Source: Minisyncoccota bacterium
Lineage (GTDB): Bacteria; Patescibacteriota; Minisyncoccia; Phycocordibacterales; Phycocordibacteraceae
NCBI GenBank assembly: GCA_039927695.1
Contig: JBDSUM010000007.1
Span: 11,700-75,699, forward strand
DNA length: 64,000 nucleotides
Direction: 5' to 3'
This document shows, piece by piece, positions 1 through 64,000 of this stretch. The translations under genes and the position numbers were made by a program. Below the pieces are notes generated by a model, which saw only the letters and a program-made list of their open reading frames with translations, made no database searches and was not told where the DNA came from. Within the stretch, counting starts at the first letter, position 1. Every line of letters begins with the position of its first letter.

Positions 1-688
1 ATCTACGGAATCTGTGTCAGCGAATGCTAGCGAGGTTTTAGATCAAACTTTGCCAACAATTCGTTTCAGTACAACTACTGAGGATACTTTAGATGCAAAA
101 CTTGGGAATGATGCTTCATCTATACAAGACTCTTCCTCCACGACCCTAGATAGCAATGAAGTTAATATTTCTATATCTACTAGCTCAATTCAACAAGATT
201 TAAGCCCCACACTTGAAATAGCAAGTTCAACGCAAGTGCAAGCGTCTCTAGAGCTACCTGTTTTTATAAGAAAAAATATTGAGCCTGTACCAGCACCTGA
301 ACCTGCATCATTTAAAGTTCAACCAACATTGCGACTCGCTCCAATGAGTCCAGCTAATTTCCCGATCATTCCTCCTCCTGTTTTTGGAGTAATTGAAATA
401 ATTGCCACGACGTCAGCTACAACAACTATTACTGAGGCTAGTTCAACTGATGTAATACCTACTTCAGTCCCGGATACTAAAGAAGATGATAAAAGCAACT
501 TAATGCCATCGGTAGATACCCAAACTGCTACAACTACGGCATCAACATCGGATTATGTGAATGGAAATGACGAATTACCAGCACCATCAACTGATTCAAC
601 TGCAGGTTCTACCTTTCCAGATACTAGCGCTACAGTTACTAAGACAGATGACACGACTGTGCTCCTGTTGGAACCATTAACTGATTAA
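1..688 (+). CDS. Ser/Thr-rich low-complexity protein, C-terminal fragment (open at window start)
   Basis: Reading frame open from position 2; S/T/A/P-rich sequence typical of a secreted or surface protein; no catalytic motif seen. Confidence 0.45.
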   Translation, partial: STESVSANASEVLDQTLPTIRFSTTTEDTLDAKLGNDASSIQDSSSTTLDSNEVNISISTSSIQQDLSPTLEIASSTQVQASLELPVFIRKNIEPVPAPEPASFKVQPTLRLAPMSPANFPIIPPPVFGVIEIIATTSATTTITEASSTDVIPTSVPDTKEDDKSNLMPSVDTQTATTTASTSDYVNGNDELPAPSTDSTAGSTFPDTSATVTKTDDTTVLLLEPLTD

Positions 689-713
689 AATATATTGCTT
701 TGGGTTGTCGCAT

Positions 714-2033
714 TTAAGCACAGAGTTTAATTGCTTTATCGCTAAGCATAATTCTACTCCTTAAGCATCCAAGTAATTCACGCTTTTCAATATCAGCTCC
801 TTCTCGTAGAAGGTATTTTGCATAGTTCCTAATATCAATATCTCCGACCTGGATTTTGGTTTTCGTATTAGCAATAGCTTGCTGAAACTTCTTGAATCTC
901 TCTACTTCGGCCTTGATTTTTTCTTTGATGCCAATCTCGTTAATATCGATAGTATCTATGAGACCTATAAACTGCTCTATAAGATCCGTTTCATTTATAT
1001 ATCCAGACTTACAGTTCACATCCTTGCCCTTACCACAGCCGTAATAGACATGACGGTGAATATTTCCATTCTTTTGTTTCTTGAACTTCTCATCAGCTGA
1101 AATGCTTGAACCACACAGTCCGCATTCCATGAGTCGAGTGAAGGCAAATTCTTTAGTCTCCGCGCGAATGATTGAACGCGTAGTCTGTTCTTGAACTAAA
1201 TCAAATAACTCTTTCGTGATTAGCGGCTCGTGCTTCCCTTGGTACCAACGTCCTGAATTCTTAGGGTATTCAAATACTCCGTAATAGAAGGGGTTTTGAA
1301 GAAGGATATAAATATTGCTTAAACTTAGATTCTTATTCCCGGCAGCGGTCTTGAAATTAAGATCGAACTTGAGCCAGTTATATACCTTACGTCCACTCCA
1401 TTTCTCATATCCTACCTTTTCAAACATCTTCTTAATTATCATCGCTCGATCGGGATCAAGAATACTTTGGCACTTTCTGTCCAGTCGCTGTTCCTTTAAA
1501 TAGCCAGTTGGAGCACGTCCTGGCAGAAGTCCCATTTCAACCCTCGTCTTTAAACCTCTCTTTACATTAATACTCTTGTTGTCGTTTTCGAGCTTCGCTT
1601 GGCTGCAAAGAATCATTAGAAGGAACTTTTCGTTAGGGGAGTTCCTGAAATGCTGTCCGTAAGTGCGAATCTCTAACAATAGCTTCTGATCCATTAAATC
1701 TACGAGCGTCCCTAAGTCACCAGCATTCCTACTTAACCTATCTGGTGCCCAAGTAAGGACAGCATTGAATCGTCCTCTCCTAATGTCTTCGAGTAGCTCC
1801 TGATATACCGGCCGCTGTCCTGAATCTTTGGCTGAATGCGACTCTCTCCGTATATCTATTATTTCTAGATTCTCTCGCTCGGCTATCTGTAGCATTTCTT
1901 TAATCTGCGAATCTATCGAAAGGGCTTGCTTCTCGTCTGATTCGGTAGATTTGCGAGCGTACAGACAGTATTTGATTTTCTCTTCAATGATGACGGGCGA
2001 TAGCCCTATTTGAGAAGTTTCTAATCTTTGCAT
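714..2033 (-). CDS. Large serine recombinase (resolvase/integrase family)
   Basis: N-terminal resolvase motif YARKST with catalytic Ser; recombinase domain; C-terminal Cys-rich zinc ribbon (CGLCG...YYGCGKGKDVNC); 439 aa. Confidence 0.9.
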   Translation of the reverse strand: MQRLETSQIGLSPVIIEEKIKYCLYARKSTESDEKQALSIDSQIKEMLQIAERENLEIIDIRRESHSAKDSGQRPVYQELLEDIRRGRFNAVLTWAPDRLSRNAGDLGTLVDLMDQKLLLEIRTYGQHFRNSPNEKFLLMILCSQAKLENDNKSINVKRGLKTRVEMGLLPGRAPTGYLKEQRLDRKCQSILDPDRAMIIKKMFEKVGYEKWSGRKVYNWLKFDLNFKTAAGNKNLSLSNIYILLQNPFYYGVFEYPKNSGRWYQGKHEPLITKELFDLVQEQTTRSIIRAETKEFAFTRLMECGLCGSSISADEKFKKQKNGNIHRHVYYGCGKGKDVNCKSGYINETDLIEQFIGLIDTIDINEIGIKEKIKAEVERFKKFQQAIANTKTKIQVGDIDIRNYAKYLLREGADIEKRELLGCLRSRIMLSDKAIKLCA

Positions 2034-2037
2034 ATAG

Positions 2038-2340
2038 TTATTTTAATTTACGTAATGCCTCAGCTCGAAGTCTCTCCGTATCTCGAAGTACGGACAAATA
2101 TACCCTCCGACTTTTCTTTGTCCTTGGATGAGTGTTGAGCCAATCGATCAGCTCGTCTGGTACATACGTGGCGAGGGAGCTATAGGCAACTATCAGTTCT
2201 TCTATCCTCTCAAGAATTGCTCGCTTCAGATCCTTCTTGGAATTGGGGAGTAGGGAAATTCTGTTCAGACAGGCAGAGTCGGACTCCTTTGTAAACCGAT
2301 AATGGGCTGCGGTATCTAATATTTTGTCCCTGTCTTCCAC
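2038..2340 (-). CDS. Small hypothetical protein co-transcribed upstream of serine recombinase (possible directionality factor/regulator)
   Basis: 100-aa basic ORF 4 nt upstream of recombinase on same strand; no recognisable motif. Confidence 0.3.
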   Translation of the reverse strand: MEDRDKILDTAAHYRFTKESDSACLNRISLLPNSKKDLKRAILERIEELIVAYSSLATYVPDELIDWLNTHPRTKKSRRVYLSVLRDTERLRAEALRKLK

Positions 2341-2611
2341 CTATTAATTGATGCCAGACCAGGTGGTGGTGCATAGTCTATGCAAAACGAGCGATTCGTA
2401 GCATGGTCGTGGAGGGCTTAGCAGAACAACCAGACTGCGATATTATGAAGAGGTAATACGGGGCTATGTATTACATCAATATGGCCTAAACCGAGCAATT
2501 GCCCGGCATGGCCGAATAACCGCGACCAGCATAGAAAACCCGTCATCAGGGCGCTGGTCGCGTTATCAGGGGAAACTCTGATATGTCCTTCGGGACTCCT
2601 GGTGGCGGGTT

Positions 2612-3331
2612 TTGTGCTACCCACCAGAATTACAAATCGCGACCAGCAATATTATGGATAATCCATCACAGCCTTCTACGAAGGCTACTCACCTTACCCT
2701 AGGTAAAATTATTATTTGGCTTCTGAGTGTCGGACTCTTGGTTTCGGGAATAATATCCCTCTTTACTAACTTCGGCATGGGACTGACCATCATTCTGGCA
2801 AGTTTGGTGATCTTACCACCGCTGACAAAATATCTGAAAGAGAAACATAACTTCTCAATCTCTGGACCACTCAAAATAGTGCTCCTGTTCGGGATCATCA
2901 TGATAGGAGGATTTATTATTAGCCAAGGTAAGGATACGGCTCCTGCTGCTACGGAAACACGTCCATCTGCAGCATATGATGTTCCTTCTCTCCTAGGACT
3001 AAGTCTCAAAGAGCTTGAGGCGAAGCTTGGTACATCCTCATACGATACCGAACCGACAGCACAACAGCTCGCTATCGGTGGAATCGATACATGGGAGAAA
3101 AGCTGGAATAATGGTGACTACAGTCTTATGGCTACGTACGACATAAAGACCAAGAAAGTTACTGACCTCTTCCTTAGTGCAGATACGGATGCCGCATTCA
3201 AGAAATTCGAGGATACTGACAATATTCTTACAGCAGGGAATCTTTCAAAGAACGACTCTCATTACTCGGTTGAATTTGTTAAAGCAAAGAATGGTCCTGG
3301 TTACACAGGAGCAATTGTTCGCCTCAAATAA
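2612..3331 (+). CDS. Membrane protein, 2-3 N-terminal TM helices plus soluble C-terminal domain
   Basis: Hydrophobic stretches at N-terminus; no family recognised. Confidence 0.45.
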   Translation: MCYPPELQIATSNIMDNPSQPSTKATHLTLGKIIIWLLSVGLLVSGIISLFTNFGMGLTIILASLVILPPLTKYLKEKHNFSISGPLKIVLLFGIIMIGGFIISQGKDTAPAATETRPSAAYDVPSLLGLSLKELEAKLGTSSYDTEPTAQQLAIGGIDTWEKSWNNGDYSLMATYDIKTKKVTDLFLSADTDAAFKKFEDTDNILTAGNLSKNDSHYSVEFVKAKNGPGYTGAIVRLK

Positions 3332-3387
3332 CTGATTTGCTCAGAGCATAAAGATTCTCAGGTTACAGTTGAACATTCGAACTAGCT

Positions 3388-4878
3388 TTACCAGGAAAGA
3401 TCGCTCCAGTTCATGCTGTAGACACGAGGTACGCTAGGCGGATCTTGAGAGACGCTATGAACGAGGTTTGAGAATGCGTCGGCAAGGTCGTCATGCTTCT
3501 CAACTCCGAAGTGGACTATCTGCTGGATTAACTGCTCAGCTCCTTCTCGAGGGAACACGACTTTTCCGTCTCTGATTGAATTTGCCGTAAGGACAAGACG
3601 ACTTCGCTTATCGGTGGCACCAGGACGGACGGTCTTAACGTTGTGTACGCCTTCTTCCTTCAATTGTTGTGGCAGTGCTTTCTGATACGCTACATCCTCA
3701 ATAATAAAGATAGGGTATCGCTTATCCGATTCGTAGTAACTCTGTTCCAGAATCTTGCACGTATCTACTGTTTCAGGGAAGTTCAGTCGTTTGTTAATGA
3801 TCTTGGGAAGAATATACAACCGATAGCCTCTCTCAAGTTCATAGAGGAGTCCTGGTACCATGGCGGTATAGTCCGCAGTTGCGCTCTTCGAAATCGCTGG
3901 GTCTATACCAATACGCACTTCACGATACGAGGAATAACCGCTTTTGAATCGAATCGGTGGTGGTATCTCGTCGTAGTACTGGATCCATTCGCGGTAAATT
4001 GCTTGGTCGTCGGCTGGGACGATATTCAGCATATATTCGCGCTGCCAGGCGTACTCGTTTCCGGCTCGTCGCTTTTCGTTTTCAATTTCCTCCATATTTG
4101 AGTACTTACCCGGCCATAGGATTTCTCCGTCTTTTGTTACGAGTGGATACTCTTTGAACACGGCGTCGATTGTGTTTTTCTCAACGCGCTCTTTTAAACG
4201 CATAAGAAGCGAATCCTCGTGAAGTAAGTTACCGATAACAACGATACGTGTAGTGCGATCTCCGGTCGGGATAACCTCTCCAGTGAACCATTGGAAGGTC
4301 TTGTCGCGACCTTCGCGCGTCTTCGTGGAAGCGATATCCTCTACGTCGTCTCCAATGATGAGATCAGGGCGATGCTGGTTGTGACGCAAACCACGGATAC
4401 TCTGCTCACTTGAAGCTGCCGTAATGCGTGCGCCGCGCTCGGCAAATACGAGTGAGAACGAACCCCATTCGTCCGCCTCTTCTTTGAATGGCCCTAAATC
4501 ATCCTTCAACATCGAATTATTCTCTAATTCGTTTCGCAAGTTTCGCATATGCTGCTTCGCTTGGCTCTGTGTCTGACAGAGAATCAGCACGAACTTCTTC
4601 TGTTGTTTTCCGAGGATTGCCCAGATAGGATAAGAAGTTGTAATAATTGTAGACTTACTGCTTCCGCGAAACGCGACTACGAACAAGTTTCCGATGTTCT
4701 CGTCTTCAATCAATGAGATCATCTCTGACTGAAACGGAGCAGTCGCGTATTTAACGTAGTGAGCGAAGTAGAAGTGGAAGAAATACCACAGACTATTTTT
4801 AGTGATTGCTATTCGCACTGCTCGATCCTTCATCATCTTCTCTACTAGTTCCGGTGGAAGCATATTTACCTGGTTCAT
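3388..4878 (-). CDS. Phage terminase large subunit
   Basis: Walker A-like FRGSSKST; ATPase + C-terminal RNase H-like nuclease architecture; 496 aa; directly downstream of a small HTH protein. Confidence 0.85.
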   Translation of the reverse strand: MNQVNMLPPELVEKMMKDRAVRIAITKNSLWYFFHFYFAHYVKYATAPFQSEMISLIEDENIGNLFVVAFRGSSKSTIITTSYPIWAILGKQQKKFVLILCQTQSQAKQHMRNLRNELENNSMLKDDLGPFKEEADEWGSFSLVFAERGARITAASSEQSIRGLRHNQHRPDLIIGDDVEDIASTKTREGRDKTFQWFTGEVIPTGDRTTRIVVIGNLLHEDSLLMRLKERVEKNTIDAVFKEYPLVTKDGEILWPGKYSNMEEIENEKRRAGNEYAWQREYMLNIVPADDQAIYREWIQYYDEIPPPIRFKSGYSSYREVRIGIDPAISKSATADYTAMVPGLLYELERGYRLYILPKIINKRLNFPETVDTCKILEQSYYESDKRYPIFIIEDVAYQKALPQQLKEEGVHNVKTVRPGATDKRSRLVLTANSIRDGKVVFPREGAEQLIQQIVHFGVEKHDDLADAFSNLVHSVSQDPPSVPRVYSMNWSDLSW

Positions 4879-5264
4879 GTTTGGTTTTCAGTTGGTAAGT
4901 GGCCAGCAAGGCGTAACGCCTCACGTACCGTTGCTTCTTGTTCAGGATTCAGCTCTTCCTGTTTCGGTTTCATTTCAACCTCAATTTTGTCTTTGAACTT
5001 TGGGTTACGCTTGCGAAGCCAGAAGGATATGGCGTGCCAGTTCTTCTCACGAATAAGAACGAGGAGTTGGTTCTCACTCATGTCGTTTACTAACGCTTCG
5101 CCGTCAATGAGTGCGGTTTCCATTTCTTGAGCAAACTCAGGGTCATCGTTTTTCCAACGGTACACGCTGTTTCGCGACACACCGACCTTTTCACACGCAA
5201 CTTGTACAATCGGCACCTTACGAAGCTGCTCCAAGAAAGTGTCTTTTACCTTGTTCTTTTTCAT
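4875..5264 (-). CDS. Terminase small subunit-like HTH protein
   Basis: 129 aa; HTH segment VACEKVGVSRNSVYRWK; stop overlaps the start of the large terminase. Confidence 0.55.
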   Translation of the reverse strand: MKKNKVKDTFLEQLRKVPIVQVACEKVGVSRNSVYRWKNDDPEFAQEMETALIDGEALVNDMSENQLLVLIREKNWHAISFWLRKRNPKFKDKIEVEMKPKQEELNPEQEATVREALRLAGHLPTENQT

Positions 5265-6538
5265 ACGCGCTTCGCCTTATTGCCCGTCAGCTTCTCGTAT
5301 CGTTTGATGGCGAGGTCGCAGAACACTGGCTCAAGCTCAACCGCATAGACGCGACGTTTCAACTGCTCGGCCGCAATCATGGTGCTACCGGAACCTGAAA
5401 AGCTGTCGAGAATAATGTCGTTTGGTTTTGTGCAACGGCGAATCGCTTTCTCGTGAAGCTTGGGAGGCTTTGACGTTGCGTGTTCGTAGTCCTTGCCGGA
5501 CAAACGCTTAACCATCCACACGTCGAGATGGTCGAGCGTTTCTTCGATTAGATTATTGCCGGTCGTAATTTCCTTATTCAGTACCTCGTTCAGGTTCTGA
5601 ATAGACTTTGTAATATATGGCTTACCGCGCACGCCATAGACGCAAGGTTCGTAGCACTTATTGAATGCAACTGACGGCACGGGATTCTGGGAATTCTTGA
5701 GCCACAGGCAAACGCGCTTGTTCGCGATACCAAGTTCGCGGTACAGCTCCTGCATAAGGCCGATATAGATCTGGTCGCACCAGTAGAAGACGTGAGTATC
5801 AGCCTTTGCAACAGAAAGGGCAGCGATCATGGTTTTGACGATAAACTCCTTGTATTCAGCGTCGGTGCGGTTATCAAGAACGTTCCCACCATAGTTCTTC
5901 TTGCCACCAATACCGCCGTTGTAGTCGATGTTGATGTTATAGGGCGGATCGCTATATATCATGGACGCACGATCATCACCGAAAAGGCGAGTGAGAACGG
6001 CAGGGTCTGTGGAGCTTCCACAGATAAGGCGGTGTTGGCCGAGCTGAATTAAATCACCGACTTTTGTTACAGGCTCTGTTATCTTCTTAAACTCCTTTTC
6101 TTCGTCGAAGTCGTCGTCTTCAGCTTCAAGGTTCTGCGCCCACAGATCGGATAAATCGCTCTCGTCAAAGCCGCTCTCAAGGAGTAGATCAAGGTCAAAA
6201 GATTTAAGCTTCTCAAGATCCCACTCTCCACTTATGGCATTTGAAGAAATTAAATACTGCTCAAACTCTTCTTTTGTGAGCTTGCGGTTAGGTACTCGTA
6301 CATCGATTTCTTCGTCTCCGCGATCAAGTAGCTGTAGGGCTTTGAGTCTTTGATGTCCGGCGACTACAGTATTGTTGGTATCTATTGCCGGGATCTCGAC
6401 AAGGTTAAATTTCTGAAGACTCTTCTTCAGGTCTTGTAATTGCTTATTAGTAAGTTTGCGAGGGTTCGCCTCGTATGGCAGGAGAGAGCTGACTTTACGT
6501 TGCTCTGTGTGCCAGGAAAGTTTTGCGCGTATGGGCAT
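5261..6538 (-). CDS. ParB-like nuclease domain fused to N6-adenine/N4-cytosine DNA methyltransferase (beta class)
   Basis: N-terminal ParB box (VVAGHQRLKA); motif IV SDPPYN precedes motif I FSGSGST (beta-class order); typical phage ParB-MTase fusion. Confidence 0.85.
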   Translation of the reverse strand: MPIRAKLSWHTEQRKVSSLLPYEANPRKLTNKQLQDLKKSLQKFNLVEIPAIDTNNTVVAGHQRLKALQLLDRGDEEIDVRVPNRKLTKEEFEQYLISSNAISGEWDLEKLKSFDLDLLLESGFDESDLSDLWAQNLEAEDDDFDEEKEFKKITEPVTKVGDLIQLGQHRLICGSSTDPAVLTRLFGDDRASMIYSDPPYNINIDYNGGIGGKKNYGGNVLDNRTDAEYKEFIVKTMIAALSVAKADTHVFYWCDQIYIGLMQELYRELGIANKRVCLWLKNSQNPVPSVAFNKCYEPCVYGVRGKPYITKSIQNLNEVLNKEITTGNNLIEETLDHLDVWMVKRLSGKDYEHATSKPPKLHEKAIRRCTKPNDIILDSFSGSGSTMIAAEQLKRRVYAVELEPVFCDLAIKRYEKLTGNKAKRV

Positions 6539-6603
6539 GAAAGCACCATAAACAACTTCGGTGCAGTCTATGTTTCAGATAAAGAGATCCCTTATCTGTA
6601 TAG

Positions 6604-7395
6604 CTATATTTCTCCTAGTCGCTTTCGTGTTCTTGTCACGATTGTACGGATAAGGTTTGTGGTTAATTTCGGCCATTGATTCGCTAATTCTGAATATATG
6701 AACATATCGCTCGCCATCATCGGATCAGTGTGGCGTTTCTTACCATCCATTCTAAACTTTTTGTACTCTGTATATACTTGCAAATCGCGCTCCATATTCC
6801 GCCATGCCTTATTCTTTTCGATGCGATCTTTGAAGAGAAACTCTTGTTCCTTCTTAATCCAGTCCCAATGAGTTTGGAAATCCTCTTTAGTGGTGTGTGG
6901 AAATATCTCTACGAGAAGTTCCCATGTATCGTCTTTCTTTCGGCGCATACTCACCTGAAATGGGGACGTGTATAGCTCCTTTTGCCCAAAAAAGAAGTAC
7001 ATCTCCAAGAAATCCTTGAATGCCGGATTATCCTTCAATCCATAGTGGTTCAGTATTTCTCCAAATACCTGACCGTATATAGGTGGGAGGTATTCTTTAC
7101 GGAAGGATTCTAGCTCGTTGTACTCATCCAAATTGAGCATTTCTTTGCCACAAGTGATCTGCTTAGCACGCTCCTTGAACTCAGAACCATTCTCCATTTC
7201 CCCATACCGCTTCCAGAACCGATCGTTCCACTCTAGGTATTCCGAATACTTCTTGAAAGGCTCCTTAGAAATCGGACAGCCTATTTCTTTGAACCTAACC
7301 TTGAGCCAAGCCTCTTTCTTGAGGAACCACTCGTCTCTCAGTAGGGCAGCTGCTTTGTGGTAGTCCTGGTTATGTATGGTGCGACTTTTGGGCAT
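6604..7395 (-). CDS. Hypothetical protein
   Basis: 263-aa ORF in prophage-like segment; no recognised domain. Confidence 0.45.
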   Translation of the reverse strand: MPKSRTIHNQDYHKAAALLRDEWFLKKEAWLKVRFKEIGCPISKEPFKKYSEYLEWNDRFWKRYGEMENGSEFKERAKQITCGKEMLNLDEYNELESFRKEYLPPIYGQVFGEILNHYGLKDNPAFKDFLEMYFFFGQKELYTSPFQVSMRRKKDDTWELLVEIFPHTTKEDFQTHWDWIKKEQEFLFKDRIEKNKAWRNMERDLQVYTEYKKFRMDGKKRHTDPMMASDMFIYSELANQWPKLTTNLIRTIVTRTRKRLGEI

Positions 7396-7502
7396 ATGGC
7401 TAAGTATAAGACTCTCTTAGAACAAGCTGAAACTTCTTAGCTTCACATATAAACCACCCTTATTCATTATCATTAGACATTATCGGCTAAACAAGCTAAT
7501 AT

Positions 7503-7856
7503 ATGAAAAACAACATGACCTTAGGGACATTTATCAGAGGAAAGAGAGACGAGCTTGATTTATCGCTCACGGAGTTTGCCAAGCTAATTGGTAAAACAGC
7601 TCCGTTTCTATATGACATTGAATTAGATAGACGACATCCATCTGATGAAGTTCTAGATTTGATTGCACAAAACTTAAAGGTATCGCGAGTTGAATTAGAT
7701 AAGCACGATACTCGTCCTCCAACTAAAAATATTAGAACGCAAATACAAGCAGACCCGCAGTACGCTTTTGCATTTAGAAAGACAGCAGATAGTGGCTTAA
7801 GTCCAGCTGAGATAATTGCTGCAATTGAAAAGGCTCAGAAGAGTAAGCGGGGTTAA
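7503..7856 (+). CDS. XRE-family HTH transcriptional regulator
   Basis: HTH_3-like LSLTEFAKLIGKTAPFLYDIE near N-terminus; paired with downstream ImmA-like peptidase. Confidence 0.75.
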   Translation: MKNNMTLGTFIRGKRDELDLSLTEFAKLIGKTAPFLYDIELDRRHPSDEVLDLIAQNLKVSRVELDKHDTRPPTKNIRTQIQADPQYAFAFRKTADSGLSPAEIIAAIEKAQKSKRG

Positions 7857-7864
7857 CAACTTTT

Positions 7865-8557
7865 ATGAAAAATATTCGCGCATTCGAAGGTCCCCATAAA
7901 GATCGGCCTTTTTATGAGAATCACGAGATTGAGCGAATGTGTATTGAAGAGTTGAGTACATACAATCTGCTCCCAGATGAACCGTCGCCAATTCGTATCG
8001 AACGATATATAGAGAAGCGACTCGGCATTACTCCAGCTTACGAAGAGATACCATCTAACATTCTTGGATTCACAAAGTTTGGCACCGCTGGAGCAGAAGC
8101 AATCGTCGTATCACGTTCGCTTCAAGAAGACGGTACTCAATCTTCTGAGCGGCGTGTACGTACGACACTCGCCCATGAAGCTGGGCACGCGTTACTCCAT
8201 GCACATCTTTTTATGAAGCCGACGAGGAAGATGAAAGAACTTTTTGATGACGAACACACAGACATGTCGAAGGTGCTTTGCCGCGACATCGTTGAGAAGA
8301 CCTCTGAAGACGCTCCAAAGTATTCATGGTGGGAATTTCAGGCGAATGCTGCCATGGGTGCACTTCTACTACCCGAGAACCTTTTTCGTACGGCGGCCAA
8401 TCCCTTTTTTGAGTCCACGGGGCTACTCGGCGATACCCCCGTCATCACGCAAGAGGGAAGGGGTGAGCTCGAACGCTCGCTCGCAGACGTATTCGACGTA
8501 AATCCTATCGTCGTACGACATCGTGTCCAGCAGGTGTACTTCCCTAACCGTAAGTAA
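7865..8557 (+). CDS. ImmA/IrrE-family zinc metallopeptidase
   Basis: HEAGHALLH (HExxH) motif in a ~230-aa protein immediately after the XRE regulator. Confidence 0.8.
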   Translation: MKNIRAFEGPHKDRPFYENHEIERMCIEELSTYNLLPDEPSPIRIERYIEKRLGITPAYEEIPSNILGFTKFGTAGAEAIVVSRSLQEDGTQSSERRVRTTLAHEAGHALLHAHLFMKPTRKMKELFDDEHTDMSKVLCRDIVEKTSEDAPKYSWWEFQANAAMGALLLPENLFRTAANPFFESTGLLGDTPVITQEGRGELERSLADVFDVNPIVVRHRVQQVYFPNRK

Positions 8558-8589
8558 TAGGCCATATCTGTGCCGCCCTTCCACAATAC

Positions 8590-8907
8590 TTGCATCTTCG
8601 GCAAAAGAAGCTAATATTTATGATAACGCAGAGGAACCCCTCATTTAAAAGCGCCATAGATATGCCCAATTACCATGTTACGAATCCGAAAGGATCACCA
8701 GTTTGGAGAGTAGTGAAGGACAATGCTTCACGAGCATCAGCTACAGCCAGTACACAGAAGGAAGCCGAAAAGATTGCGAAGCAGATTACCCATAACGCCG
8801 GAGGAGGGGAAGTCCGAATTCATAAGCCGAACGGGGGACCGATTCGCGATAGCGATACGGTCAAGCCCGGGAATGATCCCTATCCACCAGTAGACAAGAA
8901 ACACTAA
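8590..8907 (+). CDS. DUF2188-like small protein
   Basis: MPNYHV...W.V...GA....T..EA...A...A.....GGEVRIH..NG.IRDSDT pattern; true start probably the internal Met near 8663. Confidence 0.5.
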   Translation: MHLRQKKLIFMITQRNPSFKSAIDMPNYHVTNPKGSPVWRVVKDNASRASATASTQKEAEKIAKQITHNAGGGEVRIHKPNGGPIRDSDTVKPGNDPYPPVDKKH

Positions 8908-8912
8908 AATAT

Positions 8913-9797
8913 ATGCATAACGTACCATCGTCGGTTGTCGAACCGCTCCTGCGAGGACCTTCGCCACGAAAGATCACTCAGGTTGCGCAGCTACAGAATG
9001 ATATTCAAACTCTGCTCGGCTCTACACACCATACGTTCCTTCAGGGCTCTTACAAAAATAATACGGCACCATCTGATATCAACGATGTCGATATTGTCGC
9101 TGTACGGCGAACTACGTATAGCGGCGTACATTCACCTCAACGAAACAACCAGCATGATCGTATAGCTTGGGATTCTATATTTTCTGAACTTGAAATACTT
9201 TTAGACGGACATCCAGAGTACGACTGGACTGTAGAGCGTGGAGACAAGTGTATAAAGCTCACTGGTCCGTTTAATGTCGACGTTATTCCCGCGGTCGTCT
9301 ACAGTACTCATGACGAAGATCCAATAGTGGTCTATTCAATGCGTGATGGGCGAGAAATCGTAAATCATCCCCGAACGCACTATGAGAATGGAGTCGAGAA
9401 ACACGCTTCAACAGGAGAGCTCTATAAGCCAACCGTACGTATGTTTAAGAACTGGAAACAGAATCACTACGGACAGGACAAGAGTATGGTCTCATCCTTT
9501 AAGATTGAAGCTTTGGTTAACGCAGTCGACGATGCGGAGTTCGTTGAAGATCCGGTCGCACGATTCATCCTCGTGGGTGCAAGTATCCTCGAGCTTATGA
9601 ACATGCGTTCGTTAGTACCGACGCGTATCATGAGTGTGTGCGGAAATGAGGATATTACTGAGCACTGGGATTTGGGCGCGCGACGTCAGTTCGTCGCTCA
9701 GCTATCCGAATCTGTGAATCACGCACGGCTTGCATTCTCTGCCCCGACAGCAGCGGTTGCTACACAGCATTGGAATAATGCTTTCAACGTCTACTAG
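8913..9797 (+). CDS. Pol-beta-superfamily nucleotidyltransferase, SMODS/CD-NTase-like
   Basis: GS-x9-D-x-D motif (QGSYKNNTAPSDINDVDIV) with downstream acidic residue (FNVDVIP); 294 aa, too large for a minimal MNT; next gene is a 2TM protein. Confidence 0.6.
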   Translation: MHNVPSSVVEPLLRGPSPRKITQVAQLQNDIQTLLGSTHHTFLQGSYKNNTAPSDINDVDIVAVRRTTYSGVHSPQRNNQHDRIAWDSIFSELEILLDGHPEYDWTVERGDKCIKLTGPFNVDVIPAVVYSTHDEDPIVVYSMRDGREIVNHPRTHYENGVEKHASTGELYKPTVRMFKNWKQNHYGQDKSMVSSFKIEALVNAVDDAEFVEDPVARFILVGASILELMNMRSLVPTRIMSVCGNEDITEHWDLGARRQFVAQLSESVNHARLAFSAPTAAVATQHWNNAFNVY

Positions 9798-9798
9798 T

Positions 9799-10422
9799 AT
9801 GAAGAAACATCGCACAACCTATAAGTTTTACTTGTTATTCACGCTAATCACTATTGGCCCCGCAACGTGGGTCGCTGGAAAAGTCGGAGAGATAATGTCT
9901 CTTGCGATCAACTCAAATAATCCACTGCTTGCATGGGGTGTCGTCCAACCACCTACGGTAGTGCTTGTTCTTGGTATATTCTTCCTCATCTACGAACGCT
10001 GGATTTGGAAGACTCCGCCATTCTCATGGATTCACTTCCCGTACCTTGGTGGCCGATATGAAGGCTCAGTAGTATCTAGCTACGATAACGGAGAATATCC
10101 TGTCGTGCTTGAAGTGCGACAGAGCCTACTTACAACCTTGGTTTGTCTCTACACGCCTCGGTCGGCTTCGTATAGCATTACTGCAGATGTCGGCACGAAT
10201 GAAAACGAAAATGAGTCCCTTGCTTACATTTACCGCAATACGCCTCGAACCGTAACCGATAATCTGGATATGACTTCTCATTACGGTATGGCCGTTCTGG
10301 AATATTTTGGCGATACATCTTCGCTCAAAGGTTTCTACTTCAATGACCCAAGGGATCGCGGCCGTCACGGCACTCTTGAGTGTAAGCGTGTTAGTCGTCA
10401 ACGTAAGAAGCGTTTTGAGTAA
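9799..10422 (+). CDS. Two-TM effector-like protein (SLATT-like architecture)
   Basis: ATG 1 nt after the NTase stop; two TM helices then ~110-aa soluble tail; the 9730 start in the ORF track overlaps the NTase and is rejected. Confidence 0.45.
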   Translation: MKKHRTTYKFYLLFTLITIGPATWVAGKVGEIMSLAINSNNPLLAWGVVQPPTVVLVLGIFFLIYERWIWKTPPFSWIHFPYLGGRYEGSVVSSYDNGEYPVVLEVRQSLLTTLVCLYTPRSASYSITADVGTNENENESLAYIYRNTPRTVTDNLDMTSHYGMAVLEYFGDTSSLKGFYFNDPRDRGRHGTLECKRVSRQRKKRFE

Positions 10423-10427
10423 TTAAG

Positions 10428-10835
10428 ATGAATACCGCCCCCTCGCCATTCGGACCAGATTACATAAAGCAGACGGTAGATCTGCTTACTACCGGTATTA
10501 CTCAAGCGACTGCCCATGACTATCGGATAGGATGGGATATTCTTCTCTCATTCCTCGCACACCATTGGCTCGGAACTCTTGGGGTACTGCTGGCTATCCT
10601 CGCGTATGCAGTACTTAGATATCTAATCACGGGACGATGGCGGGTACTTGGAAGTGTCCTCTATAACTATGTCTACTTTTTCATTATGTTCCTTATAGGA
10701 CTGATAGGAGGACCGGAACTTTACGCGAACGATTACTTCCCAATAATCGCTACTATTGTTTATGTAGTCTCATTCACTGTAGTTGGATTTATCCTTTTAA
10801 CTACAGGCGTACGCTCGCCATACGGAAGAAGGTGA
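10428..10835 (+). CDS. Small 3-TM membrane protein
   Basis: Three hydrophobic helices; 5 nt after the preceding gene, same operon. Confidence 0.45.
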   Translation: MNTAPSPFGPDYIKQTVDLLTTGITQATAHDYRIGWDILLSFLAHHWLGTLGVLLAILAYAVLRYLITGRWRVLGSVLYNYVYFFIMFLIGLIGGPELYANDYFPIIATIVYVVSFTVVGFILLTTGVRSPYGRR

Positions 10836-10949
10836 CAGTGCGATGTAACTATTTATGTGACACTCAAAACCTCGTTCCTGTGTCACTTTTGTAACTTTCC
10901 TAGGTGCACGAGACGCGTCGTTTTGAATTTTGAAAACTCACCAAACGGA

Positions 10950-12449
10950 CTAAGCAGGGCTTGATTCTATACGGTTCGAACTCGAGACGGCCAGCAAAGT
11001 TTCAAAATCAGCATTTTTAGGTGTTAGTGCGAGTAGGTTGTATGGGCTTTTGAATTGTATCTGCGCCATATTTCCATTTTCAATGGTCATGTTCGAAAGT
11101 AGTTTTTGAAGCATTTCTCGCTTTTCTACATCATCAACAAGCAAATACTTTTCTGCGGCTCTACTGCCTTCTATAAACACGTTTTGTATTTGTTCGAAAG
11201 TTACAGCGGCTACTCCATTTTTTGATTCAATTTCGTCTATTTGTTTCTGAAGTTCAACTCGTTTATTAGCTATCTCCTGCATCTTTTCTTGAAAGAGTTC
11301 TTTGCGGATTAAGCCAGAGCCAAAGCCATCAGTGAGACGAGATTCTGCTTCGGAAAGGGAAGCAAGTTCTTTGTTTAAGTTCTCTCGAGCAGAAGCGACA
11401 TAGTCAGTCTTTGTTTGGTAGCGAGTTTTGTATGCTTCACCGCAAATGGAAATAAGCTCCTCATCAAATTTAAGTTCAAGGAACATTTTTGAAAGGAGGG
11501 TATCTATTGCTTCAGAGCGTATGTATTTCTTTTTTTGATCACAACCCTGTTTACCGTTCGTACAATAGTAATACTGATGCCCACGCTGAGTATCGGCAGT
11601 AATGGCGCAACCACAGGATTCGCACCGAAGGTATCCTCGAGCAGAGTAGAAATTTCTTTTAGGCCGTGGGTGCTTACGAGCATGGAGGATGTCATCACAT
11701 GTATTAAAGAGCGAAACTGAAACGATAGCTTTATGTTTCCCAGGGTATACAACGCCATCTCGCTCCATGAGTCCGCAATAGAACTTATTTATAAAGAAGC
11801 GATGTATCTGATTCTTGAATACCTTTCCTCCCGTACGAGTTCGAAGACCTTCCTCATACAAGACCTCTACGATTTGTTGAAGCGTGTAGCCACCAGTCGC
11901 ATAGAGATTAAAAGCACGTACTACATACGGAGATAATTTCTTATCAATTTTGATACTCTTAGTTGCTTTATCATTTAGATATCCAAATGGTGCATGATTC
12001 GGCCATTCTCCCCGAGCTAACTTTTCTCGATTACCACGCTTCACTAGTTCGCTTAGATCACGAACGTACTGCGTAGCCATTGCTTGTTCAATACTCATGA
12101 GAAGAACATTGTCAGAAGGACTATAGTTCCGATCAAAAGTGCGGATGTTCTTTATGTTCCCATTCTGTAGAAGCCATTGAATTTGTCCGCCATCTACAGG
12201 GTTGCGAGTAAGGCGATCAACTTTCCAGCATAGAATAGCATCAGCTTTTCCTTTAGAAATATCTTTAAGCATTTGGTTAAAGATAGGGCGACCAGGTTCT
12301 TTAGCAGAACGACTTTCTCGAAGAGTGGAGACAATTTCTAATCCTTCTCGTTTAGCAACACCAATAAGTTCACGTTCTTGAGATTCAAGCGAAAGAACCT
12401 GCTTGTCTTCAGTATCAGTAGACTTACGGCAATAGAGGATGTACTTCAT
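10950..12449 (-). CDS. Large serine recombinase
   Basis: YCRKSTDTEDKQ catalytic Ser motif; recombinase domain; zinc ribbon CESCGC...YYYCTNGKQGC; coiled-coil C-terminus; 499 aa. Confidence 0.9.
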   Translation of the reverse strand: MKYILYCRKSTDTEDKQVLSLESQERELIGVAKREGLEIVSTLRESRSAKEPGRPIFNQMLKDISKGKADAILCWKVDRLTRNPVDGGQIQWLLQNGNIKNIRTFDRNYSPSDNVLLMSIEQAMATQYVRDLSELVKRGNREKLARGEWPNHAPFGYLNDKATKSIKIDKKLSPYVVRAFNLYATGGYTLQQIVEVLYEEGLRTRTGGKVFKNQIHRFFINKFYCGLMERDGVVYPGKHKAIVSVSLFNTCDDILHARKHPRPKRNFYSARGYLRCESCGCAITADTQRGHQYYYCTNGKQGCDQKKKYIRSEAIDTLLSKMFLELKFDEELISICGEAYKTRYQTKTDYVASARENLNKELASLSEAESRLTDGFGSGLIRKELFQEKMQEIANKRVELQKQIDEIESKNGVAAVTFEQIQNVFIEGSRAAEKYLLVDDVEKREMLQKLLSNMTIENGNMAQIQFKSPYNLLALTPKNADFETLLAVSSSNRIESSPA

Positions 12450-13228
12450 GGTGAGAGAATGTCTTCAAGAGGGTCGTAGTCGGGCTTAGGCAAAATGTAC
12501 GTCTTCTTAGTCATATTGCCAAGAAAGTCATGTTTCGTTTCCCATTCTTTTACAGGTTCACGTTCTAAGAACGCATACTTAAGCTGTTCAGCATGTTCTC
12601 CGCGAATAATCGTTTCTTTAGGGAACCCGTGCGATATACGAAGGAGTCTCATAGCAGTAAACATTATTTCTCCACCGCATTTGGTGAGGTATTTGGCCAG
12701 ATAACCTGCCAGTGCTGGAGAACCGTCAGTTTGGAGGACATCAACGAAACCCTCTCCCCAAAGGGTAGCCAAGGTTCTCGTTTGGCGTTCCGTCCCGTCT
12801 TGAAGTCGGCGTTTACCTTGGCGCGTATCTCCGAGATGCAATGGCACGTTAAAGAGAAGCCCATGAAAGTGGATTCGACCTCGAGGGGAGAGTTCAGGAA
12901 TAAAGAGGGATTGCGCACCAGGAAATTTACGGCGCAACCGCACTTGGAAGTCGCGTAGGGAATCGTTTGCGTATGAAGCATCGGAAGCGTCTCCAGCGAA
13001 GGTGAAGGTAGCCAGGAGCGGCACCCCAAATAGCGCAATGCCAGCATGCACCCTCCGCACACATATTTGTGCGGTTCGGCGAAGATTATCGGATCGCCTA
13101 GGTTGGTGTACAAAATCCCTCTCTCGAGGACGACGTAGCCGTACTTTGGGGGCAGGCGTTTTCTCGAATTCAGTGATTTCAACGACTTGACCATATTTCT
13201 TGAAGACAACGGGCATGTTTAAAATCAC
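12446..13228 (-). CDS. Rolling-circle replication initiator (HUH endonuclease, two-Tyr superfamily I)
   Basis: Motif 1 ATFTFAG; motif 2 HFHGLLF (HUH); motif 3 GYLAKYLTK (Y-x-x-K-Y as in phiX174 gpA / Microviridae VP4 / pC194 Rep); stop overlaps the recombinase start. Confidence 0.65.
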   Translation of the reverse strand: MILNMPVVFKKYGQVVEITEFEKTPAPKVRLRRPRERDFVHQPRRSDNLRRTAQICVRRVHAGIALFGVPLLATFTFAGDASDASYANDSLRDFQVRLRRKFPGAQSLFIPELSPRGRIHFHGLLFNVPLHLGDTRQGKRRLQDGTERQTRTLATLWGEGFVDVLQTDGSPALAGYLAKYLTKCGGEIMFTAMRLLRISHGFPKETIIRGEHAEQLKYAFLEREPVKEWETKHDFLGNMTKKTYILPKPDYDPLEDILSP

Positions 13229-13464
13229 TAACTGTGAGGGGATATCAAGTCAGGCGCTGGCGCGCCTGCCCCCTCGTCGCTTAAGCGAGCGTCGGTGTCA
13301 GGCGCAACCCCGCGCTCCCCACAAGCCGCAAAAACCGCCATGGACGAATAGAGTTCAGCAAATTGACCCAGATACTCATCTGCGGTCTCATCGCTAATCT
13401 CAAGCCCCAGACGGGCTGAGAAGTAGCGCTTAGTTCGATCAATTAAATGCTCGGTAAATTCCAT
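13228..13464 (-). CDS. Small hypothetical protein upstream of Rep in a GC-rich patch
   Basis: 78-aa ORF overlapping the Rep start by 1 nt; local GC clearly above surroundings. Confidence 0.3.
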   Translation of the reverse strand: MEFTEHLIDRTKRYFSARLGLEISDETADEYLGQFAELYSSMAVFAACGERGVAPDTDARLSDEGAGAPAPDLISPHS

Positions 13465-13800
13465 AGTGGTTTGAATGGGCGCAGTGGTGGAACTCCTCAG
13501 GAAATAGAAAACGCCCTTTTGGGGCGTAATGAATGCCTGTATTTTCGACCTAAAAGCAAAAAGCCGGCTGGTTGCCGGGCTACTCCTATATTTTTATATG
13601 CTTATTGTTGTGGTTTTTATTAGATTTCTTCTTAATTTGAATGTTTTGTTGGGTTTATTTTATTTATCTGTGCTTCCTACCAGCATATAACCAGTGCCCA
13701 AATCAAAAGGTTGCACCCCCGTGTGGTGTAATTTGACGAATAATTCGATAATACACAACTCACTCTCTTCGAAGATTAATATATGCTACGGTGAAAAGAA

Positions 13801-14208
13801 ATGAAGATTCCCCGCAGTACGATTATTGTCACACTACTAATACTTATAATTTCTTGTTATGTCCTTTACGAATTCCATTCGTGGATTTCTGGAATAGAAA
13901 ATAATCCCTCATCTGTTTCAGCCGAAGAACTTGTCTCTTATGTGTCAATCAAGGAACTAAAAACACAAATAGCTCTCGATAAATACCGAACAGAAGAAGG
14001 TGCCTATCCGAAGACATTAGCGGAACTTATACCAAGATATTTAAAAGAAATTTCCAATACTCCTGTTAAAGAAGTAAACGTATCGTATGAAAGAGTAAGC
14101 ACTACTTCATATAAGCTTTGTATGAAGCTCTCCACAGGCAGTGTCTCTTGTGGTAGCGAAAGTGCTACTATGGAAGGAAAGACTTTTAATAGCTATTCAA
14201 ATCCATGA
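13801..14208 (+). CDS. Membrane-anchored protein with GspG/pseudopilin-like C-terminal region
   Basis: N-terminal TM; QIALDKYRTEEGAYPKTLAELIPRYL resembles the conserved T2SS pseudopilin segment; no canonical prepilin cleavage motif. Confidence 0.35.
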   Translation: MKIPRSTIIVTLLILIISCYVLYEFHSWISGIENNPSSVSAEELVSYVSIKELKTQIALDKYRTEEGAYPKTLAELIPRYLKEISNTPVKEVNVSYERVSTTSYKLCMKLSTGSVSCGSESATMEGKTFNSYSNP

Positions 14209-14738
14209 AAGAATCAAGCACTTCACTCAGATTGTTCTTTGGAGCAATCGCAGTTTTATATCTCATATCATTTGGTTTCTTCAGTCTTGCTATGAGCTTT
14301 ATCGGACTCGGTGGGGAATATCTTTTCGGATCTGTGAGCGCAATAATGGGCTTTCTGGTAGGTATAATAGAAGCGATTATTTTGCTTTATTTCGCCATTA
14401 CTCTTCCCAAATACCTAAATGCAGAAAAGGTTAAATATGTGAAATGGTTCCTAATAATTTCCTTCTTGCTTGCGCTTATACCAGGAATTAGTAGTTGGGT
14501 CATGAGCCAAACAGCACCCAATATAATCAGTATTGTAGTTAGTGCGCTTGTGACCTGGTACCTATTTCATAATGTCTCCCGCCTTTCTCGGCCTGTGCCA
14601 GTAAGCGAGCCAGTGCCCGCGCAGATGGGCCCGCAGCCAACAGGCATAAAGAAAAGAATTTCTGGTGGTACGGCTTTTATTATTATCTTGGCGGTCATCG
14701 CTGTTGCAGTTATTGGGTTAATTTTTGCAGGGCAATAG
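14205..14738 (+). CDS. Polytopic membrane protein
   Basis: At least 4 hydrophobic helices; overlaps the previous stop (operon). Confidence 0.5.
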   Translation: MKESSTSLRLFFGAIAVLYLISFGFFSLAMSFIGLGGEYLFGSVSAIMGFLVGIIEAIILLYFAITLPKYLNAEKVKYVKWFLIISFLLALIPGISSWVMSQTAPNIISIVVSALVTWYLFHNVSRLSRPVPVSEPVPAQMGPQPTGIKKRISGGTAFIIILAVIAVAVIGLIFAGQ

Positions 14739-14759
14739 TTATGTTGCTGGAATCAGTAC

Positions 14760-15176
14760 CTATTTATTAAAGAGTTTCCAAAACGGTTGAGCATCAATCC
14801 ATTTTTGAGTCTCGAAATCAATATCATCTAAGTAGGACTCATTACTACTACACGATTCCCAAGAAAACATAGTAGATCGCGTATATACATTTCTTACCCA
14901 ATAGTGGCCTAGATTACTACATAGAATATTTTGATAACACGAAACTGCAATCAATATTAATGCAAGACCAATAGATGTAAAAAGCACTGATTTTAATTTA
15001 GAGAACTTCTTTTTATTCAGGTAAGCGTACAGCGAGGAGAAAATTCCAAATGCCAGAATTATTGGCCACCATTTTGCAAAATATGTTGTAGAGCCTGGCG
15101 CGCTAATGAATACAATAGCAAGAATTACTAAAAGAACTCCCGGAAGCGCTTTTAGAGGAATTTTGACCGTTTCCAT
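14760..15176 (-). CDS. Membrane protein
   Basis: 3 TM helices; convergent with the preceding genes. Confidence 0.45.
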   Translation of the reverse strand: METVKIPLKALPGVLLVILAIVFISAPGSTTYFAKWWPIILAFGIFSSLYAYLNKKKFSKLKSVLFTSIGLALILIAVSCYQNILCSNLGHYWVRNVYTRSTMFSWESCSSNESYLDDIDFETQKWIDAQPFWKLFNK

Positions 15177-15235
15177 CTAAACAATATAGCGCATCATTAT
15201 CTCAGATTTTAACTTCAATGAACAACCTACTTAAA

Positions 15236-15263
15236 TTTGTTCGAATATCGTCCCAGACGGTGC
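15236..15263 (+). repeat. Conserved intergenic repeat, copy 1
   Basis: tttgttcgaatatcgtcccagacggtgc. Confidence 0.8.
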
Positions 15264-15355
15264 TATGGTGGTGACCGCCACGCTGTTCGTCTCATATTTT
15301 AAATTCAAAAAGTGGGTATAAGAAAGCTCCACTCACACTTCTAAAAGTGATAAAT

Positions 15356-15381
15356 TAGTTCGGATATTGTCCTGGACGATC
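15356..15381 (+). repeat. Conserved intergenic repeat, copy 2 (diverged)
   Basis: tagttcggatattgtcctggacgatc; dyad kept as GTCC-TG-GAC. Confidence 0.6.
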
Positions 15382-15471
15382 TTGAATTGACTTATTCTGT
15401 ATTTAATATATAAAGTAATAGGAATTTAACCTGGTTCTTTGATAGAACCATAGCTGAGAAAGGAACCTCAA

Positions 15472-16539
15472 ATGCCCAGAATATGGACCGCTGAGGCCGT
15501 TGTCTCAGCGATTAAAACACTTCAAGATAATGGAGAGGCTCTTGATCTAACCTCAATCAACCAAGCTCACCGAAATCTACTTTGGGCTGCTACGAAATAT
15601 CATGGTACCTGGAGAAAGGCTGTTGAGGCATGTGGGATTGAATATTCATCAGTCTCACGAATTGCAATTGATCGCCAGTCCTGGGATAAGGAAAAGATAA
15701 TTGCGACACTGAAGAGTTTGTACGAACAGGGTCTTCCCTTGAATTCCAATTACGTACAGACAAAGCAACAACGTCTCTTTGGTGCTGCAACTAAATATTT
15801 CGGTGGTTGGCCTCAAACAGTGGAAGCTGCTGGTCTGAATTATGACAGGTTGCGAAAGGTAAAACTGCGCAACTGGTCCATAGAAGTAATCATTGAAGCA
15901 GTCATACATAGAGCACACTCCGAGAAATCGATAAGTGGGGCTGTTGTCTATGAAGAAGATAGAGGTCTATATCAAGCAGCTAAAAGACACTTGGGTAAAG
16001 GTGGTTGGGCTAAGGCACGAGTACTTGCAGGTTTCGCTCCAATCGATCCAGATCCCAAAAGGAAATGGACTGAAAAGAGTGTGACTGAAGAGATTCAGCG
16101 TCTTCATGCAAATGGAGTACAGCTTTACACCCAAGCCCTACAACGGAGCGAATTCAGTTATATTCTTGCAGCTGGTCGGAAAGTATTCGGAACATGGGCA
16201 TGCGCAATTGAACGCGCTAGCTTAAATTACGCTGAAATTCGAAAGGGCCGCAAGAACTTCTGGACACGTGAAGAAGTACTCCGAGGAATTAAAGGTCTTG
16301 AGGCGCAAGGTGTCCGCCTTAGTTTAAAGGAAGTAAGAGTTGGTCGTAGTGGTCTTATTGCAGCTGCGATAAAGTATTTCGGTTGCTGGAGTCAAGCGGT
16401 GGAAGCCGCAGGAATTCAGTACCGTTTACATTGCCAGACCTGGTCAACAAAAGCATGGCTGCGTCGCATGCATGTAGATGAATACAACGCGACTCTTGAA
16501 ACTTCACGAACACTTGCTAAGAAAAGGAGAATGCAATGA
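15472..16539 (+). CDS. Tandem-repeat protein (homing-endonuclease-associated-type ~50-aa repeats, no nuclease domain)
   Basis: Five repeats with core a.KYfGsW..AvEaAGi.Y (ATKYHGTWRKAVEACGIEY, ATKYFGGWPQTVEAAGLNY, AIKYFGCWSQAVEAAGIQY and two more). Confidence 0.5.
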   Translation: MPRIWTAEAVVSAIKTLQDNGEALDLTSINQAHRNLLWAATKYHGTWRKAVEACGIEYSSVSRIAIDRQSWDKEKIIATLKSLYEQGLPLNSNYVQTKQQRLFGAATKYFGGWPQTVEAAGLNYDRLRKVKLRNWSIEVIIEAVIHRAHSEKSISGAVVYEEDRGLYQAAKRHLGKGGWAKARVLAGFAPIDPDPKRKWTEKSVTEEIQRLHANGVQLYTQALQRSEFSYILAAGRKVFGTWACAIERASLNYAEIRKGRKNFWTREEVLRGIKGLEAQGVRLSLKEVRVGRSGLIAAAIKYFGCWSQAVEAAGIQYRLHCQTWSTKAWLRRMHVDEYNATLETSRTLAKKRRMQ

Positions 16540-17582
16540 GTATTTCAGCTATCACTAAGCACGGGTTCAAGTTGATTCCGGTTGCTGATATCCAAGAAAC
16601 TGTGGTGCAACTTCGCACCCATTATGCCAATGAGCCTCTTCAAGAACTGGGCAATTCTCTCGAAGATGATGGACTACTTCAGCCCATTGTCGTTGCCCCT
16701 GGTGATGAATTCAAATTCGAACTCATTATCGGCTCACGCCGTCTTCGGGCAGCACGTCATAAGGGTATGGAAGAAATTCCAGCCCTCGTGATTGAGGAGA
16801 CCAGTCCTCTGAATTATCTGCTGATTGCACTCGGCGAGAACCTTCATCGAGAAGACCTGAATCCATTTGAGGAGGCACACGCGTTCCTCCGTCTTATGAA
16901 GGATTACGGGCTTGGTGTGCAGGAAGTAGCCGTAAGAACGCATAAGGGCGAAGCGTTCGTTCGGAAGCGGATGGAATTGCTCAGTATGCCTGAGAATGTT
17001 CAGGCAATGATTGCTGAGAAGAAACTCGCCCTCCACTTCGTCCAAGCACTTGCTCGTTTGCCTACGGGTGAACAACAAGTGTATTACGCGCAGAAAGCTC
17101 TCTCTGAGGGTCTGTCAATCAGCGAGCTTCGGCAGTTGATTACAAGTGACGCGGGCGAGATGGCACCAAGAACAAAGCGGGATTTCTCCGCTGATAAAGT
17201 TCGTGTTCGTATCGATATGTTCGCTCGCTGGATGAAGCGACTCTCGGCGAACAGTGCCTTCAACAGAAGCCTCAATGCAGAAGAACGGGCTGCACTCGCG
17301 CGATCTGTCCAATCTCTGGATGGAGAGCTACGTGTTGCTCGTTCGGTGTTTGGCGAGTGGGTAGGTCGCACACCTGTGCGCTCGATCCCCAATCTGAGCA
17401 ATATCGTTGATGATCCCGATAACCATGGTGACCAGTGGTCACTGCGGCATATCGAAATGATTACCGCCAACGATCGCCCTTCTGACGATATGCTTGCAAC
17501 CAAGCTCGGCAGAAGTGTTGCTGCTATTCGTGGTATGCGATCCAAGATGCAAAGAGAAAGGAAGGATCGAAAAACCGGGTAA
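16536..17582 (+). CDS. ParB-like N-terminal domain protein
   Basis: ParB box LQPIVVAPGDEFKFELIIGSRRLRAARHKG; start overlaps the previous stop (ATGA). Confidence 0.75.
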   Translation: MSISAITKHGFKLIPVADIQETVVQLRTHYANEPLQELGNSLEDDGLLQPIVVAPGDEFKFELIIGSRRLRAARHKGMEEIPALVIEETSPLNYLLIALGENLHREDLNPFEEAHAFLRLMKDYGLGVQEVAVRTHKGEAFVRKRMELLSMPENVQAMIAEKKLALHFVQALARLPTGEQQVYYAQKALSEGLSISELRQLITSDAGEMAPRTKRDFSADKVRVRIDMFARWMKRLSANSAFNRSLNAEERAALARSVQSLDGELRVARSVFGEWVGRTPVRSIPNLSNIVDDPDNHGDQWSLRHIEMITANDRPSDDMLATKLGRSVAAIRGMRSKMQRERKDRKTG

Positions 17583-17606
17583 TACCGGAATATCGATCTC
17601 AACCTT

Positions 17607-17638
17607 AGACCCCTCCAAAAAGAGGGGTCTATTTTTTA
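17607..17638 (+). terminator. Rho-independent terminator after the ParB-like gene
   Basis: agacccctc-caaaaa-gaggggtct perfect 9-bp stem followed by attttttat. Confidence 0.8.
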
Positions 17639-17642
17639 TATA

Positions 17643-18224
17643 TTGTGTTATCCTGTTTACAGACAAGACATCAAGAGCATAGAGGTGCAAAGGGTTCTGG
17701 CCCAATACTCTATCCGCAACCTGCCTATAATCGGTAAGGTGCGAATTCCAGCCCGTAAGGGAAGATGTAACCAACCGAACAGACGGCCATCTCCCGGAGG
17801 TGGTCTTTTGTCCTTTATAAGGAGAAGTATCGTGACTGGTCATATTAAAATTATTGATCTGGAAAATGACCTTATTCCCGAGCTGGGAAATAAGAAAGAT
17901 ACCTTTCGTTCCAAGCAGGTATTTCGTTGCCCAGTATGTACATCGCTAACGAACAATATTGAAATTCGTGGCGGTTTTAAAGGTTGGCGCGCAAGCCCAT
18001 TTCCTATATGTCCGCATAGGGAACAGGAATGGCACGTCTTACTTAGAGTAAAGATTCGGCTTTCAGACCCTGCTCATCCCGTTTCTTACAGAAAGGAGCT
18101 TGAAGTTGAAATTGATTCATTAAGGTTAAACGCCAAGGATGATATATCGGGATCAGCAGATCTTTCATGTGAGAGGAAATTTCCCGCTACAAAGCTCATC
18201 ATAGAAGATAGAGGATATGACTAG
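17643..18224 (+). CDS. Hypothetical protein with Cys/His cluster (CPVC...CPH); likely shorter than the ORF
   Basis: ORF between two rho-independent terminators; possible Zn-binding residues; start uncertain (GTG near 17826 possible). Confidence 0.3.
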   Translation: MCYPVYRQDIKSIEVQRVLAQYSIRNLPIIGKVRIPARKGRCNQPNRRPSPGGGLLSFIRRSIVTGHIKIIDLENDLIPELGNKKDTFRSKQVFRCPVCTSLTNNIEIRGGFKGWRASPFPICPHREQEWHVLLRVKIRLSDPAHPVSYRKELEVEIDSLRLNAKDDISGSADLSCERKFPATKLIIEDRGYD

Positions 18225-18226
18225 TA

Positions 18227-18256
18227 CAAGGGGGTCAATTGACCCCCTTGTTTATT
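18227..18256 (+). terminator. Rho-independent terminator (perfect palindrome)
   Basis: caagggggtcaattgacccccttg followed by tttatt. Confidence 0.7.
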
Positions 18257-18270
18257 AATAGATAGCTAGA

Positions 18271-18300
18271 TTTGTTCGAATATCGTCCCAGACGGCCAGC
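18271..18300 (+). repeat. Conserved intergenic repeat, copy 3 (consensus-like)
   Basis: tttgttcgaatatcgtcccagacggccagc. Confidence 0.85.
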
Positions 18301-18303
18301 AAA

Positions 18304-19050
18304 TTGACTTATAATCTAACAAAGACAGGTGCTGCTTGGTGTCTAATAATCTTTGCTGCTTTTCTGGTATTTTCAGTAATCTTCCTAGCGTTCAGTATAG
18401 AAGATATCGAACATCTTTTTAGTATCGGCGGCTCACTCTCAATTGTAGTCGCACTCTTGGCGTATTTATATAAAAAAGAACAGGATCAAATCATCTCAAC
18501 AATTGATCAGATAACATTTTTTCGCGAAATAATAATTCCAGAGTCTGACTCAGTTAGAAAAGAAATGATTAAAAAGGATCCTCAGTTCGTAGTCTCTAGA
18601 ATAAGCCTCAAGAAACCTTCCATAGTAGAAATAAAAGAAGAGTTGCCTACAAATTTTGATAGACAATTAGAGATATTTTTTGATGCAAAAACTGCATATC
18701 CAAGTTTTATATTAGACGCAAAGATACTGGACAGACAGATTACATTACTAAACTTGCTTGAGGAATTTTCCCTCAAGGTCTTGGCTCGAGGAACAACTAG
18801 CAGTCCTGTATTAAAGGCGCTGCATAATGTGTTCGTTGAGACGGTAGAACAAAACTCTGTGGCGCTTTTGTTTGTAAGAGATTTAAAGAATACACCGCCA
18901 ACATATGAATCCATCCTTTCCCTTTATCGCGCGTGGGTAGATGGCACGACAAAAACTGTCTTGATTAAGAATCTGTATTCTGCGGGACTTATTAATAAAG
19001 AACAGAAGGATTATTTTTATACCGTTCGTCGTGAAGAAAAGGGTTTCTAG
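18304..19050 (+). CDS. Hypothetical membrane-anchored protein
   Basis: TTG start right after repeat copy 3; N-terminal TM pair. Confidence 0.4.
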   Translation: MTYNLTKTGAAWCLIIFAAFLVFSVIFLAFSIEDIEHLFSIGGSLSIVVALLAYLYKKEQDQIISTIDQITFFREIIIPESDSVRKEMIKKDPQFVVSRISLKKPSIVEIKEELPTNFDRQLEIFFDAKTAYPSFILDAKILDRQITLLNLLEEFSLKVLARGTTSSPVLKALHNVFVETVEQNSVALLFVRDLKNTPPTYESILSLYRAWVDGTTKTVLIKNLYSAGLINKEQKDYFYTVRREEKGF

Positions 19051-19074
19051 TTTTCTTAATATAAAAGATATATA

Positions 19075-19104
19075 TTTGTTCGAATACCGTCCCAGACGGC
19101 CAGC
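19075..19104 (+). repeat. Conserved intergenic repeat, copy 4
   Basis: tttgttcgaataccgtcccagacggccagc. Confidence 0.85.
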
Positions 19105-19144
19105 CAAGTTGAGATAGGTTCTGGCGTCCGAGACGCATTGATAT

Positions 19145-19193
19145 AACCAAAGGAAGAAAACCACCTCAATGAGGTGATTTTCTTCCTTTGGTT
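19145..19193 (+). terminator. Long stem-loop (possible terminator or structured RNA) after repeat copy 4
   Basis: aaccaaaggaagaaaaccacctca / tgaggtgattttcttcctttggtt; ~23-bp stem with one mismatch; 3' arm U-rich. Confidence 0.5.
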
Positions 19194-19255
19194 ACTCGAC
19201 GCTGGATCTTGTGTCGATAGTCCTGTAAGATATAGAATGTAAGTAGTTATTTTTC

Positions 19256-20941
19256 ATGAAACGAAAACCCCAAGTCATTGATTTCTTTTGTGGTGCCGGA
19301 GGCTTCTCCGAAGGCTTTCGTCAGCAAGGGTTTGAAGTCGTTATGGGTATCGATAATTGGTTGCCGGCAATAGAGACACACAACCTTAATCACAATCTTA
19401 ATGACAAGGTTAGAGACGTGCTCGAATTTGGCAACTCGCTTGAAGAAATAAATTCGCTGCCCGATACAGAGGTTATCGTGGGAAGTCCTCCTTGCGTGCT
19501 TTTCTCTCTCTCTAACAAAGGAGGTAAAGCTGATAAGACACTCGGTATTCGATTGATCGAATCCTATCTGCGTGTAATCGCTATAAAAAAGCACCAGCCA
19601 TCGTCGCAACTAAAGGCATGGTTTATGGAGAATGTTCCGAACTCTAGGAACTATATTCGTCCCACCTATACATTTAGCGAGCTGGATCTGACTGAATGGG
19701 CAAGAAATCACGGTTTTGATCCTAATCAGATTGCTCTGAACGGCTCATCAAACGGAATCGTATTAAATACAGCTGAATTTGGTGTCTCTCAAAAACGAGA
19801 ACGTTTTGTGTGTGGTGAGATCATCTCTACGGGCAAGTTCCCGAACCTAGAAAAATTTATGAGCAAGACGTATCGCAGCATTGGAGAGGTAAAAGGAAAG
19901 ATGCCTGCGCCTAATTTGCCGCTATCAAATAAATTATTTTCTGACCCTAATTATCCTTCCACATCTTTTAAGATGAAGGATATGACTGATCATTTCTATG
20001 ATTCAGGTATATATGAAATCCAGTGGAGGAATGCTCAATATCTAAAGGTAAATCATCCCTTCATGGGAAAGATGTCCTTTCCTGAAGACGAGAAGAACCC
20101 GAGCCGTACTATCATGGCAACCCGTTCAATGACCACACGAGAATCTCTAATATACAAATCAGAATATAGTCGACGAGGAGATGGGGAATACAGATTACCT
20201 ACTATACGCGAGATAGCAACTCTCATGGGTTTTCCATACTCGTATCAATTCTCAGGAGCGGAGAATACAAAATGGAGACAGGTTGGTAATGCCGTTTGTC
20301 CTCCTATGAGTTCAGCTCTTGCCAAGAGCGTAAGACTATCTATTGGATTAAGTGTAATTCCCGTTTCAAAAATTACCTTCAATTCTCTTAAGGGTAAGCT
20401 AGACAGGATTCAGAACATAAATACTTTCTCTGAAAAGAAATTTAATGATCCGCCAAAAAGGAAACTAAATGCGCGTTTCCGAAGGCATCCTTTTAAGGAT
20501 GGTAATATGACGGTTGCTTTAACGAACTTTAATCCGGTATCTCCAATCGATTCTCCTGAAGTCACAGAGTGGTATTCATCTGTATTCATGGGCTCTGGTA
20601 AAGACTTTACTATTAAAATTCTCACTAAGAGTCAATTCAAAGAAATTGCTAAATTTATTGAAGTAAATAATAAGGACTTGAGTACAAAATTTACTCAGGA
20701 ATTTAATGAAAAGTTTAAAGCTGTTATTGGTAATACTCACAAGTTTCAAGAAGCCTACGTGTTAGAAAACTCTCGCTTGCCTCATGAGCCTGGACGTTTG
20801 GTAGATGAAATTAGTGACTTCATACGCGCGTTTGATTCAACGGAAAAACACATGCAAATTCCAGATTTTCTTCCAGGAAAGAATCTGTTACCTATCCGAC
20901 AAGTCCTCGCCATGTACGCTCTCAATAGACTTGTGTCGTAA
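19256..20941 (+). CDS. DNA (cytosine-5)-methyltransferase
   Basis: Motif I FFCGAGGFSEGF; motif IV GSPPCVLFS (PC); motif VI ENV (WFMENVPN); motif VIII QKRERF; long C-terminal target-recognition region. Confidence 0.9.
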   Translation: MKRKPQVIDFFCGAGGFSEGFRQQGFEVVMGIDNWLPAIETHNLNHNLNDKVRDVLEFGNSLEEINSLPDTEVIVGSPPCVLFSLSNKGGKADKTLGIRLIESYLRVIAIKKHQPSSQLKAWFMENVPNSRNYIRPTYTFSELDLTEWARNHGFDPNQIALNGSSNGIVLNTAEFGVSQKRERFVCGEIISTGKFPNLEKFMSKTYRSIGEVKGKMPAPNLPLSNKLFSDPNYPSTSFKMKDMTDHFYDSGIYEIQWRNAQYLKVNHPFMGKMSFPEDEKNPSRTIMATRSMTTRESLIYKSEYSRRGDGEYRLPTIREIATLMGFPYSYQFSGAENTKWRQVGNAVCPPMSSALAKSVRLSIGLSVIPVSKITFNSLKGKLDRIQNINTFSEKKFNDPPKRKLNARFRRHPFKDGNMTVALTNFNPVSPIDSPEVTEWYSSVFMGSGKDFTIKILTKSQFKEIAKFIEVNNKDLSTKFTQEFNEKFKAVIGNTHKFQEAYVLENSRLPHEPGRLVDEISDFIRAFDSTEKHMQIPDFLPGKNLLPIRQVLAMYALNRLVS

Positions 20942-20985
20942 TTGACAAAAGGCTCAAATGCAGGGAATATGATGATTAAGACTGC

Positions 20986-22413
20986 ATGAACAAAGCCACT
21001 CGAAGTCAGAAGATTGGGGAAATCACTGCTGGCGAACCCTACGGCAAGCAAGATATTCTCTGGCATGGAAAGCTCGTGTCAATGAACGTATATGAGATTC
21101 CTCTCGAGTATTTGATTTACAACAGGTACAACGGACGAATTCTTAGTCGAACAAAGACTCTTGAAAAGCAGGGACGGGATATAAATCCTGAATCCGATGA
21201 GGGCAAGAAGCTCATCGAGAATCTTCTTTGGAAATCCAAGGAATCGAGAAACGATATCACTATGAAAGATATCTCCGATAAGGGTCAATTGAAGATTGGT
21301 ATTGTAACCAAAGATGGAATCGTTATCGATGGAAATCGGCGCTTGATGCTTCTTAACAGAATTAAAAAGCATCGCCACTTTAAAGCAGTAGTTCTTCCTG
21401 TCGCCCTTGAAGATGATCCTATTGAGATTGAGAAGCTGGAGACAACATACCAAATGGGTGAGGATGAGAAGCTCGGCTATAACCCAATCGAGAAGTATCT
21501 CAAAGCAAAACAAATCTATAAGAAGCTTACAGAGCAAGAAACTCACGATGATGCCATAAAGCAGATTGCTGAATGGATGGGGGAGGAAAAAGGAGTTATT
21601 GAAGACTGGCTAGAGGTAGTCAAAATGATAGATGATTATCTCGAGTATCTAAAGTACGACGGGATATACTCCATGGCTGACACTCCAAACGACGGTAAGG
21701 AAGACCTCTTCTTGTATATAAAGAAATGGCTAAATACTTTCCACGATAAAGAGTCTAATAAAGGATTCGATGGGTACAGCCAAATGGATGTAGATGATCT
21801 TAAACAAATTTCTTTTGACTATATTCGCGCTAAGATTGGAAAATCCTATGATGGAAAACAGTTTCGTTACATCGCTGATGGTCAAAAGCAGAAACATTTC
21901 TTTGGAGACAAGAAACTGTGGGCTAGTTTTAGCGAAGATCACTTTGCGGCAGTTACCCCCGCAATCGAAAAGATAGATTTTGAATATCCAATTGATTATA
22001 ACTCTGAAAATATTGAAGCATCTCTCTCAAATAGAGATGCAAAGTTCAGAGATGAGGTATTGGATGTTCTGACAAAGAATATTGAAGAACATGTGACAGA
22101 CCTCGGCTATGCTGAAGCTGCTGATAAACCTCTCAAGCTCGTAAGTAATGCGCGAAAGGCTATTGAATCTATTGATCAAAAGCACAAAGCCTTCTCAGCG
22201 CCTGAAGTCATTGAGCAGGTTGAAGAATTGATCCAGACTCTCATAGGAATGCTAAAGAAGAAGTCTCCTGAGGAAACGGTCTCTTTAGTTGCGAATCTGC
22301 TCGAATCTCTTGAATTGAATTCGGGATCGATTGACAAGGAAGGTATGCTCGAAAAGGTAAAGGAAATATCGCGTCTAGCTTATCAAATTGAGAAAGACGT
22401 TAAATCGCTGTGA
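20986..22413 (+). CDS. ParB/Srx-fold (ParB-like nuclease domain) protein
   Basis: GQLKIGIVTKDGIVIDGNRRLMLL matches the ParBc core; rest unrecognised; 475 aa. Confidence 0.55.
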   Translation: MNKATRSQKIGEITAGEPYGKQDILWHGKLVSMNVYEIPLEYLIYNRYNGRILSRTKTLEKQGRDINPESDEGKKLIENLLWKSKESRNDITMKDISDKGQLKIGIVTKDGIVIDGNRRLMLLNRIKKHRHFKAVVLPVALEDDPIEIEKLETTYQMGEDEKLGYNPIEKYLKAKQIYKKLTEQETHDDAIKQIAEWMGEEKGVIEDWLEVVKMIDDYLEYLKYDGIYSMADTPNDGKEDLFLYIKKWLNTFHDKESNKGFDGYSQMDVDDLKQISFDYIRAKIGKSYDGKQFRYIADGQKQKHFFGDKKLWASFSEDHFAAVTPAIEKIDFEYPIDYNSENIEASLSNRDAKFRDEVLDVLTKNIEEHVTDLGYAEAADKPLKLVSNARKAIESIDQKHKAFSAPEVIEQVEELIQTLIGMLKKKSPEETVSLVANLLESLELNSGSIDKEGMLEKVKEISRLAYQIEKDVKSL

Positions 22414-22425
22414 TAATGAATATTC

Positions 22426-24402
22426 ATGAGCCAATCTATAAATATTCATACAGATAACGAGAGACATAGTTTCTATTTAACAGGTAATATCCCAGAGTTA
22501 CTTGCGAATTCTAGACTGCTTTTCTCGCTCAAGAGATTACAATACACCCCTCACGAAGAGGGAATGTTAGTACCATTTGAAGATAAGACTAAAATTAAAG
22601 TTCTCCAAGAGATTCAAATGCTCATGGAGAAGTTTTCTTTCGATGTTGAACTTTCGATAGAAACCAAGAAAGATGTTTCTAGCTTTGATCGTGAGCAACA
22701 GACATTTAAGGAATTCTCAGAGAAGGCACGAGATATCCGTAACAATCGGTTCAAGGATGAACCTGAGTTAGTTGTAGACTTCGATTCCTTTCAGAAGGCA
22801 TTAAAGGATAAAATCGTACGTCCTTTATATCCTCTGCAATTATTGTCTGCTTTTCACATGGCTTTCTCGCAAAATGCTTGTAATTTTGCAGTGCCAGGTG
22901 CAGGAAAGACCTCAATTGTTTACGGTGCGTATACCTACCTAAAAAGTCTTCCTACTGATCATCCTAAACACGTCGACAAGCTTCTTGTGATTGGCCCGCT
23001 TTCATCTTTCGCGCCGTGGGAAAATGAATATGAGGCTTGTTTTGGTGAAAAGCCCACCTCGCAAAGATTGTCAGGGGACGATAAGGTTTTGCGTAATCAT
23101 AAGGAGCAACACCTTTTTTCGAGTAATCCTGCTGAACTAACCCTTATATATCATGGAGGTGTTGTTCATCTTCAAAATGAAATACTTTCTTTTCTAAAGA
23201 GAAATAAGACTATGGTGGTAGTTGACGAGGCACACCGAATTAAGAATCCTGAGGGTGTATGGGGCAAGAGCGCCGTAGAGATTTCAAAAGAAGCGGTCTC
23301 CAGAATCATTCTTAGCGGTACACCAGTTCCCAATGGCTATGAGGATTTATTTAACTTATTCCAATATCTATATCCGTATCGCTATAAGGACATACTACAT
23401 TTCCACTACGATAATTTAGTTGAAATGACCAAAACAGCTTTGCCCGATAGCGATCGAGTAAAGCAATTCATAGATAATATCTCACCTTACTTTATACGTA
23501 TTAAAAAGTCTGATCTTAAATTGCCTCCAGTTAAGGAGAATAACGTAATGGTTGATATGGATTCTCACCAAAGAGAAATCTATGATTTTATTGAGACAAA
23601 ATACATACGTTCCTTTGAAAATAGTAATACGGCGGCAGCAAAAGATGTCTTAAATAAAGCGAAATTAATTCGTTTAAGACAGGCAGCTACAAATCCCTCT
23701 CTGCTCCTTAAGCCCATAGTAGAAACCCTCTATGCTGACGACTACGAATCAAGAATCTCTATAGGCGGACGTATGCCTGAAGAATTTCAAGATGATTCAG
23801 AGATACTCTCAAAGATATATAACTATCAGAAGGTAGAGACCCCTAAGAAATTCTATGAAATTAAGAAGTTGTTAGAAGAAAAAATCCTTGCAGGTAATGG
23901 TAAGGCAATTATTTGGACGATATTCATACAGAATGCCAAACAACTTCAAGAGTATCTAATGGAGAATGGTATTCCGATTCGTCTACTTATTGGAGAGGTT
24001 GAACAATCAGAGAGGGAGGTAATTATCACAAAATTCAATGATCCGAATGACAGTGATTTTCAGGTAATCATCGCAAACCCATTTGCCGTGTCAGAGTCTA
24101 TATCTCTGCATAAGGGATGTCACAACGCTATTTACATGGAGCGTGATTATAACTGTTCTAACTTCCTTCAATCAAAAGATCGTATACACCGATATGGCCT
24201 AGCGGACAATCAAGAGACTAATTATTACTATTTCTTATCACAAGATTCTATTGATGGAGTCATTCACGATAAATTAGAGGAGAAGGTCAAGAGAATGGAA
24301 AGAATTATCGATGAAGAAATACCACTTTTCGCTCGACTTAATGACTCTGACGAAACAGATTTGATAACAGCTCTTATAGACGATTATGCTAAAAGAGCTT
24401 GA
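22426..24402 (+). CDS. SNF2-family helicase/translocase
   Basis: Motif I PGAGKT; motif II DEAHRIKN; motif III LSGTPVPNGYEDLFNLFQYL; helicase-C motif VI SKDRIHRYG. Confidence 0.85.
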   Translation: MSQSINIHTDNERHSFYLTGNIPELLANSRLLFSLKRLQYTPHEEGMLVPFEDKTKIKVLQEIQMLMEKFSFDVELSIETKKDVSSFDREQQTFKEFSEKARDIRNNRFKDEPELVVDFDSFQKALKDKIVRPLYPLQLLSAFHMAFSQNACNFAVPGAGKTSIVYGAYTYLKSLPTDHPKHVDKLLVIGPLSSFAPWENEYEACFGEKPTSQRLSGDDKVLRNHKEQHLFSSNPAELTLIYHGGVVHLQNEILSFLKRNKTMVVVDEAHRIKNPEGVWGKSAVEISKEAVSRIILSGTPVPNGYEDLFNLFQYLYPYRYKDILHFHYDNLVEMTKTALPDSDRVKQFIDNISPYFIRIKKSDLKLPPVKENNVMVDMDSHQREIYDFIETKYIRSFENSNTAAAKDVLNKAKLIRLRQAATNPSLLLKPIVETLYADDYESRISIGGRMPEEFQDDSEILSKIYNYQKVETPKKFYEIKKLLEEKILAGNGKAIIWTIFIQNAKQLQEYLMENGIPIRLLIGEVEQSEREVIITKFNDPNDSDFQVIIANPFAVSESISLHKGCHNAIYMERDYNCSNFLQSKDRIHRYGLADNQETNYYYFLSQDSIDGVIHDKLEEKVKRMERIIDEEIPLFARLNDSDETDLITALIDDYAKRA

Positions 24403-25360
24403 GCAATATGAGAACCTTGGCACGCCAGCGTTCTTTGCAGAGTTATTTAACCAACTCCACGGAGCAGAACTCCCTTGGACGTCTAGCCACGTAAGAGGTT
24501 ATTTTTATAACAGGATTGTAGATGACAATTCTGTCTTTGATGGCTGTCTTACCTTAGTTGAAGCCATTGGTGCAGTGACCATCGATAGCGGTGGAAACAT
24601 CACACTAAACCCTTCTTTGGTGCCAATGCTCGTAAACGAGAGATACCTTGCGAACAAGTTACTTGAGATGCTATTGGCTGTAGTAAAGGAAGATGAAATT
24701 TTTCATGAAATATTCTGTCCCAAGAATCTCTCATACGACATTATATATAAACTGATTCAAATTGATGGTTCAGCTTTTCGATTCCGCTATGCTAGTTTTA
24801 GGCAATTGCTGGTAAGTTTTGAATTCTTATACCCTCATCCTGAGAAGAGCATCAGAAAATATATAGTTAATTCAAGGTATAAGAAGCTGTTTGATCAACA
24901 GATTTTACCTGAAATACGTCAGCGTAAACTTGGCATTGAAGAACTCGAGGCTCTTCTAGAAAGGAAACAAATCTATGGAGAACAGGCAGAATCATATGCC
25001 CTCGAATATGAAAGAAAAAGATTGGCCAAACATTCAAGTTTGGGCAATGTTGAATTGATTTCTGGATATGATGTCGCCGCAGGATATGATTTGATCTCCT
25101 ACGAAGATGAATCTTCAACAGAGCTCGATCGGTTTATAGAAGTAAAATCCTTTTCAGGTACTCCAAGCTTTCATTGGTCACGCAATGAAATAGATGTCTC
25201 AAGACTAAAAGGGAAGAGATATTTCCTCTATTTAATAAATAGAGACGAAATGGCAAATTCAACCTATGTTCCTACAATCATACAGAATCCCTACGATGAA
25301 GTATTGTCGGATGATAGTTGGACGAAGCGTGTAGATAGTTATTTTATAATTAAGAACTAG
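24386..25360 (+). CDS. DUF3883-like (predicted PD-(D/E)xK nuclease-related) C-terminal domain protein
   Basis: GYDLISYEDESSTELDRFIEVKS resembles the DUF3883 core; overlaps the SNF2 stop (operon). Confidence 0.45.
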   Translation: MLKELEQYENLGTPAFFAELFNQLHGAELPWTSSHVRGYFYNRIVDDNSVFDGCLTLVEAIGAVTIDSGGNITLNPSLVPMLVNERYLANKLLEMLLAVVKEDEIFHEIFCPKNLSYDIIYKLIQIDGSAFRFRYASFRQLLVSFEFLYPHPEKSIRKYIVNSRYKKLFDQQILPEIRQRKLGIEELEALLERKQIYGEQAESYALEYERKRLAKHSSLGNVELISGYDVAAGYDLISYEDESSTELDRFIEVKSFSGTPSFHWSRNEIDVSRLKGKRYFLYLINRDEMANSTYVPTIIQNPYDEVLSDDSWTKRVDSYFIIKN

Positions 25361-25606
25361 GTCTTAGTGATACCACTTTTTCCTTCAGTTCAATTTTCCC
25401 GCGTAGACAACCGAGCAGTTCTCTTTTCTCCATATCTTTTCCTTCGCGTAATAGATACTTTGCATAAGCTCTTATATCAATCTCCTGAACGTGTTTATCA
25501 GATAAGGCCATATCAGCTATGCTAGGGCTAAAAATGGGACGCCAATCCTTAATGGGGAGGCGTGTCCCATTTGTCTCATTTTGCGATAAGCGTATAGTTT
25601 GGCTAT

Positions 25607-25888
25607 ATGGATGAACAGAAGATTATTGATGATTTAACTTCGCAAGGGTACGACAAGGTCTGGCCTTATGAAGCTGAACCTGGAGAAGTAGACGAGGAAC
25701 ATGAACATGACTTTGATACTCATCTCGTCGTTCTAAGAGGACAGATCTCAATAACTTCTTTAATTGATGGGGTGGTTACGAACATGTCTCATAGTACGGG
25801 GAGCAATATATTTATCGCTCGAAATACACCTCATGCGGCTAAAGTGAGTGCAGAGGGTTGTCGCTACATTGTTGCTGAAAAGCACTAG
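25607..25888 (+). CDS. Small cupin-fold protein
   Basis: 93 aa; His/Glu-containing beta-strand segment typical of cupin_2; weak. Confidence 0.35.
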   Translation: MDEQKIIDDLTSQGYDKVWPYEAEPGEVDEEHEHDFDTHLVVLRGQISITSLIDGVVTNMSHSTGSNIFIARNTPHAAKVSAEGCRYIVAEKH

Positions 25889-25955
25889 TCCGAGACGGGT
25901 CAAATTCAGAAGATAAAATTCGCTCAGAAAGCCTTGTGGGGCTTGGCGGGAGAAA

Positions 25956-25977
25956 GTTCGAATCCCAGACAGCCAGC
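25956..25977 (+). repeat. Conserved intergenic repeat, copy 5 (internal 6-nt deletion)
   Basis: gttcgaatcccagacagccagc. Confidence 0.55.
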
Positions 25978-26059
25978 ATTTTAGAAAAGTATCGAAGGAC
26001 CTAGAGGGGTCGGTTTGGGACTAAGTGCTTTAGAGTGAATTTTCTATATAATTCTAGTT

Positions 26060-28768
26060 ATGAATAGACTGGATAGTGAAATACTAACGATCGATACAGC
26101 CATCTGTGAAAATATCGATAAATTCCACGCCTCAGAAAGAGGTCTTTTGTCGCAGAATATCTTGGCTCAGCTTAGGAATTTTGTTGAGCATATCGCCCTA
26201 AAAGAAGAATCAAACGGACAAGACATTGATTTTACATTTGAAGATTTAAAGAACGCGCCTAATAGAATACAACCGAAGGGATCGCTGGCATACTTGAGGA
26301 GATTTCATAATTTTTTACAAGGAGTGGCCTCACACTATACGCAGAGCAAAGAAAACTCAGAACGCCTAATGCTGAAATACTATGAGTATTTAATCAGGAT
26401 TAAATCCCGTCTTAAGAACACCTATGGCTTAGAGGTGCTAAGTAATATTGATAAGTTCCCAACAAATACGGATCCTGCCTTGCAGGAATATTACGAAAAG
26501 ATAGTGGAGAAAATCGAACGCCCAACAAAAGCGAGAAGGGTCAGTCCTTATAGTGATCGGTACTATATCCAGAAGATCAAACCATTTTTTGTTAAGCACG
26601 AAATATACTACGAAGTCACTTTTACAATTGCGAGCGCTCAAGTTAGTAAATTTGATAGAGTCATCGCTTTTACCAAGCTAGATATTTCCGATAATTACGC
26701 CGTTAAACTTTCCGTAATACATGACGATATTGAGGTCTTGGGCAAAAAGATGCCTATTCACATCATTGATAAATGGGAGGTTTCTGTTCGACCTTGCGAG
26801 CTTAACAACTTTAGTCGCATTTTGGGTGAGAATGTAGATATTCAATCAAAGAGTACGGAATACAAAAACCTGATGAGTTTTTTGACAGAGACTAGTCTAA
26901 GTTTCGTTGAGCTTATCGATCTCTCTGATGATTACTATGATGCTGCGAAAAGCCGTATCGCTCAGGGGGTACAAGCAATACACTTCCTAACTGTCTTAGA
27001 TAAGGCAAAGGCCTTGGTTAGGGGTAATGAAGTTGGTACTAACGTGGTGAGATATTTACTGCGATCTTTAAACAATAGGATTATAAAGCTACAACGAAGT
27101 CGCTATGGCGGGTACAAACTTCGAGAAGATTTAGGCTTCAATCTTGGATGTAAGCCGTTCGATACAATGCCTTTCAACTCCTCACTGATAGGACACAACC
27201 CAAAGATTTCAGATGTTTTTGAGTGTATTAGTGCAGCAGATCGAGAGCATGAACTTTTTGCAAGACTAATTAAGGACAATACAGAAAATAAAGGAAAACT
27301 ATATACGCCTGTAGAAGGTTTACCTCAGACAAAGGAAGAGATTGCAGAGCTAGTCGCTACTTACAACGCTGAGCTTTACTACAAGCACACACATCGCAAG
27401 TTAGAAAACTTTAGAGATTTTATTTATATAAACGGTTATGAAAAAGATACTTTAGACATAATTAAAAGACTCAAAGAGTTGTCATCAGGTGGGATAAACA
27501 ACTATTCGAATTCTGTAGATTCGTGGCTGAAGTCGTCCGCATATCAAATTGACTGCGAAGATAAGGAAAGGATTCTAAGACAGATGTTTACAGATTCTGA
27601 AGTGGCATTGATATACGGTGCAGCTGGTACTGGAAAATCAACGTTGATAAACCACATATCAAACTTTTTCAACGAGAATCAGAAGCTCTACTTAGCCAAT
27701 ACCAATCCCGCCATTGATAACTTGAAGAGAAAAGTTAACGCATCAAATAGCACCTTTCAGACGGTTGCTAAATTCCTATCGCATCGAAATACCGAAACAG
27801 AATTCGATCTCCTTATTATTGATGAGTGCAGCACCGTTAGTAATAAAGATATGATTGATGTTTTGAATAAGGCAAAGTTTAAATCCCTTATATTGGTTGG
27901 TGATGTATTCCAGATAGAATCGATAATATTTGGAAACTGGTTTAATGTTGCAAGATCCTTTGTGCCAAAAACGGCGGTATCCGAACTAACAGTTCCTTAT
28001 CGGACTACGAATCAAGAACTGATTAAATTTTGGAACAGAGTTAGAAATCTTGAAGACAATATTCTTGAAAGCATGACGAGGAATGGTTATACCACCGTCT
28101 TAAATGAATCCATTTTTGAGACCCTAGAGGACGATGAAATTATTCTCTGTTTAAATTACGACGGTCTGTACGGCATAAACAATTTAAACAAGTTTCTTCA
28201 GGGTAGTAATGAAAATGTTCTTGTGCATTGGGGCATACAAACTTACAAGATTGGTGACCCTGTTCTCTTTAACGAAACAGATCGATTTGCGCCAATAATC
28301 TATAACAACCTAAAAGGCCGAATTGTTGGTATAGATAAATCTGAAGATCAGATCCAATTTGATATTGAGATAGATAAGGCAATAAATGAATTGCAAGCAT
28401 CAGGCTATGATTTTGAATTGGTCGGGAGTGCTGCAAACGGGAATTCAGTAGTCAGATTCTTGGTTAGCAAGCAAGGAGACACGGACGAAGATGATGAGCC
28501 GCTAGATTCAGTGGTCCCATTTCAAGTCGCCTATGCTGTGTCAATTCATAAGGCTCAAGGTCTAGAATACGGTTCTGTGAAGGTTGTGATTACGAATGAA
28601 AGCGAAGAGATGATCACTCATAACATTTTTTACACAGCCATAACTAGAGCTAAGGAGAAACTTAAAATATATTGGACGCCTGAAGCAGAGAAAAAAGTAT
28701 TAAGTGGTTTTAAGAAGCTAGATGCGACAGAAGATGTCGGACTTCTGTCCTCGAAGCTCACCTCATAA
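26060..28768 (+). CDS. SF1 helicase (RecD/Pif1-like, AAA_30 + UvrD_C_2) with ~500-aa uncharacterised N-terminal domain
   Basis: Walker A GAAGTGKST; Walker B LLIIDECS; VGDVFQ motif III; C-terminal VSIHKAQGLEYGSV...FYTAITRAKEKL. Confidence 0.8.
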   Translation: MNRLDSEILTIDTAICENIDKFHASERGLLSQNILAQLRNFVEHIALKEESNGQDIDFTFEDLKNAPNRIQPKGSLAYLRRFHNFLQGVASHYTQSKENSERLMLKYYEYLIRIKSRLKNTYGLEVLSNIDKFPTNTDPALQEYYEKIVEKIERPTKARRVSPYSDRYYIQKIKPFFVKHEIYYEVTFTIASAQVSKFDRVIAFTKLDISDNYAVKLSVIHDDIEVLGKKMPIHIIDKWEVSVRPCELNNFSRILGENVDIQSKSTEYKNLMSFLTETSLSFVELIDLSDDYYDAAKSRIAQGVQAIHFLTVLDKAKALVRGNEVGTNVVRYLLRSLNNRIIKLQRSRYGGYKLREDLGFNLGCKPFDTMPFNSSLIGHNPKISDVFECISAADREHELFARLIKDNTENKGKLYTPVEGLPQTKEEIAELVATYNAELYYKHTHRKLENFRDFIYINGYEKDTLDIIKRLKELSSGGINNYSNSVDSWLKSSAYQIDCEDKERILRQMFTDSEVALIYGAAGTGKSTLINHISNFFNENQKLYLANTNPAIDNLKRKVNASNSTFQTVAKFLSHRNTETEFDLLIIDECSTVSNKDMIDVLNKAKFKSLILVGDVFQIESIIFGNWFNVARSFVPKTAVSELTVPYRTTNQELIKFWNRVRNLEDNILESMTRNGYTTVLNESIFETLEDDEIILCLNYDGLYGINNLNKFLQGSNENVLVHWGIQTYKIGDPVLFNETDRFAPIIYNNLKGRIVGIDKSEDQIQFDIEIDKAINELQASGYDFELVGSAANGNSVVRFLVSKQGDTDEDDEPLDSVVPFQVAYAVSIHKAQGLEYGSVKVVITNESEEMITHNIFYTAITRAKEKLKIYWTPEAEKKVLSGFKKLDATEDVGLLSSKLTS

Positions 28769-28787
28769 GAAGTAGTTCCTGGGGTCA

Positions 28788-30110
28788 TTAAATTATATCC
28801 ACACGTTTGTTGTTTAGGACTATTTTACTCTTCAGACACGTCAATAAATCTCGCTTCTCAAACATCGATCCTTCGGTCAGAAGATACTTTGCATAGTTCC
28901 TGATGTCGGCTTCCTTTGCATAATAGATTTCTTCGGCTTTGCCCATGATGCCGGAGTGGAACTTCTTGTGCCGTTCAATCTCGGCCTCCAGTTTCTTCTT
29001 GATGCCTGAATGATCAAGGTCGACTTGGTCGATGATTTCTGTTAGTTGGTTGATGAGAATCTTCTCTTCGATATACCCCTCCTTGCAATTGATGTCTTTG
29101 GATCGGGTGCAGCCGTAGTAAATATACTTTGCAATTGAACCGTCCTTGAGGTTTTTAAACTTCTCCTGGGCAGTTACGCCTGAACCGCACGCTCCGCAGG
29201 AGAGGAGTCGAGTAAAGGCAAACTCCTTGTTCTTATTTGGCGCGCGGATTTGAAGATGGAGTTGTTTCTGGACGGCATCGAATAATTCCTTAGATATGAG
29301 CGGTGCATGCTTTCCCTGGAACCATCGTCCGCTTGTTTTCGGATACTCAAACGAACCGTGATAGAAGTGGTTGGCCAGAATAACGTAGACATTGCTCAAA
29401 GTGAGAGGCTTTCCGGTTCTTGTGACGAACTTAATATCCTTGAGCCACCTGTATACCTTACGGCCACTCCATCCCTCGTTCGCTACTTTCTGGAAGAGTT
29501 CCTTGATAATCGGTGCTCGGTCGGGATCTATGAACACGACACCCTTCTGATCCTTATTCTTGGAGTTGAGGTATCCAGTTGGCGCTACTGACGGCCAGAG
29601 ACCCATTTCGCATTTGGTCTTGAGGCCGCGCTTTACGTTAATACTCTTGTTGTCGTTCTCAAGCTTGGCTTGGGAGCCAAGAATCATGAGGAGAAACTTC
29701 TCGTTCGGATTGTTGGTGAAGCGTTGGCTGTAGGTACGGATTTCTATGAGTTTCTTCTGATCGAGGAGGTCTACTACTGCACCGAGGTCTCCCGCATTTC
29801 GAGCTAGGCGGTCAGGATGCCAGACGAGGATGCCGTTAAACTTTCCCTCGCGGATATCGAGAAGCAGTTTGTTGTATACCGGTCGCTGTCCGGCATCCTT
29901 TGCGGAATGTGACTCTCGATACATATCCACCACGTTCAACCCATCTCGCTGAGCTACGGCCAACATCTCGTTTAGTTGGGAATCTATGGAGAGTGCCTGC
30001 TTCTCTTCAGCTTCGCTCGATTTACGGGCGTACAGGCAATACCTGACGGGTTCCTGCTCCTGGAGGCCGGGAATAGTTATATTCGCTCCATATGCTGTTG
30101 CGGTTTCCAT
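28788..30110 (-). CDS. Large serine recombinase (paralogue of 714..2033)
   Basis: YCLYARKSSEAEEKQ catalytic motif; roughly three-quarters identical by eye to the 714..2033 protein over the catalytic domain; zinc ribbon CGACGSG...YYGCTRSKDINC. Confidence 0.9.
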   Translation of the reverse strand: METATAYGANITIPGLQEQEPVRYCLYARKSSEAEEKQALSIDSQLNEMLAVAQRDGLNVVDMYRESHSAKDAGQRPVYNKLLLDIREGKFNGILVWHPDRLARNAGDLGAVVDLLDQKKLIEIRTYSQRFTNNPNEKFLLMILGSQAKLENDNKSINVKRGLKTKCEMGLWPSVAPTGYLNSKNKDQKGVVFIDPDRAPIIKELFQKVANEGWSGRKVYRWLKDIKFVTRTGKPLTLSNVYVILANHFYHGSFEYPKTSGRWFQGKHAPLISKELFDAVQKQLHLQIRAPNKNKEFAFTRLLSCGACGSGVTAQEKFKNLKDGSIAKYIYYGCTRSKDINCKEGYIEEKILINQLTEIIDQVDLDHSGIKKKLEAEIERHKKFHSGIMGKAEEIYYAKEADIRNYAKYLLTEGSMFEKRDLLTCLKSKIVLNNKRVDII

Positions 30111-30302
30111 ACGACACGAACATACCGGACACGGCTACGAAGTCTAGTGCATAACGACTTACGGAGCAGAAGGGTGGAAGAGTCAACGACTATACAAGTT
30201 CGGAGAATGAAGCTAAGGTACGGACGTTCGCTAAGAATGCTTATTTCTGTCATAATTTACCCGTATAAGGCTTGGGTAAGAAAGATTGAGCCGAATAACT
30301 TT

Positions 30303-31478
30303 ATGGAAAATAAATCTCAAAATAAAGGTCTAACTGCAGCAAAGAAGGCAAAGAACGATGAGTTTTATACTCAGCTTGTTGATATTGAAAAAGAGCTGAA
30401 GCACTACAAAAGCCAATTTCGCGGAAAGGTTGTCTACTGCAACTGCGACGACCCTTTTGAAAGCAACTTCTTTAAATACTTCGCTGGTAATTTTAACGCA
30501 CTTGGACTAAAACAGTTGATTGCGACTAGTTACAAACCATCTCCAATTGCCAATACCCAACTCGGGCTCTTTGGTAACAGCACGGTGTTAGCAACGACTA
30601 AAGGTCGTCAAAAAGTAACTGCCAATAAATTCATTATCAATGAGGTTGACGATATTGACGGTGACGGTGCTTTTGACTTGCGTGATATTGCTGAGCAGCT
30701 TAAGGCTAATAAAAATAATGAATGGTCACCGTTAGATGGTGAGGGAGATTTTAGAAGTGCAGAAAGTATAGAATTGCTCAAGCAAGCTGACATTGTAGTG
30801 ACCAATCCACCTTTTTCACTCTTTCGTGAATACGTTGCACAGCTAATGGAGTATAAAAAGAAGTTTTTGATTCTTGGCGATCAGAACGCTATTACCTACA
30901 AGGAAACCTTTAGCTATATCAAAGAGGACAAATTGTGGCTTGGTTATGACAATGGTGGCACAAAGTGGTTTCAGGTCCCGATGGATTACGACATACCAAC
31001 AGAATCAAGAAAGAAAATTGAGAACGAGGTGAAGTACTTCAGTATGGGAAGAATTATGTGGTTTACGAACCTTGATACCACTAAGCGGCATGAGGAACTG
31101 ACATTGTATAAAAAGTATTCTAAAGCAGAATACCCAAAGTACGACAATTACGACGCAATAAACATTGATAAAGTTTCCGACATTCCAGCAGATTACGATG
31201 GCGTAATGGGTGTGCCAATTACTTTTTTAGATAAATACAGCCCTGAACAGTTTGAGATTATTGGTATTACTAAGAAATTGGGATTCCATTTGAGGACACG
31301 CGTCTACCCCAATCAAACACAGGTCAGTGCCGACGGAGTACGGAGTGTGGTCTCGAAATTGAACGATGGCGCTACGATAAAGCTTTCCAAGGCTCCAGTT
31401 GGCAAGACGTATTATATTGTCGGTGATGAGTTTTTTGTCCAACTCTATGCGCGTGTCTTAATTAAAAGAAAAAACTAA
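30303..31478 (+). CDS. N6-adenine DNA methyltransferase, EcoRI-methylase-like family
   Basis: N-terminal KKAKNDEFYTQ...KVVYCNCDDPF block; NPPF motif IV (IVVTNPPFSL); ORF-track N-terminal extension overlapping the recombinase is rejected. Confidence 0.7.
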   Translation: MENKSQNKGLTAAKKAKNDEFYTQLVDIEKELKHYKSQFRGKVVYCNCDDPFESNFFKYFAGNFNALGLKQLIATSYKPSPIANTQLGLFGNSTVLATTKGRQKVTANKFIINEVDDIDGDGAFDLRDIAEQLKANKNNEWSPLDGEGDFRSAESIELLKQADIVVTNPPFSLFREYVAQLMEYKKKFLILGDQNAITYKETFSYIKEDKLWLGYDNGGTKWFQVPMDYDIPTESRKKIENEVKYFSMGRIMWFTNLDTTKRHEELTLYKKYSKAEYPKYDNYDAINIDKVSDIPADYDGVMGVPITFLDKYSPEQFEIIGITKKLGFHLRTRVYPNQTQVSADGVRSVVSKLNDGATIKLSKAPVGKTYYIVGDEFFVQLYARVLIKRKN

Positions 31479-31479
31479 T

Positions 31480-32583
31480 ATGAAAATAGAACTACATAAA
31501 ATCAAAGTGCGTGAAGTGGTCGATGGCTACAAAGATAGTCACGAGGAAGGCGTCGTGGCGTATGGCGGCAAACTTGATGTTCGTCCAAAATATCAGCGCG
31601 AATTCGTCTACAAAGACAAGCAACGTGATGCGGTTATCGATACTGTCAGACAAGGATTTCCTCTTAACGTTATGTACTGGGTACAAAGTGGAGAAGGCAG
31701 TTTTGAGGTGCTAGATGGACAACAGCGAACAATCAGTATTGGTCAATATGTAAACGGAGATTTCTCAGTTGATTTCAGTGGACGAACAGCAATGTTCCAT
31801 AACCTCACCAAAGAAGAACAGGAGCAGATTCTCAACTATGAGTTGATGATCTATTTTTGTGAAGGAACCGATAAAGAAAAGCTCGATTGGTTCAAGATTA
31901 TTAACATCGCTGGAGAGCGTCTTACGGATCAGGAATTACGCAACGCCGTCTACACCGGCCCATGGCTTTCAGATGCGAAACTCAAGTTCAGCAAATCCAA
32001 TTGTGCCGCGTATCTTTTGGCGAACGACGGTGGTGCATTACTTACTGGCTCACCAATTCGGCAAGAATATTTGGAAACTGCACTGGACTGGATAAATAAC
32101 GCCGAAGTTGCTGAGTATATGGCAAAACATCAGCACGACAAAAACGCTAACGAATTATGGGAGTATTTTCAAAATGTAGCTGAGTGGGTACGGAAAACAT
32201 TTCCCAATTACCGCAAAGAGATGGCGAATGTTAATTGGGGTGAGTTGTATAACGAATTTAAGGATAGGAAGCTTGACGCTAAAAATCTAGAATCCGAAGT
32301 TGCAGAATTGATGCAGGATGAGGACGTAACAAAGAAATCAGGTATTTACCCTTACACACTCACTAGGCAAGAACGGCATCTTTCGATACGCGCTTTCAAC
32401 GATAAGATGAAGCGTGAAGCTTATGAGAGACAGAAGGGTATCTGCGTAAAGTGTGGAAAGCACTTTGAAATCGAAGAGATGGAAGCGGATCATATAACCC
32501 CATGGCACGAGGGTGGTAAAACGACAGCACAAAATTGTCAGATGCTGTGCAAGCAAGATAATCGAACCAAGTCAGATAAGTAA
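31480..32583 (+). CDS. DUF262 (ParB-like, DGQQR) + C-terminal HNH nuclease; GmrSD-like type IV restriction enzyme family
   Basis: YQREFVY...[12 protein letters not shown]262 signature; C-terminal CVKCGK...[32 protein letters not shown] motif. Confidence 0.8.
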
Positions 32584-32588
32584 CATCT

Positions 32589-33866
32589 ATGAATGAGATT
32601 ATCTGCCCACACTGCAAAAAGGCTTTCAAAATAGACGAGGCAGGTTTTGCCGATATCTTAAAGCAAGTTCGCGACCATGAGTTTGAGAATGAACTTCATG
32701 AGCGTGCGGAGTTATTTGAGAAGGATAAGGAAAGCGCGGTCAAACTTGCGGAAGCTAATCTCAAGAACACACTACAAGCAGATCTCGCAAGAAAGGAGGC
32801 TGAGCTAGTTCAGTTGGAGGCGAATAAGGATCGCGAACTTGCCGAGCTTGAAGCAAAAAAAGAAGCAGAGATTGCTGAGGTGAAATCAAAGATAAGTAAT
32901 GCAGATCTCGAGAAGAAACTTGCCGTCACTGAAGCGGTAAATAAGATTGAGAAAGAACGTGATGAACTTGCTGGTGAGCTAAAAATTAAAGATACGGAGA
33001 AGCAATTGCTCGAGACATCTCTAAAAGATAAATACGCAACTGAGCTTAAGACCAAGGACGACATCATTAAGATGAAAGACGAAGAAATTGCTCTTCGTAA
33101 GGACATGAAGGTAAAACTCTCAACCAAAATGGTTGGCGAAACACTAGAGCAGCACTGTGAGACTGAGTTTAATAAGCTCCGTGCGACTGGTTTTCAAAAC
33201 GCATATTTCGAAAAAGATAATGATTCGACGAGCGGCAGTAAGGGTGACTACATATACCGTGAGACTGACGAATCTGGAAACGAGATTATATCCATCATGT
33301 TCGAAATGAAGAACGAAGGTGATGAGACTGCTACCAAGAAAAAGAACGAAGATTTCTTAAAGGAACTTGATAAGGATCGTACCGAGAAAAAGTGTGAGTA
33401 CGCCGTTCTCGTTACACTTTTGGAGTCGGAGAATGAACTGTACAACACTGGAATTGTTGATGTATCTCACAAATATCCAAAAATGTATGTGGTTCGTCCG
33501 CAATTTTTCATTCCTATAATCACGTTACTACGTAACGCAGCTATGAACTCGCTTAAATATAAAGCCGAGCTTGCTGTAGTAAAGAATCAAAATATCGACA
33601 TCACCAACTTTGAGGAAAATATAAGTAAGTTCAAAGAGGCGTTTGGTAAAAACTATCAACTTGCTTCTAGTAAATTTAAGACAGCAATCGAAGAGATAGA
33701 TAAAACTATCGATCATCTTCAGAAAACTAAAGACGCACTCCTGTCTTCTGAAAACAATCTTCGACTTGCTAATAATAAAGCAGAGGATTTGACGATCAAA
33801 AAGCTTACGAGAGGAAACCCTACAATGCAGGCAAAGTTTGACGAGCTTCCTGATGCGGACAAATAG
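32589..33866 (+). CDS. DUF2130-family coiled-coil protein
   Basis: N-terminal [23 protein letters not shown] then a long coiled-coil; architecture as in DUF2130. Confidence 0.55.
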
Positions 33867-33935
33867 CTAAACTTGCTCCGTTGCTTTTGAAATAGGGGAT
33901 AACTCTATTACGACCTTTCTGCAAAGGAAGCTAAG

Positions 33936-34295
33936 TTACTCATACGCCGACTTCGGCGCAAATATGGCATCAATCCTTTCATCCTCTTCGTCACCAATCT
34001 TGCGCTTATGTGTTTTTCTAGCAGTCTCGCCATCTCCTCTATATGGCGGCGGCTTTCCATCCCTATATTCCCAGATCATTTTGATCATCTGCTGGTCTCC
34101 CTTAAGAGCCATTTGGACGATTCTTTCAATCATCAGCTTCTCTATAGTCTTCCGGTCTTTGCCTTCTCCAACCGTCTGCTGGAGAACCTCCAAAATGACG
34201 GTCTTCATGTTCTTTGATCCTGGCGGCCGTCCATTCAGATTTCGCCTTGGATCATAGCCGGACCGGAAGGGTTTTAACGTATGTGGGTTACTCAT
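33936..34295 (-). CDS. DUF5681-like phage-associated small protein
   Basis: N-terminal FRSGYDPRRNLNGRPPGSKN resembles the GxSGNPxGRPxGxxN motif. Confidence 0.4.
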   Translation of the reverse strand: MSNPHTLKPFRSGYDPRRNLNGRPPGSKNMKTVILEVLQQTVGEGKDRKTIEKLMIERIVQMALKGDQQMIKMIWEYRDGKPPPYRGDGETARKTHKRKIGDEEDERIDAIFAPKSAYE

Positions 34296-34598
34296 GCCGA
34301 TAACAATATCGGCTGTTTTCGTATTAACTATAGGAATTACTTTACGCAGTAAAAATCACAGTTAAAAAGGGAGAAAACGGTGACCCGAAACCGGCTTCTT
34401 CACCGTATTTTTCCCGTATTAACGGTCAGGAGTAGGACGACCTAGAGCCGTTAGTCTCGCAGCAAAATATTCGCTAGAATACCCTTACAACAGCTCATGT
34501 CAGTCGGTACCAGACTAAGCATCGCAGCCAACTCGTGCTAGGTTATCGCGCTCGAGACGCGTCGGTAAATTTCGTCTAAAAGTGATAGCATGTAGATA

Positions 34599-35321
34599 AT
34601 GAATGTTGATATTGAACAAATCCGAACATTGTTGAGAGTCAATGGATTAGATGAACAAAGTTCAGATACGCAAATATCTAGTATTTTGCAACAAGCAGGA
34701 TATGCCCCCGATCAGCAAGAAGCAGCTCTGCGTCTATTAAAGCAAGGTCAAGCACCTTCGTTATTATCCAGTGCTGAAGCGCGTCCTAATCCACCCCATT
34801 CAATAAGTATCCCTGCTCTTCAAAAGCAGGACCGGGTCGTGAGTTGGCTTAGAGTTTACTATATTCTACTTGTTGTATACCTCATTGCATTTACCATTGT
34901 TACGTTAGGGTTCGGTCCACTTCTGATACAAGGGTATTTTCTCGAATCACTCATTGTAATTACTTTCCTATTCGTAATCAGTTTATGTTTACCAACAGTT
35001 CGTAGACACAAGAAGCAAACCTTCTTCTTCCTTCTAACATTCATCTTTGCCGCTTCACCATTATTTCTCATACTAAAGCCTGCGATTGGACTATCCAATA
35101 TCCCTCTTTTTATTAAGGTCAGCGGCATGGAGTCGAAAGCTAGCAAAGGGGATCTATTAATGTGGCAAAAACGGTATAAAGAAGATGAAGCCACAGGATA
35201 TTTTGAAACCCATCCAGGAAGTAAATTTGATGAGACGTTAAGAATTAAAGAATCCAGAGACAAATATTGCGCTGACTCTTTTAGCAAAGGCGATTCTGAC
35301 TACAAAAGCTTGTGTCAGTAA
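34599..35321 (+). CDS. Polytopic membrane protein
   Basis: 3-4 TM helices in the central region. Confidence 0.45.
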   Translation: MNVDIEQIRTLLRVNGLDEQSSDTQISSILQQAGYAPDQQEAALRLLKQGQAPSLLSSAEARPNPPHSISIPALQKQDRVVSWLRVYYILLVVYLIAFTIVTLGFGPLLIQGYFLESLIVITFLFVISLCLPTVRRHKKQTFFFLLTFIFAASPLFLILKPAIGLSNIPLFIKVSGMESKASKGDLLMWQKRYKEDEATGYFETHPGSKFDETLRIKESRDKYCADSFSKGDSDYKSLCQ

Positions 35322-35362
35322 GCTGAAACATCACTCTTAAAAAGTTTTCTTTATTAATAGCC

Positions 35363-35389
35363 GTTTGAATACCGTCTCAGACGGCCAGC
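35363..35389 (+). repeat. Conserved intergenic repeat, copy 6
   Basis: gtttgaataccgtctcagacggccagc; dyad CGTC-TCA-GACG. Confidence 0.8.
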
Positions 35390-35414
35390 CAGATTGTTTG
35401 ATAGAATAATCGAC

Positions 35415-35888
35415 ATGCGATACGTTGCGCTTTTGCGAGGGATCATGCCAATGAATCCCAATATGAAGAGCGAGAAGCTCAAGGAATTTTTCGAGGATAT
35501 TGGTTTTAAAAATGTACACACAGTCATTGCTAGTGGCAATGTGATATTTGATTCACCGACCACCGACGTTCTTTCGCTTGAAGTCAAGATAGAGAAGGAA
35601 TTACCAAAGAAATTGAAATTCCAAAGTTCGACCTTCATCAGGAGCTATGACGAGCTCAAAAAGCTTACAAGCAAAGATCCATTTAGAGGAGTAAAGGATG
35701 AAAAACCAAATTATTCGGTGGTTACCTTTAAAAAGAGTCCGCGCAAGGAGGTGTGTACCGTTATCGATTTAAATAAAAGCAGTGGCACTGAGATGATGCG
35801 TATGCTTGAGAAAGAACACGGCAAGGAAATTACTACTCGCACATGGAAGACCGTCAATCGTATCTTGAAGAAGATGGAATCTGTGTAG
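35415..35888 (+). CDS. DUF1697-family protein
   Basis: MRYVALLRGIMPMNPNMKSEKLKEFFEDIGFKNV matches the DUF1697 N-terminus; ORF-track start 35394 probably too early. Confidence 0.55.
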   Translation: MRYVALLRGIMPMNPNMKSEKLKEFFEDIGFKNVHTVIASGNVIFDSPTTDVLSLEVKIEKELPKKLKFQSSTFIRSYDELKKLTSKDPFRGVKDEKPNYSVVTFKKSPRKEVCTVIDLNKSSGTEMMRMLEKEHGKEITTRTWKTVNRILKKMESV

Positions 35889-35890
35889 AA

Positions 35891-35920
35891 GTTGTTGAAA
35901 TATCGTCTGAGACGGTCAAC
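35891..35920 (+). repeat. Conserved intergenic repeat, copy 7
   Basis: gttgttgaaatatcgtctgagacggtcaac; dyad CGTC-TGA-GACG. Confidence 0.75.
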
Positions 35921-36138
35921 TCATATATCCTTAGAATATATGACATGAAAATCTAGAAGCATATTCTTTGGGATTGTTGCGGCGCTTACCATACTGGGTA
36001 CGGCATGGTCGACGAAAGGTACTGAAAACCAGAACGCATGGCTCTGGGTATTTAGTGCGTGGCTAGTTTTCACGGCGGCTTTCGAGGCATACTTCAATTG
36101 GAGTAATAGGAGTAAGAAAGTAGAGAGATAAGTAAACA

Positions 36139-36166
36139 GGTTTGGATATCGTCCCAGACTTCCAGC
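36139..36166 (+). repeat. Conserved intergenic repeat, copy 8
   Basis: ggtttggatatcgtcccagacttccagc. Confidence 0.75.
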
Positions 36167-36191
36167 TCGTATTTGTGTCATAATTCTGCTA

Positions 36192-36446
36192 ATGAAGATT
36201 CTTGTTTCAATAGTTCTTCTGCTCTTGGGGATGTCCATGCTGGTATGGAGTAAGAGATTTACTTTCTTTAGTTACTGGTCGAGGCACCTAGGTGAGTTCG
36301 GGGTATTCGGTATGAAAGATTCTTTTCCAGACCTTCCCGGTTGGGAAAGTAAACGGATCCGAAAGACTTATGCAGTCTTAAACCTAGCCCTAGGTATAGG
36401 ATTTATCATTTCTGCAGTACTCATATATCTTAGCGATTTCAGATAA
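36192..36446 (+). CDS. Small 2-TM membrane protein
   Basis: 84 aa with two hydrophobic helices; preceded by repeat copy 8. Confidence 0.4.
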   Translation: MKILVSIVLLLLGMSMLVWSKRFTFFSYWSRHLGEFGVFGMKDSFPDLPGWESKRIRKTYAVLNLALGIGFIISAVLIYLSDFR

Positions 36447-36450
36447 TAGT

Positions 36451-36478
36451 GGTTCCAATGTCGTACCAGGCTTCCAGC
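36451..36478 (+). repeat. Conserved intergenic repeat, copy 9
   Basis: ggttccaatgtcgtaccaggcttccagc. Confidence 0.6.
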
Positions 36479-36498
36479 TCGTTTGATATACTTTCCAT

Positions 36499-36954
36499 AT
36501 GAAGGCAGAAAAATCAATTCTAGTGAGAATGGACAATATGGGCATTGTGGTGGAATCACTCGATGCTGTCATCTCTTTTTTCGAGGAACTCGGACTTAAG
36601 CTCGAGGGGAGAGCTGTTATTGAAGGGACATGGGCTGGGCGTGTTACTGGATTAGGTGATCAGAAGGTGGAGATTGCGATGATGGCCACGCCTGACAATC
36701 ATAGTCGACTCGAACTCTCGCAATTTATACATCCAGCCCTAGTTTCTGATCATCGTAATGCTCCAGTAAATGCTTTGGGATATTTACGAACAATGTTCAC
36801 CGTAAGTGATATTGATGAGACACTAGAGCGACTCCAGAAGCGTGGTGCAACCTTAGTTGGCGAGGTTGTTCAATATGAGAACTCATACCGACTCTGTTAT
36901 ATTCGAGGGCCAGAAGGGCTACTCATTGGATTGGCTGAGGAGCTAAAGACCTAA
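36499..36954 (+). CDS. VOC/glyoxalase-family protein
   Basis: 151 aa with a paired beta-alpha-beta-beta-beta pattern and His/Glu metal ligands typical of glyoxalase/bleomycin-resistance proteins. Confidence 0.6.
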   Translation: MKAEKSILVRMDNMGIVVESLDAVISFFEELGLKLEGRAVIEGTWAGRVTGLGDQKVEIAMMATPDNHSRLELSQFIHPALVSDHRNAPVNALGYLRTMFTVSDIDETLERLQKRGATLVGEVVQYENSYRLCYIRGPEGLLIGLAEELKT

Positions 36955-36955
36955 T

Positions 36956-36990
36956 TAGTTCGGCTCCCACATCGTACCAGAATCCCAACC
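36956..36990 (+). repeat. Conserved intergenic repeat, copy 10 (5-nt insertion)
   Basis: tagttcggctcccacatcgtaccagaatcccaacc. Confidence 0.5.
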
Positions 36991-37058
36991 ATTGACATAT
37001 GTATATATTAATACTATAAATCCTTCAGACGCATTTCGCGTTCATTGGGAGATTTCTC

Positions 37059-37472
37059 ATGGGTAAGTACCGCATCCCAGCTGCTCTTTTCGGCTGGTTC
37101 ATCATCATCGTGAACCTTTCCATTGCATTCGTGCCCGGTCTCAGCAATTTTCTGGTGCATGTCACCATCGAGACGTCACTCGTCTGGCGACTGCTCTTTT
37201 CGGCCTATGTCATTGCGGGGCTCGTTGCTCTCACGGGCGTAATGCTTCCGTTCTCGGATGCGAAGCCGCTTCAGAGCTTTGCAACTGCGAGCTCTATCGG
37301 CTGGCCTCTCGCCTGGATATGCGTCGCTCCGTATGACGGCACTGCCACCTGGAGCCTTACCGCTGTCATGTTCTTCGCGGCGTGGTCATTTACCGCTGCG
37401 GTCTGCATGGCGCGCAATTTGCCACCATTCAAGTTTCGGTTTGAATGGCCGGTGCGGCTCGGTCTCGCTTGA
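37059..37472 (+). CDS. Membrane protein (4 TM)
   Basis: Hydrophobic throughout; preceded by repeat copy 10. Confidence 0.45.
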   Translation: MGKYRIPAALFGWFIIIVNLSIAFVPGLSNFLVHVTIETSLVWRLLFSAYVIAGLVALTGVMLPFSDAKPLQSFATASSIGWPLAWICVAPYDGTATWSLTAVMFFAAWSFTAAVCMARNLPPFKFRFEWPVRLGLA

Positions 37473-37532
37473 GTCGACACCTTACAAGCCCGATTTCGCT
37501 TTTGCGGGGTCGGGCCTCATTTTGTATGCAAA

Positions 37533-37562
37533 ATTGTTCGAATACTGTCTCAGGCCCTCGGC
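37533..37562 (+). repeat. Conserved intergenic repeat, copy 11
   Basis: attgttcgaatactgtctcaggccctcggc. Confidence 0.7.
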
Positions 37563-37628
37563 AAAATTATTTAAGCGTAAATCGCCACATCAATTCATGT
37601 TGATTTACTGCATGCTACGATATAAACA

Positions 37629-38405
37629 ATGGAAGAAGTGATACATAAGAACTTGTTCACAAAAGTAACTCCACTTTCTAAATATCTCGCGATGATACTT
37701 TTTATTGCGATGCCTTTTATTGGCGGATGGGTTGGGTATACATATGCTCCTCGGAAAATAGTTGAAATCGAAAAAGTAGTTTATCAAAAGGATACAAATG
37801 ATTCCTTTGTATTGCCGGAAGAAGCCAAAAACTGGGGACTTTGTGAGCCGACTTCCGCTGTTACTCAAGTTAGTAGAAGTTGGAGTAATCTTGGAAAGAT
37901 TGGATTAGGATTCCAAAAGATTGATGACCAATGGAACAGGCTATTTGTTCCTTTCTATGATTATAAAGTAAAGGGGTATTGCATGAATTATCCCAATACG
38001 TGGAAGATCGCTCCTGCTGGCGTAGAGAATCTAGCGATTTCGTTTAACCGAGATACAAATTCTACAGCCACACCCGAATTTTATTTTGAAGTGGTTAGTT
38101 CAGATTTGCCCTTGGAGAGTTCTGATAAGTTGGTTTATCGATATGAAGAGTCCTCCTCACCACTTGTAGGAATTAACGAGGTAATTGTATCAAAAGAAAT
38201 CAAACACATCGGAGATAAAGATGCACTTGTATTAATAACAAATGAAGGTAATACTGCCTACCTTCGTATATTCGTAAAAGACGAAAGTAAGTTCTACATG
38301 TTAGAGAAATCTTTTCCTTCACCCGAATTCTACACTTCTATCTATGCAGATTTCTTGGCAACCGCATTCGAGATGATCTCTTCCATCCGTCCATTGGGAA
38401 AATAA
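37629..38405 (+). CDS. Hypothetical secreted/membrane-anchored protein
   Basis: N-terminal TM/signal-like segment; no family recognised; preceded by repeat copy 11. Confidence 0.45.
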   Translation: MEEVIHKNLFTKVTPLSKYLAMILFIAMPFIGGWVGYTYAPRKIVEIEKVVYQKDTNDSFVLPEEAKNWGLCEPTSAVTQVSRSWSNLGKIGLGFQKIDDQWNRLFVPFYDYKVKGYCMNYPNTWKIAPAGVENLAISFNRDTNSTATPEFYFEVVSSDLPLESSDKLVYRYEESSSPLVGINEVIVSKEIKHIGDKDALVLITNEGNTAYLRIFVKDESKFYMLEKSFPSPEFYTSIYADFLATAFEMISSIRPLGK

Positions 38406-38418
38406 CACTTTAGCAAGT

Positions 38419-38449
38419 ATTGTTTGAATATCGTCCCAGACTCCCAGTC
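38419..38449 (+). repeat. Conserved intergenic repeat, copy 12
   Basis: attgtttgaatatcgtcccagactcccagtc. Confidence 0.8.
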
Positions 38450-38492
38450 AATATCTTATAGCGCAAGGTGATGTAATCAGTATACTTATCAA

Positions 38493-38963
38493 ATGATTAA
38501 GATCAGTTTTGTACGAATCTCACCGACGCATCATCGTTTCTCATATGAACGAGAGAACGGATCAGGCGAGTCTATTGAATTGGAAACGAAAACGTATTTG
38601 CTGCATGATTTTGTGCACTTCTGTGTGGAGAGCGAAGCTCAACTGACTGGAGGTTTTTATGGACAGCTTGCGCAAGGAAGTACATTTGCTGATTTGGTCG
38701 GCACGCCCAACTCCGAACTTTCTGGTATGGGGCTCGATGTAGAAAGGGTGGTAGGGGCACTAACGGGTGTAGTTCAGGGAAGAATTACACCAGATGCGCT
38801 TTTGGATGGCTTGAAGAATCTGTATCAGGCATATGGCAAACCCATACCTGGGTGGGTGAATCAAGAATATATCGCTCAGGTCTCTGAGCGATATCGAAAG
38901 CTAAATGGGCAATGGAATTCTCTCCGATTTGGTGAGCGACTGGATTTAGTTTTCGGGAAATAA
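38493..38963 (+). CDS. Hypothetical protein
   Basis: 156-aa ORF preceded by repeat copy 12 and followed by copy 13. Confidence 0.45.
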   Translation: MIKISFVRISPTHHRFSYERENGSGESIELETKTYLLHDFVHFCVESEAQLTGGFYGQLAQGSTFADLVGTPNSELSGMGLDVERVVGALTGVVQGRITPDALLDGLKNLYQAYGKPIPGWVNQEYIAQVSERYRKLNGQWNSLRFGERLDLVFGK

Positions 38964-38993
38964 AGTTTCCACGTCGTACGAAATACCCAGCTC
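38964..38993 (+). repeat. Conserved intergenic repeat, copy 13 (degenerate)
   Basis: agtttccacgtcgtacgaaatacccagctc. Confidence 0.4.
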
Positions 38994-38998
38994 AACTT

Positions 38999-39853
38999 GT
39001 GTGCCATAATGTGTATATGAAATTCCTCCATGATCTGCGAGCAGCGGTTTATTCTCCTAATTTCCTAGCCCACTTTAAGAATCGAACCTTTAATCAGGCG
39101 GTACTTTTTATTTTCGTACTTGTTCTTATACAGACTTTGATCACAGAAGTGATAGTTCTTACTAGAGTTGTTAATCCATTTATAACGTTCACTTCCGGTA
39201 ATTTCATCAAGCAATACTATCCTGAAGATCTCGATGTCACTGTTACTGATGGTTTAGTTGCTACAAATCAAGCCAACCCATATCTTATTGCAAATCCTGA
39301 TGTAAGAGCTGGTACAGCCACGGGTACTGTTTTCTCTAATATCGTAGTAATTGATACCCAAGCGACAGATACGATTTCTGCACTGCACAGGTACAACACC
39401 TACGTATTAGTGACGCATGATTCTGTAGCATCAGAAAATGGTCCTGATGGAGAGATACGTGTGATACCTCTCAAGAATATAAAGAATCTCCATCTCACTC
39501 AACCTCTGGTACAAGAATATTTTACAAAAGCGATTCCATACATATATGGAGTTGGAATATTGGGAATAATTCTTTTGCCACTATTAGTTGCTGCTTTCTC
39601 ACTTGGTTACTATTTATTCATTCTTTTGGGTCTTGCCTTAATAACTTGGTTCATAGCTAGACTTCGAAAGGTAGATGCAGGGTATAAAAAATCATACATA
39701 CTTTCTGGATATCTTCTTGCGCTACCTATTCTCACTGATTTGGTTCTGGATCTTATCATTCCAGGAAGTCGATTCGTACTCATAGCCGTAATATTCGTAC
39801 TCATAGCCATTCTAAATGTTAAGCAGGAGAAAGATATAATCCAGGCTACATAA
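38999..39853 (+). CDS. Polytopic membrane protein
   Basis: Several TM helices in the C-terminal half. Confidence 0.45.
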   Translation: MCHNVYMKFLHDLRAAVYSPNFLAHFKNRTFNQAVLFIFVLVLIQTLITEVIVLTRVVNPFITFTSGNFIKQYYPEDLDVTVTDGLVATNQANPYLIANPDVRAGTATGTVFSNIVVIDTQATDTISALHRYNTYVLVTHDSVASENGPDGEIRVIPLKNIKNLHLTQPLVQEYFTKAIPYIYGVGILGIILLPLLVAAFSLGYYLFILLGLALITWFIARLRKVDAGYKKSYILSGYLLALPILTDLVLDLIIPGSRFVLIAVIFVLIAILNVKQEKDIIQAT

Positions 39854-39862
39854 GTTCAGATT

Positions 39863-40849
39863 ATGAAAATTGCTAGTCAGGATTTGGAACAGAAGATACT
39901 AACGACCCTCGCGGAGAAGGGTTTCTCTAATGAGGATGCGCAAAGTATCACCGACTACCTTATGTGGGCAGAAAAGTCTGGCATTAAGACACAGGGAATT
40001 ATAAAGATGACTGGCACCGAGCCACTTCAAAATATTCAGCCTAAACATGAAATCAGAATAGAGCGAGATACAAAACTCTCGCAGCTCATAAATGGCGGTG
40101 CGCACCCCGCTCCGTTGGTCAGCCAAAAAGCAACTGATGTAGTTATAGAAAAAGCCAAAGAACATGGTTTCGGTATCGTTGGTGTACGAAACACTTTCTC
40201 TAGCAACGGAGCGCAAGGGTTCTATGCCGAGAAGATTGCTGAACAAGATTTAATAGGAATCGTTTGCAGTCGTTCTCCCGCCGCAACGACTGGTTTCGAC
40301 AGTATTGATCCACTATGGGGTACGAATCCTATTGGTTTTGGATTCCCAACGGAGGGTGAGCCGCTTGTATTTGATATGGCCACATCAGCCATGACATTCT
40401 ATGGCCTTATTCTTGCAAAGGCTCGTGGTGAAAAGATCCCAGACAATATGGCAATCGATAGTGAGGGTAATCCTACGAATGATCCTGCATCTGCGATGGA
40501 TGGTGCGATTCTTCCATTCGATAGGGGATACAAAGGTGCAGGATTAGGTATGGTTATAGAAATGCTTGCAGGTCCTCTAACTAATTCTGCCTGGATCGAT
40601 AACAAGGCCTTCACTGAAGAATGGGGCTCATTATTCATTGCCATTGATCCGAATCTACTAGTAGATACCGTTGTCTTTAAGAAAAATGCCACAGATCTTG
40701 TATCTAAGATTAAATCTTCAAGAAGGAAACAGGGTACAAGTGCAATTCGCCTCCCAGGTGAGCGTGCTGCCGAAAGTAGAAAAGAGGTTGAATTATCCGG
40801 AATGGTTGAAGTTGAAGAGGCTATCATGAAGGAATTAGGATATCTATAA
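39863..40849 (+). CDS. Malate/L-lactate dehydrogenase family 2 (Ldh_2) oxidoreductase
   Basis: Ldh_2-like N-terminus (EQKILTTLAEKGFSNEDAQSITDYLMWAEKSGIKTQGI) and length 328 aa. Confidence 0.65.
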   Translation: MKIASQDLEQKILTTLAEKGFSNEDAQSITDYLMWAEKSGIKTQGIIKMTGTEPLQNIQPKHEIRIERDTKLSQLINGGAHPAPLVSQKATDVVIEKAKEHGFGIVGVRNTFSSNGAQGFYAEKIAEQDLIGIVCSRSPAATTGFDSIDPLWGTNPIGFGFPTEGEPLVFDMATSAMTFYGLILAKARGEKIPDNMAIDSEGNPTNDPASAMDGAILPFDRGYKGAGLGMVIEMLAGPLTNSAWIDNKAFTEEWGSLFIAIDPNLLVDTVVFKKNATDLVSKIKSSRRKQGTSAIRLPGERAAESRKEVELSGMVEVEEAIMKELGYL

Positions 40850-40951
40850 AATATGAAGCTATATAGATTTACCCTGCTAAAGATCAAATAACTCTTTTAG
40901 AGGCGATTCGCTACATTCATATTGAATGTTTCAAGTTAGCCACCTTTTTCT

Positions 40952-41389
40952 TTGAGGCTGGGATGTTTCTGTTATATTTTAAGCATGCTAAAAACAAGGA
41001 CTCGTATATGGTGGTCGACAGCTGTGCTACTAGCGTTTATTTCTGTGGCAGGTCTATGCGCTCATGCGCTCGGCTGGTACCAAGAGTATTGGTTTGCCGA
41101 TGTTATTCTCCATACTCTCTCTGGGGGAATGTTTGGCCTTTTCTGGCTCGGACTTACGTATAAGGAAGAGTATAAGTCGAAGTTAATCTTTATACTTACC
41201 ATAACAATGGCTGGAGTATTCGGAAGCTATTTTTGGGAACTATGGGAGTTTGGTGGTGCGTACATTTTGCCGGGAATAGCGATAGCGTATCTACCGGATC
41301 TGGCTGACACCCTCAGTGACATTGCTTGCGGTATGTGTGGCGCTCTGATAGTTGGTGTTATGTATTTCCTACAGACCAGCAAACGTTAA
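40952..41389 (+). CDS. Membrane protein (4 TM)
   Basis: Hydrophobic profile only. Confidence 0.4.
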   Translation: MRLGCFCYILSMLKTRTRIWWSTAVLLAFISVAGLCAHALGWYQEYWFADVILHTLSGGMFGLFWLGLTYKEEYKSKLIFILTITMAGVFGSYFWELWEFGGAYILPGIAIAYLPDLADTLSDIACGMCGALIVGVMYFLQTSKR

Positions 41390-41414
41390 ACGAAGATACT
41401 AAATTTGTTCTAAT

Positions 41415-41999
41415 ATGACCGAGAAGGAAGTTTCAGAAAAGCCTATTCGTCCCTTTGCGACGGCACAGGTATGGCGCGCCTGGCTTGAAAAGAATCAAGC
41501 GAAGCCAGAGGGTATGTGGCTGCGTATCTATAAGAAAGACTCGGCGAAAAAGACCGTCACTCATCTTGAAGCGCTCGACGAAGCCCTTTGCTACGGATGG
41601 ATAGACGGGCAGAGGAAAGCGTATGACACTGAATCGTTCTTGCAGAAGTTCACGCCTCGTCGATCAAAGAGTCTGTGGTCGAAGCGTAATCGTGAGAATG
41701 TCATGCGTCTTATCAAAGAAAGACGCATGACCGCTGCTGGCCTAGCTGAAATCGACGCTGCTAAAAAGGATGGCCGATGGGAGCAGGCATATGACGCTGG
41801 CAGTACTATGCAAGTGCCGGCAGATTTCCTCGCTGCACTGAAGAAAGATAAGAAGGCATACGAGTTTTTTAAGACTCTGAATAAGGCTAATACCTATGCT
41901 ATTGCCTGGCGTCTACAAACTGCCAGGAAGCCAGAGACTCGAATGAAACGTATGGAGGCACTGCTAGCTCTCATGAAAGAAGGAAGGAAACTGCATTAA
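41415..41999 (+). CDS. YdeI/OmpD-associated (OmdA) family protein
   Basis: WRAWLEKN...GWIDGQRKAYDTESFLQKFTPRRSKSLWSKRNRENVMRLI pattern. Confidence 0.55.
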   Translation: MTEKEVSEKPIRPFATAQVWRAWLEKNQAKPEGMWLRIYKKDSAKKTVTHLEALDEALCYGWIDGQRKAYDTESFLQKFTPRRSKSLWSKRNRENVMRLIKERRMTAAGLAEIDAAKKDGRWEQAYDAGSTMQVPADFLAALKKDKKAYEFFKTLNKANTYAIAWRLQTARKPETRMKRMEALLALMKEGRKLH

Positions 42000-42022
42000 T
42001 TATTCGGTCGTTGCTTGCTCAG

Positions 42023-42049
42023 ATTTGTTCGGATATTGTCTTAGTCAAC
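42023..42049 (+). repeat. Conserved intergenic repeat, copy 14 (last copy; array ends here)
   Basis: atttgttcggatattgtcttagtcaac. Confidence 0.6.
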
Positions 42050-42058
42050 TCTCAAACC

Positions 42059-42748
42059 TTATATAACCTCTATTTCATGCACTTTCTTTGATACGAAGCT
42101 GTAAAATTGAGCCGGCCGATGTTTGTCACCCGATCGCTTGTAAGGAGATTCTTTAAGAACATCCAATTTCAGTATTTTCTTACGGAAATTACGCTTATCA
42201 AGACCTGCTTTCAAAATGCATTCATAGGCTACTTCAAGTTCTGTAAGAGTGAACTCCTCAGGCATAAGCTTGGAGATGAGAGTGGTATACGTGAGGCGAG
42301 AGCGTAGGCGCTTGGTACCAACCGAAAGTATCTCATCATGATCATAGGCTAACTTCGTAGCACGTGTGACCGGTACCCATTTAGAATCATCCGTGTCTTC
42401 TTGTTCTGGAGTTGATAATGCCTCCCAGGGGACTAGCGCTAGGTAGGCAACAGCAACGACTCTGCCGCGAGGATCTCTGTCTACTTTACTAAATGTAAAG
42501 AGTTGCTCTACATATATTTTCCTTGGATCGATATGTGATTTTTCTTTCAAATGTCGCAATGCTGCTATCTCAGCAGTTTCTGATGGATGAACAAGTCCAC
42601 CGGGCAATCCCCAGGCATTTTGATAGTAGGGAGGTCGATGTATGGCAACGAGACGAACAAACAGTTGTTTGTCGCGAACCGTAAACAATGTGGTATCAGT
42701 CGATAGAACTGCAAATCGCAACTCACTATTTTTAGGTACCTTATTCAT
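42059..42748 (-). CDS. nrtR: NrtR-like regulator (Nudix domain + C-terminal winged helix)
   Basis: Degenerate Nudix box GGLVHPSETAEIAALRHLKEKSH; C-terminal FTLTELEVAYECILKAGLDKRNFRKKILKL matches the NrtR wHTH; adjacent to NAD salvage genes. Confidence 0.6.
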   Translation of the reverse strand: MNKVPKNSELRFAVLSTDTTLFTVRDKQLFVRLVAIHRPPYYQNAWGLPGGLVHPSETAEIAALRHLKEKSHIDPRKIYVEQLFTFSKVDRDPRGRVVAVAYLALVPWEALSTPEQEDTDDSKWVPVTRATKLAYDHDEILSVGTKRLRSRLTYTTLISKLMPEEFTLTELEVAYECILKAGLDKRNFRKKILKLDVLKESPYKRSGDKHRPAQFYSFVSKKVHEIEVI

Positions 42749-42800
42749 ATAGATATAATAGTCATACTCTCACTATTCTCCAATTAAGGTTGGTCGCTAA

Positions 42801-42835
42801 GGATAAAAAGAAGTCGGCTGTGTCAAAGCCGACTC
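42801..42835 (-). terminator. Rho-independent terminator downstream of the ADP-ribosylglycohydrolase gene (minus strand)
   Basis: agtcggct-gtgtcaaa-agccgact stem; on the minus strand it is followed by ttcttttttatcc. Confidence 0.7.
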
Positions 42836-42853
42836 CACTACTGACGAGTCTGG

Positions 42854-43798
42854 TTACGAATGATTTCTTTCGTAGAGAAGATCTGCCAGCTCTTTCATGC
42901 GTTCGCCGCCGCGCAGCACAGATATCCATTCGGCTGGGATTCCCTCGATACCATAGGTGGCGCCGAGCAGTGCTCCTGCAACAGCGGCATAAGTGTCAGT
43001 ATCGCCGCCGAGCGCGATAACTGCGCTTATGCCTTCCTCGAAGGAGGATGTCGTGAGCAGTGCCCATAACGCAGCTTGTAACGTAAGCACTGCGTTACCT
43101 CGATCAGGGAAGTTCTTCGGAATGATCGGCTGAACCGTCAGATCTTGAAGCTGATGAGCAAGCGACCAATCGTCGGTATGCGATACCCCATGTGCAACTG
43201 CATAGCGAATGTCGCCACCGTTTAGCAATGCATCAAGGATATGTACGAACACGACGCAGGATTCCATTGCCGTTTCATGCCGATGGGTGACATGCGATGA
43301 ATTGCGCACAGAAGAGTCGATATTCACCATATCGGTATCGTGGAAGAAAAGAGCAAGTGGCGCACTGCGCATCAAACTCCCATTCGTGACTCTCAGCGGC
43401 AGATCCTTCAGATCCAGAGACTCCGCATAGGTTTCAGCGGCAAGAGTCTCGCGCGTTGTACCGCCGAAGCCTTTAACAACTCCATCCCAGAGAAAACTTT
43501 TACCCTGAAGTGCCGTACTCTTGAATCTGCGATATTGATCTTCCAGATCGATGCAGCCACATTCGACCAAGCTTTCTGCAAGCGCGGCCGTTAGTTCCGA
43601 ATCATCGGTAGGGCGTCCAGCAGGGAAGATGCCGTCCACACCCCAAGGGTCAGGGTAGGCAAACGGAACAAGTCCGCCGCGTTTGGCGTAGTCGGCGAGA
43701 ACGGTTTCTGAGAACCATGTCTCATAGGGAGCGCCTAACGCGTCCCCGGCCAATACGCCGACGAGGGTACCTTGATAGCGGTTGCGAAGATGTGTCAT
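42854..43798 (-). CDS. ADP-ribosylglycohydrolase-family protein
   Basis: GVLAGDALGAPYE N-terminal motif and later Asp-rich metal-binding segments. Confidence 0.8.
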   Translation of the reverse strand: MTHLRNRYQGTLVGVLAGDALGAPYETWFSETVLADYAKRGGLVPFAYPDPWGVDGIFPAGRPTDDSELTAALAESLVECGCIDLEDQYRRFKSTALQGKSFLWDGVVKGFGGTTRETLAAETYAESLDLKDLPLRVTNGSLMRSAPLALFFHDTDMVNIDSSVRNSSHVTHRHETAMESCVVFVHILDALLNGGDIRYAVAHGVSHTDDWSLAHQLQDLTVQPIIPKNFPDRGNAVLTLQAALWALLTTSSFEEGISAVIALGGDTDTYAAVAGALLGATYGIEGIPAEWISVLRGGERMKELADLLYERNHS

Positions 43799-43899
43799 TT
43801 CGGTGCCTTTCGAGTTAATCCTCCTACACCTTACTTTCCCCGTTGCTTATTGTCAAACATACACGATGTCCACAGCTCTCACGTATCTTATTGACACAA

Positions 43900-43922
43900 C
43901 TTAGTGTGTAATATACACTAAG
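43900..43922. promoter_or_regulatory. Imperfect 23-bp palindrome overlapping a sigma70-like promoter in the divergent nrtR/ARH <-> pnuC-nadR intergenic region; candidate NrtR operator
   Basis: cttagtgtgtaatatacactaag; TTGACA at 43892-43897 immediately upstream. Confidence 0.4.
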
Positions 43923-43946
43923 TAAATAGAAGTAAAGGAAACTGCC

Positions 43947-44627
43947 ATGAAAACGAAACATACCCAAACACTCCACGTTCTTTCCCTCATCGGTTCAGTG
44001 GCACTTACCTTTGCTTCGTGGCGGGGTCTCGTACCTATAAGTCTTACCGAAGTATTCGGCTTCATAAGTGGGGGACTGTGCGTCTGGCTTACGGTAAAGC
44101 AGAATATCTGGAACTGGCCAATTGGCATAGTAAATAATATCTTCTTTATTATCTTGTTTTGGCAGTCACATCTGTACGCTGATATGGCGTTACAAGTTGT
44201 ATACATCGTACTCAGTATTCTTGGTTGGTACTGGTGGGTGCGTGGCGGGGTGGGTAATACAAGTCTTACCGTGTCGCGAATAGGGATTCGTACTGTATTG
44301 GTACTTACTCTAATTGGTGTTGTAACAATGTATGGTATGACGCTCTACTTGCGAACCGTGCAGGACGCAGCCCCATTCTTAGATGCTCTTACCACCGTAA
44401 TGAGCCTTATAGCTCAGTACCTTCTCACTAAGAAGAAGATTGAAAATTGGTACCTTTGGATGACCGCTGATGTGATCTATGTCTGGCTCTATTGCTTTAA
44501 GCATCTTTATTTGACTGGCTTCCTCTACGCTATCTTCTTCGCGATGTGTATAGCCGGGGTTATAGCGTGGCGTCGTTCAATGAAACTTACCAATAAAGAG
44601 GCAGTCCTCACCGCCCACCATGTTTAA
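43947..44627 (+). CDS. pnuC: Nicotinamide riboside transporter PnuC
   Basis: 7-TM profile with PnuC-like W-rich segments (NIWNWPIG, GWYWW); followed by nadR. Confidence 0.7.
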   Translation: MKTKHTQTLHVLSLIGSVALTFASWRGLVPISLTEVFGFISGGLCVWLTVKQNIWNWPIGIVNNIFFIILFWQSHLYADMALQVVYIVLSILGWYWWVRGGVGNTSLTVSRIGIRTVLVLTLIGVVTMYGMTLYLRTVQDAAPFLDALTTVMSLIAQYLLTKKKIENWYLWMTADVIYVWLYCFKHLYLTGFLYAIFFAMCIAGVIAWRRSMKLTNKEAVLTAHHV

Positions 44628-45594
44628 GCGCGGAGTAGTCATTGGTAAGTTCTACCCGCCTCATTGTGGCCATAAGTACCTTATTGATACGGCTCGTAGT
44701 CAGTGCGAACAGCTCACGGTGATCCTCTGTTGGAAGAAAGGTCAGGAAATATCAGGAGTGGAGCGAGCGCGTTGGATTCAGCACATTCATCCGGATGTTC
44801 AGGTAAAGCTTCTGGATGACGATCGCCTCGGTGAGGATGACTCTAAGGCGTGGGCGGAGAACACGCTCGCCGTACTCGGATTTACTCCTGATGCGGTGTT
44901 TACGTCAGAAGCATACGGCGATCCGTATGCTTCCTTTATGGGCACGGTACATGTGCTCGTTGATAAGGAAAGAACGTATATTCCCATCTCAGGAACAATG
45001 GTGCGGAGTGATCCGATGAAATACGCTGAATTTCTCGAGCCAATCGTTCGAGCATACTTTGCTAAAAGAGTATGCGTGCTTGGTGCTGAATCTACAGGGA
45101 CGACAACGCTCTCGAAAGAACTCGCCGCTCACTATAAAACGGTATGGGTTCCTGAATATGGTCGTCTATATTCTGAAGGAAAGTTCTACGCAGATAAGAA
45201 CGCAGAGTGGAGGAGCGATGAATTTGTAACAATAGCAAAGGCTCAATGCGATCTAGAGGACACGCTCGCAGAAGCTTCTAATGGATTAGTTATTTGTGAT
45301 ACTGATGCTTTTGCTACCAGTCTTTGGCATGAGCGTTATATGGGAACTCGATCAAAAGAGGTCGAAGACATTGCTGCGCGTAGAAACTATACCTTGTACA
45401 TACTTACCGGTGATGAGATTCCCTTCGAACAAGACGGGCTTCGAGATGGCGAACATATACGTCATGGAATGCATAAGCGATTCATTGAACGACTTGAAGA
45501 AGAGAAGAAGAGTTATATTCTTGTATCTGGAAGTAAAGAGCAGCGACTCAAGAAGGCAATTACTGAAATCAATAAGGCAATATCTGCGAATTGA
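44620..45594 (+). CDS. nadR: NadR-type NMN adenylyltransferase / ribosylnicotinamide kinase (no HTH domain)
   Basis: Cytidylyltransferase motif GKFYPPHCGH; second domain has a P-loop-like GAESTGTTT (Lys to Thr at the usual GK[ST] position). Confidence 0.7.
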   Translation: MFKRGVVIGKFYPPHCGHKYLIDTARSQCEQLTVILCWKKGQEISGVERARWIQHIHPDVQVKLLDDDRLGEDDSKAWAENTLAVLGFTPDAVFTSEAYGDPYASFMGTVHVLVDKERTYIPISGTMVRSDPMKYAEFLEPIVRAYFAKRVCVLGAESTGTTTLSKELAAHYKTVWVPEYGRLYSEGKFYADKNAEWRSDEFVTIAKAQCDLEDTLAEASNGLVICDTDAFATSLWHERYMGTRSKEVEDIAARRNYTLYILTGDEIPFEQDGLRDGEHIRHGMHKRFIERLEEEKKSYILVSGSKEQRLKKAITEINKAISAN

Positions 45595-46067
45595 AACGCG
45601 TTAGAATAGAGCGTATGGGAAAGTACGTCATCGTCTGTATTTTAGAGGCGGAATTCCCGCAGGAATTCCAATATGTTGATTGGCCATCGCACACTACATT
45701 ACTGCGCCCCTTTACTACAGATACCTCAAGTCAAAAACTCGCTGAAACACTGCAAAGTATTTGCGAGCAACACCACGCTTTGACTACGGAAGGGAAATCG
45801 AGGGAGTTATTCGGACCAGCATCTGACGTTCCGGTTATAGAACTTGTGAATACTCCAGAGCTTCAAAAACTCCACGATGATATTAGAACGGCATACATTC
45901 AAGAAATAGAATTTACCGCACCGCAATATCCAGACTTTAGACCTCACGTAACAGAAAATAATGGAAAGGGTGTTGAAGTTGGAGAGTCGGTGAAGATATC
46001 GTCACTTTCATTAGTTGAGCTAACCCTAGAGTCTCACAATGTACTTAATACTTTTCTGTTACAGTAA
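45591..46067 (+). CDS. 2H phosphoesterase (LigT-like) family protein
   Basis: Two H-x-T motifs (HTTLL and RPHVT) ~80 aa apart; overlaps the nadR stop. Confidence 0.55.
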   Translation: MKRVRIERMGKYVIVCILEAEFPQEFQYVDWPSHTTLLRPFTTDTSSQKLAETLQSICEQHHALTTEGKSRELFGPASDVPVIELVNTPELQKLHDDIRTAYIQEIEFTAPQYPDFRPHVTENNGKGVEVGESVKISSLSLVELTLESHNVLNTFLLQ

Positions 46068-46099
46068 TGGCGAGGAACTTTTAATAATAGAAATCAAGT

Positions 46100-46534
46100 A
46101 TGGAAAATAATGAATTGATTGTTACTAGAGTCTTCGATGCTCAGCCTGAAGCCGTTTGGAATGCTTGGACTACACCAGAATTAATTGCTCAGTGGTTTGC
46201 GCCGGGAGTTGTTATGGATGTACGCGAACTTGATGTACGAAAGGGTGGTCACTTCAGATTCGCAGACCCTAACGATACGACGTCAGGCGAATATACCGGA
46301 ACCTATATCACCGTTGAGCCTCTCAAAGAACTCTCTTTCAGTGTCATAGATTTCTCTGAAACTGAGGATCCTGCAGGTGTATCAGCTGGGTTCAGAGTAG
46401 TGTTTGAGGAAGTGGGCGAGCAAGCGAAGATAACGCTCACCTCAATTCCACCTGAAAACTCGTTCGACAAAAGGACGTTCGATGCTTGGACAGGCTGCTT
46501 CGACAGATTGGCTGACGTTATAAAATCCCACTAG
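46100..46534 (+). CDS. SRPBCC/AHSA1-like family protein
   Basis: IVTRVFDAQPEAVWNAWTTPELIAQWFAP N-terminus typical of the AHSA1/SRPBCC fold. Confidence 0.6.
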   Translation: MENNELIVTRVFDAQPEAVWNAWTTPELIAQWFAPGVVMDVRELDVRKGGHFRFADPNDTTSGEYTGTYITVEPLKELSFSVIDFSETEDPAGVSAGFRVVFEEVGEQAKITLTSIPPENSFDKRTFDAWTGCFDRLADVIKSH

Positions 46535-46555
46535 TATTACGTTAATGTATTTTAT

Positions 46556-46858
46556 ATGGCGACAATGAAAATGAGTATAGATCACGAATTGTCTGAGGCA
46601 GAGGCGTTGAAGCGCATCAAGAAACTGCTCGGAGAGACAAAGAAACAATACGGTGACATGGTCACCGATCTTAAAGAAAAGTGGCAAGGGAACAAGGGAA
46701 ACTTTAGCTTTGCAGCAAGAGGGTACACTATTTCAGGCACTATGGTAGTTAGCGCTGGCAAAGTACTGCTCGAGGGAGAACTTCCGTGGACACTTAATCT
46801 GATGCGAGGCAGGATTGAAAAGATAATTAAAGAGCGTGCGAAGGTGCTTTTGAAATAA
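46556..46858 (+). CDS. Small polyhydroxyalkanoic-acid-system-like (PHA_gran_rgn) protein
   Basis: ~100 aa; EAEALKRIKKLLGETKKQYGDMV...W.GN...F..RGYTISG pattern; weak. Confidence 0.35.
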   Translation: MATMKMSIDHELSEAEALKRIKKLLGETKKQYGDMVTDLKEKWQGNKGNFSFAARGYTISGTMVVSAGKVLLEGELPWTLNLMRGRIEKIIKERAKVLLK

Positions 46859-46893
46859 GCAGATCAAGTTATTTACATAAGAATTTATTATCT

Positions 46894-47562
46894 ATGATCG
46901 TTATTAAAAATCTGCGTGCTGAAGTACTTGGTGAACCTATCTTTGAGAAGGTTAACCTCGTCATACATACAGGCGAACGCGTCGGTATGCTTGGCTCACG
47001 AGCAAGCGACGTCACTACGTTCCTACGCATTCTCGCTGGAGAAGAAGATATGGACGCTGGTACCGTTTCAACAGAAGGTGAGCGCGTACTGTATGTTTCT
47101 TCAGAAATGATTCAAAGCACCGAGTCTATGGCAAAGTTGCATCATTCAAGACCAACAATGCTTTTGCTTGATGTTGTTGATGCAGATGCGAAAGGAACAG
47201 AAGTCATCAAGCAATTCATGGGAAGTTATCGAGGTGGAATCATCATAGCGACAAATGACACACAGCTTATGCTTGCTGCAAAAGTCACGCGTGTAATTGA
47301 GATACATGCTTCAACGCAGGCGATAAGTTCATACACAGGAAACTACACAGAGTATTTGGTTGAGCGTGAGAAGAACCTGGCGCGTATGAACGAAGCGTAC
47401 GATAAGCAACAAAAGGAGAAGCGAAGACTTGAAGAGTGGCTAGCCAAGAAACGCCTCGAAACTATGACTGATCGTTCACCTGAGAAGGGCGCGACTATTC
47501 GAACAAAAGCCAAATATCTCCAACGCGAGATTCTTGATAAAGAGATACAAAAACCAGACTAA
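46894..47562 (+). CDS. Degenerate ABC-F-like ATPase fragment (Walker A and B destroyed)
   Basis: ABC NBD-like layout: [23 protein letters not shown] in place of GxxGxGKST; LLLDVVDAD in place of LLLDEPTNHLD; KR-rich coiled-coil linker as in ABC-F; single NBD only. Confidence 0.4.
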
Positions 47563-47566
47563 TCTC

Positions 47567-47923
47567 ATGCTTAAACATAATCTTTACGCAACAAGCGTCG
47601 CAAGAGTATATCCATACTATATTGCCAAGGCAGAGAGAAAGGGTCGCACAAAAGCTGAAGTCGATGAAATCATTCGATGGTTTACCGGATACACTCAGAA
47701 ACAATTTGAAGCCGAATTGAAAAAAGAGACTGACTTCCAGACTTTCTACACGAAGGCGCCAAAGATGAATCCTGCGCGCTCCCTCATTACCGGAATGATC
47801 TGTGGCATACGAGTGGAGGAAATCGAAGATCCCCTTATGAGGGAAATCCGCTATTTAGATAAGCTGATTGATGAATTAGGAAAAGGTAAGTCGATGGAAA
47901 AGATCAAGCGTGAAATAGCATAA
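47567..47923 (+). CDS. DUF2200-family protein
   Basis: [32 protein letters not shown]...[35 protein letters not shown]. Confidence 0.5.
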
Positions 47924-48014
47924 TTATTATTTGAGAGAAACTGATTTTATTGCCTTTTACTGAATTAAAAGTACTATCAATCCTGGCCCTGAACACCAAG
48001 GAAGGAACATTGAA

Positions 48015-49445
48015 ATGCTAAATCTATCGCTCCCTGGAAACCCTCGGTATCAGCCGAAGGATCTGCAATCGTGCTTCGGATACGACAACCTGTACAGGAC
48101 TGTCGCCGAAGTCGAAATCGCAACGATGAGGACATTGGCTGAAATCGGAGTCATTTCCGAAGCCGAAATTGCTACGCTAACGCCTGCAATCGAGCAGGAG
48201 CTTCTCGACATTACGACGACTGAAGTCGATGACGTGGAGCGTACCATAACCAAGCATGACATTCGTGCTTGGGTGCGTATCGCTCAAACCAAAGTGAATC
48301 CAGGGCTCAGGCGCTGGATTCACGTTCCACTCACGAGCTATGACGTGCTCGACACTGCTCGAACTCTACAATTCGTTCGTGGACATGAAGTGGTCAAGAA
48401 ACTCACCGATAAAGTGATCGGTCACTTCGTTGAGCAGGTCAACCTCTTCGGATCTCAACCACAAATCGGCCGAACTCATGGACAGCACGCATTGCCGATT
48501 ACCGTCGGATTCTGGTTCGCCACGATCCTCAGTCGTATCCTCACCAATATCCAAAGCGCTAACAACGCTGCAGAGAAATTGGTGGGGAAAATATCTGGAG
48601 CTGTCGGCGTATATAACGCTCAAGTCGGCCTCGGCATCACTGCTCTCTGCGGGGAAAAGACTTTCGAAGAGCGCGTGCTTGAAAAGCTCGGTCTCAAGCC
48701 GGCACTGATCAGCACACAGATTCTCCCGCCCGAACCGCTTGCTGACTATCTGTTTGCATGCGTGAAGCTCTCGTCATCGTTCGGTCAATTCGGACGTGAC
48801 GGCAGGCATCTTATGCGAACGGAAATTGCAGAGCTCGGCGAACCCTTTGAAAAGGGACAGGTCGGGTCATCGACCATGGCTCATAAGAGGAATCCGATTA
48901 ACTTTGAAAACCTCGAAGGAACGTGGATGAAGACTAAGGGCGAGCTTAGCAAGGTGCTCGATACCATGATTAGCGAGCATCAACGCGACTTGGTTGGAAG
49001 TTCGATTGCTCGGGATTTCCCGACTATCGTCGTAAACGTGGTCAGCCAGTTGAATACCTTGCTGCGAGAAGCAGGCGGGAAGCCGTTCATATCTCGCATC
49101 TCGGTCGATGAAGTTGCGCTCAAGCGCAACTTTGAAACTCAGGGCGATGCTATTCTTGCCGAACCGATTTACATTGCCCTGCAGATGGCTGGTTACAACG
49201 GTGATGCTCATGAATTGGTTAATCACGTGGCGATGCCGCACTCAAAGTTTCTCAACGTCTCGCTTCTAAAAGCTACGAAGTTTGCGCTCGAGAAAGAGCT
49301 CGATTATGAGCTGATGAACCAGATCTGGAGTGCTATTCCACCTGACACTCTTCTAATGTTGGAGAGCCCGGAAACGTACGTCGGTGCTGCCGGAGAGAAG
49401 GCGAGTGAAGTGGCAAAAGCCGCCGAAGCCTATCTCAATAGCTAG
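48015..49445 (+). CDS. purB: Adenylosuccinate lyase (fumarate lyase superfamily)
   Basis: IHVPLTSYDVLDTA, GKISGAVGVYNA and signature GSSTMAHKRNPINFE. Confidence 0.75.
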   Translation: MLNLSLPGNPRYQPKDLQSCFGYDNLYRTVAEVEIATMRTLAEIGVISEAEIATLTPAIEQELLDITTTEVDDVERTITKHDIRAWVRIAQTKVNPGLRRWIHVPLTSYDVLDTARTLQFVRGHEVVKKLTDKVIGHFVEQVNLFGSQPQIGRTHGQHALPITVGFWFATILSRILTNIQSANNAAEKLVGKISGAVGVYNAQVGLGITALCGEKTFEERVLEKLGLKPALISTQILPPEPLADYLFACVKLSSSFGQFGRDGRHLMRTEIAELGEPFEKGQVGSSTMAHKRNPINFENLEGTWMKTKGELSKVLDTMISEHQRDLVGSSIARDFPTIVVNVVSQLNTLLREAGGKPFISRISVDEVALKRNFETQGDAILAEPIYIALQMAGYNGDAHELVNHVAMPHSKFLNVSLLKATKFALEKELDYELMNQIWSAIPPDTLLMLESPETYVGAAGEKASEVAKAAEAYLNS

Positions 49446-49475
49446 CGACTTCGACCACGTTTTAAAATACGAGAC

Positions 49476-49506
49476 CTGTTCAGGAAACTGAACAGGTTTT
49501 TTATTT
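49476..49506 (+). terminator. Rho-independent terminator after purB
   Basis: cctgttcag-gaaa-ctgaacagg followed by ttttttattt. Confidence 0.85.
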
Positions 49507-49522
49507 GTGCACGTTAATGAGC

Positions 49523-50590
49523 TTACGTAATTAGTCTGCAGTATCGTCCGATTAGACGACCAAAGCGAGATTGGTTTTGGAACTCGCATGTAGAGAATGA
49601 TATTTGCTTGAGGTTTGCATTCCATTTCTTTATTACTTCTTGGACCTCTTTTATTAAGTCCGCGTCACGTGTAGTCATGTTAAGTTCGTGATTGAAAATA
49701 AGGCTCAATCCATCAAGATTAGTTGATCCAAAGGTCATCCAGACACCGTCAACAATAACTATCTTTGCATGAATCATGTGAGGCGCGTATTGCAATATCA
49801 AACCTTTCTTAAGGAATTTCTTCATATAACTTTCGCGCGCTAGATCTGCAATATGGTGATCAGTACGTTGAGGAGTAAGGAGTGTTATAGAGAGTCCTTC
49901 CGACAATCGACGATTAAGAACACGTCGTAGCTTTGTTGGTGGGGCAAAATAGGGTGTTACTAACATTACTGATTCTGATGCACGCATAATGGCATGACAT
50001 ATTTCCTCATAACAAAAGCGATTTCCAATTCCAGGAGCATTCCCGCTTATATGGTTGGATGCATCTATAGTGGTAAGCGGTGCTAAGAGAGAAGTTTTAT
50101 CCTCAAGGCGTAGTAACTGATTTCTAAATTCTTTATTCAAAACATCGGCAATGTCCTCGCTCTCGAAACGAACCATCAAGTCATCCCAATCTCGAAAGCG
50201 CTCACCGACAACTACACCACCTATCCAGCTAATACGGCGATCAACAAGTAGAAGCTTGCGATGATCCCTTAATAGAAGACGTGCAGGATTAATAACGTTA
50301 TAACCACCTAGATTCTTATAGTAGAAAATCTTTCCTCCAGCATCAGTAAAAAGATTATGGAGAGCGTTATTTTTAAAAAGCTCAAATGATCCCAGGGCAT
50401 CTACTATGCATCGCACCTCAACGCCTTGCTGCTGTTTGTGGATTAACGCATCAATAAAGCGTCGCCCGATGCCTCCATCGTCGAAATCTTCCATGATGTA
50501 CTGCTCCATGAGAATTGAACTTGTTGCACGTTCAATATCCTCGAGTTGCGCCTCCCAGACTTCGTGAACTTTATGAAATACGGAAAACAT
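49523..50590 (-). CDS. Phospholipase D / cardiolipin synthase-like protein (two HKD motifs, no TM)
   Basis: HKD 1 DHRKLLLVD...GG.N; HKD 2 HAKIVIVDGVWMTFGSTNLD. Confidence 0.8.
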   Translation of the reverse strand: MFSVFHKVHEVWEAQLEDIERATSSILMEQYIMEDFDDGGIGRRFIDALIHKQQQGVEVRCIVDALGSFELFKNNALHNLFTDAGGKIFYYKNLGGYNVINPARLLLRDHRKLLLVDRRISWIGGVVVGERFRDWDDLMVRFESEDIADVLNKEFRNQLLRLEDKTSLLAPLTTIDASNHISGNAPGIGNRFCYEEICHAIMRASESVMLVTPYFAPPTKLRRVLNRRLSEGLSITLLTPQRTDHHIADLARESYMKKFLKKGLILQYAPHMIHAKIVIVDGVWMTFGSTNLDGLSLIFNHELNMTTRDADLIKEVQEVIKKWNANLKQISFSTCEFQNQSRFGRLIGRYCRLIT

Positions 50591-50699
50591 ATCTAGTATT
50601 GATTAGTATACTCTTCATATGGAAACAGCATATTGCCATACAAAATCGTCGATAGAAGGAACATACGTGACTCCTGCGTTTCCGTGTTTTAATTAACAC

Positions 50700-51824
50700 A
50701 TGCAGACGCCTCGATATGAATACAATCGATCAAGACTCAATGAGCGATTGGAGGAACTGAAATCGCTCTCGACACCTTTTGGATTGACTGTGCGGTATGC
50801 ACTAAAAGCCAACCCTCACCCAGAGATCATTTCACTAGTGAGTGGGGCGGGGATTAGTTTCGATGCAAGTTCGAGCTACGAAGCCGCAGAGTTATTGGCG
50901 CAAGGAATTCCTGGCGATCGAATATCGCTTTCTTCACAACAGTCAGCACATAACCTCCCGGAACTACTTTCTGGAGGTGTGTTGTATATTGCAGCATCGC
51001 TTAATCAGTTACGCCAATTCTTAGCAGTTTCTGGAAAGCCACCAACGGTGGGTCTTCGCGTCAATCCGGACATGGGATACGGGCACAATAATCGCACAAG
51101 CACGGGTGGTCCGAATTCAAGCTTTGGTATCTGGCACGAATACTTACCGGAAGCGTTGGAGCTTGCCAAGGCGAGTGGTGTGATCGTCGACCGCCTTCAT
51201 ATTCATGTGGGCTCTGGGGCAGACCCAAGCGTGTGGGGGAAGGTAATGGAACGAGCGCTAACTATTGTTGAATTAATGCCGGACGTATTGTCACTCAATA
51301 TTGGTGGCGGATACAAAGTGCATCGCTATGGAGACGAAAAAGAATCTAGCCTGACTGATATCGTTGCAGAGTTCTCACGACATCTAATTTCTTTCAATGA
51401 ACGTACCGGTAGAAAGATACACCTTGAACTTGAGCCAGGAACATATTTGATTGCACATGCAGGTACACTCGTTGCTTCTGTAGATGACATTATTGATACT
51501 GGTTCAGCTGGTTATACATTTCTTAAGCTCAATACAGGAATGAATGATTTTCTTCGCAGCACACTCTATGGTGCGCAACATGAGATAGAGGTAGTGAATG
51601 ACGAAACAGAGACAGCTGACTATGTCGTCGTCGGTCACAACTGTGAATCGGGCGATTTGCTAACACCAGTCAATGGTAATCCAGAAGAAATCGAGCCTCG
51701 TACTCTAAAGAAGGCACATATAGGTGATGAGGTACGCATCAAAGATGCTGGCGCATACTGCGCCAGCATGCGAGCAAAAGGTTACAACTCCTTCCCAGAG
51801 GCGGTTGAGATTTTTGTGGATTAA
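50700..51824 (+). CDS. PLP-dependent Orn/DAP/Arg decarboxylase family 2 enzyme (diaminopimelate decarboxylase-like)
   Basis: YALKAN PLP-lysine motif; NIGGGY; EPGTYL; GHNCESGD active-site Cys. Confidence 0.8.
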   Translation: MQTPRYEYNRSRLNERLEELKSLSTPFGLTVRYALKANPHPEIISLVSGAGISFDASSSYEAAELLAQGIPGDRISLSSQQSAHNLPELLSGGVLYIAASLNQLRQFLAVSGKPPTVGLRVNPDMGYGHNNRTSTGGPNSSFGIWHEYLPEALELAKASGVIVDRLHIHVGSGADPSVWGKVMERALTIVELMPDVLSLNIGGGYKVHRYGDEKESSLTDIVAEFSRHLISFNERTGRKIHLELEPGTYLIAHAGTLVASVDDIIDTGSAGYTFLKLNTGMNDFLRSTLYGAQHEIEVVNDETETADYVVVGHNCESGDLLTPVNGNPEEIEPRTLKKAHIGDEVRIKDAGAYCASMRAKGYNSFPEAVEIFVD

Positions 51825-51879
51825 TCGAATCTGATTCGCGTAAGATTGTGTTGGTTGCCAATACGCTATACTTCAGATA

Positions 51880-52587
51880 ATGGACTTACTACGAGGCGAT
51901 ACTGACTTGGAAGCCTTGAACAAAGAGCTTAATGACCCAGGAGCCCTTGTTGAATACATGAGACCCTATGACAAGTATGCGGTCTCGATGCTTCCGTATC
52001 TGTTGGGAGGATTTCTCGTATGGTCGGGAAATCTTGTATATGGACGTGAACCTTCATATCTAAAATTTCGGGCAGTGGAAGTAATAGCGCGCGTGCCATA
52101 CCACTCGTGGGCATCGGCTGCGTATACGCTTCTAACGCTCTGTTATACAAATGAGAAAAAATCATTGCAGCTTTCAAATATTTCAAAATATGCGAGTCAT
52201 GCGCAAGATAACGAAACCATGCACGTCATTGTTGTTTCTCAGTTAGCGAGAGCAGAGGAGCGAGCGGGATTGTTGCGCCATACGCTCATTCCGATGATAT
52301 TCGCATTCTTCTATTTCTGGTGGTCGTACGTCTTATATCTGATTAACCCTCGGTATTCGTATGAACTAAACTATTTATTTGAGAGTCATGCATTTCAGCA
52401 GTACGATCGATTTCTTGAAACGCGAGGAGAAGAGTTGAAAAAGAAAAGTGCCGAGTGTGAATTTCTTACCTGGTATGGGCGTTATCCACGGAATCAATAT
52501 GAATTATTCCTATCCATACGTAACGATGAAATTATTCATCGCAATACCTCAATCAAAGAAATTGAAGTATGCCGTGCATCTGCATAG
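51880..52587 (+). CDS. Alternative oxidase (AOX/PTOX-like di-iron carboxylate protein)
   Basis: Four iron-ligand motifs in order: VEVIARVPYH, NETMHV (NERMHL-like), FESHAFQQY (E..H), RNDEIIHRN (RADE..H). Confidence 0.6.
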   Translation: MDLLRGDTDLEALNKELNDPGALVEYMRPYDKYAVSMLPYLLGGFLVWSGNLVYGREPSYLKFRAVEVIARVPYHSWASAAYTLLTLCYTNEKKSLQLSNISKYASHAQDNETMHVIVVSQLARAEERAGLLRHTLIPMIFAFFYFWWSYVLYLINPRYSYELNYLFESHAFQQYDRFLETRGEELKKKSAECEFLTWYGRYPRNQYELFLSIRNDEIIHRNTSIKEIEVCRASA

Positions 52588-52719
52588 ATACGACTCTTCC
52601 GCCATTCACTTTGTTACCGTGATGGCAGATTGTATTCACTATTCCTTCATGAAAGGATAGATATTTGCAACCTTTTATCCACAGGGGTCTATCGTGCTTT
52701 CTTTGCTATAGTTTTGGTA

Positions 52720-55700
52720 ATGAAGCAATCTCGGGGTGCAGGCGTTCTTGTAGCAACGTTATTTCTTGCGATCATTCTCTTGATGCCATCGCCCTCGTTT
52801 GCCGCATCTTTCACACAAAATCTTTCACTAGGGTCCACAGGAGCACAAGTTCTTCAATTGCAGGAGATTCTTACCACTCTCGGTTTCTATACCGGTCCTC
52901 AAACAGGATATTTTGGTCAACTCACAAAAATAGCTGTTACTGAATTCCAAAAGGCATACGGTCTTCCTCAGGTAGGACAAGTGGGGCCTCAAACACGCGC
53001 AACGCTTAATGGACAGGGGGGTGGTGTCGCCGTGCCAACGACGCCTTCCACATCTTCAAACTTAGCGCTTATCATTACGCGTCAGCTTTCACTTGGTGCT
53101 ACTGGCGCTGACGTGTCAGCGCTCCAGCAGTTCCTTAAAAATCTCGGCTTCTATACGTTCCCAACTATTACTGGCTATTTTGGTCCGGTGACCGCACAAG
53201 CTGTCTCCGCTTTCCAGTCTGCACATGGTCTTGCACCTGTAGGTGAAGTTGGTCCTCTGACGCGTGCAATTATTGCCGCGATGAGTTCTTCTGCTTCCAC
53301 AGGTACTTCAGGCAGCTCTAATACTACAACCACCACAACGACCACTAGCACCAGTGGCAGTTCTAGTTCTAGCGATGGTGGGGGAGGAGGTCACTACGGC
53401 CCTTCGACGTCTGCTCAAACAGATACAACTCCACCCGTTGTATCTTCTGTTGCTTCTTCAACAGCACAGACAACTGCTGCAATTACTTGGACAACTGATG
53501 AAAGTGCAACGTCTCAGGTTGAGTACGGTACCACCACTTCATATGGCTCTCTCACCACACTCGATTCTGCGCTCGTAACCTCCCACAATGTAAATATCAC
53601 CGGGCTCTCTGCAGCAACGGATTACCACTACCGTGTTCGTTCGGCTGATTCAACGGGAAATACGACAACAGATAGCGACCACATTTTTACTACAACCGCA
53701 GTACCTGATACCACACCACCTGCTCGTTCTGCAGGTGCTCCTTCTGGCATTCTCGCTCTCAATACCACTACCACCACAATCTCTCTCACCACGAATGAGG
53801 CAGCGACTTGTAAATACTCTACGAACTCAGGAGTTACATATGCTTTGATGCCGTCTACGTTTAGTACTACTGGAGGGACGTCCCACTCACAAAATATTAC
53901 GGGTCTCACAAACGGTACACCCTACGTCTATTACGTAAAATGTCAGGATCTTTCTACGAATGCCAATGTGAATGACTACGCTATATCTTTCTCTGTTGCC
54001 GCTGATTCCACAGTGCCCGTTGTTTCTATAACTGCTCCGATTAATAATGATGTCGTTACGGGAAATTCAGTCTCTCTCACCGCAACTTCAACCGATGACG
54101 TATCTGTGTCAGGCGTGCAATTCTTGCTCGATGGCTCAAATCTTGGATCGGAAGACACCTCTTCTCCGTATGCTATTACTTGGGACACTACCGGAAGCGT
54201 AGATGGTACTCACGCACTCAGTGCCACGGCCCGCGATGGAGCAGGGAATGTCGGTACTTCAACTATCGTCTCAGTGCGGGTCGACAATACAGCACCGGTT
54301 GTCTCGAGCACGACGGCAACAGGCATAACGACAACAGGTGCAAATATCACCTGGACGACTAATGAAAGTGCAACATCTCAAGTCATATACGGTGCTACCA
54401 CGTCATATGGCGCAACAACCACCCTCGCTGACACAAGTCCACGCGTGACGAGTCATACTGTTTCGCTTTCCGGGCTTACATCTTCAACCCTGTACCACTA
54501 TCGTGTTCTTTCGACAGACAGTACCAACCACACAACCGTGGGAAGCGACAATACGTTCACAACCTCCGCAGTTGTAGCTGCTCCTGCGGTCACTACATCG
54601 GCTGCTTCAAGCATTACTACTACCAGCGCGATTTTGAATGGAAACATTACCAATACTAACAACGCGTCCTCAACAGCTCGTGGTTTTGTATATGGTCTCA
54701 CCACGTCCTACACGGCAACTACTACCGAAGCAGGTACCTTTGGCACTGGAACATTCGCAACCACTACTTCAGGTCTCACACCTTCCACTCTGTATCACTT
54801 CAGTGCATATGCGACGAACTCTGCGGGCACTGGATTTGGTTCAGATCAGACATTTACCACGAGTGCGCTCGCTGCTCCCGTTATTTCTGCCATAGCTTCT
54901 TCAACTTCAGCGACTACCGCAACCATTACCTGGACCACTGATCAGAATGCTTCGTCGACTGTGAACTACGGCACAACCTCTGCGTATGGCACAGCGTCTA
55001 CTTCAGCGAGTTTGGTCACGAGTCACTCTATTAGTCTTACCGGTCTCGCTGCCTCTACGACGTATCACTTCCAAGTGGGAGGAGCAAACTCAGCGGGCAC
55101 GGTCTCTACCTCAAGTGATAAGACATTCACTACAACGGTGGCTCCTGATGTTACGCCTCCCGTTATTTCAGCTATTTCTTCAGGAACGCCGGACTTCACG
55201 ATAGCAACCACAACCTGGACGACTAACGAGCTTTCGACATCGCAGCTGGTGTATGGAACAACGACAGCGTATGGCGCAACCACGACTCTCGACAGCACGC
55301 TTGTTACCAGTCACTCGGTGATACTCACCGGCCTCACTGCTTCTACGACGTACCACTTCATGATCCGTTCTAGTGACGCTGCAGCAAACCTCGCGACATC
55401 GAGTGATCAAACCTTTGATACTGCAAGCAGTACGAGCATAGCGGGTCTCTATAACTACAATGCAGCGTATCTCGCAAACTGGCGTACCGCGCGAAATGCT
55501 GCCAAAGCAGGTACCGCAGACGCACTCGTGTCATACGCTCCTGGTGACAGTACTACGGCTGGTACAGGAACGGTCAAATCTACTAACGTGGTAAACGATA
55601 CAGCGAATAAGCTGTTGGCGCTTGGTTTCCCAGCTTCTAACGAAGGCTTCTACGGTTCCCATGGATCGGTATCTCCTTCATCACTTGATCCAAACTTGGT

Positions 55701-56511
55701 AATTGGTTCTGGATGGAATTTCATTACCTCACAGTTAACCTATAGCGGTAGATTGTTCAGTCAGGACACTGCAACGGCGACAACTACGCTTAAGTACACT
55801 CCGTACACAACAGTAGATACGTGGGACATCTACTACCTCCTTAGCGCAGGCGCAGGAACATTCACGGTAAGCACAAACGGTGGGGCAGTCGTTGCAACCA
55901 CAAGTGAAGCAAATGGTTCGACCGTAATGGCAAAGATGACTGTTACCGTTCCATCGGGTACTCAGCAGTTGGTGATTACTCCTATATCGGGAACCGGTAT
56001 TGTCTATATTCAGGGTGCCGTTGGGCGAGTCGCTGCAACAAAGCAAATTACGTTCATAAACGGAGGTATAGGAGGTGCAACCGGTGCTACCTGGTCTACA
56101 AACACAAGTGCATATACGGCACGTCCGCAACTCCGCTACCTGGCTCCGAAGCTAACGATCATTAACCTTACGATTAATGACTGGAACGCAACCACAAGTA
56201 CCTCAACGTACACTACCCAGATTCAAAACCTCATTAATGATGGAAAGATCTCAGGAGATGTTCTATTGATGAGCGGTAACCCATCTAACCCATCTGGTTA
56301 TGCAAGCGTTTCGCAGCAACAAACCTATATCGATATAATCAAATCCCTAGCAGTATCGAATAACTGCGCCATGATTGATCTTACAAGCCGATGGGGATCG
56401 TATGCGGTAAAGTCTGCACTGACACCGTCCTGGTATTTTGACAGCCTTCATCCGAGTGCCACTGGCTACAATGATATTGCAACAGCCGTAGCGGGAGTGC
56501 TTGCTCTGTAG
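52720..56511 (+). CDS. Large secreted multidomain protein: signal peptide, 2x peptidoglycan-binding domain, S/T-rich linker, ~6 Fn3/PKD-like repeats, Ig-like domain, C-terminal SGNH/GDSL hydrolase
   Basis: Signal peptide MKQSRGAGVLVATLFLAIILLMPSPSFA; PG_binding_1 repeats (LSLGSTGAQVLQLQEILTTLGFYTG; LSLGATGADVSALQQFLKNLGFYTF); repeated ...TW.T.E..TSQV.YGTT..YG......LVTSH...LTGL...T.YH.R.. units; C-terminal GDS (YAPGDSTTAG), GGIGG, NDW and DSLHPS blocks. Confidence 0.75.
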   Translation: MKQSRGAGVLVATLFLAIILLMPSPSFAASFTQNLSLGSTGAQVLQLQEILTTLGFYTGPQTGYFGQLTKIAVTEFQKAYGLPQVGQVGPQTRATLNGQGGGVAVPTTPSTSSNLALIITRQLSLGATGADVSALQQFLKNLGFYTFPTITGYFGPVTAQAVSAFQSAHGLAPVGEVGPLTRAIIAAMSSSASTGTSGSSNTTTTTTTTSTSGSSSSSDGGGGGHYGPSTSAQTDTTPPVVSSVASSTAQTTAAITWTTDESATSQVEYGTTTSYGSLTTLDSALVTSHNVNITGLSAATDYHYRVRSADSTGNTTTDSDHIFTTTAVPDTTPPARSAGAPSGILALNTTTTTISLTTNEAATCKYSTNSGVTYALMPSTFSTTGGTSHSQNITGLTNGTPYVYYVKCQDLSTNANVNDYAISFSVAADSTVPVVSITAPINNDVVTGNSVSLTATSTDDVSVSGVQFLLDGSNLGSEDTSSPYAITWDTTGSVDGTHALSATARDGAGNVGTSTIVSVRVDNTAPVVSSTTATGITTTGANITWTTNESATSQVIYGATTSYGATTTLADTSPRVTSHTVSLSGLTSSTLYHYRVLSTDSTNHTTVGSDNTFTTSAVVAAPAVTTSAASSITTTSAILNGNITNTNNASSTARGFVYGLTTSYTATTTEAGTFGTGTFATTTSGLTPSTLYHFSAYATNSAGTGFGSDQTFTTSALAAPVISAIASSTSATTATITWTTDQNASSTVNYGTTSAYGTASTSASLVTSHSISLTGLAASTTYHFQVGGANSAGTVSTSSDKTFTTTVAPDVTPPVISAISSGTPDFTIATTTWTTNELSTSQLVYGTTTAYGATTTLDSTLVTSHSVILTGLTASTTYHFMIRSSDAAANLATSSDQTFDTASSTSIAGLYNYNAAYLANWRTARNAAKAGTADALVSYAPGDSTTAGTGTVKSTNVVNDTANKLLALGFPASNEGFYGSHGSVSPSSLDPNLVIGSGWNFITSQLTYSGRLFSQDTATATTTLKYTPYTTVDTWDIYYLLSAGAGTFTVSTNGGAVVATTSEANGSTVMAKMTVTVPSGTQQLVITPISGTGIVYIQGAVGRVAATKQITFINGGIGGATGATWSTNTSAYTARPQLRYLAPKLTIINLTINDWNATTSTSTYTTQIQNLINDGKISGDVLLMSGNPSNPSGYASVSQQQTYIDIIKSLAVSNNCAMIDLTSRWGSYAVKSALTPSWYFDSLHPSATGYNDIATAVAGVLAL

Positions 56512-56529
56512 GTATATCCTCATCTTCGT

Positions 56530-57135
56530 TTGATGGAATTTGTAACGCATTTTCATATATTCCTTACTTTACTTTTTAGCCTGATTTGGGTTGGCATTAC
56601 CGCATATCTTCGGCTGAAGAAAAAGAAGAGTTACGTATACCTCCTATTCTTCACACTATTCTATGTGTATCTCTTTAAGGTTCTGGATTACACCTTATTC
56701 CAATATCAATCACTGCTTTTCCTAAAGCATTTTATGCCAAACCTTATTCTGCGAGGACAAGAAGCAGGGAAGGCTTTAAATCTCATTCCTCTCGCTACCC
56801 TCACTCTCGCAGATCTCAAAACATCACTTTTAAATATTCTGTTACTTGTTCCTTTTGGGTTCGGATTGCCATTCATTATGGATTCCCGTATGAAGAAAGT
56901 AATTATCATTGGAGCTCTCTTTAGTATCGGCATCGAACTCCTGCAGCTGATAACCGGAATCATGGGAAAGATGACATTCCGAGTCGCTGACATCAATGAT
57001 GTGATATTTAATATTGTTGGCGCCGTCGTTGGCTATGCTCTATTCCTTGTATTCATGTATTTGTTTCACCGCATATTTCCGAATGGGAAGGCAATAACGA
57101 ATCCAATCTTGCGATATATTGCTGAACGAGGGTAG
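56530..57135 (+). CDS. VanZ-like family membrane protein
   Basis: 4 TM helices plus VanZ-like LLVPFGFGLPF segment. Confidence 0.55.
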   Translation: MMEFVTHFHIFLTLLFSLIWVGITAYLRLKKKKSYVYLLFFTLFYVYLFKVLDYTLFQYQSLLFLKHFMPNLILRGQEAGKALNLIPLATLTLADLKTSLLNILLLVPFGFGLPFIMDSRMKKVIIIGALFSIGIELLQLITGIMGKMTFRVADINDVIFNIVGAVVGYALFLVFMYLFHRIFPNGKAITNPILRYIAERG

Positions 57136-57159
57136 ATGACCTTGTGATAGTATTTCTAC

Positions 57160-57804
57160 ATGAAGAAGCTCTATTTCGTTCGACACGCCGAGAGCGAAGG
57201 GAATATAAGTGCAGTTCAGCAAGGCCCAGATACGCCGTTGTCAGAGCAAGGTTTTGAGCAAGCTATGCGTATTGCTGAGCGGTTTAGGGATATTGGAATC
57301 GACCGCGTAATCTCAAGTCCACAGACACGAGCAAAATATACTGCAGAGGCAATCTCTAGCGTTATAAAGATAGAAAAAGATATCGAATATTCAGAATTAC
57401 TCATAGAGAGAAAGAGACCATCAGTAGTCATAGGAATGAACAGAAACAGCTCAGAGTTTGCTGCAATTGAAGACTTGATACGGGATAATTTTCACACACT
57501 TGAATGGAAGCATTCTGATGAAGAAAATTTCCTCGATCTAAAAGCTCGAGCGGCAAAACTTCTCGAGTACTCAGAATCTTTAGAGGAAGAAAATATTCTT
57601 ATGGTTTCGCACGGTGTTTTCATTACTATGGTGACTGCGTATTCTATTTTTGGTGAAGCCTTAACTTCACAAGAATACTGGACACTATTTGCAGGCACCG
57701 AACATAGTAATACTGGTATAACAGTAATAAAACAGTCAAAGTTTAAGAATGATCCAATTCGATGGAAGCTTCTTACCTGGAACGATCATGCTCATCTCGG
57801 ATAA
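57160..57804 (+). CDS. Histidine phosphatase (phosphoglycerate mutase family) protein
   Basis: N-terminal LYFVRHAESEGN (RHG catalytic motif); later HG. Confidence 0.75.
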   Translation: MKKLYFVRHAESEGNISAVQQGPDTPLSEQGFEQAMRIAERFRDIGIDRVISSPQTRAKYTAEAISSVIKIEKDIEYSELLIERKRPSVVIGMNRNSSEFAAIEDLIRDNFHTLEWKHSDEENFLDLKARAAKLLEYSESLEEENILMVSHGVFITMVTAYSIFGEALTSQEYWTLFAGTEHSNTGITVIKQSKFKNDPIRWKLLTWNDHAHLG

Positions 57805-57810
57805 CTTTTT

Positions 57811-58806
57811 ATGTCACTCGAACAACCTAATTCCTATAACAAACTACCTGCTGGGCATGAAGCAGTGATTCAGTATCGTCCAAAGTTTATTGCACGAGGA
57901 GGAGACCATCTTGTATATGAAACAGAAGGTCACCCCGATACGGTAATTAAAGCTTCAACGTTTAAGTTAAAAGATATCTTGATGGATAACGCAGAGCGAG
58001 GACAACCACTCGATGATATCTCTGACGAAATGCGTTCTGCTTTGGAGCAGGAATTAGAAGAAAAGAACGCTCAGATACGCTTATACCGAGAATACTTTGG
58101 AGCTAAGCACACTCTTTCAGAACGGCGATACCTTATGCAAGTGCCCATCTCACCGGAAATTATTGAAGAGATATATAAAAAAGATTGGACATATCGCGTA
58201 CCACCTCAGGGTATTGAGAATATTCAGAGCGCCTGGACGGCCGCGGTAATACAGAAAAAGGCACCACAAATTTCTGATCCAAACCATCTTCAATTTTCCT
58301 TTGGAGGTTTTGTTGAAGAACGTACAGTGAAGCCAGATTCAAACGAATACGCAAAACTCAATGATGCTTTTCTTGGTAAGGAAACAATTACACCCGAAGA
58401 CTTAGAACTCTTCTTTAAGATTCAAGACAATCCTGAAATTCACGCTCTGTCTGATCTTCTTGCTAAGGCGGAAGCAGAACCTGCACTGAAAGAAGCAATT
58501 AAAGATTTTATAGGAAAATCTATTATATTTGCTAATGAGACAGGAAATATTTTAGCGTTAGCAGGGGAAGACAACGTGATTCTGTATCCCCAAGATGATA
58601 CCTGGAGTTTTCTCTTGGTTGACGCCATACCTTTGTATAATCAACCGTTATACCAAGAAGCAAAAGAAATACTTATTCGTGAACGAAAGGGAGAAGTGTT
58701 GAATAAGGAAGAGACGGGCTTTTTAACGAGAGGCTATAACTTTGTAAGAACCATGAATGGTCTTGCCGCAGCGCTCGGAATGACGGAAAGATTGCAGCTT
58801 CCGTAA
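57811..58806 (+). CDS. Hypothetical protein
   Basis: 331-aa ORF; start 7 nt after the previous stop; no motif recognised. Confidence 0.45.
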   Translation: MSLEQPNSYNKLPAGHEAVIQYRPKFIARGGDHLVYETEGHPDTVIKASTFKLKDILMDNAERGQPLDDISDEMRSALEQELEEKNAQIRLYREYFGAKHTLSERRYLMQVPISPEIIEEIYKKDWTYRVPPQGIENIQSAWTAAVIQKKAPQISDPNHLQFSFGGFVEERTVKPDSNEYAKLNDAFLGKETITPEDLELFFKIQDNPEIHALSDLLAKAEAEPALKEAIKDFIGKSIIFANETGNILALAGEDNVILYPQDDTWSFLLVDAIPLYNQPLYQEAKEILIRERKGEVLNKEETGFLTRGYNFVRTMNGLAAALGMTERLQLP

Positions 58807-58843
58807 GACTTTTACCGACTAAACAATTTGTTACAATTTACAT

Positions 58844-59197
58844 ATGGAAAAGAAAACAGGCGGATGCCAATGCAAGAAACTGCAGTATGAAGCGGAGATA
58901 GATCTTACGCAGCCAGTAATCGAGTGTAACTGCTCTATATGCCAAGGGAAGGGTATGCTCCTAGCTTTTATCCCAGAAGAGAAGATGACTGTCTTGTCTG
59001 GAGAAGAATTACTTACTGAATATCGATTCAATACAGGAAATATTGCTCATCTATTCTGTAGCGTGTGTGGTGTTCAAGCGTTTGCACGTGCGACTAGTCC
59101 TGCAGGAGAACCAACCTATGCAGTTAATGTGCGCACTATCGATGGTATTGATTTAGACTTACTAAACCGTATGCCGTTCGATGGTAGAAGCAGATAA
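58844..59197 (+). CDS. GFA (glutathione-dependent formaldehyde-activating)/CENP-V-like Cys-rich protein
   Basis: CQC...CNCSIC...CSVCG cysteine pattern in 117 aa. Confidence 0.6.
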   Translation: MEKKTGGCQCKKLQYEAEIDLTQPVIECNCSICQGKGMLLAFIPEEKMTVLSGEELLTEYRFNTGNIAHLFCSVCGVQAFARATSPAGEPTYAVNVRTIDGIDLDLLNRMPFDGRSR

Positions 59198-59210
59198 TTA
59201 TATTTATTGT

Positions 59211-60113
59211 ATGCAAAAAATAGTCCCACACCTCTGGTTTGATACACAGGCTAAAGAAGCGGCAGAGTTCTATGTCTCGGCATTCGAGAACTCTAAGATT
59301 ACGACTGATAAAACACTGAAGGATACACCGTCAGGAGATACACAGCTCGTTGGTTTTGACCTCGCAGGATATTCATTCATGGCGATAAGTGCAGGACCTA
59401 TCTTCACGCTTAATCCGTCAATATCGTTCATGGTGAACTTTGATCCTTCGCGTGATGAGAAGGCACAAGAACATCTAGAGCAATTGTGGGCAAAGCTATC
59501 TGAAGGCGGCAAGACGCTCATGCCGCTGCAGGAGTATCCGTTTAGTAAGCTGTATGGCTGGACCAATGATACGTTCGGTGTGTCGTGGCAGCTTATGCTC
59601 ACGAATCCTGAAGGAGAAGAACGTCCATTCATTATTCCATCGCTCATGTTTACACAAGGCGTCAATGGAAAGAGCGAGGAAGCCACTAACTTCTATATTG
59701 AAACATTCAAGAACGCACGGCGCGGTACTATTATGCACTACCCAGCTGGGAGCGACCCTGCTATGGAAGGAAAAGTCATGTTCACTGACTTCCAATTAGA
59801 AGGGCAGTGGTTCACGGCAATGGACGGTGGCTTAGCACACGACTTTGTTTTTAACGAAGCCCTATCGCTCGTTGTTAAGTGTGATTCTCAAGAAGAGATT
59901 GATTACTACTGGGAGAAGCTCTCAGCAGTTCCTGAATCAGAACAATGTGGCTGGCTCAAAGATGCATATGGTGTGTCGTGGCAGATCACTCCAAGTCGAA
60001 TGGATGACATGATGCGTGAAGGTACTCCTGAGCAAATTGCGCGCGTTACACAAGCATTTCTTAAAATGAAGAAGTTCGATTTGGCTGCTCTCGAGGAAGC
60101 GTATCAAGGCTAA
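59211..60113 (+). CDS. Tandem PhnB-like VOC (3-demethylubiquinone-9 3-methyltransferase domain) protein
   Basis: KIVPHLWFDTQAKEAAEFYVSAF N-terminus; a second half with a similar pattern; ORF-track start 59181 trimmed to the Met at 59211. Confidence 0.55.
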   Translation: MQKIVPHLWFDTQAKEAAEFYVSAFENSKITTDKTLKDTPSGDTQLVGFDLAGYSFMAISAGPIFTLNPSISFMVNFDPSRDEKAQEHLEQLWAKLSEGGKTLMPLQEYPFSKLYGWTNDTFGVSWQLMLTNPEGEERPFIIPSLMFTQGVNGKSEEATNFYIETFKNARRGTIMHYPAGSDPAMEGKVMFTDFQLEGQWFTAMDGGLAHDFVFNEALSLVVKCDSQEEIDYYWEKLSAVPESEQCGWLKDAYGVSWQITPSRMDDMMREGTPEQIARVTQAFLKMKKFDLAALEEAYQG

Positions 60114-60126
60114 GTAGAAGGAAACA

Positions 60127-60169
60127 ACTCAATTAATAAAGAAAAGACCCATCGCAGTGCGATAGGTCT
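60127..60169 (-). terminator. Stem-loop between convergent genes (terminator for the minus-strand SixA-like gene, possibly bidirectional)
   Basis: aagacccatcgc-agt-gcgataggtctt stem; T-rich tract on the minus-strand side. Confidence 0.5.
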
Positions 60170-60194
60170 TAAGGTTTCGGTAGCCGTGGTGCGG

Positions 60195-60866
60195 CTAGTC
60201 GAAGAGTTCGAAGGTTGCTGGCACCATCCTAGTGGTGTCGAAGGTAACGAGGAACGCGCCGGCTTCGACCATGTTGAGGCCGTCGAGGAACGCCGAGACT
60301 TCCTCGGTGTATGGGGAGACCGTCTCGGTTCCCTCATACAACATGACGTCTACGAGACCCTCCACAGCCAGCGGTGTGAAAACCGCGTGGCCGGCGACGA
60401 GAATTGTTTTATCATCGCCACTAGTTATGCGTTCAGCAATCGTGATGCCGGCCTCGCTGCCCAACCTCTCGACCGGGCTATCCTTCCAACCGGTTTTATG
60501 TCGTTGGTTAAGCTCGTGCTCCTTATACGCCGACGGGGGTGCATAGGCGAGGTCGGAGAAAAGCTTCCCCAAGATTTCGCCATCCCTCCCTTCGGGTGTG
60601 AATAGTTCATCGAGGAGTGTGAAGTCACGGCGTGATTTGCATGTGACTAATTCAAGCGTCTCGATCACTCGCTCTGCGATTGAACAGAAGAGATGGTCGA
60701 AGGTGATCCCTTCGAGGGTCTTGCGTCGACGTTCGGCCTGGCTGTAGCCAAGCTGGCTGAGTCCGCGGTGGATATCATCCTCCCGCAATGTGCCAATAGG
60801 TGGCACAGCATTGGCATGACGCAGTCCGATTACTTGTATGATGGCCATGAGGCTCCCTCTTTTCAA
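60195..60866 (-). CDS. SixA-like histidine phosphatase
   Basis: IQVIGLRHANAVP (RH motif) N-terminus; ~220 aa; second conserved His later. Confidence 0.55.
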   Translation of the reverse strand: MKRGSLMAIIQVIGLRHANAVPPIGTLREDDIHRGLSQLGYSQAERRRKTLEGITFDHLFCSIAERVIETLELVTCKSRRDFTLLDELFTPEGRDGEILGKLFSDLAYAPPSAYKEHELNQRHKTGWKDSPVERLGSEAGITIAERITSGDDKTILVAGHAVFTPLAVEGLVDVMLYEGTETVSPYTEEVSAFLDGLNMVEAGAFLVTFDTTRMVPATFELFD

Positions 60867-60992
60867 GTTACAATGGCTTCCGTCGCATGACGGAAGATGA
60901 CTATAATATGACAGAATACATATGTATTGTCAAATTACTCTAATATGCCATACTCAGTTGCATCAAGCATGCTTTAATTATAAAAAGCGTAT

Positions 60993-63900
60993 ATGGAGCT
61001 ACTTAAACCCTTCAACCAGATAGGCAAGGACGATGCCGCGATTGCCGGTGGGAAAGGTGCTTCTTTGGGTGAGATGACCCAAGCCGGTATACCAGTTCCT
61101 CCGGGCTTTGTCATTCTTGCTGACGCATTCGAACGCTTTATCATAGAGACCAATCTAACGATTGAGATTGATTCAATCTTAAGCAAAGTCGATCACCGGG
61201 AAATGCATACGGTTGAGCACGCATCGGAAACCATTCAAGGTTTAATTCTAAACGTAGAGATGCCTGCCGATCTAAAAGAAGAGATCGAGAAGTCATTCAA
61301 AGAACTCAATACAGAATTTGTTGCTGTTCGTTCAAGTGCTACAGCCGAAGACGGAGTAGAGGCTGCGTGGGCAGGACAACTTGATACTTTTTTAAATACC
61401 ACTGAAGAAACATTACTCGAGAATGTCCGTGAATGCTGGGCTTCTCTTTTTACACCACGTGCAATCTTCTATCGTTTCGAGAAGGGAATGAACCTTCAAA
61501 AGATTTCCGTGGCAGTTGTAGTGCAAAAGATGGTTAATAGCGATACCGCAGGTATCGCCTTTTCTGTTCATCCGGTAACTGAAGATCACAATCAAATGAT
61601 TATCGAAGCAGGTTTTGGTCTTGGCGAAGCGGTAGTCTCCGGACAAGTTACACCTGATAGCTACATAGTTACCAAAGAGCCACGAACAATCATTGAAAAG
61701 AATATTAGTGAGCAAGCACAAGGTTTGTACCGTAAAGCGGGCGGTGGCAACGAATGGAAAGAAATTTCAAAGGAAAAGGGTAGTTCACAAGTATTAACAG
61801 ATCAACAAATCCTTTCACTGGCAGAAATTCTTATTACCATTGAGAACCACTATGGCTTTCCCGTAGACACCGAGTGGGCAATGGAGAATGGTGAACTGTA
61901 CATCGTACAGAGCCGTCCGATTACGACGCTTTCAAATAATGTACCAGTAAAGGATTCCATAGTTAGAACTTTCTTGAAGGAAGTCAAGAACGACAAACTT
62001 ACCCTCATAGAAGCTGATTTTATTCCTGCGTTTATTGTTATCGATTGGCTTAACTACTATGACCAAGATGATTCGCTCAAAGATATTTATCCATTCTTTT
62101 ATTACAAGAATGGAGCGTCATCAAAAGTCTATTTAAATCTCACCAAATACCATGCAGTCGCCAAAATGATGCTTGGCCGGTATCTCGATGGCAAACTTGA
62201 TTTGAATGAATGGACGCAGCGATTCGTTGCCATTGAGAGACGCATAAATAAGTCGTATTTAGCTTATTTTAACGATCCAAAGACAGACGAAAAGAGTCTC
62301 TTGAGCCGTTTAGCAGAAGCTGACGAATTACTTCGAGAGATGGTTTCCCTAACGCTTTTCCTCGATATGTTTGATCGTTCAAATGTTGAGGACGTACTCC
62401 AGGAAAGGGATCTTCATATGCAATTGCAGAATATATGGGAAACCTCCGAGTTACAAGATTTCTCATCATTTGATCTGAAGAACAAAGAAGATATTTTGGA
62501 TGCTATAGCGAATAAAGAACAAAGCCTGTTGCAATATGTTTTCGCTAACTACACCTCAGTGCCTTCAGTCCACGAAGTAGAAAAGATAGTGAATGCCTAT
62601 AACATCGAAGAGCTATCAAAAGAAGTTTCTAACGCTAAAGAGAAGATTCAGAAAAATACTCTGCTAAAACAAGAAGCTAGACTAAAACTTAGTCCGAAAG
62701 AACAGGTCATACTTGCCTTTATTGATTGGGCTTCAGCGCTACGTGATCAACGTAAGGCATTGATGAATAAATGTGACGTGCTTCTCTTTAATCTCACAAG
62801 TGATCTATATAAGGTGTGGGATATTGATTCAACTCTTGTTCCTGACTCATTTGTTCTTGATACCTTGAAAGGTAAAGAACACGTACTTTCGCTGGTCGAG
62901 AGTATTAAAGGCCGTAAGAAAAAGATGGCACTTATTTACTACGGTAAGGATCGCTACGTAGAAGACGATAGTTTCCAGGATAACGATCTCATTGAACTCG
63001 ATACTCACTATCTTAATCAGAATAAATTAGAAGATCAGAACTTGATTAAAGGTGAGTCAGCATGCCGAGGTGTTGTGCGAGGAATAGTAAAGGTAATTAC
63101 AACTCAATCTGAGTTCGGGAAGCTCAAGGAAGGGGAGATTCTTGTAACAGGAATGACTCGTCCAGAATTCGTGCCACTTATGAAGCTTGCTTCAGCAATT
63201 GTTACAGATGAAGGTGGTATCACCTCACATGCGGCTATCGTATCTCGTGAGCTAAATAAACCCTGTGTAATTGGCACAAAGATTGCCACTCATATTTTGA
63301 AAGATGGTGACGAGGTAGAAGTGGATGCAAATAACGGCGTAATACGTATTTTAAAGAGCGACAGCACTTGGCTTAGTCACAAAGACTACATCCTAACATT
63401 CGAAGGGAAGGGCTTGCGTACATTACTCACCGAAATCGTCGGTGCAGGATACGTCCCGCTAGAATCAGTGATCTCCTACCAAGACGAAACATATAAGCAA
63501 TATTACTCACGCAAGCACATCGCAGAGATGAGTGAAATTGGAAAAGTATTCTTTGCTGATCCTAACGCCACACAAGACACCATCAGCGCACTCGAGAAGG
63601 AGTTTGAGAGTACGTCGGTTTTCTTTGAGAAGTTCAAGAGTGACGCACCTATTTCAGAAACTGATATTCAAACGCTCTTTGCTGTGTTCGTACGAATGAA
63701 TAAGCTCTATGGTAAATTCGACTTTGCCTATACTGATGCAGCCTATGAATTCTTGAGCGATAATCCTGTCGTTAAACAGAATCTAGATCTGGTTGAAGCT
63801 CACAAGAATCAATTGCGAGAAGAATACAATAAGATTCTTTTTGAAACAGGCAGCTTGTTCACACTCCTACTGGACAAGCTTTCAGCACAGTTTGGAGTTC

Positions 63901-64000
63901 CTGTTGATGATTTGCAGTGGTATTTGAGTACAGACCTCTTGAGCCTTTACAGTACAGGTCCACTCTCTAAAGAAAAACTTGATGGCCGTAAGCGTGGAAT
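60993..64000 (+). CDS. PEP-utilising enzyme (PEP synthase / pyruvate-water dikinase family), 5' partial running off the window
   Basis: PPDK_N start MELLKPFNQIGKDDAAIAGGKGASLGEMTQAGIPVPPGF...VRSSATAEDG; phospho-His mobile domain GGITSHAAIVSRELNKPCVIGT near 63.2 kb; no listed + strand ORF ends in this interval, consistent with one frame open to 64000. Confidence 0.7.
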   Translation, partial: MELLKPFNQIGKDDAAIAGGKGASLGEMTQAGIPVPPGFVILADAFERFIIETNLTIEIDSILSKVDHREMHTVEHASETIQGLILNVEMPADLKEEIEKSFKELNTEFVAVRSSATAEDGVEAAWAGQLDTFLNTTEETLLENVRECWASLFTPRAIFYRFEKGMNLQKISVAVVVQKMVNSDTAGIAFSVHPVTEDHNQMIIEAGFGLGEAVVSGQVTPDSYIVTKEPRTIIEKNISEQAQGLYRKAGGGNEWKEISKEKGSSQVLTDQQILSLAEILITIENHYGFPVDTEWAMENGELYIVQSRPITTLSNNVPVKDSIVRTFLKEVKNDKLTLIEADFIPAFIVIDWLNYYDQDDSLKDIYPFFYYKNGASSKVYLNLTKYHAVAKMMLGRYLDGKLDLNEWTQRFVAIERRINKSYLAYFNDPKTDEKSLLSRLAEADELLREMVSLTLFLDMFDRSNVEDVLQERDLHMQLQNIWETSELQDFSSFDLKNKEDILDAIANKEQSLLQYVFANYTSVPSVHEVEKIVNAYNIEELSKEVSNAKEKIQKNTLLKQEARLKLSPKEQVILAFIDWASALRDQRKALMNKCDVLLFNLTSDLYKVWDIDSTLVPDSFVLDTLKGKEHVLSLVESIKGRKKKMALIYYGKDRYVEDDSFQDNDLIELDTHYLNQNKLEDQNLIKGESACRGVVRGIVKVITTQSEFGKLKEGEILVTGMTRPEFVPLMKLASAIVTDEGGITSHAAIVSRELNKPCVIGTKIATHILKDGDEVEVDANNGVIRILKSDSTWLSHKDYILTFEGKGLRTLLTEIVGAGYVPLESVISYQDETYKQYYSRKHIAEMSEIGKVFFADPNATQDTISALEKEFESTSVFFEKFKSDAPISETDIQTLFAVFVRMNKLYGKFDFAYTDAAYEFLSDNPVVKQNLDLVEAHKNQLREEYNKILFETGSLFTLLLDKLSAQFGVPVDDLQWYLSTDLLSLYSTGPLSKEKLDGRKRG

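Follow-up and report, generated by a model that had tools for sequence, protein, structure and literature searches.

Bacteria of the CPR have very small genomes, in which few mobile elements have been described. Phage satellites such as the PICIs are small islands with an integrase, a repressor, and packaging genes, no capsid genes, and defence cargo near the integrase; to our knowledge, no satellite has been described in which a full pair of terminase small and large subunits (TerS and TerL) occurs in the absence of capsid genes. SCCmec and other SCC elements are moved by large serine recombinases (LSRs; CcrAB, CcrC); they enter at the 3' end of a conserved gene, regenerate the site in doing so, and stack in tandem. 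SCC-type stacking has been summarized by McMurdie et al. (2011, PMC3146451), who proposed growth by accretion for the ssrA-specific islands of Dehalococcoides, whose LSR is DsiB. The latter islands lie in tandem behind a small RNA gene, and repeats of the 3' end of this gene delimit each of them. Their integration module, on the reverse strand, consists of an LSR, a ParB-domain protein, and a DNA-modification gene, with a pseudo-tRNA within the module, and recombinase-less islands are interspersed (PMC3146451). The tycheposons of Prochlorococcus, with tyrosine recombinases in 474 of 501, target tRNAs in streamlined genomes, with partial tRNA copies between elements and newcomers displacing earlier arrivals; the islands are strewn with degraded integrases and partial tRNAs, and some elements are PICI-like with terS (Hackl et al., bioRxiv 10.1101/2020.12.28.424599).

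Here, we analyze a 64,000-nucleotide stretch of DNA (the window) from a Patescibacteria (Paceibacterota) genome, i.e., from a CPR bacterium. Probably, its first ~1 to 38.5 kb is a tandem array of LSR-moved integrative islands, stacked in the chromosome at a tRNA-Gln-type site. Serial insertions would have built a 35-kb block rich in anti-phage defence genes. This locus shares each of the Dehalococcoides features named above, but its target is a tRNA-Gln-type end instead of tmRNA, there is a single LSR without a small DsiA/CcrA-like partner, the module additionally holds TerS, TerL, and a LOOT RNA, the cargo is anti-phage defence instead of dehalogenases, and the host belongs to the CPR, with the present family spread over many CPR classes. 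With SCC elements it has in common LSR islands that stack by a recreated integration sequence, whereas the rlmH target and the two-recombinase pair are missing, cargo and host differ, and a terminase is present. Apart from the type of recombinase, the tycheposon traits listed, from tRNA targets to terS-bearing, PICI-like members, find a parallel here as well; unlike tycheposons, which have replication modules, the present islands use a serine recombinase, yielded no primase/helicase module, and carry TerL plus TerS. By gene content, they also resemble PICIs and other phage satellites in combining integrase, repressor, packaging genes, and defence cargo beside the integrase without capsid genes, whereas neither a replication module nor a helper phage was identified.

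Results

Three LSRs are encoded on the minus strand of the window, as the original prediction proposed: rec1 (714..2033, 439 aa), the type member of what we call rec1-type islands; the divergent rec2 (10950..12449, 499 aa); and rec3 (28788..30110). The prediction had not listed the 3' remnant of a fourth, rec1-type LSR gene, 55 codons long (25365..25532, minus strand; tblastn to rec1 residues 383-437, 57% identity, E 8.5e-13). Pfam Resolvase, Recombinase, and Zn_ribbon_recom domains were matched in rec1, rec2, and rec3. The N-terminal resolvase catalytic domain (PF00239) has E values of 1e-20 to 3e-24, and the C-terminal recombinase domain (PF07508) passes in each; the zinc ribbon (PF13408) passes in rec1 (29.0 bits) and lies just below the cut-off of 25.3 in rec2 (24.6) and rec3 (22.3), with the CxxC...C pattern conserved in the alignment. 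The ORFs are full-length and the R-K-S catalytic motif is invariant across the three aligned proteins, whose identity as LSRs can be regarded as directly demonstrated.

Rec1 and rec3 had been taken for close paralogues. They are indeed 60% identical over their full length (33% for rec2 versus rec1), but they are not paralogues within this genome or local duplicates: each has 85-88% identical relatives in other genomes, and the two fall into separate clades of a single LSR family, which is very large and CPR-specific. For this family, over 8,000 database candidates were scored, and at least 579 matches were obtained in species-representative genomes. Rec1 matches an NCBI "Candidatus Paceibacterota" protein at 100%, and at least 120 relatives at 74-87% identity are among the matches listed. 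Rec2 has no relatives in IMG/VR, and exact-protein look-ups gave no other contexts for rec2 and the cupin.

The rec1 island contains the module that is usual for this LSR family, composed of a ParB/N6-methylase, TerS, TerL, the LOOT RNA, and the LSR. Its first gene encodes an N6/N4 DNA methyltransferase (5261..6538, minus strand; PF01555, E 3e-29), whose homologue in locus L004 also has a ParB_N domain; TerS (4875-5264, phrog_4044, E 2e-11) and TerL (3388-4878, phrog_38, E 1e-87) follow on the same strand. The terminase pair (3388-5264) and the methyltransferase had been read as pointing to serial insertions; the genes are confirmed, but they are part of a conserved, capsid-less LSR module and not evidence for a prophage. 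Direct evidence of this conservation comes from the methylase-TerS-TerL-LSR synteny: of 80 species-level genome loci, about 50 show it, as do most of the 52 loci from IMG/VR. Capsid genes never accompany the rec1-type module, and defence genes adjoin it: in the TerL-LSR gaps of six loci (L025, L071, L072, L123, L134, and L135), defence genes are present instead of portal, capsid, or tail genes. Elsewhere, this cargo slot holds a KAP NTPase, reverse transcriptases, an SNase, ThiF+JAB, or a type IIG R-M enzyme, while in the window it is occupied by a 239-aa variable gene (2612..3331, plus strand) with no Pfam or PHROG match. The LOOT RNA (Rfam RF03000; 2478..2602, plus strand; 69.8 bits versus a gathering score of 46.4) lies 5' of this variable gene and is transcribed away from rec1. 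It has an equal position and strand in loci L004, L017, L020, and L028 (64.8-85.8 bits), and a purpose-built LOOT model gave 45 matches. Directly upstream of rec1, a 100-aa ORF (2038..2340, minus strand) has no Pfam match and is 76-84% identical in the closest relatives (L004, L011, and L020).

The remainder of the rec1 island comprises regulatory and defence genes. An HTH_3 regulator and an ImmA/IrrE-type M78 peptidase, identified by Pfam, form a repressor/anti-repressor pair (7503..8557, plus strand), which is replaced in locus L008 by an S24 LexA-like repressor. The distal cargo (cargo B; 8913..10422, plus strand) is a type I CBASS system, with a CD-NTase-type oligonucleotide cyclase and a single Cap15-type 2TM effector and without ancillary genes (Pfam Cap15_CD_rec, E 7e-20; PADLOC Cyclase, E 2e-30, and 2TM Effector, E 2e-37). 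The rec1 island yielded neither a primase nor a Rep gene. With an LSR, an HTH/ImmA pair (S24 in L008), TerS plus TerL, and no capsid genes, rec1-type islands have a PICI-like gene content. The candidate o119, considered as a relative of the rec1-island TerS, is unrelated to it and was rejected.

The distal end of the rec1 island (10844..10996, plus strand) consists of GTAAC/GTCAC boxes (10880-10892), a half hairpin, GCACGAGACGCGTCG, and a terminal motif that resembles a tRNA and ends in ...GACGGCCAGC(A). The boxes occur in ~40 loci, and a CACGAG/CTCGTG dyad flanks the core of rec1-type sites. A terminal-motif HMM matches 10950-10996 (E 2.5e-9) and finds the motif once per locus in 39 other related loci (E<=1; 37 below 1e-5), in all 39 upstream of the LSR and antisense to it. 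Moreover, the homology between related elements in differing contexts stops exactly at this motif (L040 position 3204 and L056 position 2631; L055 position 69 and L057 position 947), which directly demonstrates a distal terminus of the rec1 type. To the left of rec1, neither the hairpin nor the terminal motif was found, and the proximal end of this island was not located. The rec1-island terminal motif doubles as the last 16 codons of rec2, and the rec2 island begins at the exact end of the motif (10997); its sequence thus suggests an insertion at the rec1-island terminus. Rec2 lies in an operon with a rolling-circle-type replication initiator (REP_ORF2-G2P; 12446..13228, minus strand; PF23343, E 5e-11; phrog_3419).

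Imperfect inverted repeats had been anticipated at the element ends, but a plain search for inverted-repeat partners of LSR 3' ends, in the window and 46 loci, gave nothing above shuffled controls, and the sites emerged only by comparing loci. An inverted repeat spotted by eye in L055 was rejected, as it was unsupported by the shuffled-control test.

The conserved repeat family of the original prediction is real: a 22-mer has four matches with at most three mismatches against 0.00 expected from shuffles, and nhmmer finds 10 copies. As had been suggested, the repeats are related to att sites, in that they are element termini of about 30-50 nt ending in ...CAGC. All of the copies below lie on the plus strand and were obtained by repeat search and nhmmer, except where stated. 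The short terminus at 15237..15265 is a candidate right end of the rec2 island, and another lies at 18272..18300. The copy at 19076..19136 (nhmmer, E 1e-10) has a hairpin-like right arm, forming a full att-like site that would be the left junction of the degraded island, and it parallels the rec3 target site over ~55 nt. Six more copies (35361, 35892, 36138, 36450, 37534, and 38420; 35361..38448) separate one- or two-gene recombinase-less units (DUF1697, glyoxalase, and others), which may be decayed or non-autonomous.

The degraded island, with putative bounds at 19105 and 25977, keeps just 55 codons of its recombinase. Profile searches identify a defence-type operon (19256..25360, plus strand) with a C5 methylase, a 475-aa protein, an SNF2 helicase, and a NOV_C/PD-T4-1-like protein; it converges on the LSR remnant, in the position of cargo A. 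The island closes with a terminal motif (25932..25977, plus strand; terminal-motif HMM match at 25932-25978, E 0.07), which is the left arm of the rec3-island site (left half of attL).

The clearest evidence for mobility comes from the rec3 island (25978..34528, 8,551 bp), which encodes a PDC-S53 SF1 helicase (26060-28768), an EcoRI-type methylase (30237-31478), a GmrSD/HNH restriction enzyme (31480-32583), and DUF2130 (32589-33866), all on the plus strand, and DUF5681 (33936-34295) on the minus strand. An uninterrupted homologous locus, the comparison suggested in the original prediction, is provided by contig L150 from a sister sample (reads SRR26386601), in which window position 25977 is joined straight to 34529. 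Its sequence is identical to the window over 25808-25977 (170/170), with identity resuming at 34529, which fixes the bounds of the island to the base and directly demonstrates its presence/absence polymorphism. In independent assemblies, contigs from two other samples break at 34530-34554. The rec3 island is therefore a discrete, recently mobile insertion with a crossover inside CAGC. The polymorphism proves gain or loss of a discrete segment and not which enzyme acted; rec3 itself is the probable catalyst. The island sits immediately 3' of one repeat-family copy, its target being the terminal motif of the neighbouring degraded island. The target site (25956-25977 joined to 34529-34564) reads GTTCGAATCCCAGACAGCCAGC followed by CAACTCGTGCTAGG…, and the island's own terminus ends in ...ACCAGACTAAGCATCGCAGC. 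The reconstructed attP is …GCATCGCAGC joined to ATTTTAGAAAAG… (also given as …ACCAGACTAAGCATCGCAGC joined to ATTTTAGAAAAGTATCG…). The junctions share CAGC alone, with no longer duplication, which would fit the short att sites of LSRs, with their 2-bp crossover and lack of target duplication. No circular junction of this island was found in JGI metagenomes. We rejected the LSR stop codon, where sequences diverge, as an island end, since 2.8 kb of cargo separates rec3 from the proven junction.

The right half of the rec3 target site is a hairpin arm, CAACTCGTGCTAGGTTATCGCGCTCGAGACGCGTCG (34529..34564, plus strand), which is the conserved proximal end of rec1-type islands elsewhere. It occurs in 17 metagenome contigs, always after ...CAGC or ...CAAC; what precedes it is a complete tRNA-Gln gene in 6 of the 17, the bodies of these genes differing, and an element terminus in the rest. 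The loci in which the hairpin junction comes directly after a complete tRNA-Gln gene are L155, L156, L158, L161, L164, L166, and L015, a directly demonstrated recurrence that places insertions elsewhere behind a small RNA gene, at its 3' end, while the window itself shows tRNA-like termini only. The tRNAs without a ...CCGC/CAGC end are also without the hairpin. In the fetched loci, each of 18 related hairpins is located 3' of the LSR, antisense to it and in one orientation. We had considered the hairpin as the trailer of a host tRNA (B'), a reading that was replaced: the hairpin belongs to the element, because it is near-identical after differing tRNA-Gln bodies and after element termini and because an LSR follows in fixed orientation. 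Similarly, the termini are poorly described as plain tRNA copies, their similarity to real tRNAs being statistically weak, with two exceptions: a single comparison with tRNA-Ser (z 5.1) and the 19076 copy. Neither the window nor the adjoining 7.4 kb on the left contains a tRNA gene, and the seed of the present array was not seen. The P' arm of rec3 itself has no hairpin; therefore, the two clades may read somewhat different sites.

Discussion

Our comparisons order the locus as follows. The rec1 island ends at 10996 and the putative rec2 island begins at 10997; two recombinase-less units, the degraded island, and the rec3 island follow, and then a tail of short recombinase-less units, whose limits, like those of the rec2 and degraded islands, are probable ones. 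About 12 termini were counted between 10996 and 38448. Tandem islands separated by copies of the target end, some units lacking a recombinase, are what characterizes tRNA/tmRNA accretion islands. The original prediction of a mosaic of nested mobile elements holds as far as serial insertion is concerned, which the empty-site contig shows directly in the case of rec3 and which is probable for rec2, but the elements are stacked in tandem and not nested. The cargo across the array is mostly anti-phage defence: CBASS, type II R-M, PDC-S53, and the methylase/SNF2 system.

We propose that the crossover made by the recombinase would fall within CAGC, where a tRNA-Gln-type sequence has its 3' end (...CCCG-CA-GCCA; the exact dinucleotide is putative). 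The island terminus would imitate a tRNA end, and therefore each insertion would recreate a usable target at its far end, where the next island could land. Viewed in the orientation of the window, a rec1-type island would start with the hairpin end (P'), continue with variable cargo converging on the LSR gene, the LSR, LOOT with the variable gene, TerL, TerS, and the methylase (LSR, TerL, TerS, and methylase on the minus strand), and end with the regulator, more cargo, the GTCAC boxes, and a tRNA-like terminal motif, ...CCAGC (P).

A full-text literature search returned nothing linking Patescibacteria with LSRs, or CPR with serine-recombinase prophages, except an inovirus survey. One abundant LSR family that carries and stacks defence systems at a tRNA-type site would give a concrete account of defence-island formation in CPR bacteria. 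The analysis also defines attL, attR, and attB to the base in a new clade of LSRs, enzymes that are sought after as genome-integration tools when their sites are known, and it gives the orphan LOOT RNA a defined genetic setting.

Other explanations of the locus deserve consideration. An integron-like platform, in which a rec1-type LSR and its terminal motif are fixed like intI and attI and only short-repeat-ended cassettes move, is unlikely. It would accommodate short-repeat arrays that always lie beyond the distal terminus of the LSR unit (in the window, L028, and L054), one- and two-gene recombinase-less units that are all co-oriented, and minimal units of ~1.6 kb composed solely of LSR and terminus. 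However, rec1-type units with both ends conserved occur in differing genomic contexts, which argues that they move themselves; the sole demonstrated insertion carries its own LSR, and no small unit showed presence/absence polymorphism. Nor does the locus look like an integron in detail, since its recombinases are serine-type only, with no tyrosine integrase, and its repeats have neither an attC-like fold nor R''/R' boxes. Serially inserted and since decayed prophages, whose ordinary leftovers would be the terminase pair and the methylase, are a quite improbable origin. Prophages typically carry TerL, TerS, a ParB-type methylase, and a pair of HTH and ImmA genes, and IMG/VR classes the 52 related contigs as viral. 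Yet portal, capsid, and tail genes are missing beside the four-gene module, which recurs at about 50 species-level loci and in distant relatives from IMG/VR, the portal position after TerL is occupied by defence genes, and related elements that have both ends in common measure only 4.6-8 kb; random decay would not repeatedly spare the same subset of genes. Portal, capsid, and tail genes are also absent from 1-34 kb (Pfam, PHROGs), and a DNA-level comparison of 1-14 kb with a phage collection gave no match.

We regard as very improbable that the insertions are old and fixed, with a vertically inherited block and recombinases that are inactive or domesticated, e.g., as invertases or resolvases. 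The original prediction had named identical flanks at the same sites in related genomes as a sign of ancient insertion. This is weakly the case for rec1 and rec2, whose flanks are identical, without polymorphism, in the two samples that carry them; in addition, three loci (L004, L011, and L028) share an LSR beside one M23-peptidase neighbourhood, and one LSR of the window is already a remnant. Against this, sister samples differ in the presence of the rec3 island, with a junction exact to the base; all three LSR ORFs have their full length and intact catalytic motifs; and LSRs more than 85% identical are found in unrelated contexts.

Within the tandem-array model, it is possible, although doubtful, that rec1-type islands constitute the first phage-satellite family of CPR/Patescibacteria, capsid-less but with their own complete terminase, using the GTCAC boxes as a packaging site and LOOT as a functional partner controlling excision or packaging. 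The terminase would presumably serve to package them into helper-phage capsids. If this were true, most defence-gene traffic in tiny CPR genomes would be carried by a single LSR/terminase vehicle, and a function could be assigned to an orphan Rfam RNA. LOOT always adjoins the recombinase gene, and its direction of transcription is always away from that gene.

Recombinase genes and the rec3 empty site

The rec3 island is a discrete segment of 8,551 bp (25978-34528), present in the window and precisely absent from L150, a 1,785-bp contig of the sister sample SRR26386601 that was found with the exact protein of the gene at 34599-35321. L150 matches window positions 25808-25977 at 170/170 bases, up to ...GTTCGAATCCCAGACAGCCAGC, and past 25977 it joins directly to window position 34529 and onward (CAACTCGTGCTAGG...), which delimits the segment. 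The uninterrupted homologous locus with which the original prediction suggested a comparison is therefore at hand for this island, exact to the base. The sole stretch common to the two island junctions is CAGC, and a shared stretch so short rules out a k-mer-assembly chimera as the origin of the L150 junction. In two further samples the assembled contigs end at 34530-34554, the outcome that a mixed population would give. A circle junction of the rec3 island was not found in the JGI metagenomes. The island contains the PDC-S53 helicase, rec3, a restriction-modification (R-M) pair, a DUF2130 gene and a DUF5681 gene. Since rec3 lies mid-island, with cargo between it and the left junction, sequences diverge straight after the stop codons of the large serine recombinase (LSR) genes.

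As predicted, rec1 (714-2033), rec2 (10950-12449) and rec3 (28788-30110) are LSR open reading frames on the minus strand. All three match the Pfam Resolvase, Recombinase and recombinase zinc ribbon families, and protein alignment showed that each keeps the R-K-S catalytic motif. A fourth copy, absent from the original prediction, is a minus-strand remnant at 25532-25365 encoding the C-terminal 55 residues of a protein that resembles rec1 (E 8.5e-13), the 5' portion of which was found nowhere in the window.

In the alignment, rec1 and rec3 are 60% identical over their full length, and rec2 is 33% identical to rec1. The proposal that rec1 and rec3 are close paralogues thus stands as regards similarity, not as regards duplication within this genome, because each has close relatives of its own elsewhere. 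The rec1 protein is a 100% match to an NCBI protein from a Candidatus Paceibacterota MAG, and its best 120 relatives are 74-87% identical, the named ones being nearly all Patescibacteria (CPR); rec3 has separate relatives at 75-88% identity. A scan with one genome per species returned at least 579 matching stretches for the family. The two proteins, rec1 and rec3, stand for two clades within one very large, CPR-specific LSR family.

Island ends and the tRNA target

Comparison among loci revealed a conserved region of about 150 nt at the distal end of rec1-type islands, made up of GTAAC/GTCAC boxes (GTGTCACTTTTGTCACTTTTT), a half hairpin (GC(A/T)CGAGACGCGTCG) and, some 35 nt beyond it, CTTACAGGGCTTGACCGACCACGGTTCTAAC.CGAGACGGCCAGC(A), past which flanking sequences diverge at once. 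An HMM of the last 48 nt of this region had a single match (E<=1) per locus in 39 related loci, 37 of them below 1e-5, and all 39 matches lie upstream of the LSR and antisense to it, with 0.19-9.9 kb separating them from the LSR start. Where related elements in differing contexts were compared in pairs, homology stops on the last base of this terminal motif in two pairs of loci (L040 3204 and L056 2631; L055 69 and L057 947).

Two matches fall within the window. The match at 25932-25978 is the end of the degraded island and the exact entry point of the rec3 island, while the one at 10950-10996 is the end of the rec1 island; the rec2 island would start at the following base. The rec2 open reading frame extends 47 nt into the latter motif (10950-10996), so that its last 16 codons are supplied by the rec1-island terminus; these 16 C-terminal residues are thus attachment-site-encoded, and excision would change them.

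A member of the repeat family TTGTTCGAATATCGTCCCAGACGGCCAGC serves as the left arm of the rec3 target, which bears out the suggestion that attachment sites relate to this family. Its ten copies all lie between 15.2 and 38.5 kb; the rest of the window and the adjoining 7.4 kb on the left contain no copy. The right arm, CAACTCGTGCTAGGTTATCGCGCTCGAGACGCGTCG, forms a hairpin. The fetched loci contain 18 hairpins of this type, all of them 3' of the LSR and antisense to it, with 1.1-9.4 kb separating them from the LSR stop codon; most lie directly 3' of a tRNA-Gln, tRNA-Ser or tRNA-Trp ending ...CCGC/CAGC(CA), four directly follow the terminus of another element, and none accompanies any other tRNA of the same loci. 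With the 36-nt hairpin as a query, 17 metagenome contigs were recovered, and in every one the sequence to its left ends CAGC or CAAC. A complete tRNA-Gln precedes the hairpin in six contigs, with differing tRNA bodies and therefore in differing hosts; six of the 17 have a short terminus of the window's repeat type there, L168 and L169 a rec3-type terminus and L160 a rec1-type one. In contig L167, a 75%-identical LSR with TerS and methylase genes in the usual orientation lies 6.9 kb past the hairpin.

We conclude that the hairpin forms the proximal end of rec1-type islands and that their chromosomal target is the tRNA-Gln 3' end (...CCCG-CA-GCCA), restored by the island, whose own terminus mimics it. 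The core is flanked by a CACGAG...CTCGTG dyad, as expected for a serine-recombinase site. The termini resemble real tRNAs only weakly, apart from the match to one tRNA-Ser (z 5.1) and the copy at 19076, and there is no tRNA gene in the window or its left flank. In contig L164 (about 1619-1700, read in the hairpin orientation), the hairpin comes after a tRNA-Gln and a terminal motif begins some 35 nt later, an arrangement that looks like a miniature element of two ends only.

Proposed growth of the array

A terminus together with the following arm resembles the original target, so that every insertion would leave a fresh landing site; this would account for the observed island order. From left to right, the array would comprise the rec1 island (to 10996), the rec2 island (from 10997), which carries a rolling-circle Rep, two LSR-less units ending at 18300 and 19104, the degraded island (19105-25977), the rec3 island (25978-34528) and a hairpin at 34529 followed by six short units. 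The degraded island holds a hairpin-like arm, the LSR remnant with a methylase/SNF2 operon that converges on it, a cupin gene and the terminus. Between the att-like site at 19076 and the C5 methylase start, a near-perfect 25-nt inverted repeat (19144-19194; 96%, 1-nt gap) could be a terminator or operator.

Of the serial insertions originally proposed, the rec3 step is demonstrated directly by the empty site, and we infer all the others from motif positions. Identical flanks in related genomes had been taken as the sign of ancient, fixed insertions: rec1 and rec2 have identical flanks in both samples carrying them and may be fixed, whereas rec3 is polymorphic. The SRR26386594 contig with rec1 and rec2 stops at window position ~13418, about 190 nt past the Rep gene start and without a repeat at its end, which may reflect variation inside the rec2 island or merely low coverage.

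No hairpin or terminus was found left of rec1, and its island probably reaches leftwards through a convergent gene and an RHS toxin cluster. In L001, which covers the left flank (about -7360 to -110), the gene converging on rec1 is adjoined on its left by a 2,023-aa SpvB/RHS toxin and a membrane protein of 74 aa that probably confers immunity to it. An RHS protein of 2,922 aa flanks the element of locus L009 on the other side, and RHS toxins may be additional cargo of such arrays.

Beyond about 39 kb, the window consists of ordinary chromosomal sequence (Ldh_2, adenylosuccinate lyase, ornithine decarboxylase and a NadR-like gene). A 1,293-aa open reading frame there (52630-56511), in which an 82-nt coding repeat occurs in four diverged versions (53482, 54346, 54925 and 55210), probably encodes a surface protein with repeat domains and has no connection with the recombinases.

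Conserved module, cargo and LOOT RNA

Searching 80 genome loci and 52 IMG/VR loci with the window proteins (tblastn) uncovered co-oriented N6-methylase, TerS, TerL and LSR genes in about 50 of the former and most of the latter, a synteny that persists even where the LSR is only 43-60% identical. The TerL of the window is a terminase large subunit of full length (phrog_38, E 1e-87). Pfam and PHROG matching across 1-34 kb of the window detected no portal, capsid or tail genes, nor did any turn up in six further loci with larger gaps between TerL and the LSR; these gaps contain a KAP NTPase, reverse transcriptases, an SNase nuclease, ThiF+JAB and a type IIG R-M enzyme. Because the island has TerS, TerL and a repressor but no capsid genes, the most natural reading, which is a guess, is that the terminase packages it into helper-phage capsids. 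The window cargo is for the most part defensive, with a type I CBASS, an EcoRI-type methylase and GmrSD/HNH restriction enzyme, the candidate system PDC-S53 (1307 bits) and a C5-methylase/SNF2/NOV_C operon.

Six distant relatives from IMG/VR (L111, L114, L116, L117, L119 and L142) have two tandem TerL-like genes, 46-49% identical to the window TerL, and two methylase genes before the LSR. Reverse-transcriptase genes of retron/Abi size (346-356 aa) occupy the TerL-LSR slot of L025 (6339-8436) and L135 (8865-9935); in L025, one has as its neighbour an SNase-domain gene located immediately after LOOT. In many loci, the region some 150 nt ahead of the methylase start carries a conserved, apparently structured motif, …GCGTAGTAAAAAGTAGAATAGCGTATCGCC…CCTATTCCGCGCAAGAA-loop-TTTCGTGTGTGGAATAGG-TTTTC (L015 6600-6749, L020 5015-5163, also L024, L017, L028, L029, L046, L053, L060, L071 and L078), with a second variant, GGTGGTGCC…CCCACTTCGT…GCGAAGTGGGCTTTC, in other loci. 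It has no Rfam match at the gathering threshold and could be an unannotated RNA leader or terminator.

Rfam places a LOOT RNA (RF03000) at 2483-2597, inside a LOOT stretch of 2478-2602, between TerL and rec1 on the opposite strand to both. LOOT occupies the equivalent place in four of seven related loci scanned, namely L004 (9410-9545), L017, L020 and L028. A model built from five copies (the window and four related loci) detected 45 copies across ~135 loci. Copies upstream of the LSR are all antisense to it, mostly a few hundred bases from its start; the eight downstream copies are all on the LSR strand, seven of them 40-100 nt beyond the stop. Every copy is thus transcribed away from the LSR. 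This orphan Rfam family is physically tied to the recombinase gene and, since its position and strand follow the LSR across copies, is a component of the element family. A variable gene often lies 3' of LOOT.

Comparison with known systems

The original prediction holds up: its finding is real, and the interpretation is right in its essentials. Among described systems, the closest is that of the ssrA-specific islands of Dehalococcoides, which are tandem, bounded by a repeat of the tmRNA 3' end and interspersed with LSR-less islands; they include a pseudo-tRNA and a reverse-strand integration module of a CcrB-like large serine recombinase, a ParB-domain protein and a DNA-modification gene (PMC3146451). 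SCCmec composites and Prochlorococcus tycheposons (bioRxiv 10.1101/2020.12.28.424599) share the accretion logic of the window islands. A literature search for such elements in CPR bacteria returned nothing. New relative to these systems, the window islands have a tRNA-Gln-type target, use a single recombinase and carry a terminase pair, the LOOT RNA and defence genes as cargo; the host group and the breadth of the family are new as well.

Two further loci, L009 (11318-21126) and L145 (11317-21320), have LSRs of different clades in the same neighbourhood, in the order LSR, one variable defence gene (Shedu SduA_C or KAP NTPase), holB, dus, serS, dprA and topA, which suggests that insertions recur at a second hot spot, one not adjacent to a tRNA.

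Follow-up and report, generated by a model that had tools for sequence, protein, structure and literature searches.

The window is a 64-kb stretch of DNA from a Candidatus Paceibacterota (CPR) genome. Six ORFs, all on the + strand, were verified at the positions given in Table 1. They encode an XRE HTH protein (hereinafter designated CapH), an M78 peptidase (the CapP-like peptidase), a DUF2188 protein, a nucleotidyltransferase (CdnE), a 2TM protein (Cap15), and a small 3TM membrane protein. capH and capP are separated by 8 nt, and 1 nt lies between the NTase stop and the cap15 start (TAG T ATG). Homologue lengths and starts place the true start of the DUF2188 gene at 8662, not at 8590, where a TTG-started ORF begins; the homologues are nearly all 81 aa long and start with MxNYHV. 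Similarly, cap15 starts at ATG 9799, and the listed 230-aa ORF (TTG 9730) overlaps the NTase gene. capH has an alternative start, ATG 7515, which is used by one public gene call (L002) and from which it may be translated. At the end of the operon, a terminator-like hairpin precedes a convergent recombinase gene.

Table 1. Features of the locus, in window coordinates.
Feature	Position	Strand	Evidence and remarks
Promoter-like P1	7474-7502	+	TAGACA-17-TAATAT; promoter scan 9/12
20-nt box, copy 1	7483-7502		TCGGCTAAACAAGCTAATAT; inside P1, abutting the capH ATG
XRE HTH ORF (capH)	7503-7856	+	HTH_3 9.4e-11; 117 aa
M78 peptidase ORF (capP-like)	7865-8557	+	PF06114 5.5e-7; HEAGH at residues 104-108; 230 aa
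Promoter-like P2	8590-8617	+	TTGCAT-16-TAATAT; hexamers read by eye
20-nt box, copy 2	8598-8617		TCGGCAAAAGAAGCTAATAT; inside P2, 44 nt upstream of the DUF2188 ATG
DUF2188 gene	8662-8907	+	PF09954 1.4e-16; 81 aa
cdnE (NTase)	8913-9797	+	294 aa; contains LQGSYKNNTAPSDINDVDIV
cap15 (2TM protein)	9799-10422	+	207 aa
3TM small membrane protein	10428-10835	+	135 aa; three hydrophobic segments
Terminator-like hairpin and T-rich tail	10903-10929	+	single consensus match, weak; operon end

The operon is the cargo of a small integrative element. The island that contains it (~0.7–13.5 kb) carries two serine recombinases, TerL/TerS, a ParB-methylase, and Rep, while no capsid, portal, or tail gene was recognised in it. 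The sequence-only reading of a prophage remnant holds as far as a mobile, phage-related island is concerned. No tRNA genes were detected in the 64-kb window and att repeats were likewise not found, which leaves GC and gene content as the only basis for the island borders. A search of six related elements found no LOOT RNA. To our knowledge, no cultured host exists.

The 294-aa NTase is matched by the PADLOC cyclase model (2.1e-30). Its five best PDB sequence matches are all CdnE, the best being RmCdnE and EmCdnE (for RmCdnE, 1.7e-17 by sequence and 4e-30 by profile). The AF2 model has a pLDDT of 94.4, and a Foldseek search of the PDB places CdnE at ranks 1–13, with the best 50 matches consisting of CD-NTases plus cGAS (6E0K, E 1.5e-15, TM 0.69). 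Identity to the solved CdnEs is 18–26% over structural alignments, and the locus of EmCdnE itself (L054) was retrieved as a relative at 34% identity. The Pfam SMODS family, to which the sequence-only reading had pointed, stays below its cut-off (16.9 against 26.5 bits), which leaves the PADLOC cyclase models, the PDB CdnE matches, and the predicted fold as the basis of the assignment. The GS/DxD signature and later acidic residue noticed earlier are borne out. Specifically, G45, S46, D58, D60, and D123 are unchanged across 28 homologues and align with the RmCdnE and EmCdnE motifs. Judged by sequence and predicted fold, the protein is a genuine CD-NTase with intact catalytic residues, as had been proposed, and its best matches at both levels suggest that it is clade-E-like.

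In pyrimidine-using CdnE, a lid-1 Asn recognises the acceptor uracil, and cyclic di-pyrimidine CdnE has an (R/Q)xW motif in lid 3 (PMC10442399). N151 of the NTase lines up with the Asn in VVNYP of RmCdnE and YNWP of LpCdnE, and position 151 is N in 24 of the 28 homologues. With this lid-1 Asn in place, at least one uridine is probable in the product. W252 is invariant among the homologues and aligns with the RKW motif of EfCdnE. Position 250 is variable in the family, and the donor-site motif is half present (E250-H-W252), so the product cannot be predicted.

The 2TM protein had been likened to SLATT-type partners, but it is a Cap15 protein. Specifically, PF18153 (Cap15) matches it at 7.4e-20 (71.9 bits, cut-off 31.2), the PADLOC 2TM effector models match it at full length (2.4e-37), and the Cap15 structure 7N34 matches residues 81–199 (1.6e-8), whereas no SLATT family was found at E <= 0.1 in a Pfam scan of either membrane protein. 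By PF18153 and 7N34, its C-terminal part corresponds to the cyclic-dinucleotide receptor beta-barrel of Cap15. Cap15_TM scores 21.4 bits, below its cut-off of 28.2; of the hydrophobic segments, that at residues ~42–66 is clear and that at ~9–28 is weaker, sub-threshold by Kyte-Doolittle and read by eye. The predicted pairing of the NTase with a membrane effector in a minimal CBASS layout is thus supported, with a different effector family.

Of 80 related CdnE loci, 59 have a Cap15 homologue after CdnE, and relatives that share the common element backbone (L007, L021, and L028) carry CdnE-Cap15 as well. No family match to Cap2, Cap3, HORMA, or TRIP13 was found in the operon or its flanks, so the system is classed as type I. 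From sequence and the predicted fold, cdnE and cap15 together are assigned to type I (I-B) CBASS. They share with such systems the two-gene order, in which the cyclase is immediately followed by Cap15, a probably clade-E-like cyclase with intact catalytic residues and a lid-1 Asn, and an effector with a predicted TM region at the N-terminus followed by a Cap15 beta-barrel. Known examples are CdnE03-Cap15 of Staphylococcus schleiferi (PMC10686824) and the LpCdnE, EfCdnE, and ClCdnE operons (PMC10442399). The locus differs from them in the regulator cassette and DUF2188 upstream, the extra 3TM gene downstream, the CPR host, the terminase-bearing mini-element, the 18–26% identity to solved CdnEs, and the half-present (R/Q)xW motif.

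The XRE HTH gene and the HExxH M78 peptidase gene adjoin each other and the CBASS operon, an arrangement shared with the CapH/CapP regulators of CBASS, for which a mechanism was described by Lau et al. 2022 (bioRxiv 10.1101/2022.04.27.489752) and which were treated again by Calloji et al. 2026 (bioRxiv 10.64898/2026.05.16.725639). PADLOC capH matches residues 3–104 of the XRE protein (2e-7), which has an N-terminal HTH and a ~50-aa C-terminal region containing AFAF/RK. A PDB search with CapH gave weak matches only, to DdrO/PezA-type regulators. PADLOC capP matches the peptidase (2.8e-9), covering only positions 19–123 of the 242 in the profile. The peptidase belongs to the ImmA/IrrE family of Zn metallopeptidases and has an insertion of ~45 aa after HExxH that carries Cys139, at the position of the CapP cysteine-switch loop; such a loop occurs in 33% of CapPs (bioRxiv 10.1101/2022.04.27.489752; 10.64898/2026.05.16.725639).

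Other than that, the peptidase is atypical for CapP. Published CapH/CapP pairs lie upstream on the opposite strand with a shared promoter region, and published CapP has a C-terminal GAF domain that forms an ssDNA groove with the peptidase domain (bioRxiv 10.1101/2022.04.27.489752; 10.64898/2026.05.16.725639). In contrast, the pair in the window is co-directional with the operon and the promoter is duplicated. The Peptidase_M78 domain ends at residue 221 of 230, which appears to leave no room for a GAF domain, so that the published groove cannot exist as described. A PDB sequence search with the peptidase gave no match to solved proteins. Because it is short, co-directional, and without such a match, its activating signal may differ from that of CapP; by analogy, the signal could be RecA-dependent, as reported for ImmA. 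phmmer and iterated HMM searches built from the CapH and CapP of the window retrieved no relatives among the CdnE loci, even in L005, which has a Pfam HTH and M78 pair, because the proteins are too diverged.

The two promoter-like elements each contain a copy of the same 20-nt box. The box occurs twice in the 64-kb window with 0 occurrences expected, for a pattern derived from the two sites themselves; its independent support comes from conservation in L112, a 2-kb metagenome contig. L112 encodes homologues of CapH (90% identity) and the peptidase (85% identity) and keeps both boxes (20/20 and 19/20) within diverged intergenic DNA. Specifically, ~47 nt of the P1 region are 100% conserved and sequence farther upstream is diverged, while a 27-nt core of the P2 region is perfectly conserved between diverged flanks. 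P2 has a poor −35 hexamer (3/6) and was unflagged in the promoter scan. Dyad symmetry of the box is weak at best, and a repeat search of both promoter regions gave no convincing palindrome. The short operator guesses AAGCTAAT and RAAGCTAAK showed no enrichment over shuffles, and only the 20-nt box is significant. CapH is proposed to bind the box, which would make it a putative operator.

DUF2188 has been described in association with CapH/CapP (bioRxiv 10.1101/2022.04.27.489752), and is found in some CapH/CapP-regulated operons; earlier papers only listed it as defence-associated. A PDB sequence search with DUF2188 gave no match. In L112, the capH-capP-DUF2188 cassette is arranged as in the window and is followed by an MBL-fold gene as cargo. 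Elsewhere, the cargos behind the 81-aa DUF2188 include Shedu/TIR/HEPN, DUF8370/8371, a SNF2-type helicase, an MBL-fold gene, and different SMODS enzymes. Sequence comparison thus presents capH, capP, and DUF2188 as a portable cassette in which one promoter box is present twice, and presents DUF2188 as a conserved 'leader' of damage-regulated defence cassettes. The twist in the window is the combination of a GAF-less CapP-like peptidase with a promoter box that has been doubled, in place of the usual divergent promoter.

Several other readings of these genes were weighed. That the NTase is instead an MNT/AbiEii-type toxin-antitoxin nucleotidyltransferase can be virtually dismissed. The generic Pol-beta GS...DxD motif would fit such an enzyme, but Pfam, NCBIfam, and PADLOC gave no AbiEii, MNT, or HEPN match for it, its fold agrees with that of CD-NTases over the full length, and the partner gene is cap15; the profile searches and Foldseek already refute this identity. 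The 3TM gene, which had been counted as a component of the system, could be an integral part of a three-component CBASS variant, for example a second membrane effector, a Cap15 partner, or an immunity factor. It lies on the same strand as cap15 behind a 5-nt gap, which indicates co-transcription, and it has 11 homologues (ten at 66–79% identity and one at 40%), as expected of a real, conserved gene. This role is nevertheless very unlikely. Its homologues are missing from all 80 related CdnE loci and from the surroundings of the 16 CdnE-profile ORFs in the DUF2188 survey, and adjoin unrelated genes instead: unannotated ORFs in L009 (an ABC transporter, HEPN_AbiU2, and a DGR are no more than a few kb away), DUF4268 and DUF2130 in L011, and, in L013, the cargo site of a related element without CBASS. 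Profile searches with the 3TM protein gave no family match. On these comparisons, the 3TM gene is a real gene but a locus-specific passenger, not a conserved part of CBASS.

For the regulator pair, the question is which genes it controls. The sequence-only reading had taken it as simply a neighbouring lysogeny switch, and it could be the element's own ImmR/ImmA-type switch for excision, replication, or packaging, with CBASS as an independently or constitutively expressed moron. ImmR/ImmA (ICEBs1, phi105) and DdrO/IrrE are of the same superfamily, in which an M78 peptidase cleaves the repressor; the peptidase here resembles ImmA in being short and single-domain, without GAF space, ICEs and prophages are controlled by ImmR/ImmA (bioRxiv 10.1101/2022.04.27.489752), and the pair here sits on a mobile element with recombinases, terminase, and Rep. 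However, the operator-like box precedes only capH and DUF2188, thereby marking the defence operon, and is absent elsewhere in the island, including near the recombinase, terminase, and Rep genes, where operators of another kind may still exist. The cassette travels with DUF2188 and defence cargos, and in L112 it precedes another cargo with both boxes. L007, L021, and L028 lack a capH/capP-like regulator, so the pair is not part of the element backbone, and in the Magasanikbacteria relative L005 a canonical divergent capP-capH stands beside DUF2188-CdnE-Cap15. An element switch is therefore unlikely, and because the pair shares the duplicated conserved box and travels with DUF2188, the most fitting reading is that of a CapH/CapP-like regulator acting on the CBASS operon. 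DUF2188 raises the converse question of whether it is specific to CBASS, for example as a phage sensor or cyclase activator. It lies 5 nt upstream of cdnE in the window and directly before CdnE also in L005/L019, L020, L087/L089, L099, and ~10 metagenome loci (in L063, a DUF3892 ORF lies between the two). Against this, proteins 62–86% identical across phyla precede very different cargos, most CdnE-Cap15 loci lack DUF2188, and what stays constant is the regulator in front of it: in 46 of 62 surveyed loci, DUF2188 comes first after a LexA-like or HTH/M78 regulator, with varying cargo after it. A CBASS-specific role is accordingly improbable, and by this distribution DUF2188 appears to belong to the regulatory cassette, not to CBASS.

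Taken together, the locus is likely an abortive-infection operon of type I (I-B) CBASS whose transcription is switched by a CapH/CapP-like pair. In the uninfected cell, CapH would occupy the box, which spans the −35/−10 spacer of both promoters, and hold down expression of both its own operon and the DUF2188-cdnE-cap15-3TM operon. The M78 peptidase, activated by a signal tied to damage or infection, would cleave CapH, possibly at AFAF/RK, and thereby raise transcription. CdnE, once triggered by a phage cue (perhaps a structured phage RNA, if Ssc-CdnE03 is a guide), would then make a cyclic dinucleotide. Binding of the cyclic dinucleotide to the Cap15 barrel would lead to Cap15 oligomerisation, membrane disruption, and death before phage release. 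A cabRNA-type trigger from the island's own terS/terL was considered, without evidence.

More tentatively, DUF2188 may be a functional, cargo-independent part of a 'cleavable repressor + DUF2188' cassette that puts varied defence systems under damage- or infection-inducible control, among them CBASS with several cyclase types, Shedu/TIR/HEPN, helicase-nucleases, and MBL-fold genes. It would act, for example, as an anti-repressor, a feedback factor, or an adaptor to a universally conserved cellular partner. Such a role would explain why its identity stays high across phyla despite swapped cargos and regulator types.

The CdnE-Cap15 core is ordinary, and new only in showing it as a common cargo of CPR/Patescibacteria mobile elements. 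What makes the locus useful is its regulation: two box copies, a short GAF-less peptidase, and the DUF2188 leader form a compact, directly testable example, in which the role of DUF2188 and the way a GAF-less ImmA-like peptidase senses its signal can now be tested. The comparative data show a modular cassette in which DUF2188 goes with the regulator, not the cargo. LexA-like (wHTH + S24)-DUF2188-defence cassettes occur in L020, L063, L089, L095, L099, and many metagenome loci. They share with the window the 81-aa DUF2188 leader, the logic of an upstream cleavable repressor, and often CdnE-Cap15 as cargo, and differ in having a self-cleaving LexA-type regulator in place of the two-protein HTH/M78 pair.

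The operon is a type I-B CBASS, a known kind of system, but its regulatory architecture is a variant. The ORF listing contains the six genes described in the sequence-only reading (capH, capP, DUF2188, cdnE, cap15 and 3TM), all co-directional, with intergenic gaps of 8, 104, 5, 1 and 5 nt (the 104-nt gap counted from the corrected DUF2188 start). The closest solved relatives of the 294-aa nucleotidyltransferase by sequence are Rhodothermus CdnE (1.7e-17) and Elizabethkingia CdnE (1e-15), which a 28-sequence profile lifts to 4e-30 and 1.6e-28, respectively; the Cap15-associated LpCdnE, EfCdnE and ClCdnE come next in rank. Its AF2 model is confident (pLDDT 94.4), and the best 13 PDB matches of the model are all CdnE, followed by CdnD, CdnC, CdnB, DncV and cGAS. 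G45, S46, D58, D60 and D123 are invariant across the family. Sequence matches, predicted fold and catalytic residues bear out the earlier assignment as a cyclase. N151 is aligned to the lid-1 Asn of RmCdnE, LpCdnE and ClCdnE, which selects uracil (PMC10442399). Of the donor-site (R/Q)xW motif only half is there (E250-H-W252, the W being invariant). The product likely contains U, and the exact product is not callable.

Positions and profile matches of the features discussed (window unless a locus is named; L-numbers are other loci or contigs compared)
Feature	Position (strand)	Matches or remarks
Island	~0.7-13.5 kb	42-51% GC, against 37-39% to its right; left border not resolved by GC
Compact element	714-6538	large serine recombinase, TerL, TerS-like, ParB_N/N6_N4 methylase; also in L007, L013, L016, L020, L021, L022, L027, L028, L030, L085, L089
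LOOT RNA	2483-2597 (+)	Rfam RF03000, full-length, 69.8 bits (gathering score 46.4)
Box copy 1	7483-7502	abuts capH
capH	7503-7856	HTH_3 9e-11; PADLOC capH 2e-7
capP		PF06114 5.5e-7, HEAGH at 104-108; PADLOC capP 2.8e-9
Box copy 2	8598-8617	44 nt before DUF2188
DUF2188	8662-8907	81 aa, start set by homologues; PF09954 1.4e-16; PADLOC candidate PDC-S16
cdnE		29 PADLOC 'oligonucleotide-cyclase' models, best 2.1e-30; Pfam SMODS 16.9 bits, below the 26.5-bit threshold
cap15 (2TM)		Cap15_CD_rec 7.4e-20; PADLOC 2TM effector 2.4e-37
3TM		no family in Pfam, PADLOC, NCBIfam or PHROGs
Second serine recombinase	10950-13464 (-)	499 aa, overlaps rolling-circle Rep (REP_ORF2-G2P 5e-11), then 78-aa ORF; highest-GC segment (51%)
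Right side	15472-31478	HNH-repeat protein, ParB, C5 DNA methylase, SNF2 helicase, NOV_C (restriction-like) protein, SF1 helicase, third serine recombinase, EcoRI-type methylase
LexA-like repressor	L020 5957-6703	wHTH + S24 peptidase
LexA-like repressor	L063 5682-6305
LexA-like repressor	L085 5290-5937	303-aa ORF in the place of DUF2188
LexA-like repressor	L089 5966-6613
LexA-like repressor	L095 4136-4990
LexA-like repressor	L099 4323-4997
DUF3892	L063 6582-6875	6e-12; Chitinophagaceae; between DUF2188 and cyclase

The 2TM protein, whose N-terminal region is hydrophobic, matches the Cap15 crystal structure 7N34 at 1.6e-8. It had been labelled SLATT-like, but the Pfam scan gave no SLATT match at E ≤ 0.1, and the label gives way to Cap15. 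In 59 of 80 related loci from reference genomes, the gene right behind the cyclase encodes a Cap15 homologue; the two genes therefore form a type I (I-B) CBASS, in keeping with the general logic proposed earlier. The nearest experimentally studied analogues are CdnE-Cap15 systems (PMC10686824, PMC10442399). The 3TM gene is real and conserved, with ten homologues at 66–79% identity and one at 40%, but it had wrongly been counted as part of the system. No homologue occurs in the 80 CdnE loci, and the settings in which homologues do occur are unrelated to CBASS. Specifically, in L009 the adjoining ORFs are unannotated, and an ABC transporter, HEPN_AbiU2 and a DGR lie no more than a few kb away; in L011 the neighbours are DUF4268 and DUF2130; and in L013 and L014 the homologue belongs to the cargo region of a related element that carries TerL, TerS and a ParB-methylase but no CBASS. 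Although co-transcribed here, 3TM is best treated as a passenger.

A 20-nt box, TCGGCWAAASAAGCTAATAT, occurs exactly twice in the 64 kb, against 0 expected, and appears to be the link between the regulator pair and the CBASS. Each copy covers the spacer and −10 of a promoter-like site, P1 before capH (from the promoter scan) and P2 before DUF2188 (read by eye), and the two upstream regions align across ~60 nt. A 2-kb metagenome contig, L112, has the same order of capH (90% identity), capP (85%) and DUF2188, and retains both boxes (20/20 and 19/20) amid otherwise diverged intergenic DNA, which gives this link independent support. Because an MBL-fold gene, not a cyclase, stands behind DUF2188 in L112, capH-capP-[box]-DUF2188 is a unit set before varied cargos. 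Beyond domain identity, we infer a mechanism in which CapH would repress via the box, the peptidase would set off derepression and the outcome would be membrane killing; the nature of the trigger and the cyclase product belong to the same inference.

Canonical capH and capP are transcribed divergently to the CBASS operon, and canonical CapP combines a peptidase, an HTH-like and a GAF domain (bioRxiv 10.1101/2022.04.27.489752; 10.64898/2026.05.16.725639). In contrast, the pair here is co-directional with the operon, and its 230-aa peptidase has no room for a GAF domain: the M78 domain reaches to residue 221, and the capP profile is matched in the N-terminal half only. A ~45-residue insertion behind HEAGH bears Cys139, probably at the position of the CapP cysteine-switch loop. 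CapH residues 88–93 read AFAF|RK, ~25 residues beyond the HTH, a motif that recalls F82|R83, where CapP cuts CapH in E. coli. The pair had been taken for a prophage lysogeny-type switch beside the system. Three loci with the same element backbone and CdnE-Cap15 (L007, L021 and L028) are without the pair, and L005 (Magasanikbacteria) has canonical divergent capP-capH adjoining DUF2188-CdnE-Cap15, both of which argue against a lysogeny switch of the element. The earlier reading thus underestimated the pair.

DUF2188 has 623 detected homologues, in Patescibacteria, Acidobacteria, Bacteroidota and others, at 64–86% identity among the matches listed and down to 62% in metagenomes, whereas the cyclases beside it diverge to ~30% across the same set. 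A survey of its neighbourhoods covered 80 metagenome loci, to which six loci from protein look-ups were added. Among the 62 survey loci with ≥700 bp upstream sequence, counted by hand with near-duplicates included, so that counts are not independent, 29 have an adjacent LexA-like wHTH+S24 repressor (20 co-directional with a gap ≤31 nt or overlapping, nine divergent), 13 an HTH+M78 pair (11 divergent, two co-directional) and four a divergent HTH only; 16 have no adjacent regulator, one of them with a distant HTH+M78 pair >1 kb upstream. The genes that follow include CdnE-Cap15, other SMODS enzymes (L102; weakly L096), Shedu SduA_C + TIR + HEPN_AbiV (L095), DUF8370/8371 (L098), an SNF2/ResIII helicase (L141) and the MBL-fold gene. 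The constant companion of DUF2188 is therefore the regulator and not the cargo. In several loci the LexA-like gene lies directly upstream of DUF2188 and defence cargo on the same strand, an arrangement interchangeable with the HTH/M78 pair. We know of no description of LexA-type regulators of CBASS. DUF2188 operons were already among CapH/CapP-associated systems, and DUF2188 and DUF3892, neighbours in L063, are the two small DUFs tied to such operons (Lau et al., bioRxiv 10.1101/2022.04.27.489752); the exchange of LexA-like for CapH/CapP-type regulators and the independence from cargo are added here. L096, L097, L117 and L118 share a four-gene operon, behind a divergent HTH, made up of DUF2188 and proteins of 169, 347 and 232 aa. 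The 347-aa protein matches SMODS weakly (0.003) and also the CdnE profile, and the operon may be an undescribed CBASS-like variant.

The window comes from a Candidatus Paceibacterota MAG. Its island also encodes two large serine recombinases, a TerS-like protein, a ParB/N6_N4 methylase, a rolling-circle Rep and TerL (phrog_38, 1e-87); capsid, portal and tail families had no match among the scanned ORFs. "Prophage remnant" is acceptable shorthand for it, but at least 11 reference genomes have the serine recombinase-TerL-TerS-ParB-methylase module beside CdnE-Cap15, and such recurrence points to a family of compact elements rather than to random decay. No structural genes were recognised in the window element or its listed relatives, and there is usually a cargo slot with CdnE-Cap15, or with a 3TM homologue in L013. 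These elements may represent a satellite-like or packaging-hijacking family of CPR bacteria. The LOOT RNA, close to the recombinase and terminase genes, is flanked by ORFs of 100 aa and 239 aa, the latter membrane-like; six related elements showed no copy of it. The second recombinase segment may be a small replicon of its own, integrated in tandem with the terminase element. The genes on the right side are of mobile or defence type, and among them is one for a 475-aa protein that matched no Pfam family at E ≤ 0.001. The CBASS sits within a larger defence/mobilome island.

Follow-up and report, generated by a model that had tools for sequence, protein, structure and literature searches.

A rolling-circle initiator gene coupled to a large serine recombinase points to a family of small integrative plasmids in Patescibacteria

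What kind of genetic element combines a rolling-circle replication initiator with a large serine recombinase in the genome of a Minisyncoccota bacterium? The window analysed here is a stretch of 64,000 nucleotides (GCA_039927695.1, JBDSUM010000007.1:11700-75699), and all positions are counted from its first letter. Its positions 10950-13464 hold, in a single operon on the minus strand, a small ORF, rep and the gene of a large serine recombinase (hereafter LSR), which together form a core module of 2.75 kb. A preliminary description read this arrangement as a compact replicon that combines a rolling-circle Rep with integration by a serine recombinase. Our results support this reading through (i) recurrence of the module, (ii) its position at tRNA 3' ends, (iii) the geometry of its attachment (att) sites, (iv) a circular relative and (v) a nick motif of pC194/phiX174 type with an adjoining hairpin. 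We consider it likely that the window copy belongs to a family of integrative rolling-circle plasmids that are small (about 4-7 kb) and common among the ultra-small Patescibacteria. Apparently, the Rep/LSR element replicates in the form of a free circle and inserts itself beside tRNA genes. The family was previously undescribed, and its kind, the integrative rolling-circle replicon, is already known.

The rep gene (12446-13216, minus strand) encodes a two-tyrosine HUH rolling-circle initiator of 256 aa. Motif 1 (TFTF), the HUH motif (HFHGL) and a two-tyrosine motif 3 (YLAKYLTK), all claimed previously, are present. The HUH and tyrosine residues (H116, H118, Y172 and Y176), on whose conservation that claim was said to depend, are invariant in an alignment of 21 Rep sequences, as are TFTF with T72, and K175, and the claim stands. 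Rep has the characters of the HUH nuclease fold and, within it, those of HUH superfamily I, i.e. two motif-3 tyrosines (Y172-x-x-K175-Y176) and the metal-binding motif H116-F-H118. The suggested profile search assigns it to Pfam family PF23343 (REP_ORF2-G2P) with 43.2 bits (gathering cut-off 27.8), a domain also carried by 120 of the 120 Rep homologues listed. Weak matches were seen to RepSA, Microviridae VP4 and inovirus-like initiators. Site-specific nicking is the predicted activity of Rep, whose relatives serve as the sole replication gene in plasmids of 1.5-1.8 kb.

The true start of Rep is the ATG at 13216 rather than the GTG at 13228, because its homologues uniformly begin with MP(V/I). 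The stop codon of the small ORF (13230-13228) consequently lies 11 nt before rep, so that the overlap of these two genes noted earlier disappears. The small ORF (13228-13464, minus strand) encodes 78 aa, with a conserved two-helix N-terminal half (predicted helices at residues 5-19 and 25-48, pLDDT > 94) and a disordered tail rich in Gly, Ala and Pro. It is present in 24 of 32 loci and has 15 homologues, in which conservation lies in residues 1-46; one protein of Candidatus Paceibacterota, the group to which the genome of the window belongs, is 100% identical to it.

We then focused on the DNA upstream of rep. The tail of the small ORF is encoded by a GC-rich imperfect hairpin (13254-13315, minus strand, 74% GC) and by the block that follows it, CTGAC-TTGATA-TCCCCTCACAGTT (13230-13253, minus strand). 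This block contains CTTGATA, which is the conserved nick site of the double-strand origin in Rep_1/pC194-type plasmids. It occurs once in the window and is kept in all 30 loci of a first set, whatever the reading frame of the small ORF, and in 36 of 41 further loci. At these loci (30/30 and 36/41) the CTGACTTGATATCCCCTCA block sits 20-50 nt upstream of rep, after the hairpin. Rep is predicted to cleave between G and A within CTGACTTG|ATATCCCCTCA, i.e. between G13246 and A13245 of the minus strand, and its putative nicking substrate carries CTGACTTGATATCCCC. As single-stranded DNA, the hairpin folds with -23.9 kcal/mol (z -3.1), a stability equalled in 0 of 200 shuffled sequences. In 28 loci a hairpin occupies the equivalent position; the stems are unrelated in sequence, and the median is -33 kcal/mol.

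A search for an origin hairpin near 13.2-13.8 kb was proposed together with the first reading, and the GC-rich leader described in that reading is a candidate replication origin consisting of the hairpin and then the invariant CTTGATA block. The GC-rich patch itself is real but narrower than the 13.2-13.5 kb first given: it covers 13254-13330, with 74% GC compared to 43.6% for the window, and marks the richest 100-nt stretch of the 64 kb. Its composition was taken as a sign of foreign origin; instead, it reflects the hairpin of the candidate origin, which recurs throughout the family and in which the Gly/Ala/Pro-rich linker of the small ORF is also encoded. Further upstream, a non-coding leader (13465-13740, minus strand) is shared with the closest relative (L001), and with it the conserved core of 2.75 kb ends on the upstream side. 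It contains two terminator-like hairpins (13564-13578 and 13511-13527) directly before the small ORF. No single-strand origin was identified: the fold of the leader is unremarkable (z -0.3), on which ground it was rejected for this role. An Rfam search of the leader returned nothing, and the LOOT RNA is absent there. LOOT is also an unlikely single-strand origin, its strand being opposite to that of the nick motif.

The LSR gene (10950-12449, minus strand) encodes 499 aa and, as previously claimed, its start overlaps the stop of rep. The ATG of the LSR and the stop codon of rep share the sequence ATGA on the minus strand, and this overlap recurs in relatives (21 of 27 loci in one set and 20 of 35 in another). 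The LSR is, as judged from this arrangement, translationally coupled to Rep. It matches PF00239 (Resolvase; 1.1e-20, residues 4-149) with a Y-C-R8-K-S10-T motif at its N-terminus that includes the nucleophilic serine, PF07508 (Recombinase; 6e-12, 46 bits) and a zinc ribbon at 24.6 bits, slightly under the Pfam cut-off of 25.3. Over its full length it matches the phrog_95 integrases (1e-80), and its relatives include SPbeta SprA and the TP901-1 integrase. Divergence of Rep and of the LSR is correlated across loci (rho = 0.60). Sorting of LSRs by target tRNA was rejected, since those with a common target have a median identity of 0.48 and those with different targets one of 0.49.

The same module is present at about 70 related loci, all in Patescibacteria and with varying flanking genes; 26 of these come from named patescibacterial MAGs and 44 from metagenomes. 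The names of 289 close homologues point to Parcubacteria and Paceibacteria, on contigs of up to 825 kb. Homology between the window and its closest relative spans 11006-13736 only. Upstream of the core module, each element carries variable cargo (1.5-4.4 kb across the family). In the window copy this is 13741-15238, with three small predicted membrane proteins (13801-14208 and 14205-14738 on the plus strand, 14760-15176 on the minus strand) for which no confident family was found. The cargo differs from that of the closest relative and from copy to copy.

One relative was recovered as an identical 5,696-bp unit in 11 contigs made by two assemblers and with different break points, which indicates a circle; a tandem repeat could in principle give the same assembly. 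It was assembled at about 20x coverage and has an attP-type site at the LSR end, and its cargo consists of a Shedu-like nuclease and a 526-aa protein without a Pfam match. The samples concerned are ERZ273210xx and SRR322773xx. No circular form was found among the 44 metagenome loci of a second scan.

We also compared the ends of the elements, as had been suggested for defining att sites, and found tRNA 3' ends and far pseudo-tRNA sites of att type. Of 50 loci with sufficient flanking sequence, about 40 have an antisense tRNA gene whose 3' end adjoins that of the LSR gene. In the first set, the distance between such a tRNA and the Rep start is 2173-2283 nt at about 20 loci; in the second, such a tRNA is present at 20 of 25 loci. 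The targets serve eight amino acids (Gln, Trp, Lys, Leu, Gly, Ser, Tyr and Asn) and, counted by anticodon, comprise at least 12 tRNA species. At the other end, 2-4.6 kb upstream of rep, is a pseudo-tRNA site, found only by a mismatch-tolerant search, which shares 8-18 identical nt with the 3' end of the tRNA. At the far end of four loci, direct repeats of the tRNA did not exceed 10 nt. The two junctions are identical over 4-18 nt, and the absence of long direct repeats agrees with the short crossover of large serine recombinases.

The T-loop-like motif of the pseudo-tRNA site lies 5 nt further out than in real tRNAs. On the tRNA-side arm, GTTCNA and the end of the site are 22 nt apart in 20 of 21 tRNAs and 27 nt apart in 20 of 21 sites of this second type (hereafter P-type sites). 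In serine integrases, the motif of the zinc-ribbon domain is shifted 5 bp outward in attP compared to attB (PMC3783163). The two shifts are equal, and the pseudo-tRNA and tRNA sites have the attP/attB geometry of serine integrases.

Three such sites occur in the window, all on the plus strand. Site C (10974-10995; GTTCGAAC-TCGAG-ACGGCCA-GC) is a tRNA-Gln-like 3' fragment with the 22-nt spacing of tRNA-type (attB-type) sites. It lies antisense within the last LSR codons, at the position of the full tRNA 3' end in relatives, and is the attR-like junction of element and flanking DNA; the last ~15 LSR codons run across it into this flanking DNA. No tRNA body was found upstream of site C by Infernal (E <= 10) or relaxed ARAGORN. 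Default ARAGORN and Rfam report no tRNA anywhere in the window, and the matches of a relaxed whole-window ARAGORN run were dismissed on this basis. Site B (15239-15265; GTTCGAATATCGTCCCAGACGG...) is a P-type (attP-arm-type) pseudo-tRNA site that shares the 6-nt core AGACGG with site C. It is likely the far, attL-like end of a 4.3-kb unit that holds rep and the LSR gene. Site A (18274-18300; GTTCGAATATCGTCCCAGACGGCCAGC, 27 nt) is a second P-type site. A 31-nt arm is identical in sites A and B; beyond AGACGG they diverge, and the tRNA-Gln-like 3' end that terminates site A is that of site C. The crossover can be read in two ways, at the tRNA 3' boundary or at the AGACGG core about 8 nt inside.

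The attP of the window element is predicted as ...GTTCGAATATCGTCCCAGACGG|CCAGCAAAGTTTCAAAATC, joining ~15265 to ~10985, and the matching empty site as ...GGTTCGAACTCGAGACGG|TGCTATGG.... A degenerate pattern for the P' arm of the window copy, meant to reveal this element as a free circle or inserted at an intact tRNA, gave 0 matches in public metagenome and viral contigs, IMG/VR included. All parts of the window copy are intact, but it adjoins only the tRNA-Gln-like 3' fragment, so that it may have lost the capacity to move.

At the level of sequence, the gene identities, synteny, coupling, tRNA association, attP/attB-type geometry, circular relative, and nick motif with hairpin are established. 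From these we infer nicking, replication, integration and excision, together with the exact crossover. The attP overlaps the 3' end of the LSR gene and resembles the 3' portion of a tRNA; the LSR would join it to a chromosomal tRNA gene at the 3' end, and the target gene would remain intact. The LSR, probably with a directionality factor, would later excise the element as a circle. Rep would then nick this circle at CTTG|ATA, beside the GC-rich hairpin just upstream of rep, and the nicked circle would be copied by rolling-circle replication. The small ORF is a candidate regulator or directionality factor.

An integrative mobilizable element (IME) would use similar parts in another way: Rep would be mainly a relaxase that nicks an origin of transfer, and the strand would be exported via a secretion or pilus system of the host or of another element, rather than, or besides, vegetative replication. 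Streptococcal IMEs of the PHA00330/pHT926 type are compact, lie at the 3' ends of conserved genes, show tandem accretion at one site and combine an integrase with a small HUH initiator, broadly of the family of the window Rep, that is read as a non-canonical relaxase (PMC5357655). The window Rep is distantly homologous to the pHT926 Rep, and pC194-type Reps can support mobilisation by ICEBs1 (PMC5714925). T4SS-pilin genes also occur near two related loci (L004 and L005), but they lie outside the element, beyond the tRNA. A coupling protein (TcpA/VirD4) and transfer genes are absent from both the window unit and the 5.7-kb circle. Streptococcal IMEs, by contrast, have tyrosine integrases and mostly a TcpA coupling protein, which a minority lack (PMC5357655), whereas here we find an LSR, no coupling protein and an assembled circle. 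The coverage of that circle fits replication, as do the small plasmids in which homologous Reps are the only replication gene. We regard this explanation as unlikely, and the roles of relaxase and replication initiator are not mutually exclusive.

Other explanations retain mobility but change its agent, or deny it. The element was also suggested to be an integrated ssDNA phage; an inovirus-like or microvirus-like phage, or a satellite of one, could be made lysogenic by the recombinase. [quoted passage not shown] The name of PF23343 refers to inovirus G2P and plectrovirus ORF2, the weak Rep matches point the same way, and the window copy carries three small membrane proteins as cargo. However, Pfam and PHROG searches found no capsid, coat, Zot-like morphogenesis ATPase or lysis genes in the window unit or the 5.7-kb circle, the arm of the window copy has no match in IMG/VR, and cargo varies between copies, with the defence-type and unassigned proteins of the circle in place of virion genes. 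The family also differs from phiRSM1 in its ~500-aa LSR with a recombinase and a putative zinc-ribbon domain and in its cargo of defence-type and membrane genes. A phage origin is thus very unlikely. In a rolling-circle transposon (IS91-like or Helitron-like), Rep would be the transposase and the LSR would resolve or stabilise products. This is highly improbable, as the insertion point is fixed relative to the LSR gene rather than rep and has serine-integrase attP/attB geometry, Rep is short (~245 aa) and lacks helicase and zinc-finger domains, the position of the nick motif is internal, beside rep rather than at an element end, and multi-copy spread within a genome was not seen. We give least credence to a domesticated Rep and recombinase forming a fixed, immobile chromosomal gene pair of Patescibacteria, conserved for a host function. 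Rep is unusually conserved (median identity of 66% across orders) and the copies lie on large chromosomal contigs, but overlap with a +1 ORF (see below) would explain this conservation. Moreover, flanking genes vary between loci, the tRNA targets are diverse, a free circle exists in one relative, and the patterns matched only 26 of about 185,000 species genomes.

Among known systems, integrative rolling-circle plasmids of this kind resemble the actinomycete AICEs (e.g. pSAM2), to which they had been likened, in having an integrase and a phiX174/pC194-like Rep, in using tRNA 3' ends and in replication after excision; some AICEs also use a serine recombinase (PMC3218068). The analogy holds for integration and replication but not for membership: no FtsK/SpoIIIE-like Tra or other transfer gene is present in the unit or the 5.7-kb circle, Rep belongs to PF23343 and not to RepSA, translation of the LSR is coupled to that of Rep, the size is only about half that of AICEs, and the hosts are Patescibacteria. 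The Bacillota plasmids pHT926 (1,786 bp) and pGTG5 (1,540 bp) have homologous Reps with 24% identity over >90% of the length and, at 44-85 nt before rep, a motif ACTTGAT that resembles the nick site, but lack an integrase, an att site and a long +1 ORF inside rep. Phage LSRs (e.g. A118/LI, Bxb1, phiC31 and SPbeta SprA) share the resolvase and recombinase domains and probably the zinc ribbon, the 5-bp attP shift and the absence of long direct repeats. By contrast, the target here is a tRNA 3' end, the attP arm imitates the T-arm and acceptor strand, and the recombinase gene crosses the att site, so that its C-terminal tail differs between integrated and free forms.

Plasmids and integrative elements of Patescibacteria (CPR) have hardly been described. 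A 4-7 kb replicon with an origin, an initiator and a tRNA-aimed integrase could offer parts for tools in these largely unculturable and intractable bacteria. The family also adds serine integrases with tRNA-mimicking sites, and tRNA integration of this type is reported to be rare.

The +1 frame of rep contains a hidden, Cys-rich ORF of 176 aa (12664-13194, minus strand), which is a candidate overprinted gene of about 176 codons. This frame is open for 157-190 codons in all 53 rep genes inspected, a length seldom matched by synonymous shuffles, and 52 of the 53 have an ATG within 25 nt. In the overlap, identity at 4-fold sites is 0.58 compared to 0.30 (p = 2e-5), and no other frame or gene tested behaved in this way. 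Family and profile searches, Pfam included, returned no match for this ORF, and none for the small ORF; the hidden ORF, like the small ORF, is a candidate recombination directionality factor. The hidden ORF is a clean candidate for overprinting, and the high conservation of Rep may be due to this overlap.

Between sites B and A lies a 3.0-kb cassette (15266-18273) without its own recombinase, which encodes an HNH-repeat protein (15472-16539), a ParB-like protein (16536-17582) and a 193-aa ORF (17643-18224). Tentatively, and with low confidence, we propose that Rep/LSR drivers and recombinase-less cassettes, each starting with the same pseudo-tRNA site of attP type, build integron-like arrays by tRNA genes, that these arrays collect defence genes and the orphan LOOT RNA, and that rep holds a third, overprinted gene (~176 codons) needed for the life cycle. 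A P' remnant, expected beside recombinase-less cassettes, was not seen. The element family would provide one route for moving defence genes in very small genomes, and the orphan LOOT RNA gains a genomic home in these elements. Elsewhere in the window, the ORFs at 2612-3331 and 3388-4878 have no Pfam match. Defence genes in the proposed arrays would include a Shedu-like nuclease, DUF2726/DUF559 nucleases and perhaps a neighbouring CBASS-like pair. The surroundings of the window copy form a mobile-element and defence island.

The module occupies the minus strand of the window and comprises three ORFs: a small ORF of 78 aa (13464–13228), a middle ORF encoding the Rep, a two-tyrosine HUH rolling-circle initiator (13228–12446; 260 aa as a mechanical ORF), and a large serine recombinase of 499 aa (12449–10950). 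The Rep scores 43.2 bits with Pfam PF23343 (REP_ORF2-G2P; cut-off 27.8) and gives weak matches to PHROG rolling-circle initiator families. Motif 1 (TFTF/TLTF), H116-F-H118 and Y172-x-x-K-Y176 are invariant when the Rep is aligned with 20 homologues, so the catalytic residues named in the preliminary description are conserved. The recombinase has a Resolvase and a Recombinase domain plus a borderline zinc ribbon; it matches the phage integrase family phrog_95 (1e-80) and also the SPbeta and TP901-1 serine integrases. The reported overlap of the Rep stop with the recombinase start is present as ATGA. The overlap of the small ORF with the Rep start does not hold: because all homologues begin MP(V/I), the Rep start is placed at the ATG at 13216, and the small ORF stops 11 nt short of it.

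Close Rep homologues number 289 (∼244 aa, identity 58–96%), their named sources being Parcubacteria, Paceibacteria, Harrisonbacteria and similar groups, and some lie on contigs of up to 825 kb. Clustering at 50% reduces this tight family to ∼30 representatives, which belong to a larger set of 2,116. A Candidatus Paceibacterota MAG encodes a protein with 100% identity to the small ORF of the window. Loci were compared via exact proteins (5), from species-representative genomes (26) and from metagenomes (44). A large serine recombinase follows the Rep in all fetched loci, with the ATGA overlap in 21/27 and 20/35 loci of two sets, while the neighbouring genes vary between loci. Nucleotide homology to the closest relative, L001 (Rep 96% identical), runs only from 11006 to 13736, which delimits a conserved core of ∼2.75 kb consisting of leader, small ORF, rep and recombinase. 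Pairwise divergences of Rep and recombinase are correlated (Spearman 0.60); therefore, both genes travel together.

The recombinase end marks the place of insertion. In ∼20 loci of a first set, an antisense tRNA lies with its 3′ end abutting the conserved recombinase end, 2173–2283 nt from the Rep start. A second, independent set has such a tRNA in 20 of the 25 loci with enough flank, at +2158 to +2283 in 19 loci and at +2704 in one. The tRNAs used are Gln (CTG, TTG), Trp, Lys (CTT, TTT), Leu (TAA, GAG), Gly, Ser (CGA, GGA), Tyr and Asn. Long direct repeats of the tRNA were not found at the element ends in four loci; a mismatch-tolerant search located a far site 2.0–4.6 kb upstream of rep, made of 8–18 nt identical to the tRNA 3′ end and then a conserved motif (in tRNA sense, GTTCCAAC-ATCGT-CCCAC-acceptor strand-discriminator-C). 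These P-type sites resemble a tRNA's 3′ third in which five additional bases separate the T-loop-like motif from the part that resembles the T-stem: starting at the G of GTTCNA, the stretch to the end of the site measures 22 nt in 20/21 real tRNAs and 27 nt in 20/21 P-type sites. For serine integrases, Rutherford et al. (2013, PMC3783163) described that attB carries the zinc-ribbon-domain motif 5 bp nearer the centre than attP does, and the two spacings follow this rule. In the integrated state the order is P-type site, cargo, leader, small ORF, rep, recombinase and tRNA, and integrated elements measure 4.2–6.8 kb. Crossover would fall either at the 3′ boundary of the tRNA or among its final ∼8 nt. 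The last 4–67 recombinase codons differ between states because the gene spans the junction; these codons are antisense to the tRNA when integrated and belong to the P arm when free, the C-terminal tail thus changing with state. At 10950–10995 in the window, and at the equivalent place in all loci, the recombinase ORF continues across the attachment site.

Three tRNA-less loci (L006, L012 and L018) have a P-type site right at the recombinase end, as expected of an unintegrated attP, and the site of L012 and the far site of its integrated relative L009 differ by a single base. The L006 Rep was found on at least 15 contigs. Of the eleven that were read (L006 and L032–L041), those from SPAdes are 5,751 nt long and repeat 55 nt at their termini, and those from Logan are 5,726 nt long and repeat 30 nt. 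After rotation, all reduce to one 5,696-nt unit without a single mismatch, and their break points differ. This unit carries the small ORF, rep and the recombinase with its attP-type site, as well as a Shedu-like SduA_C nuclease and a 526-aa protein without family match as cargo. A tandem repeat could in principle produce such assemblies; a circular molecule is the simplest reading.

Upstream of rep, a DNA block (CTGAC-TTGATA-TCCCCTCAYAGTTGTAA) lies 20–50 nt before the Rep ATG in 30/30 loci and recurs in 36/41 further loci. It is kept also where the small ORF is absent or ends earlier; therefore, it is the DNA that is constrained and not the peptide PDLISPHS. Double-strand origins of the pC194/Rep_1 type have CTTGATA as their conserved nick site (PMC10378824). 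Two small plasmids with distantly homologous Reps, pHT926 and pGTG5, contain ACTTGAT-TATAG 44–85 nt upstream of rep. The phiX174 origin, which the gene A protein cuts between G and A, likewise matches ACTTGATAT. A GC-rich hairpin stands directly 5′ of the block in every locus (n = 28; median −33 kcal/mol, median z −2.7), with stem sequences unrelated between loci; in the window, 13228–13315 as ssDNA folds at −23.9 kcal/mol (z −3.1). The GC-rich leader of the preliminary description is real as a patch of 74% GC (window 43.6%), the richest 100-nt stretch within 64 kb, though narrower than proposed, being confined to 13254–13330. Together with the nick-site block, it forms a candidate origin of replication, with a nick predicted between G13246 and A13245 of the minus strand. 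No single-strand origin was found: the non-coding leader, which has two terminator-like hairpins, folds no better than shuffles.

The rep gene appears to encode a second product. Its +1 frame is open for 157–190 codons (∼nt 1 to 550) in 53/53 distinct rep genes, compared with a median of 38 codons for the +2 frame, and no recombinase gene frame is as long open. Synonymous-codon shuffles of rep seldom reach the observed length, conservation of four-fold degenerate sites is 0.58 inside the overlap vs 0.30 outside (p = 2e-5), and 52 of the 53 sequences have an ATG no more than 25 nt from where the frame opens. In the window, this hidden ORF (13194–12664, minus strand) predicts a Cys-rich protein of ∼176 aa without a family match, and it looks like an overprinted gene. 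The overlap would account for the better conservation of Rep (66% identity) than of the recombinase (49%). The hidden ORF is absent in pHT926 and pGTG5. A distant VP4 homologue (L044, Microviridae sp. MG945510, 298–772) has a 158-codon open +1 frame, as a single case.

The conserved module, the tRNA-end sites and the circular relative uphold the proposal of a compact integrative replicon, and we consider an integrative rolling-circle plasmid a rather probable explanation for the family and the best one; for activity of the window copy our confidence is lower. Rep and recombinase would both be made from one operon, the recombinase would put the element into a tRNA 3′ end and excise it there, and Rep would nick CTTG|ATA and then replicate the circle. 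It is possible, and compatible with this reading, that Rep serves as a mobilisation relaxase, a role proposed for a pHT926-type protein in streptococcal IMEs (PMC5357655), but no coupling protein is present. The actinomycete AICE pSAM2 works alike in its rolling-circle Rep, integrase and use of a tRNA 3′ end, so that the suggested analogy stands in this respect but not in gene content, the element lacking the AICE's Tra gene.

An integrated ssDNA phage such as phiRSM1 (PMC3218068), also suggested earlier, shares the same three features; however, the virion genes that define it are absent, and the likeness fails there. A rolling-circle transposon is disfavoured: position and site geometry track the recombinase and not Rep. 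Domestication of both genes by the host is argued against by varying contexts, many different targets and the existence of a free circle. A full-text literature search of incomplete coverage returned no description of the family, or of such plasmids in Patescibacteria.

The window copy has three tRNA-3′-end-like sites, all in tRNA sense on the plus strand: site C (10974–10995; GTTCGAAC-TCG-AGACGG-CCAGC, then the recombinase end), site B (15239–15265; GTTCGAATATCGTCCC-AGACGG-TGC...) and site A (18274–18300; GTTCGAATATCGTCCC-AGACGG-CCAGC). Sites A and B share a 31-nt P arm and attP-type spacing, while site C has tRNA-type spacing and shares AGACGGCCAGCAAA with site A. The recombinase of L001, an element located in tRNA-Gln(CTG), falls in the same cluster as the window recombinase, and site C has an acceptor-like part that fits a tRNA-Gln 3′ end; tRNA scans of the window found no tRNA body upstream of this site. 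Between C and B, a 4.3-kb unit retains every component in intact form: the recombinase, rep, the origin, the small ORF, the leader and three genes for small membrane proteins. It abuts a tRNA-like fragment only. Next to it, a 3.0-kb cassette ending at site A encodes an HNH-repeat protein, a ParB-like protein and one further ORF.

Two or three near-identical P-type sites also occur in L018 (8274/8988/12488), L023 (785/1677/2266), L011 (1446/2761/3185), L010 (2787/3254) and L024 (2048/3870), as at 15239 and 18274 in the window. The cassettes they bound are 0.4–3.5 kb long, have no recombinase and contain no recognisable P′ remnant; they may reflect tandem accretion or trans-mobilised cassettes. 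The orphan sRNA LOOT (Rfam RF03000) lies inside Rep/recombinase elements in six loci (L002 7368–7482, L008 5552–5660, L014 4619–4735, L020 4967–5084, L028 4582–4701 and L031 3450–3574), mostly antisense to rep. In the window it is found at 2483–2597 (plus strand), ∼450 bp upstream of, and antisense to, a second serine recombinase. The gene directly 3′ on the same strand encodes DUF2726 twice, DUF559 once and a protein without assigned family four times. The cargo of the integrated relative L002 (5435–8000) combines a 319-aa reverse transcriptase (RVT_1), a DUF559 endonuclease-like gene and the LOOT RNA.

The first 34 kb of the window form an island of mobile and defence genes, with three serine recombinases, a SMODS/Cap15 pair, an HTH/M78 pair, several methyltransferases, SNF2 and SF1 helicases, and GmrSD and DUF2130 genes. 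The three large serine recombinase genes lie within 30 kb (714–2033, 10950–12449 and 28788–30110, all minus strand), and the outer two (439 and 440 aa) lack both a Rep partner and any tRNA-like site that could be recognised at the 3′ end. Directly beside the element on the plus strand are an HTH_3/M78-peptidase pair (7503–8557) and a weak SMODS-like nucleotidyltransferase followed by a Cap15-type effector (8913–10422), probably a CBASS-like defence pair. A restriction/defence-type run at 19256–33866 includes a C5 methyltransferase, an SNF2 helicase, a NOV_C protein, an SF1 helicase, an EcoRI-type adenine methyltransferase, a GmrSD-N/HNH nuclease and DUF2130.
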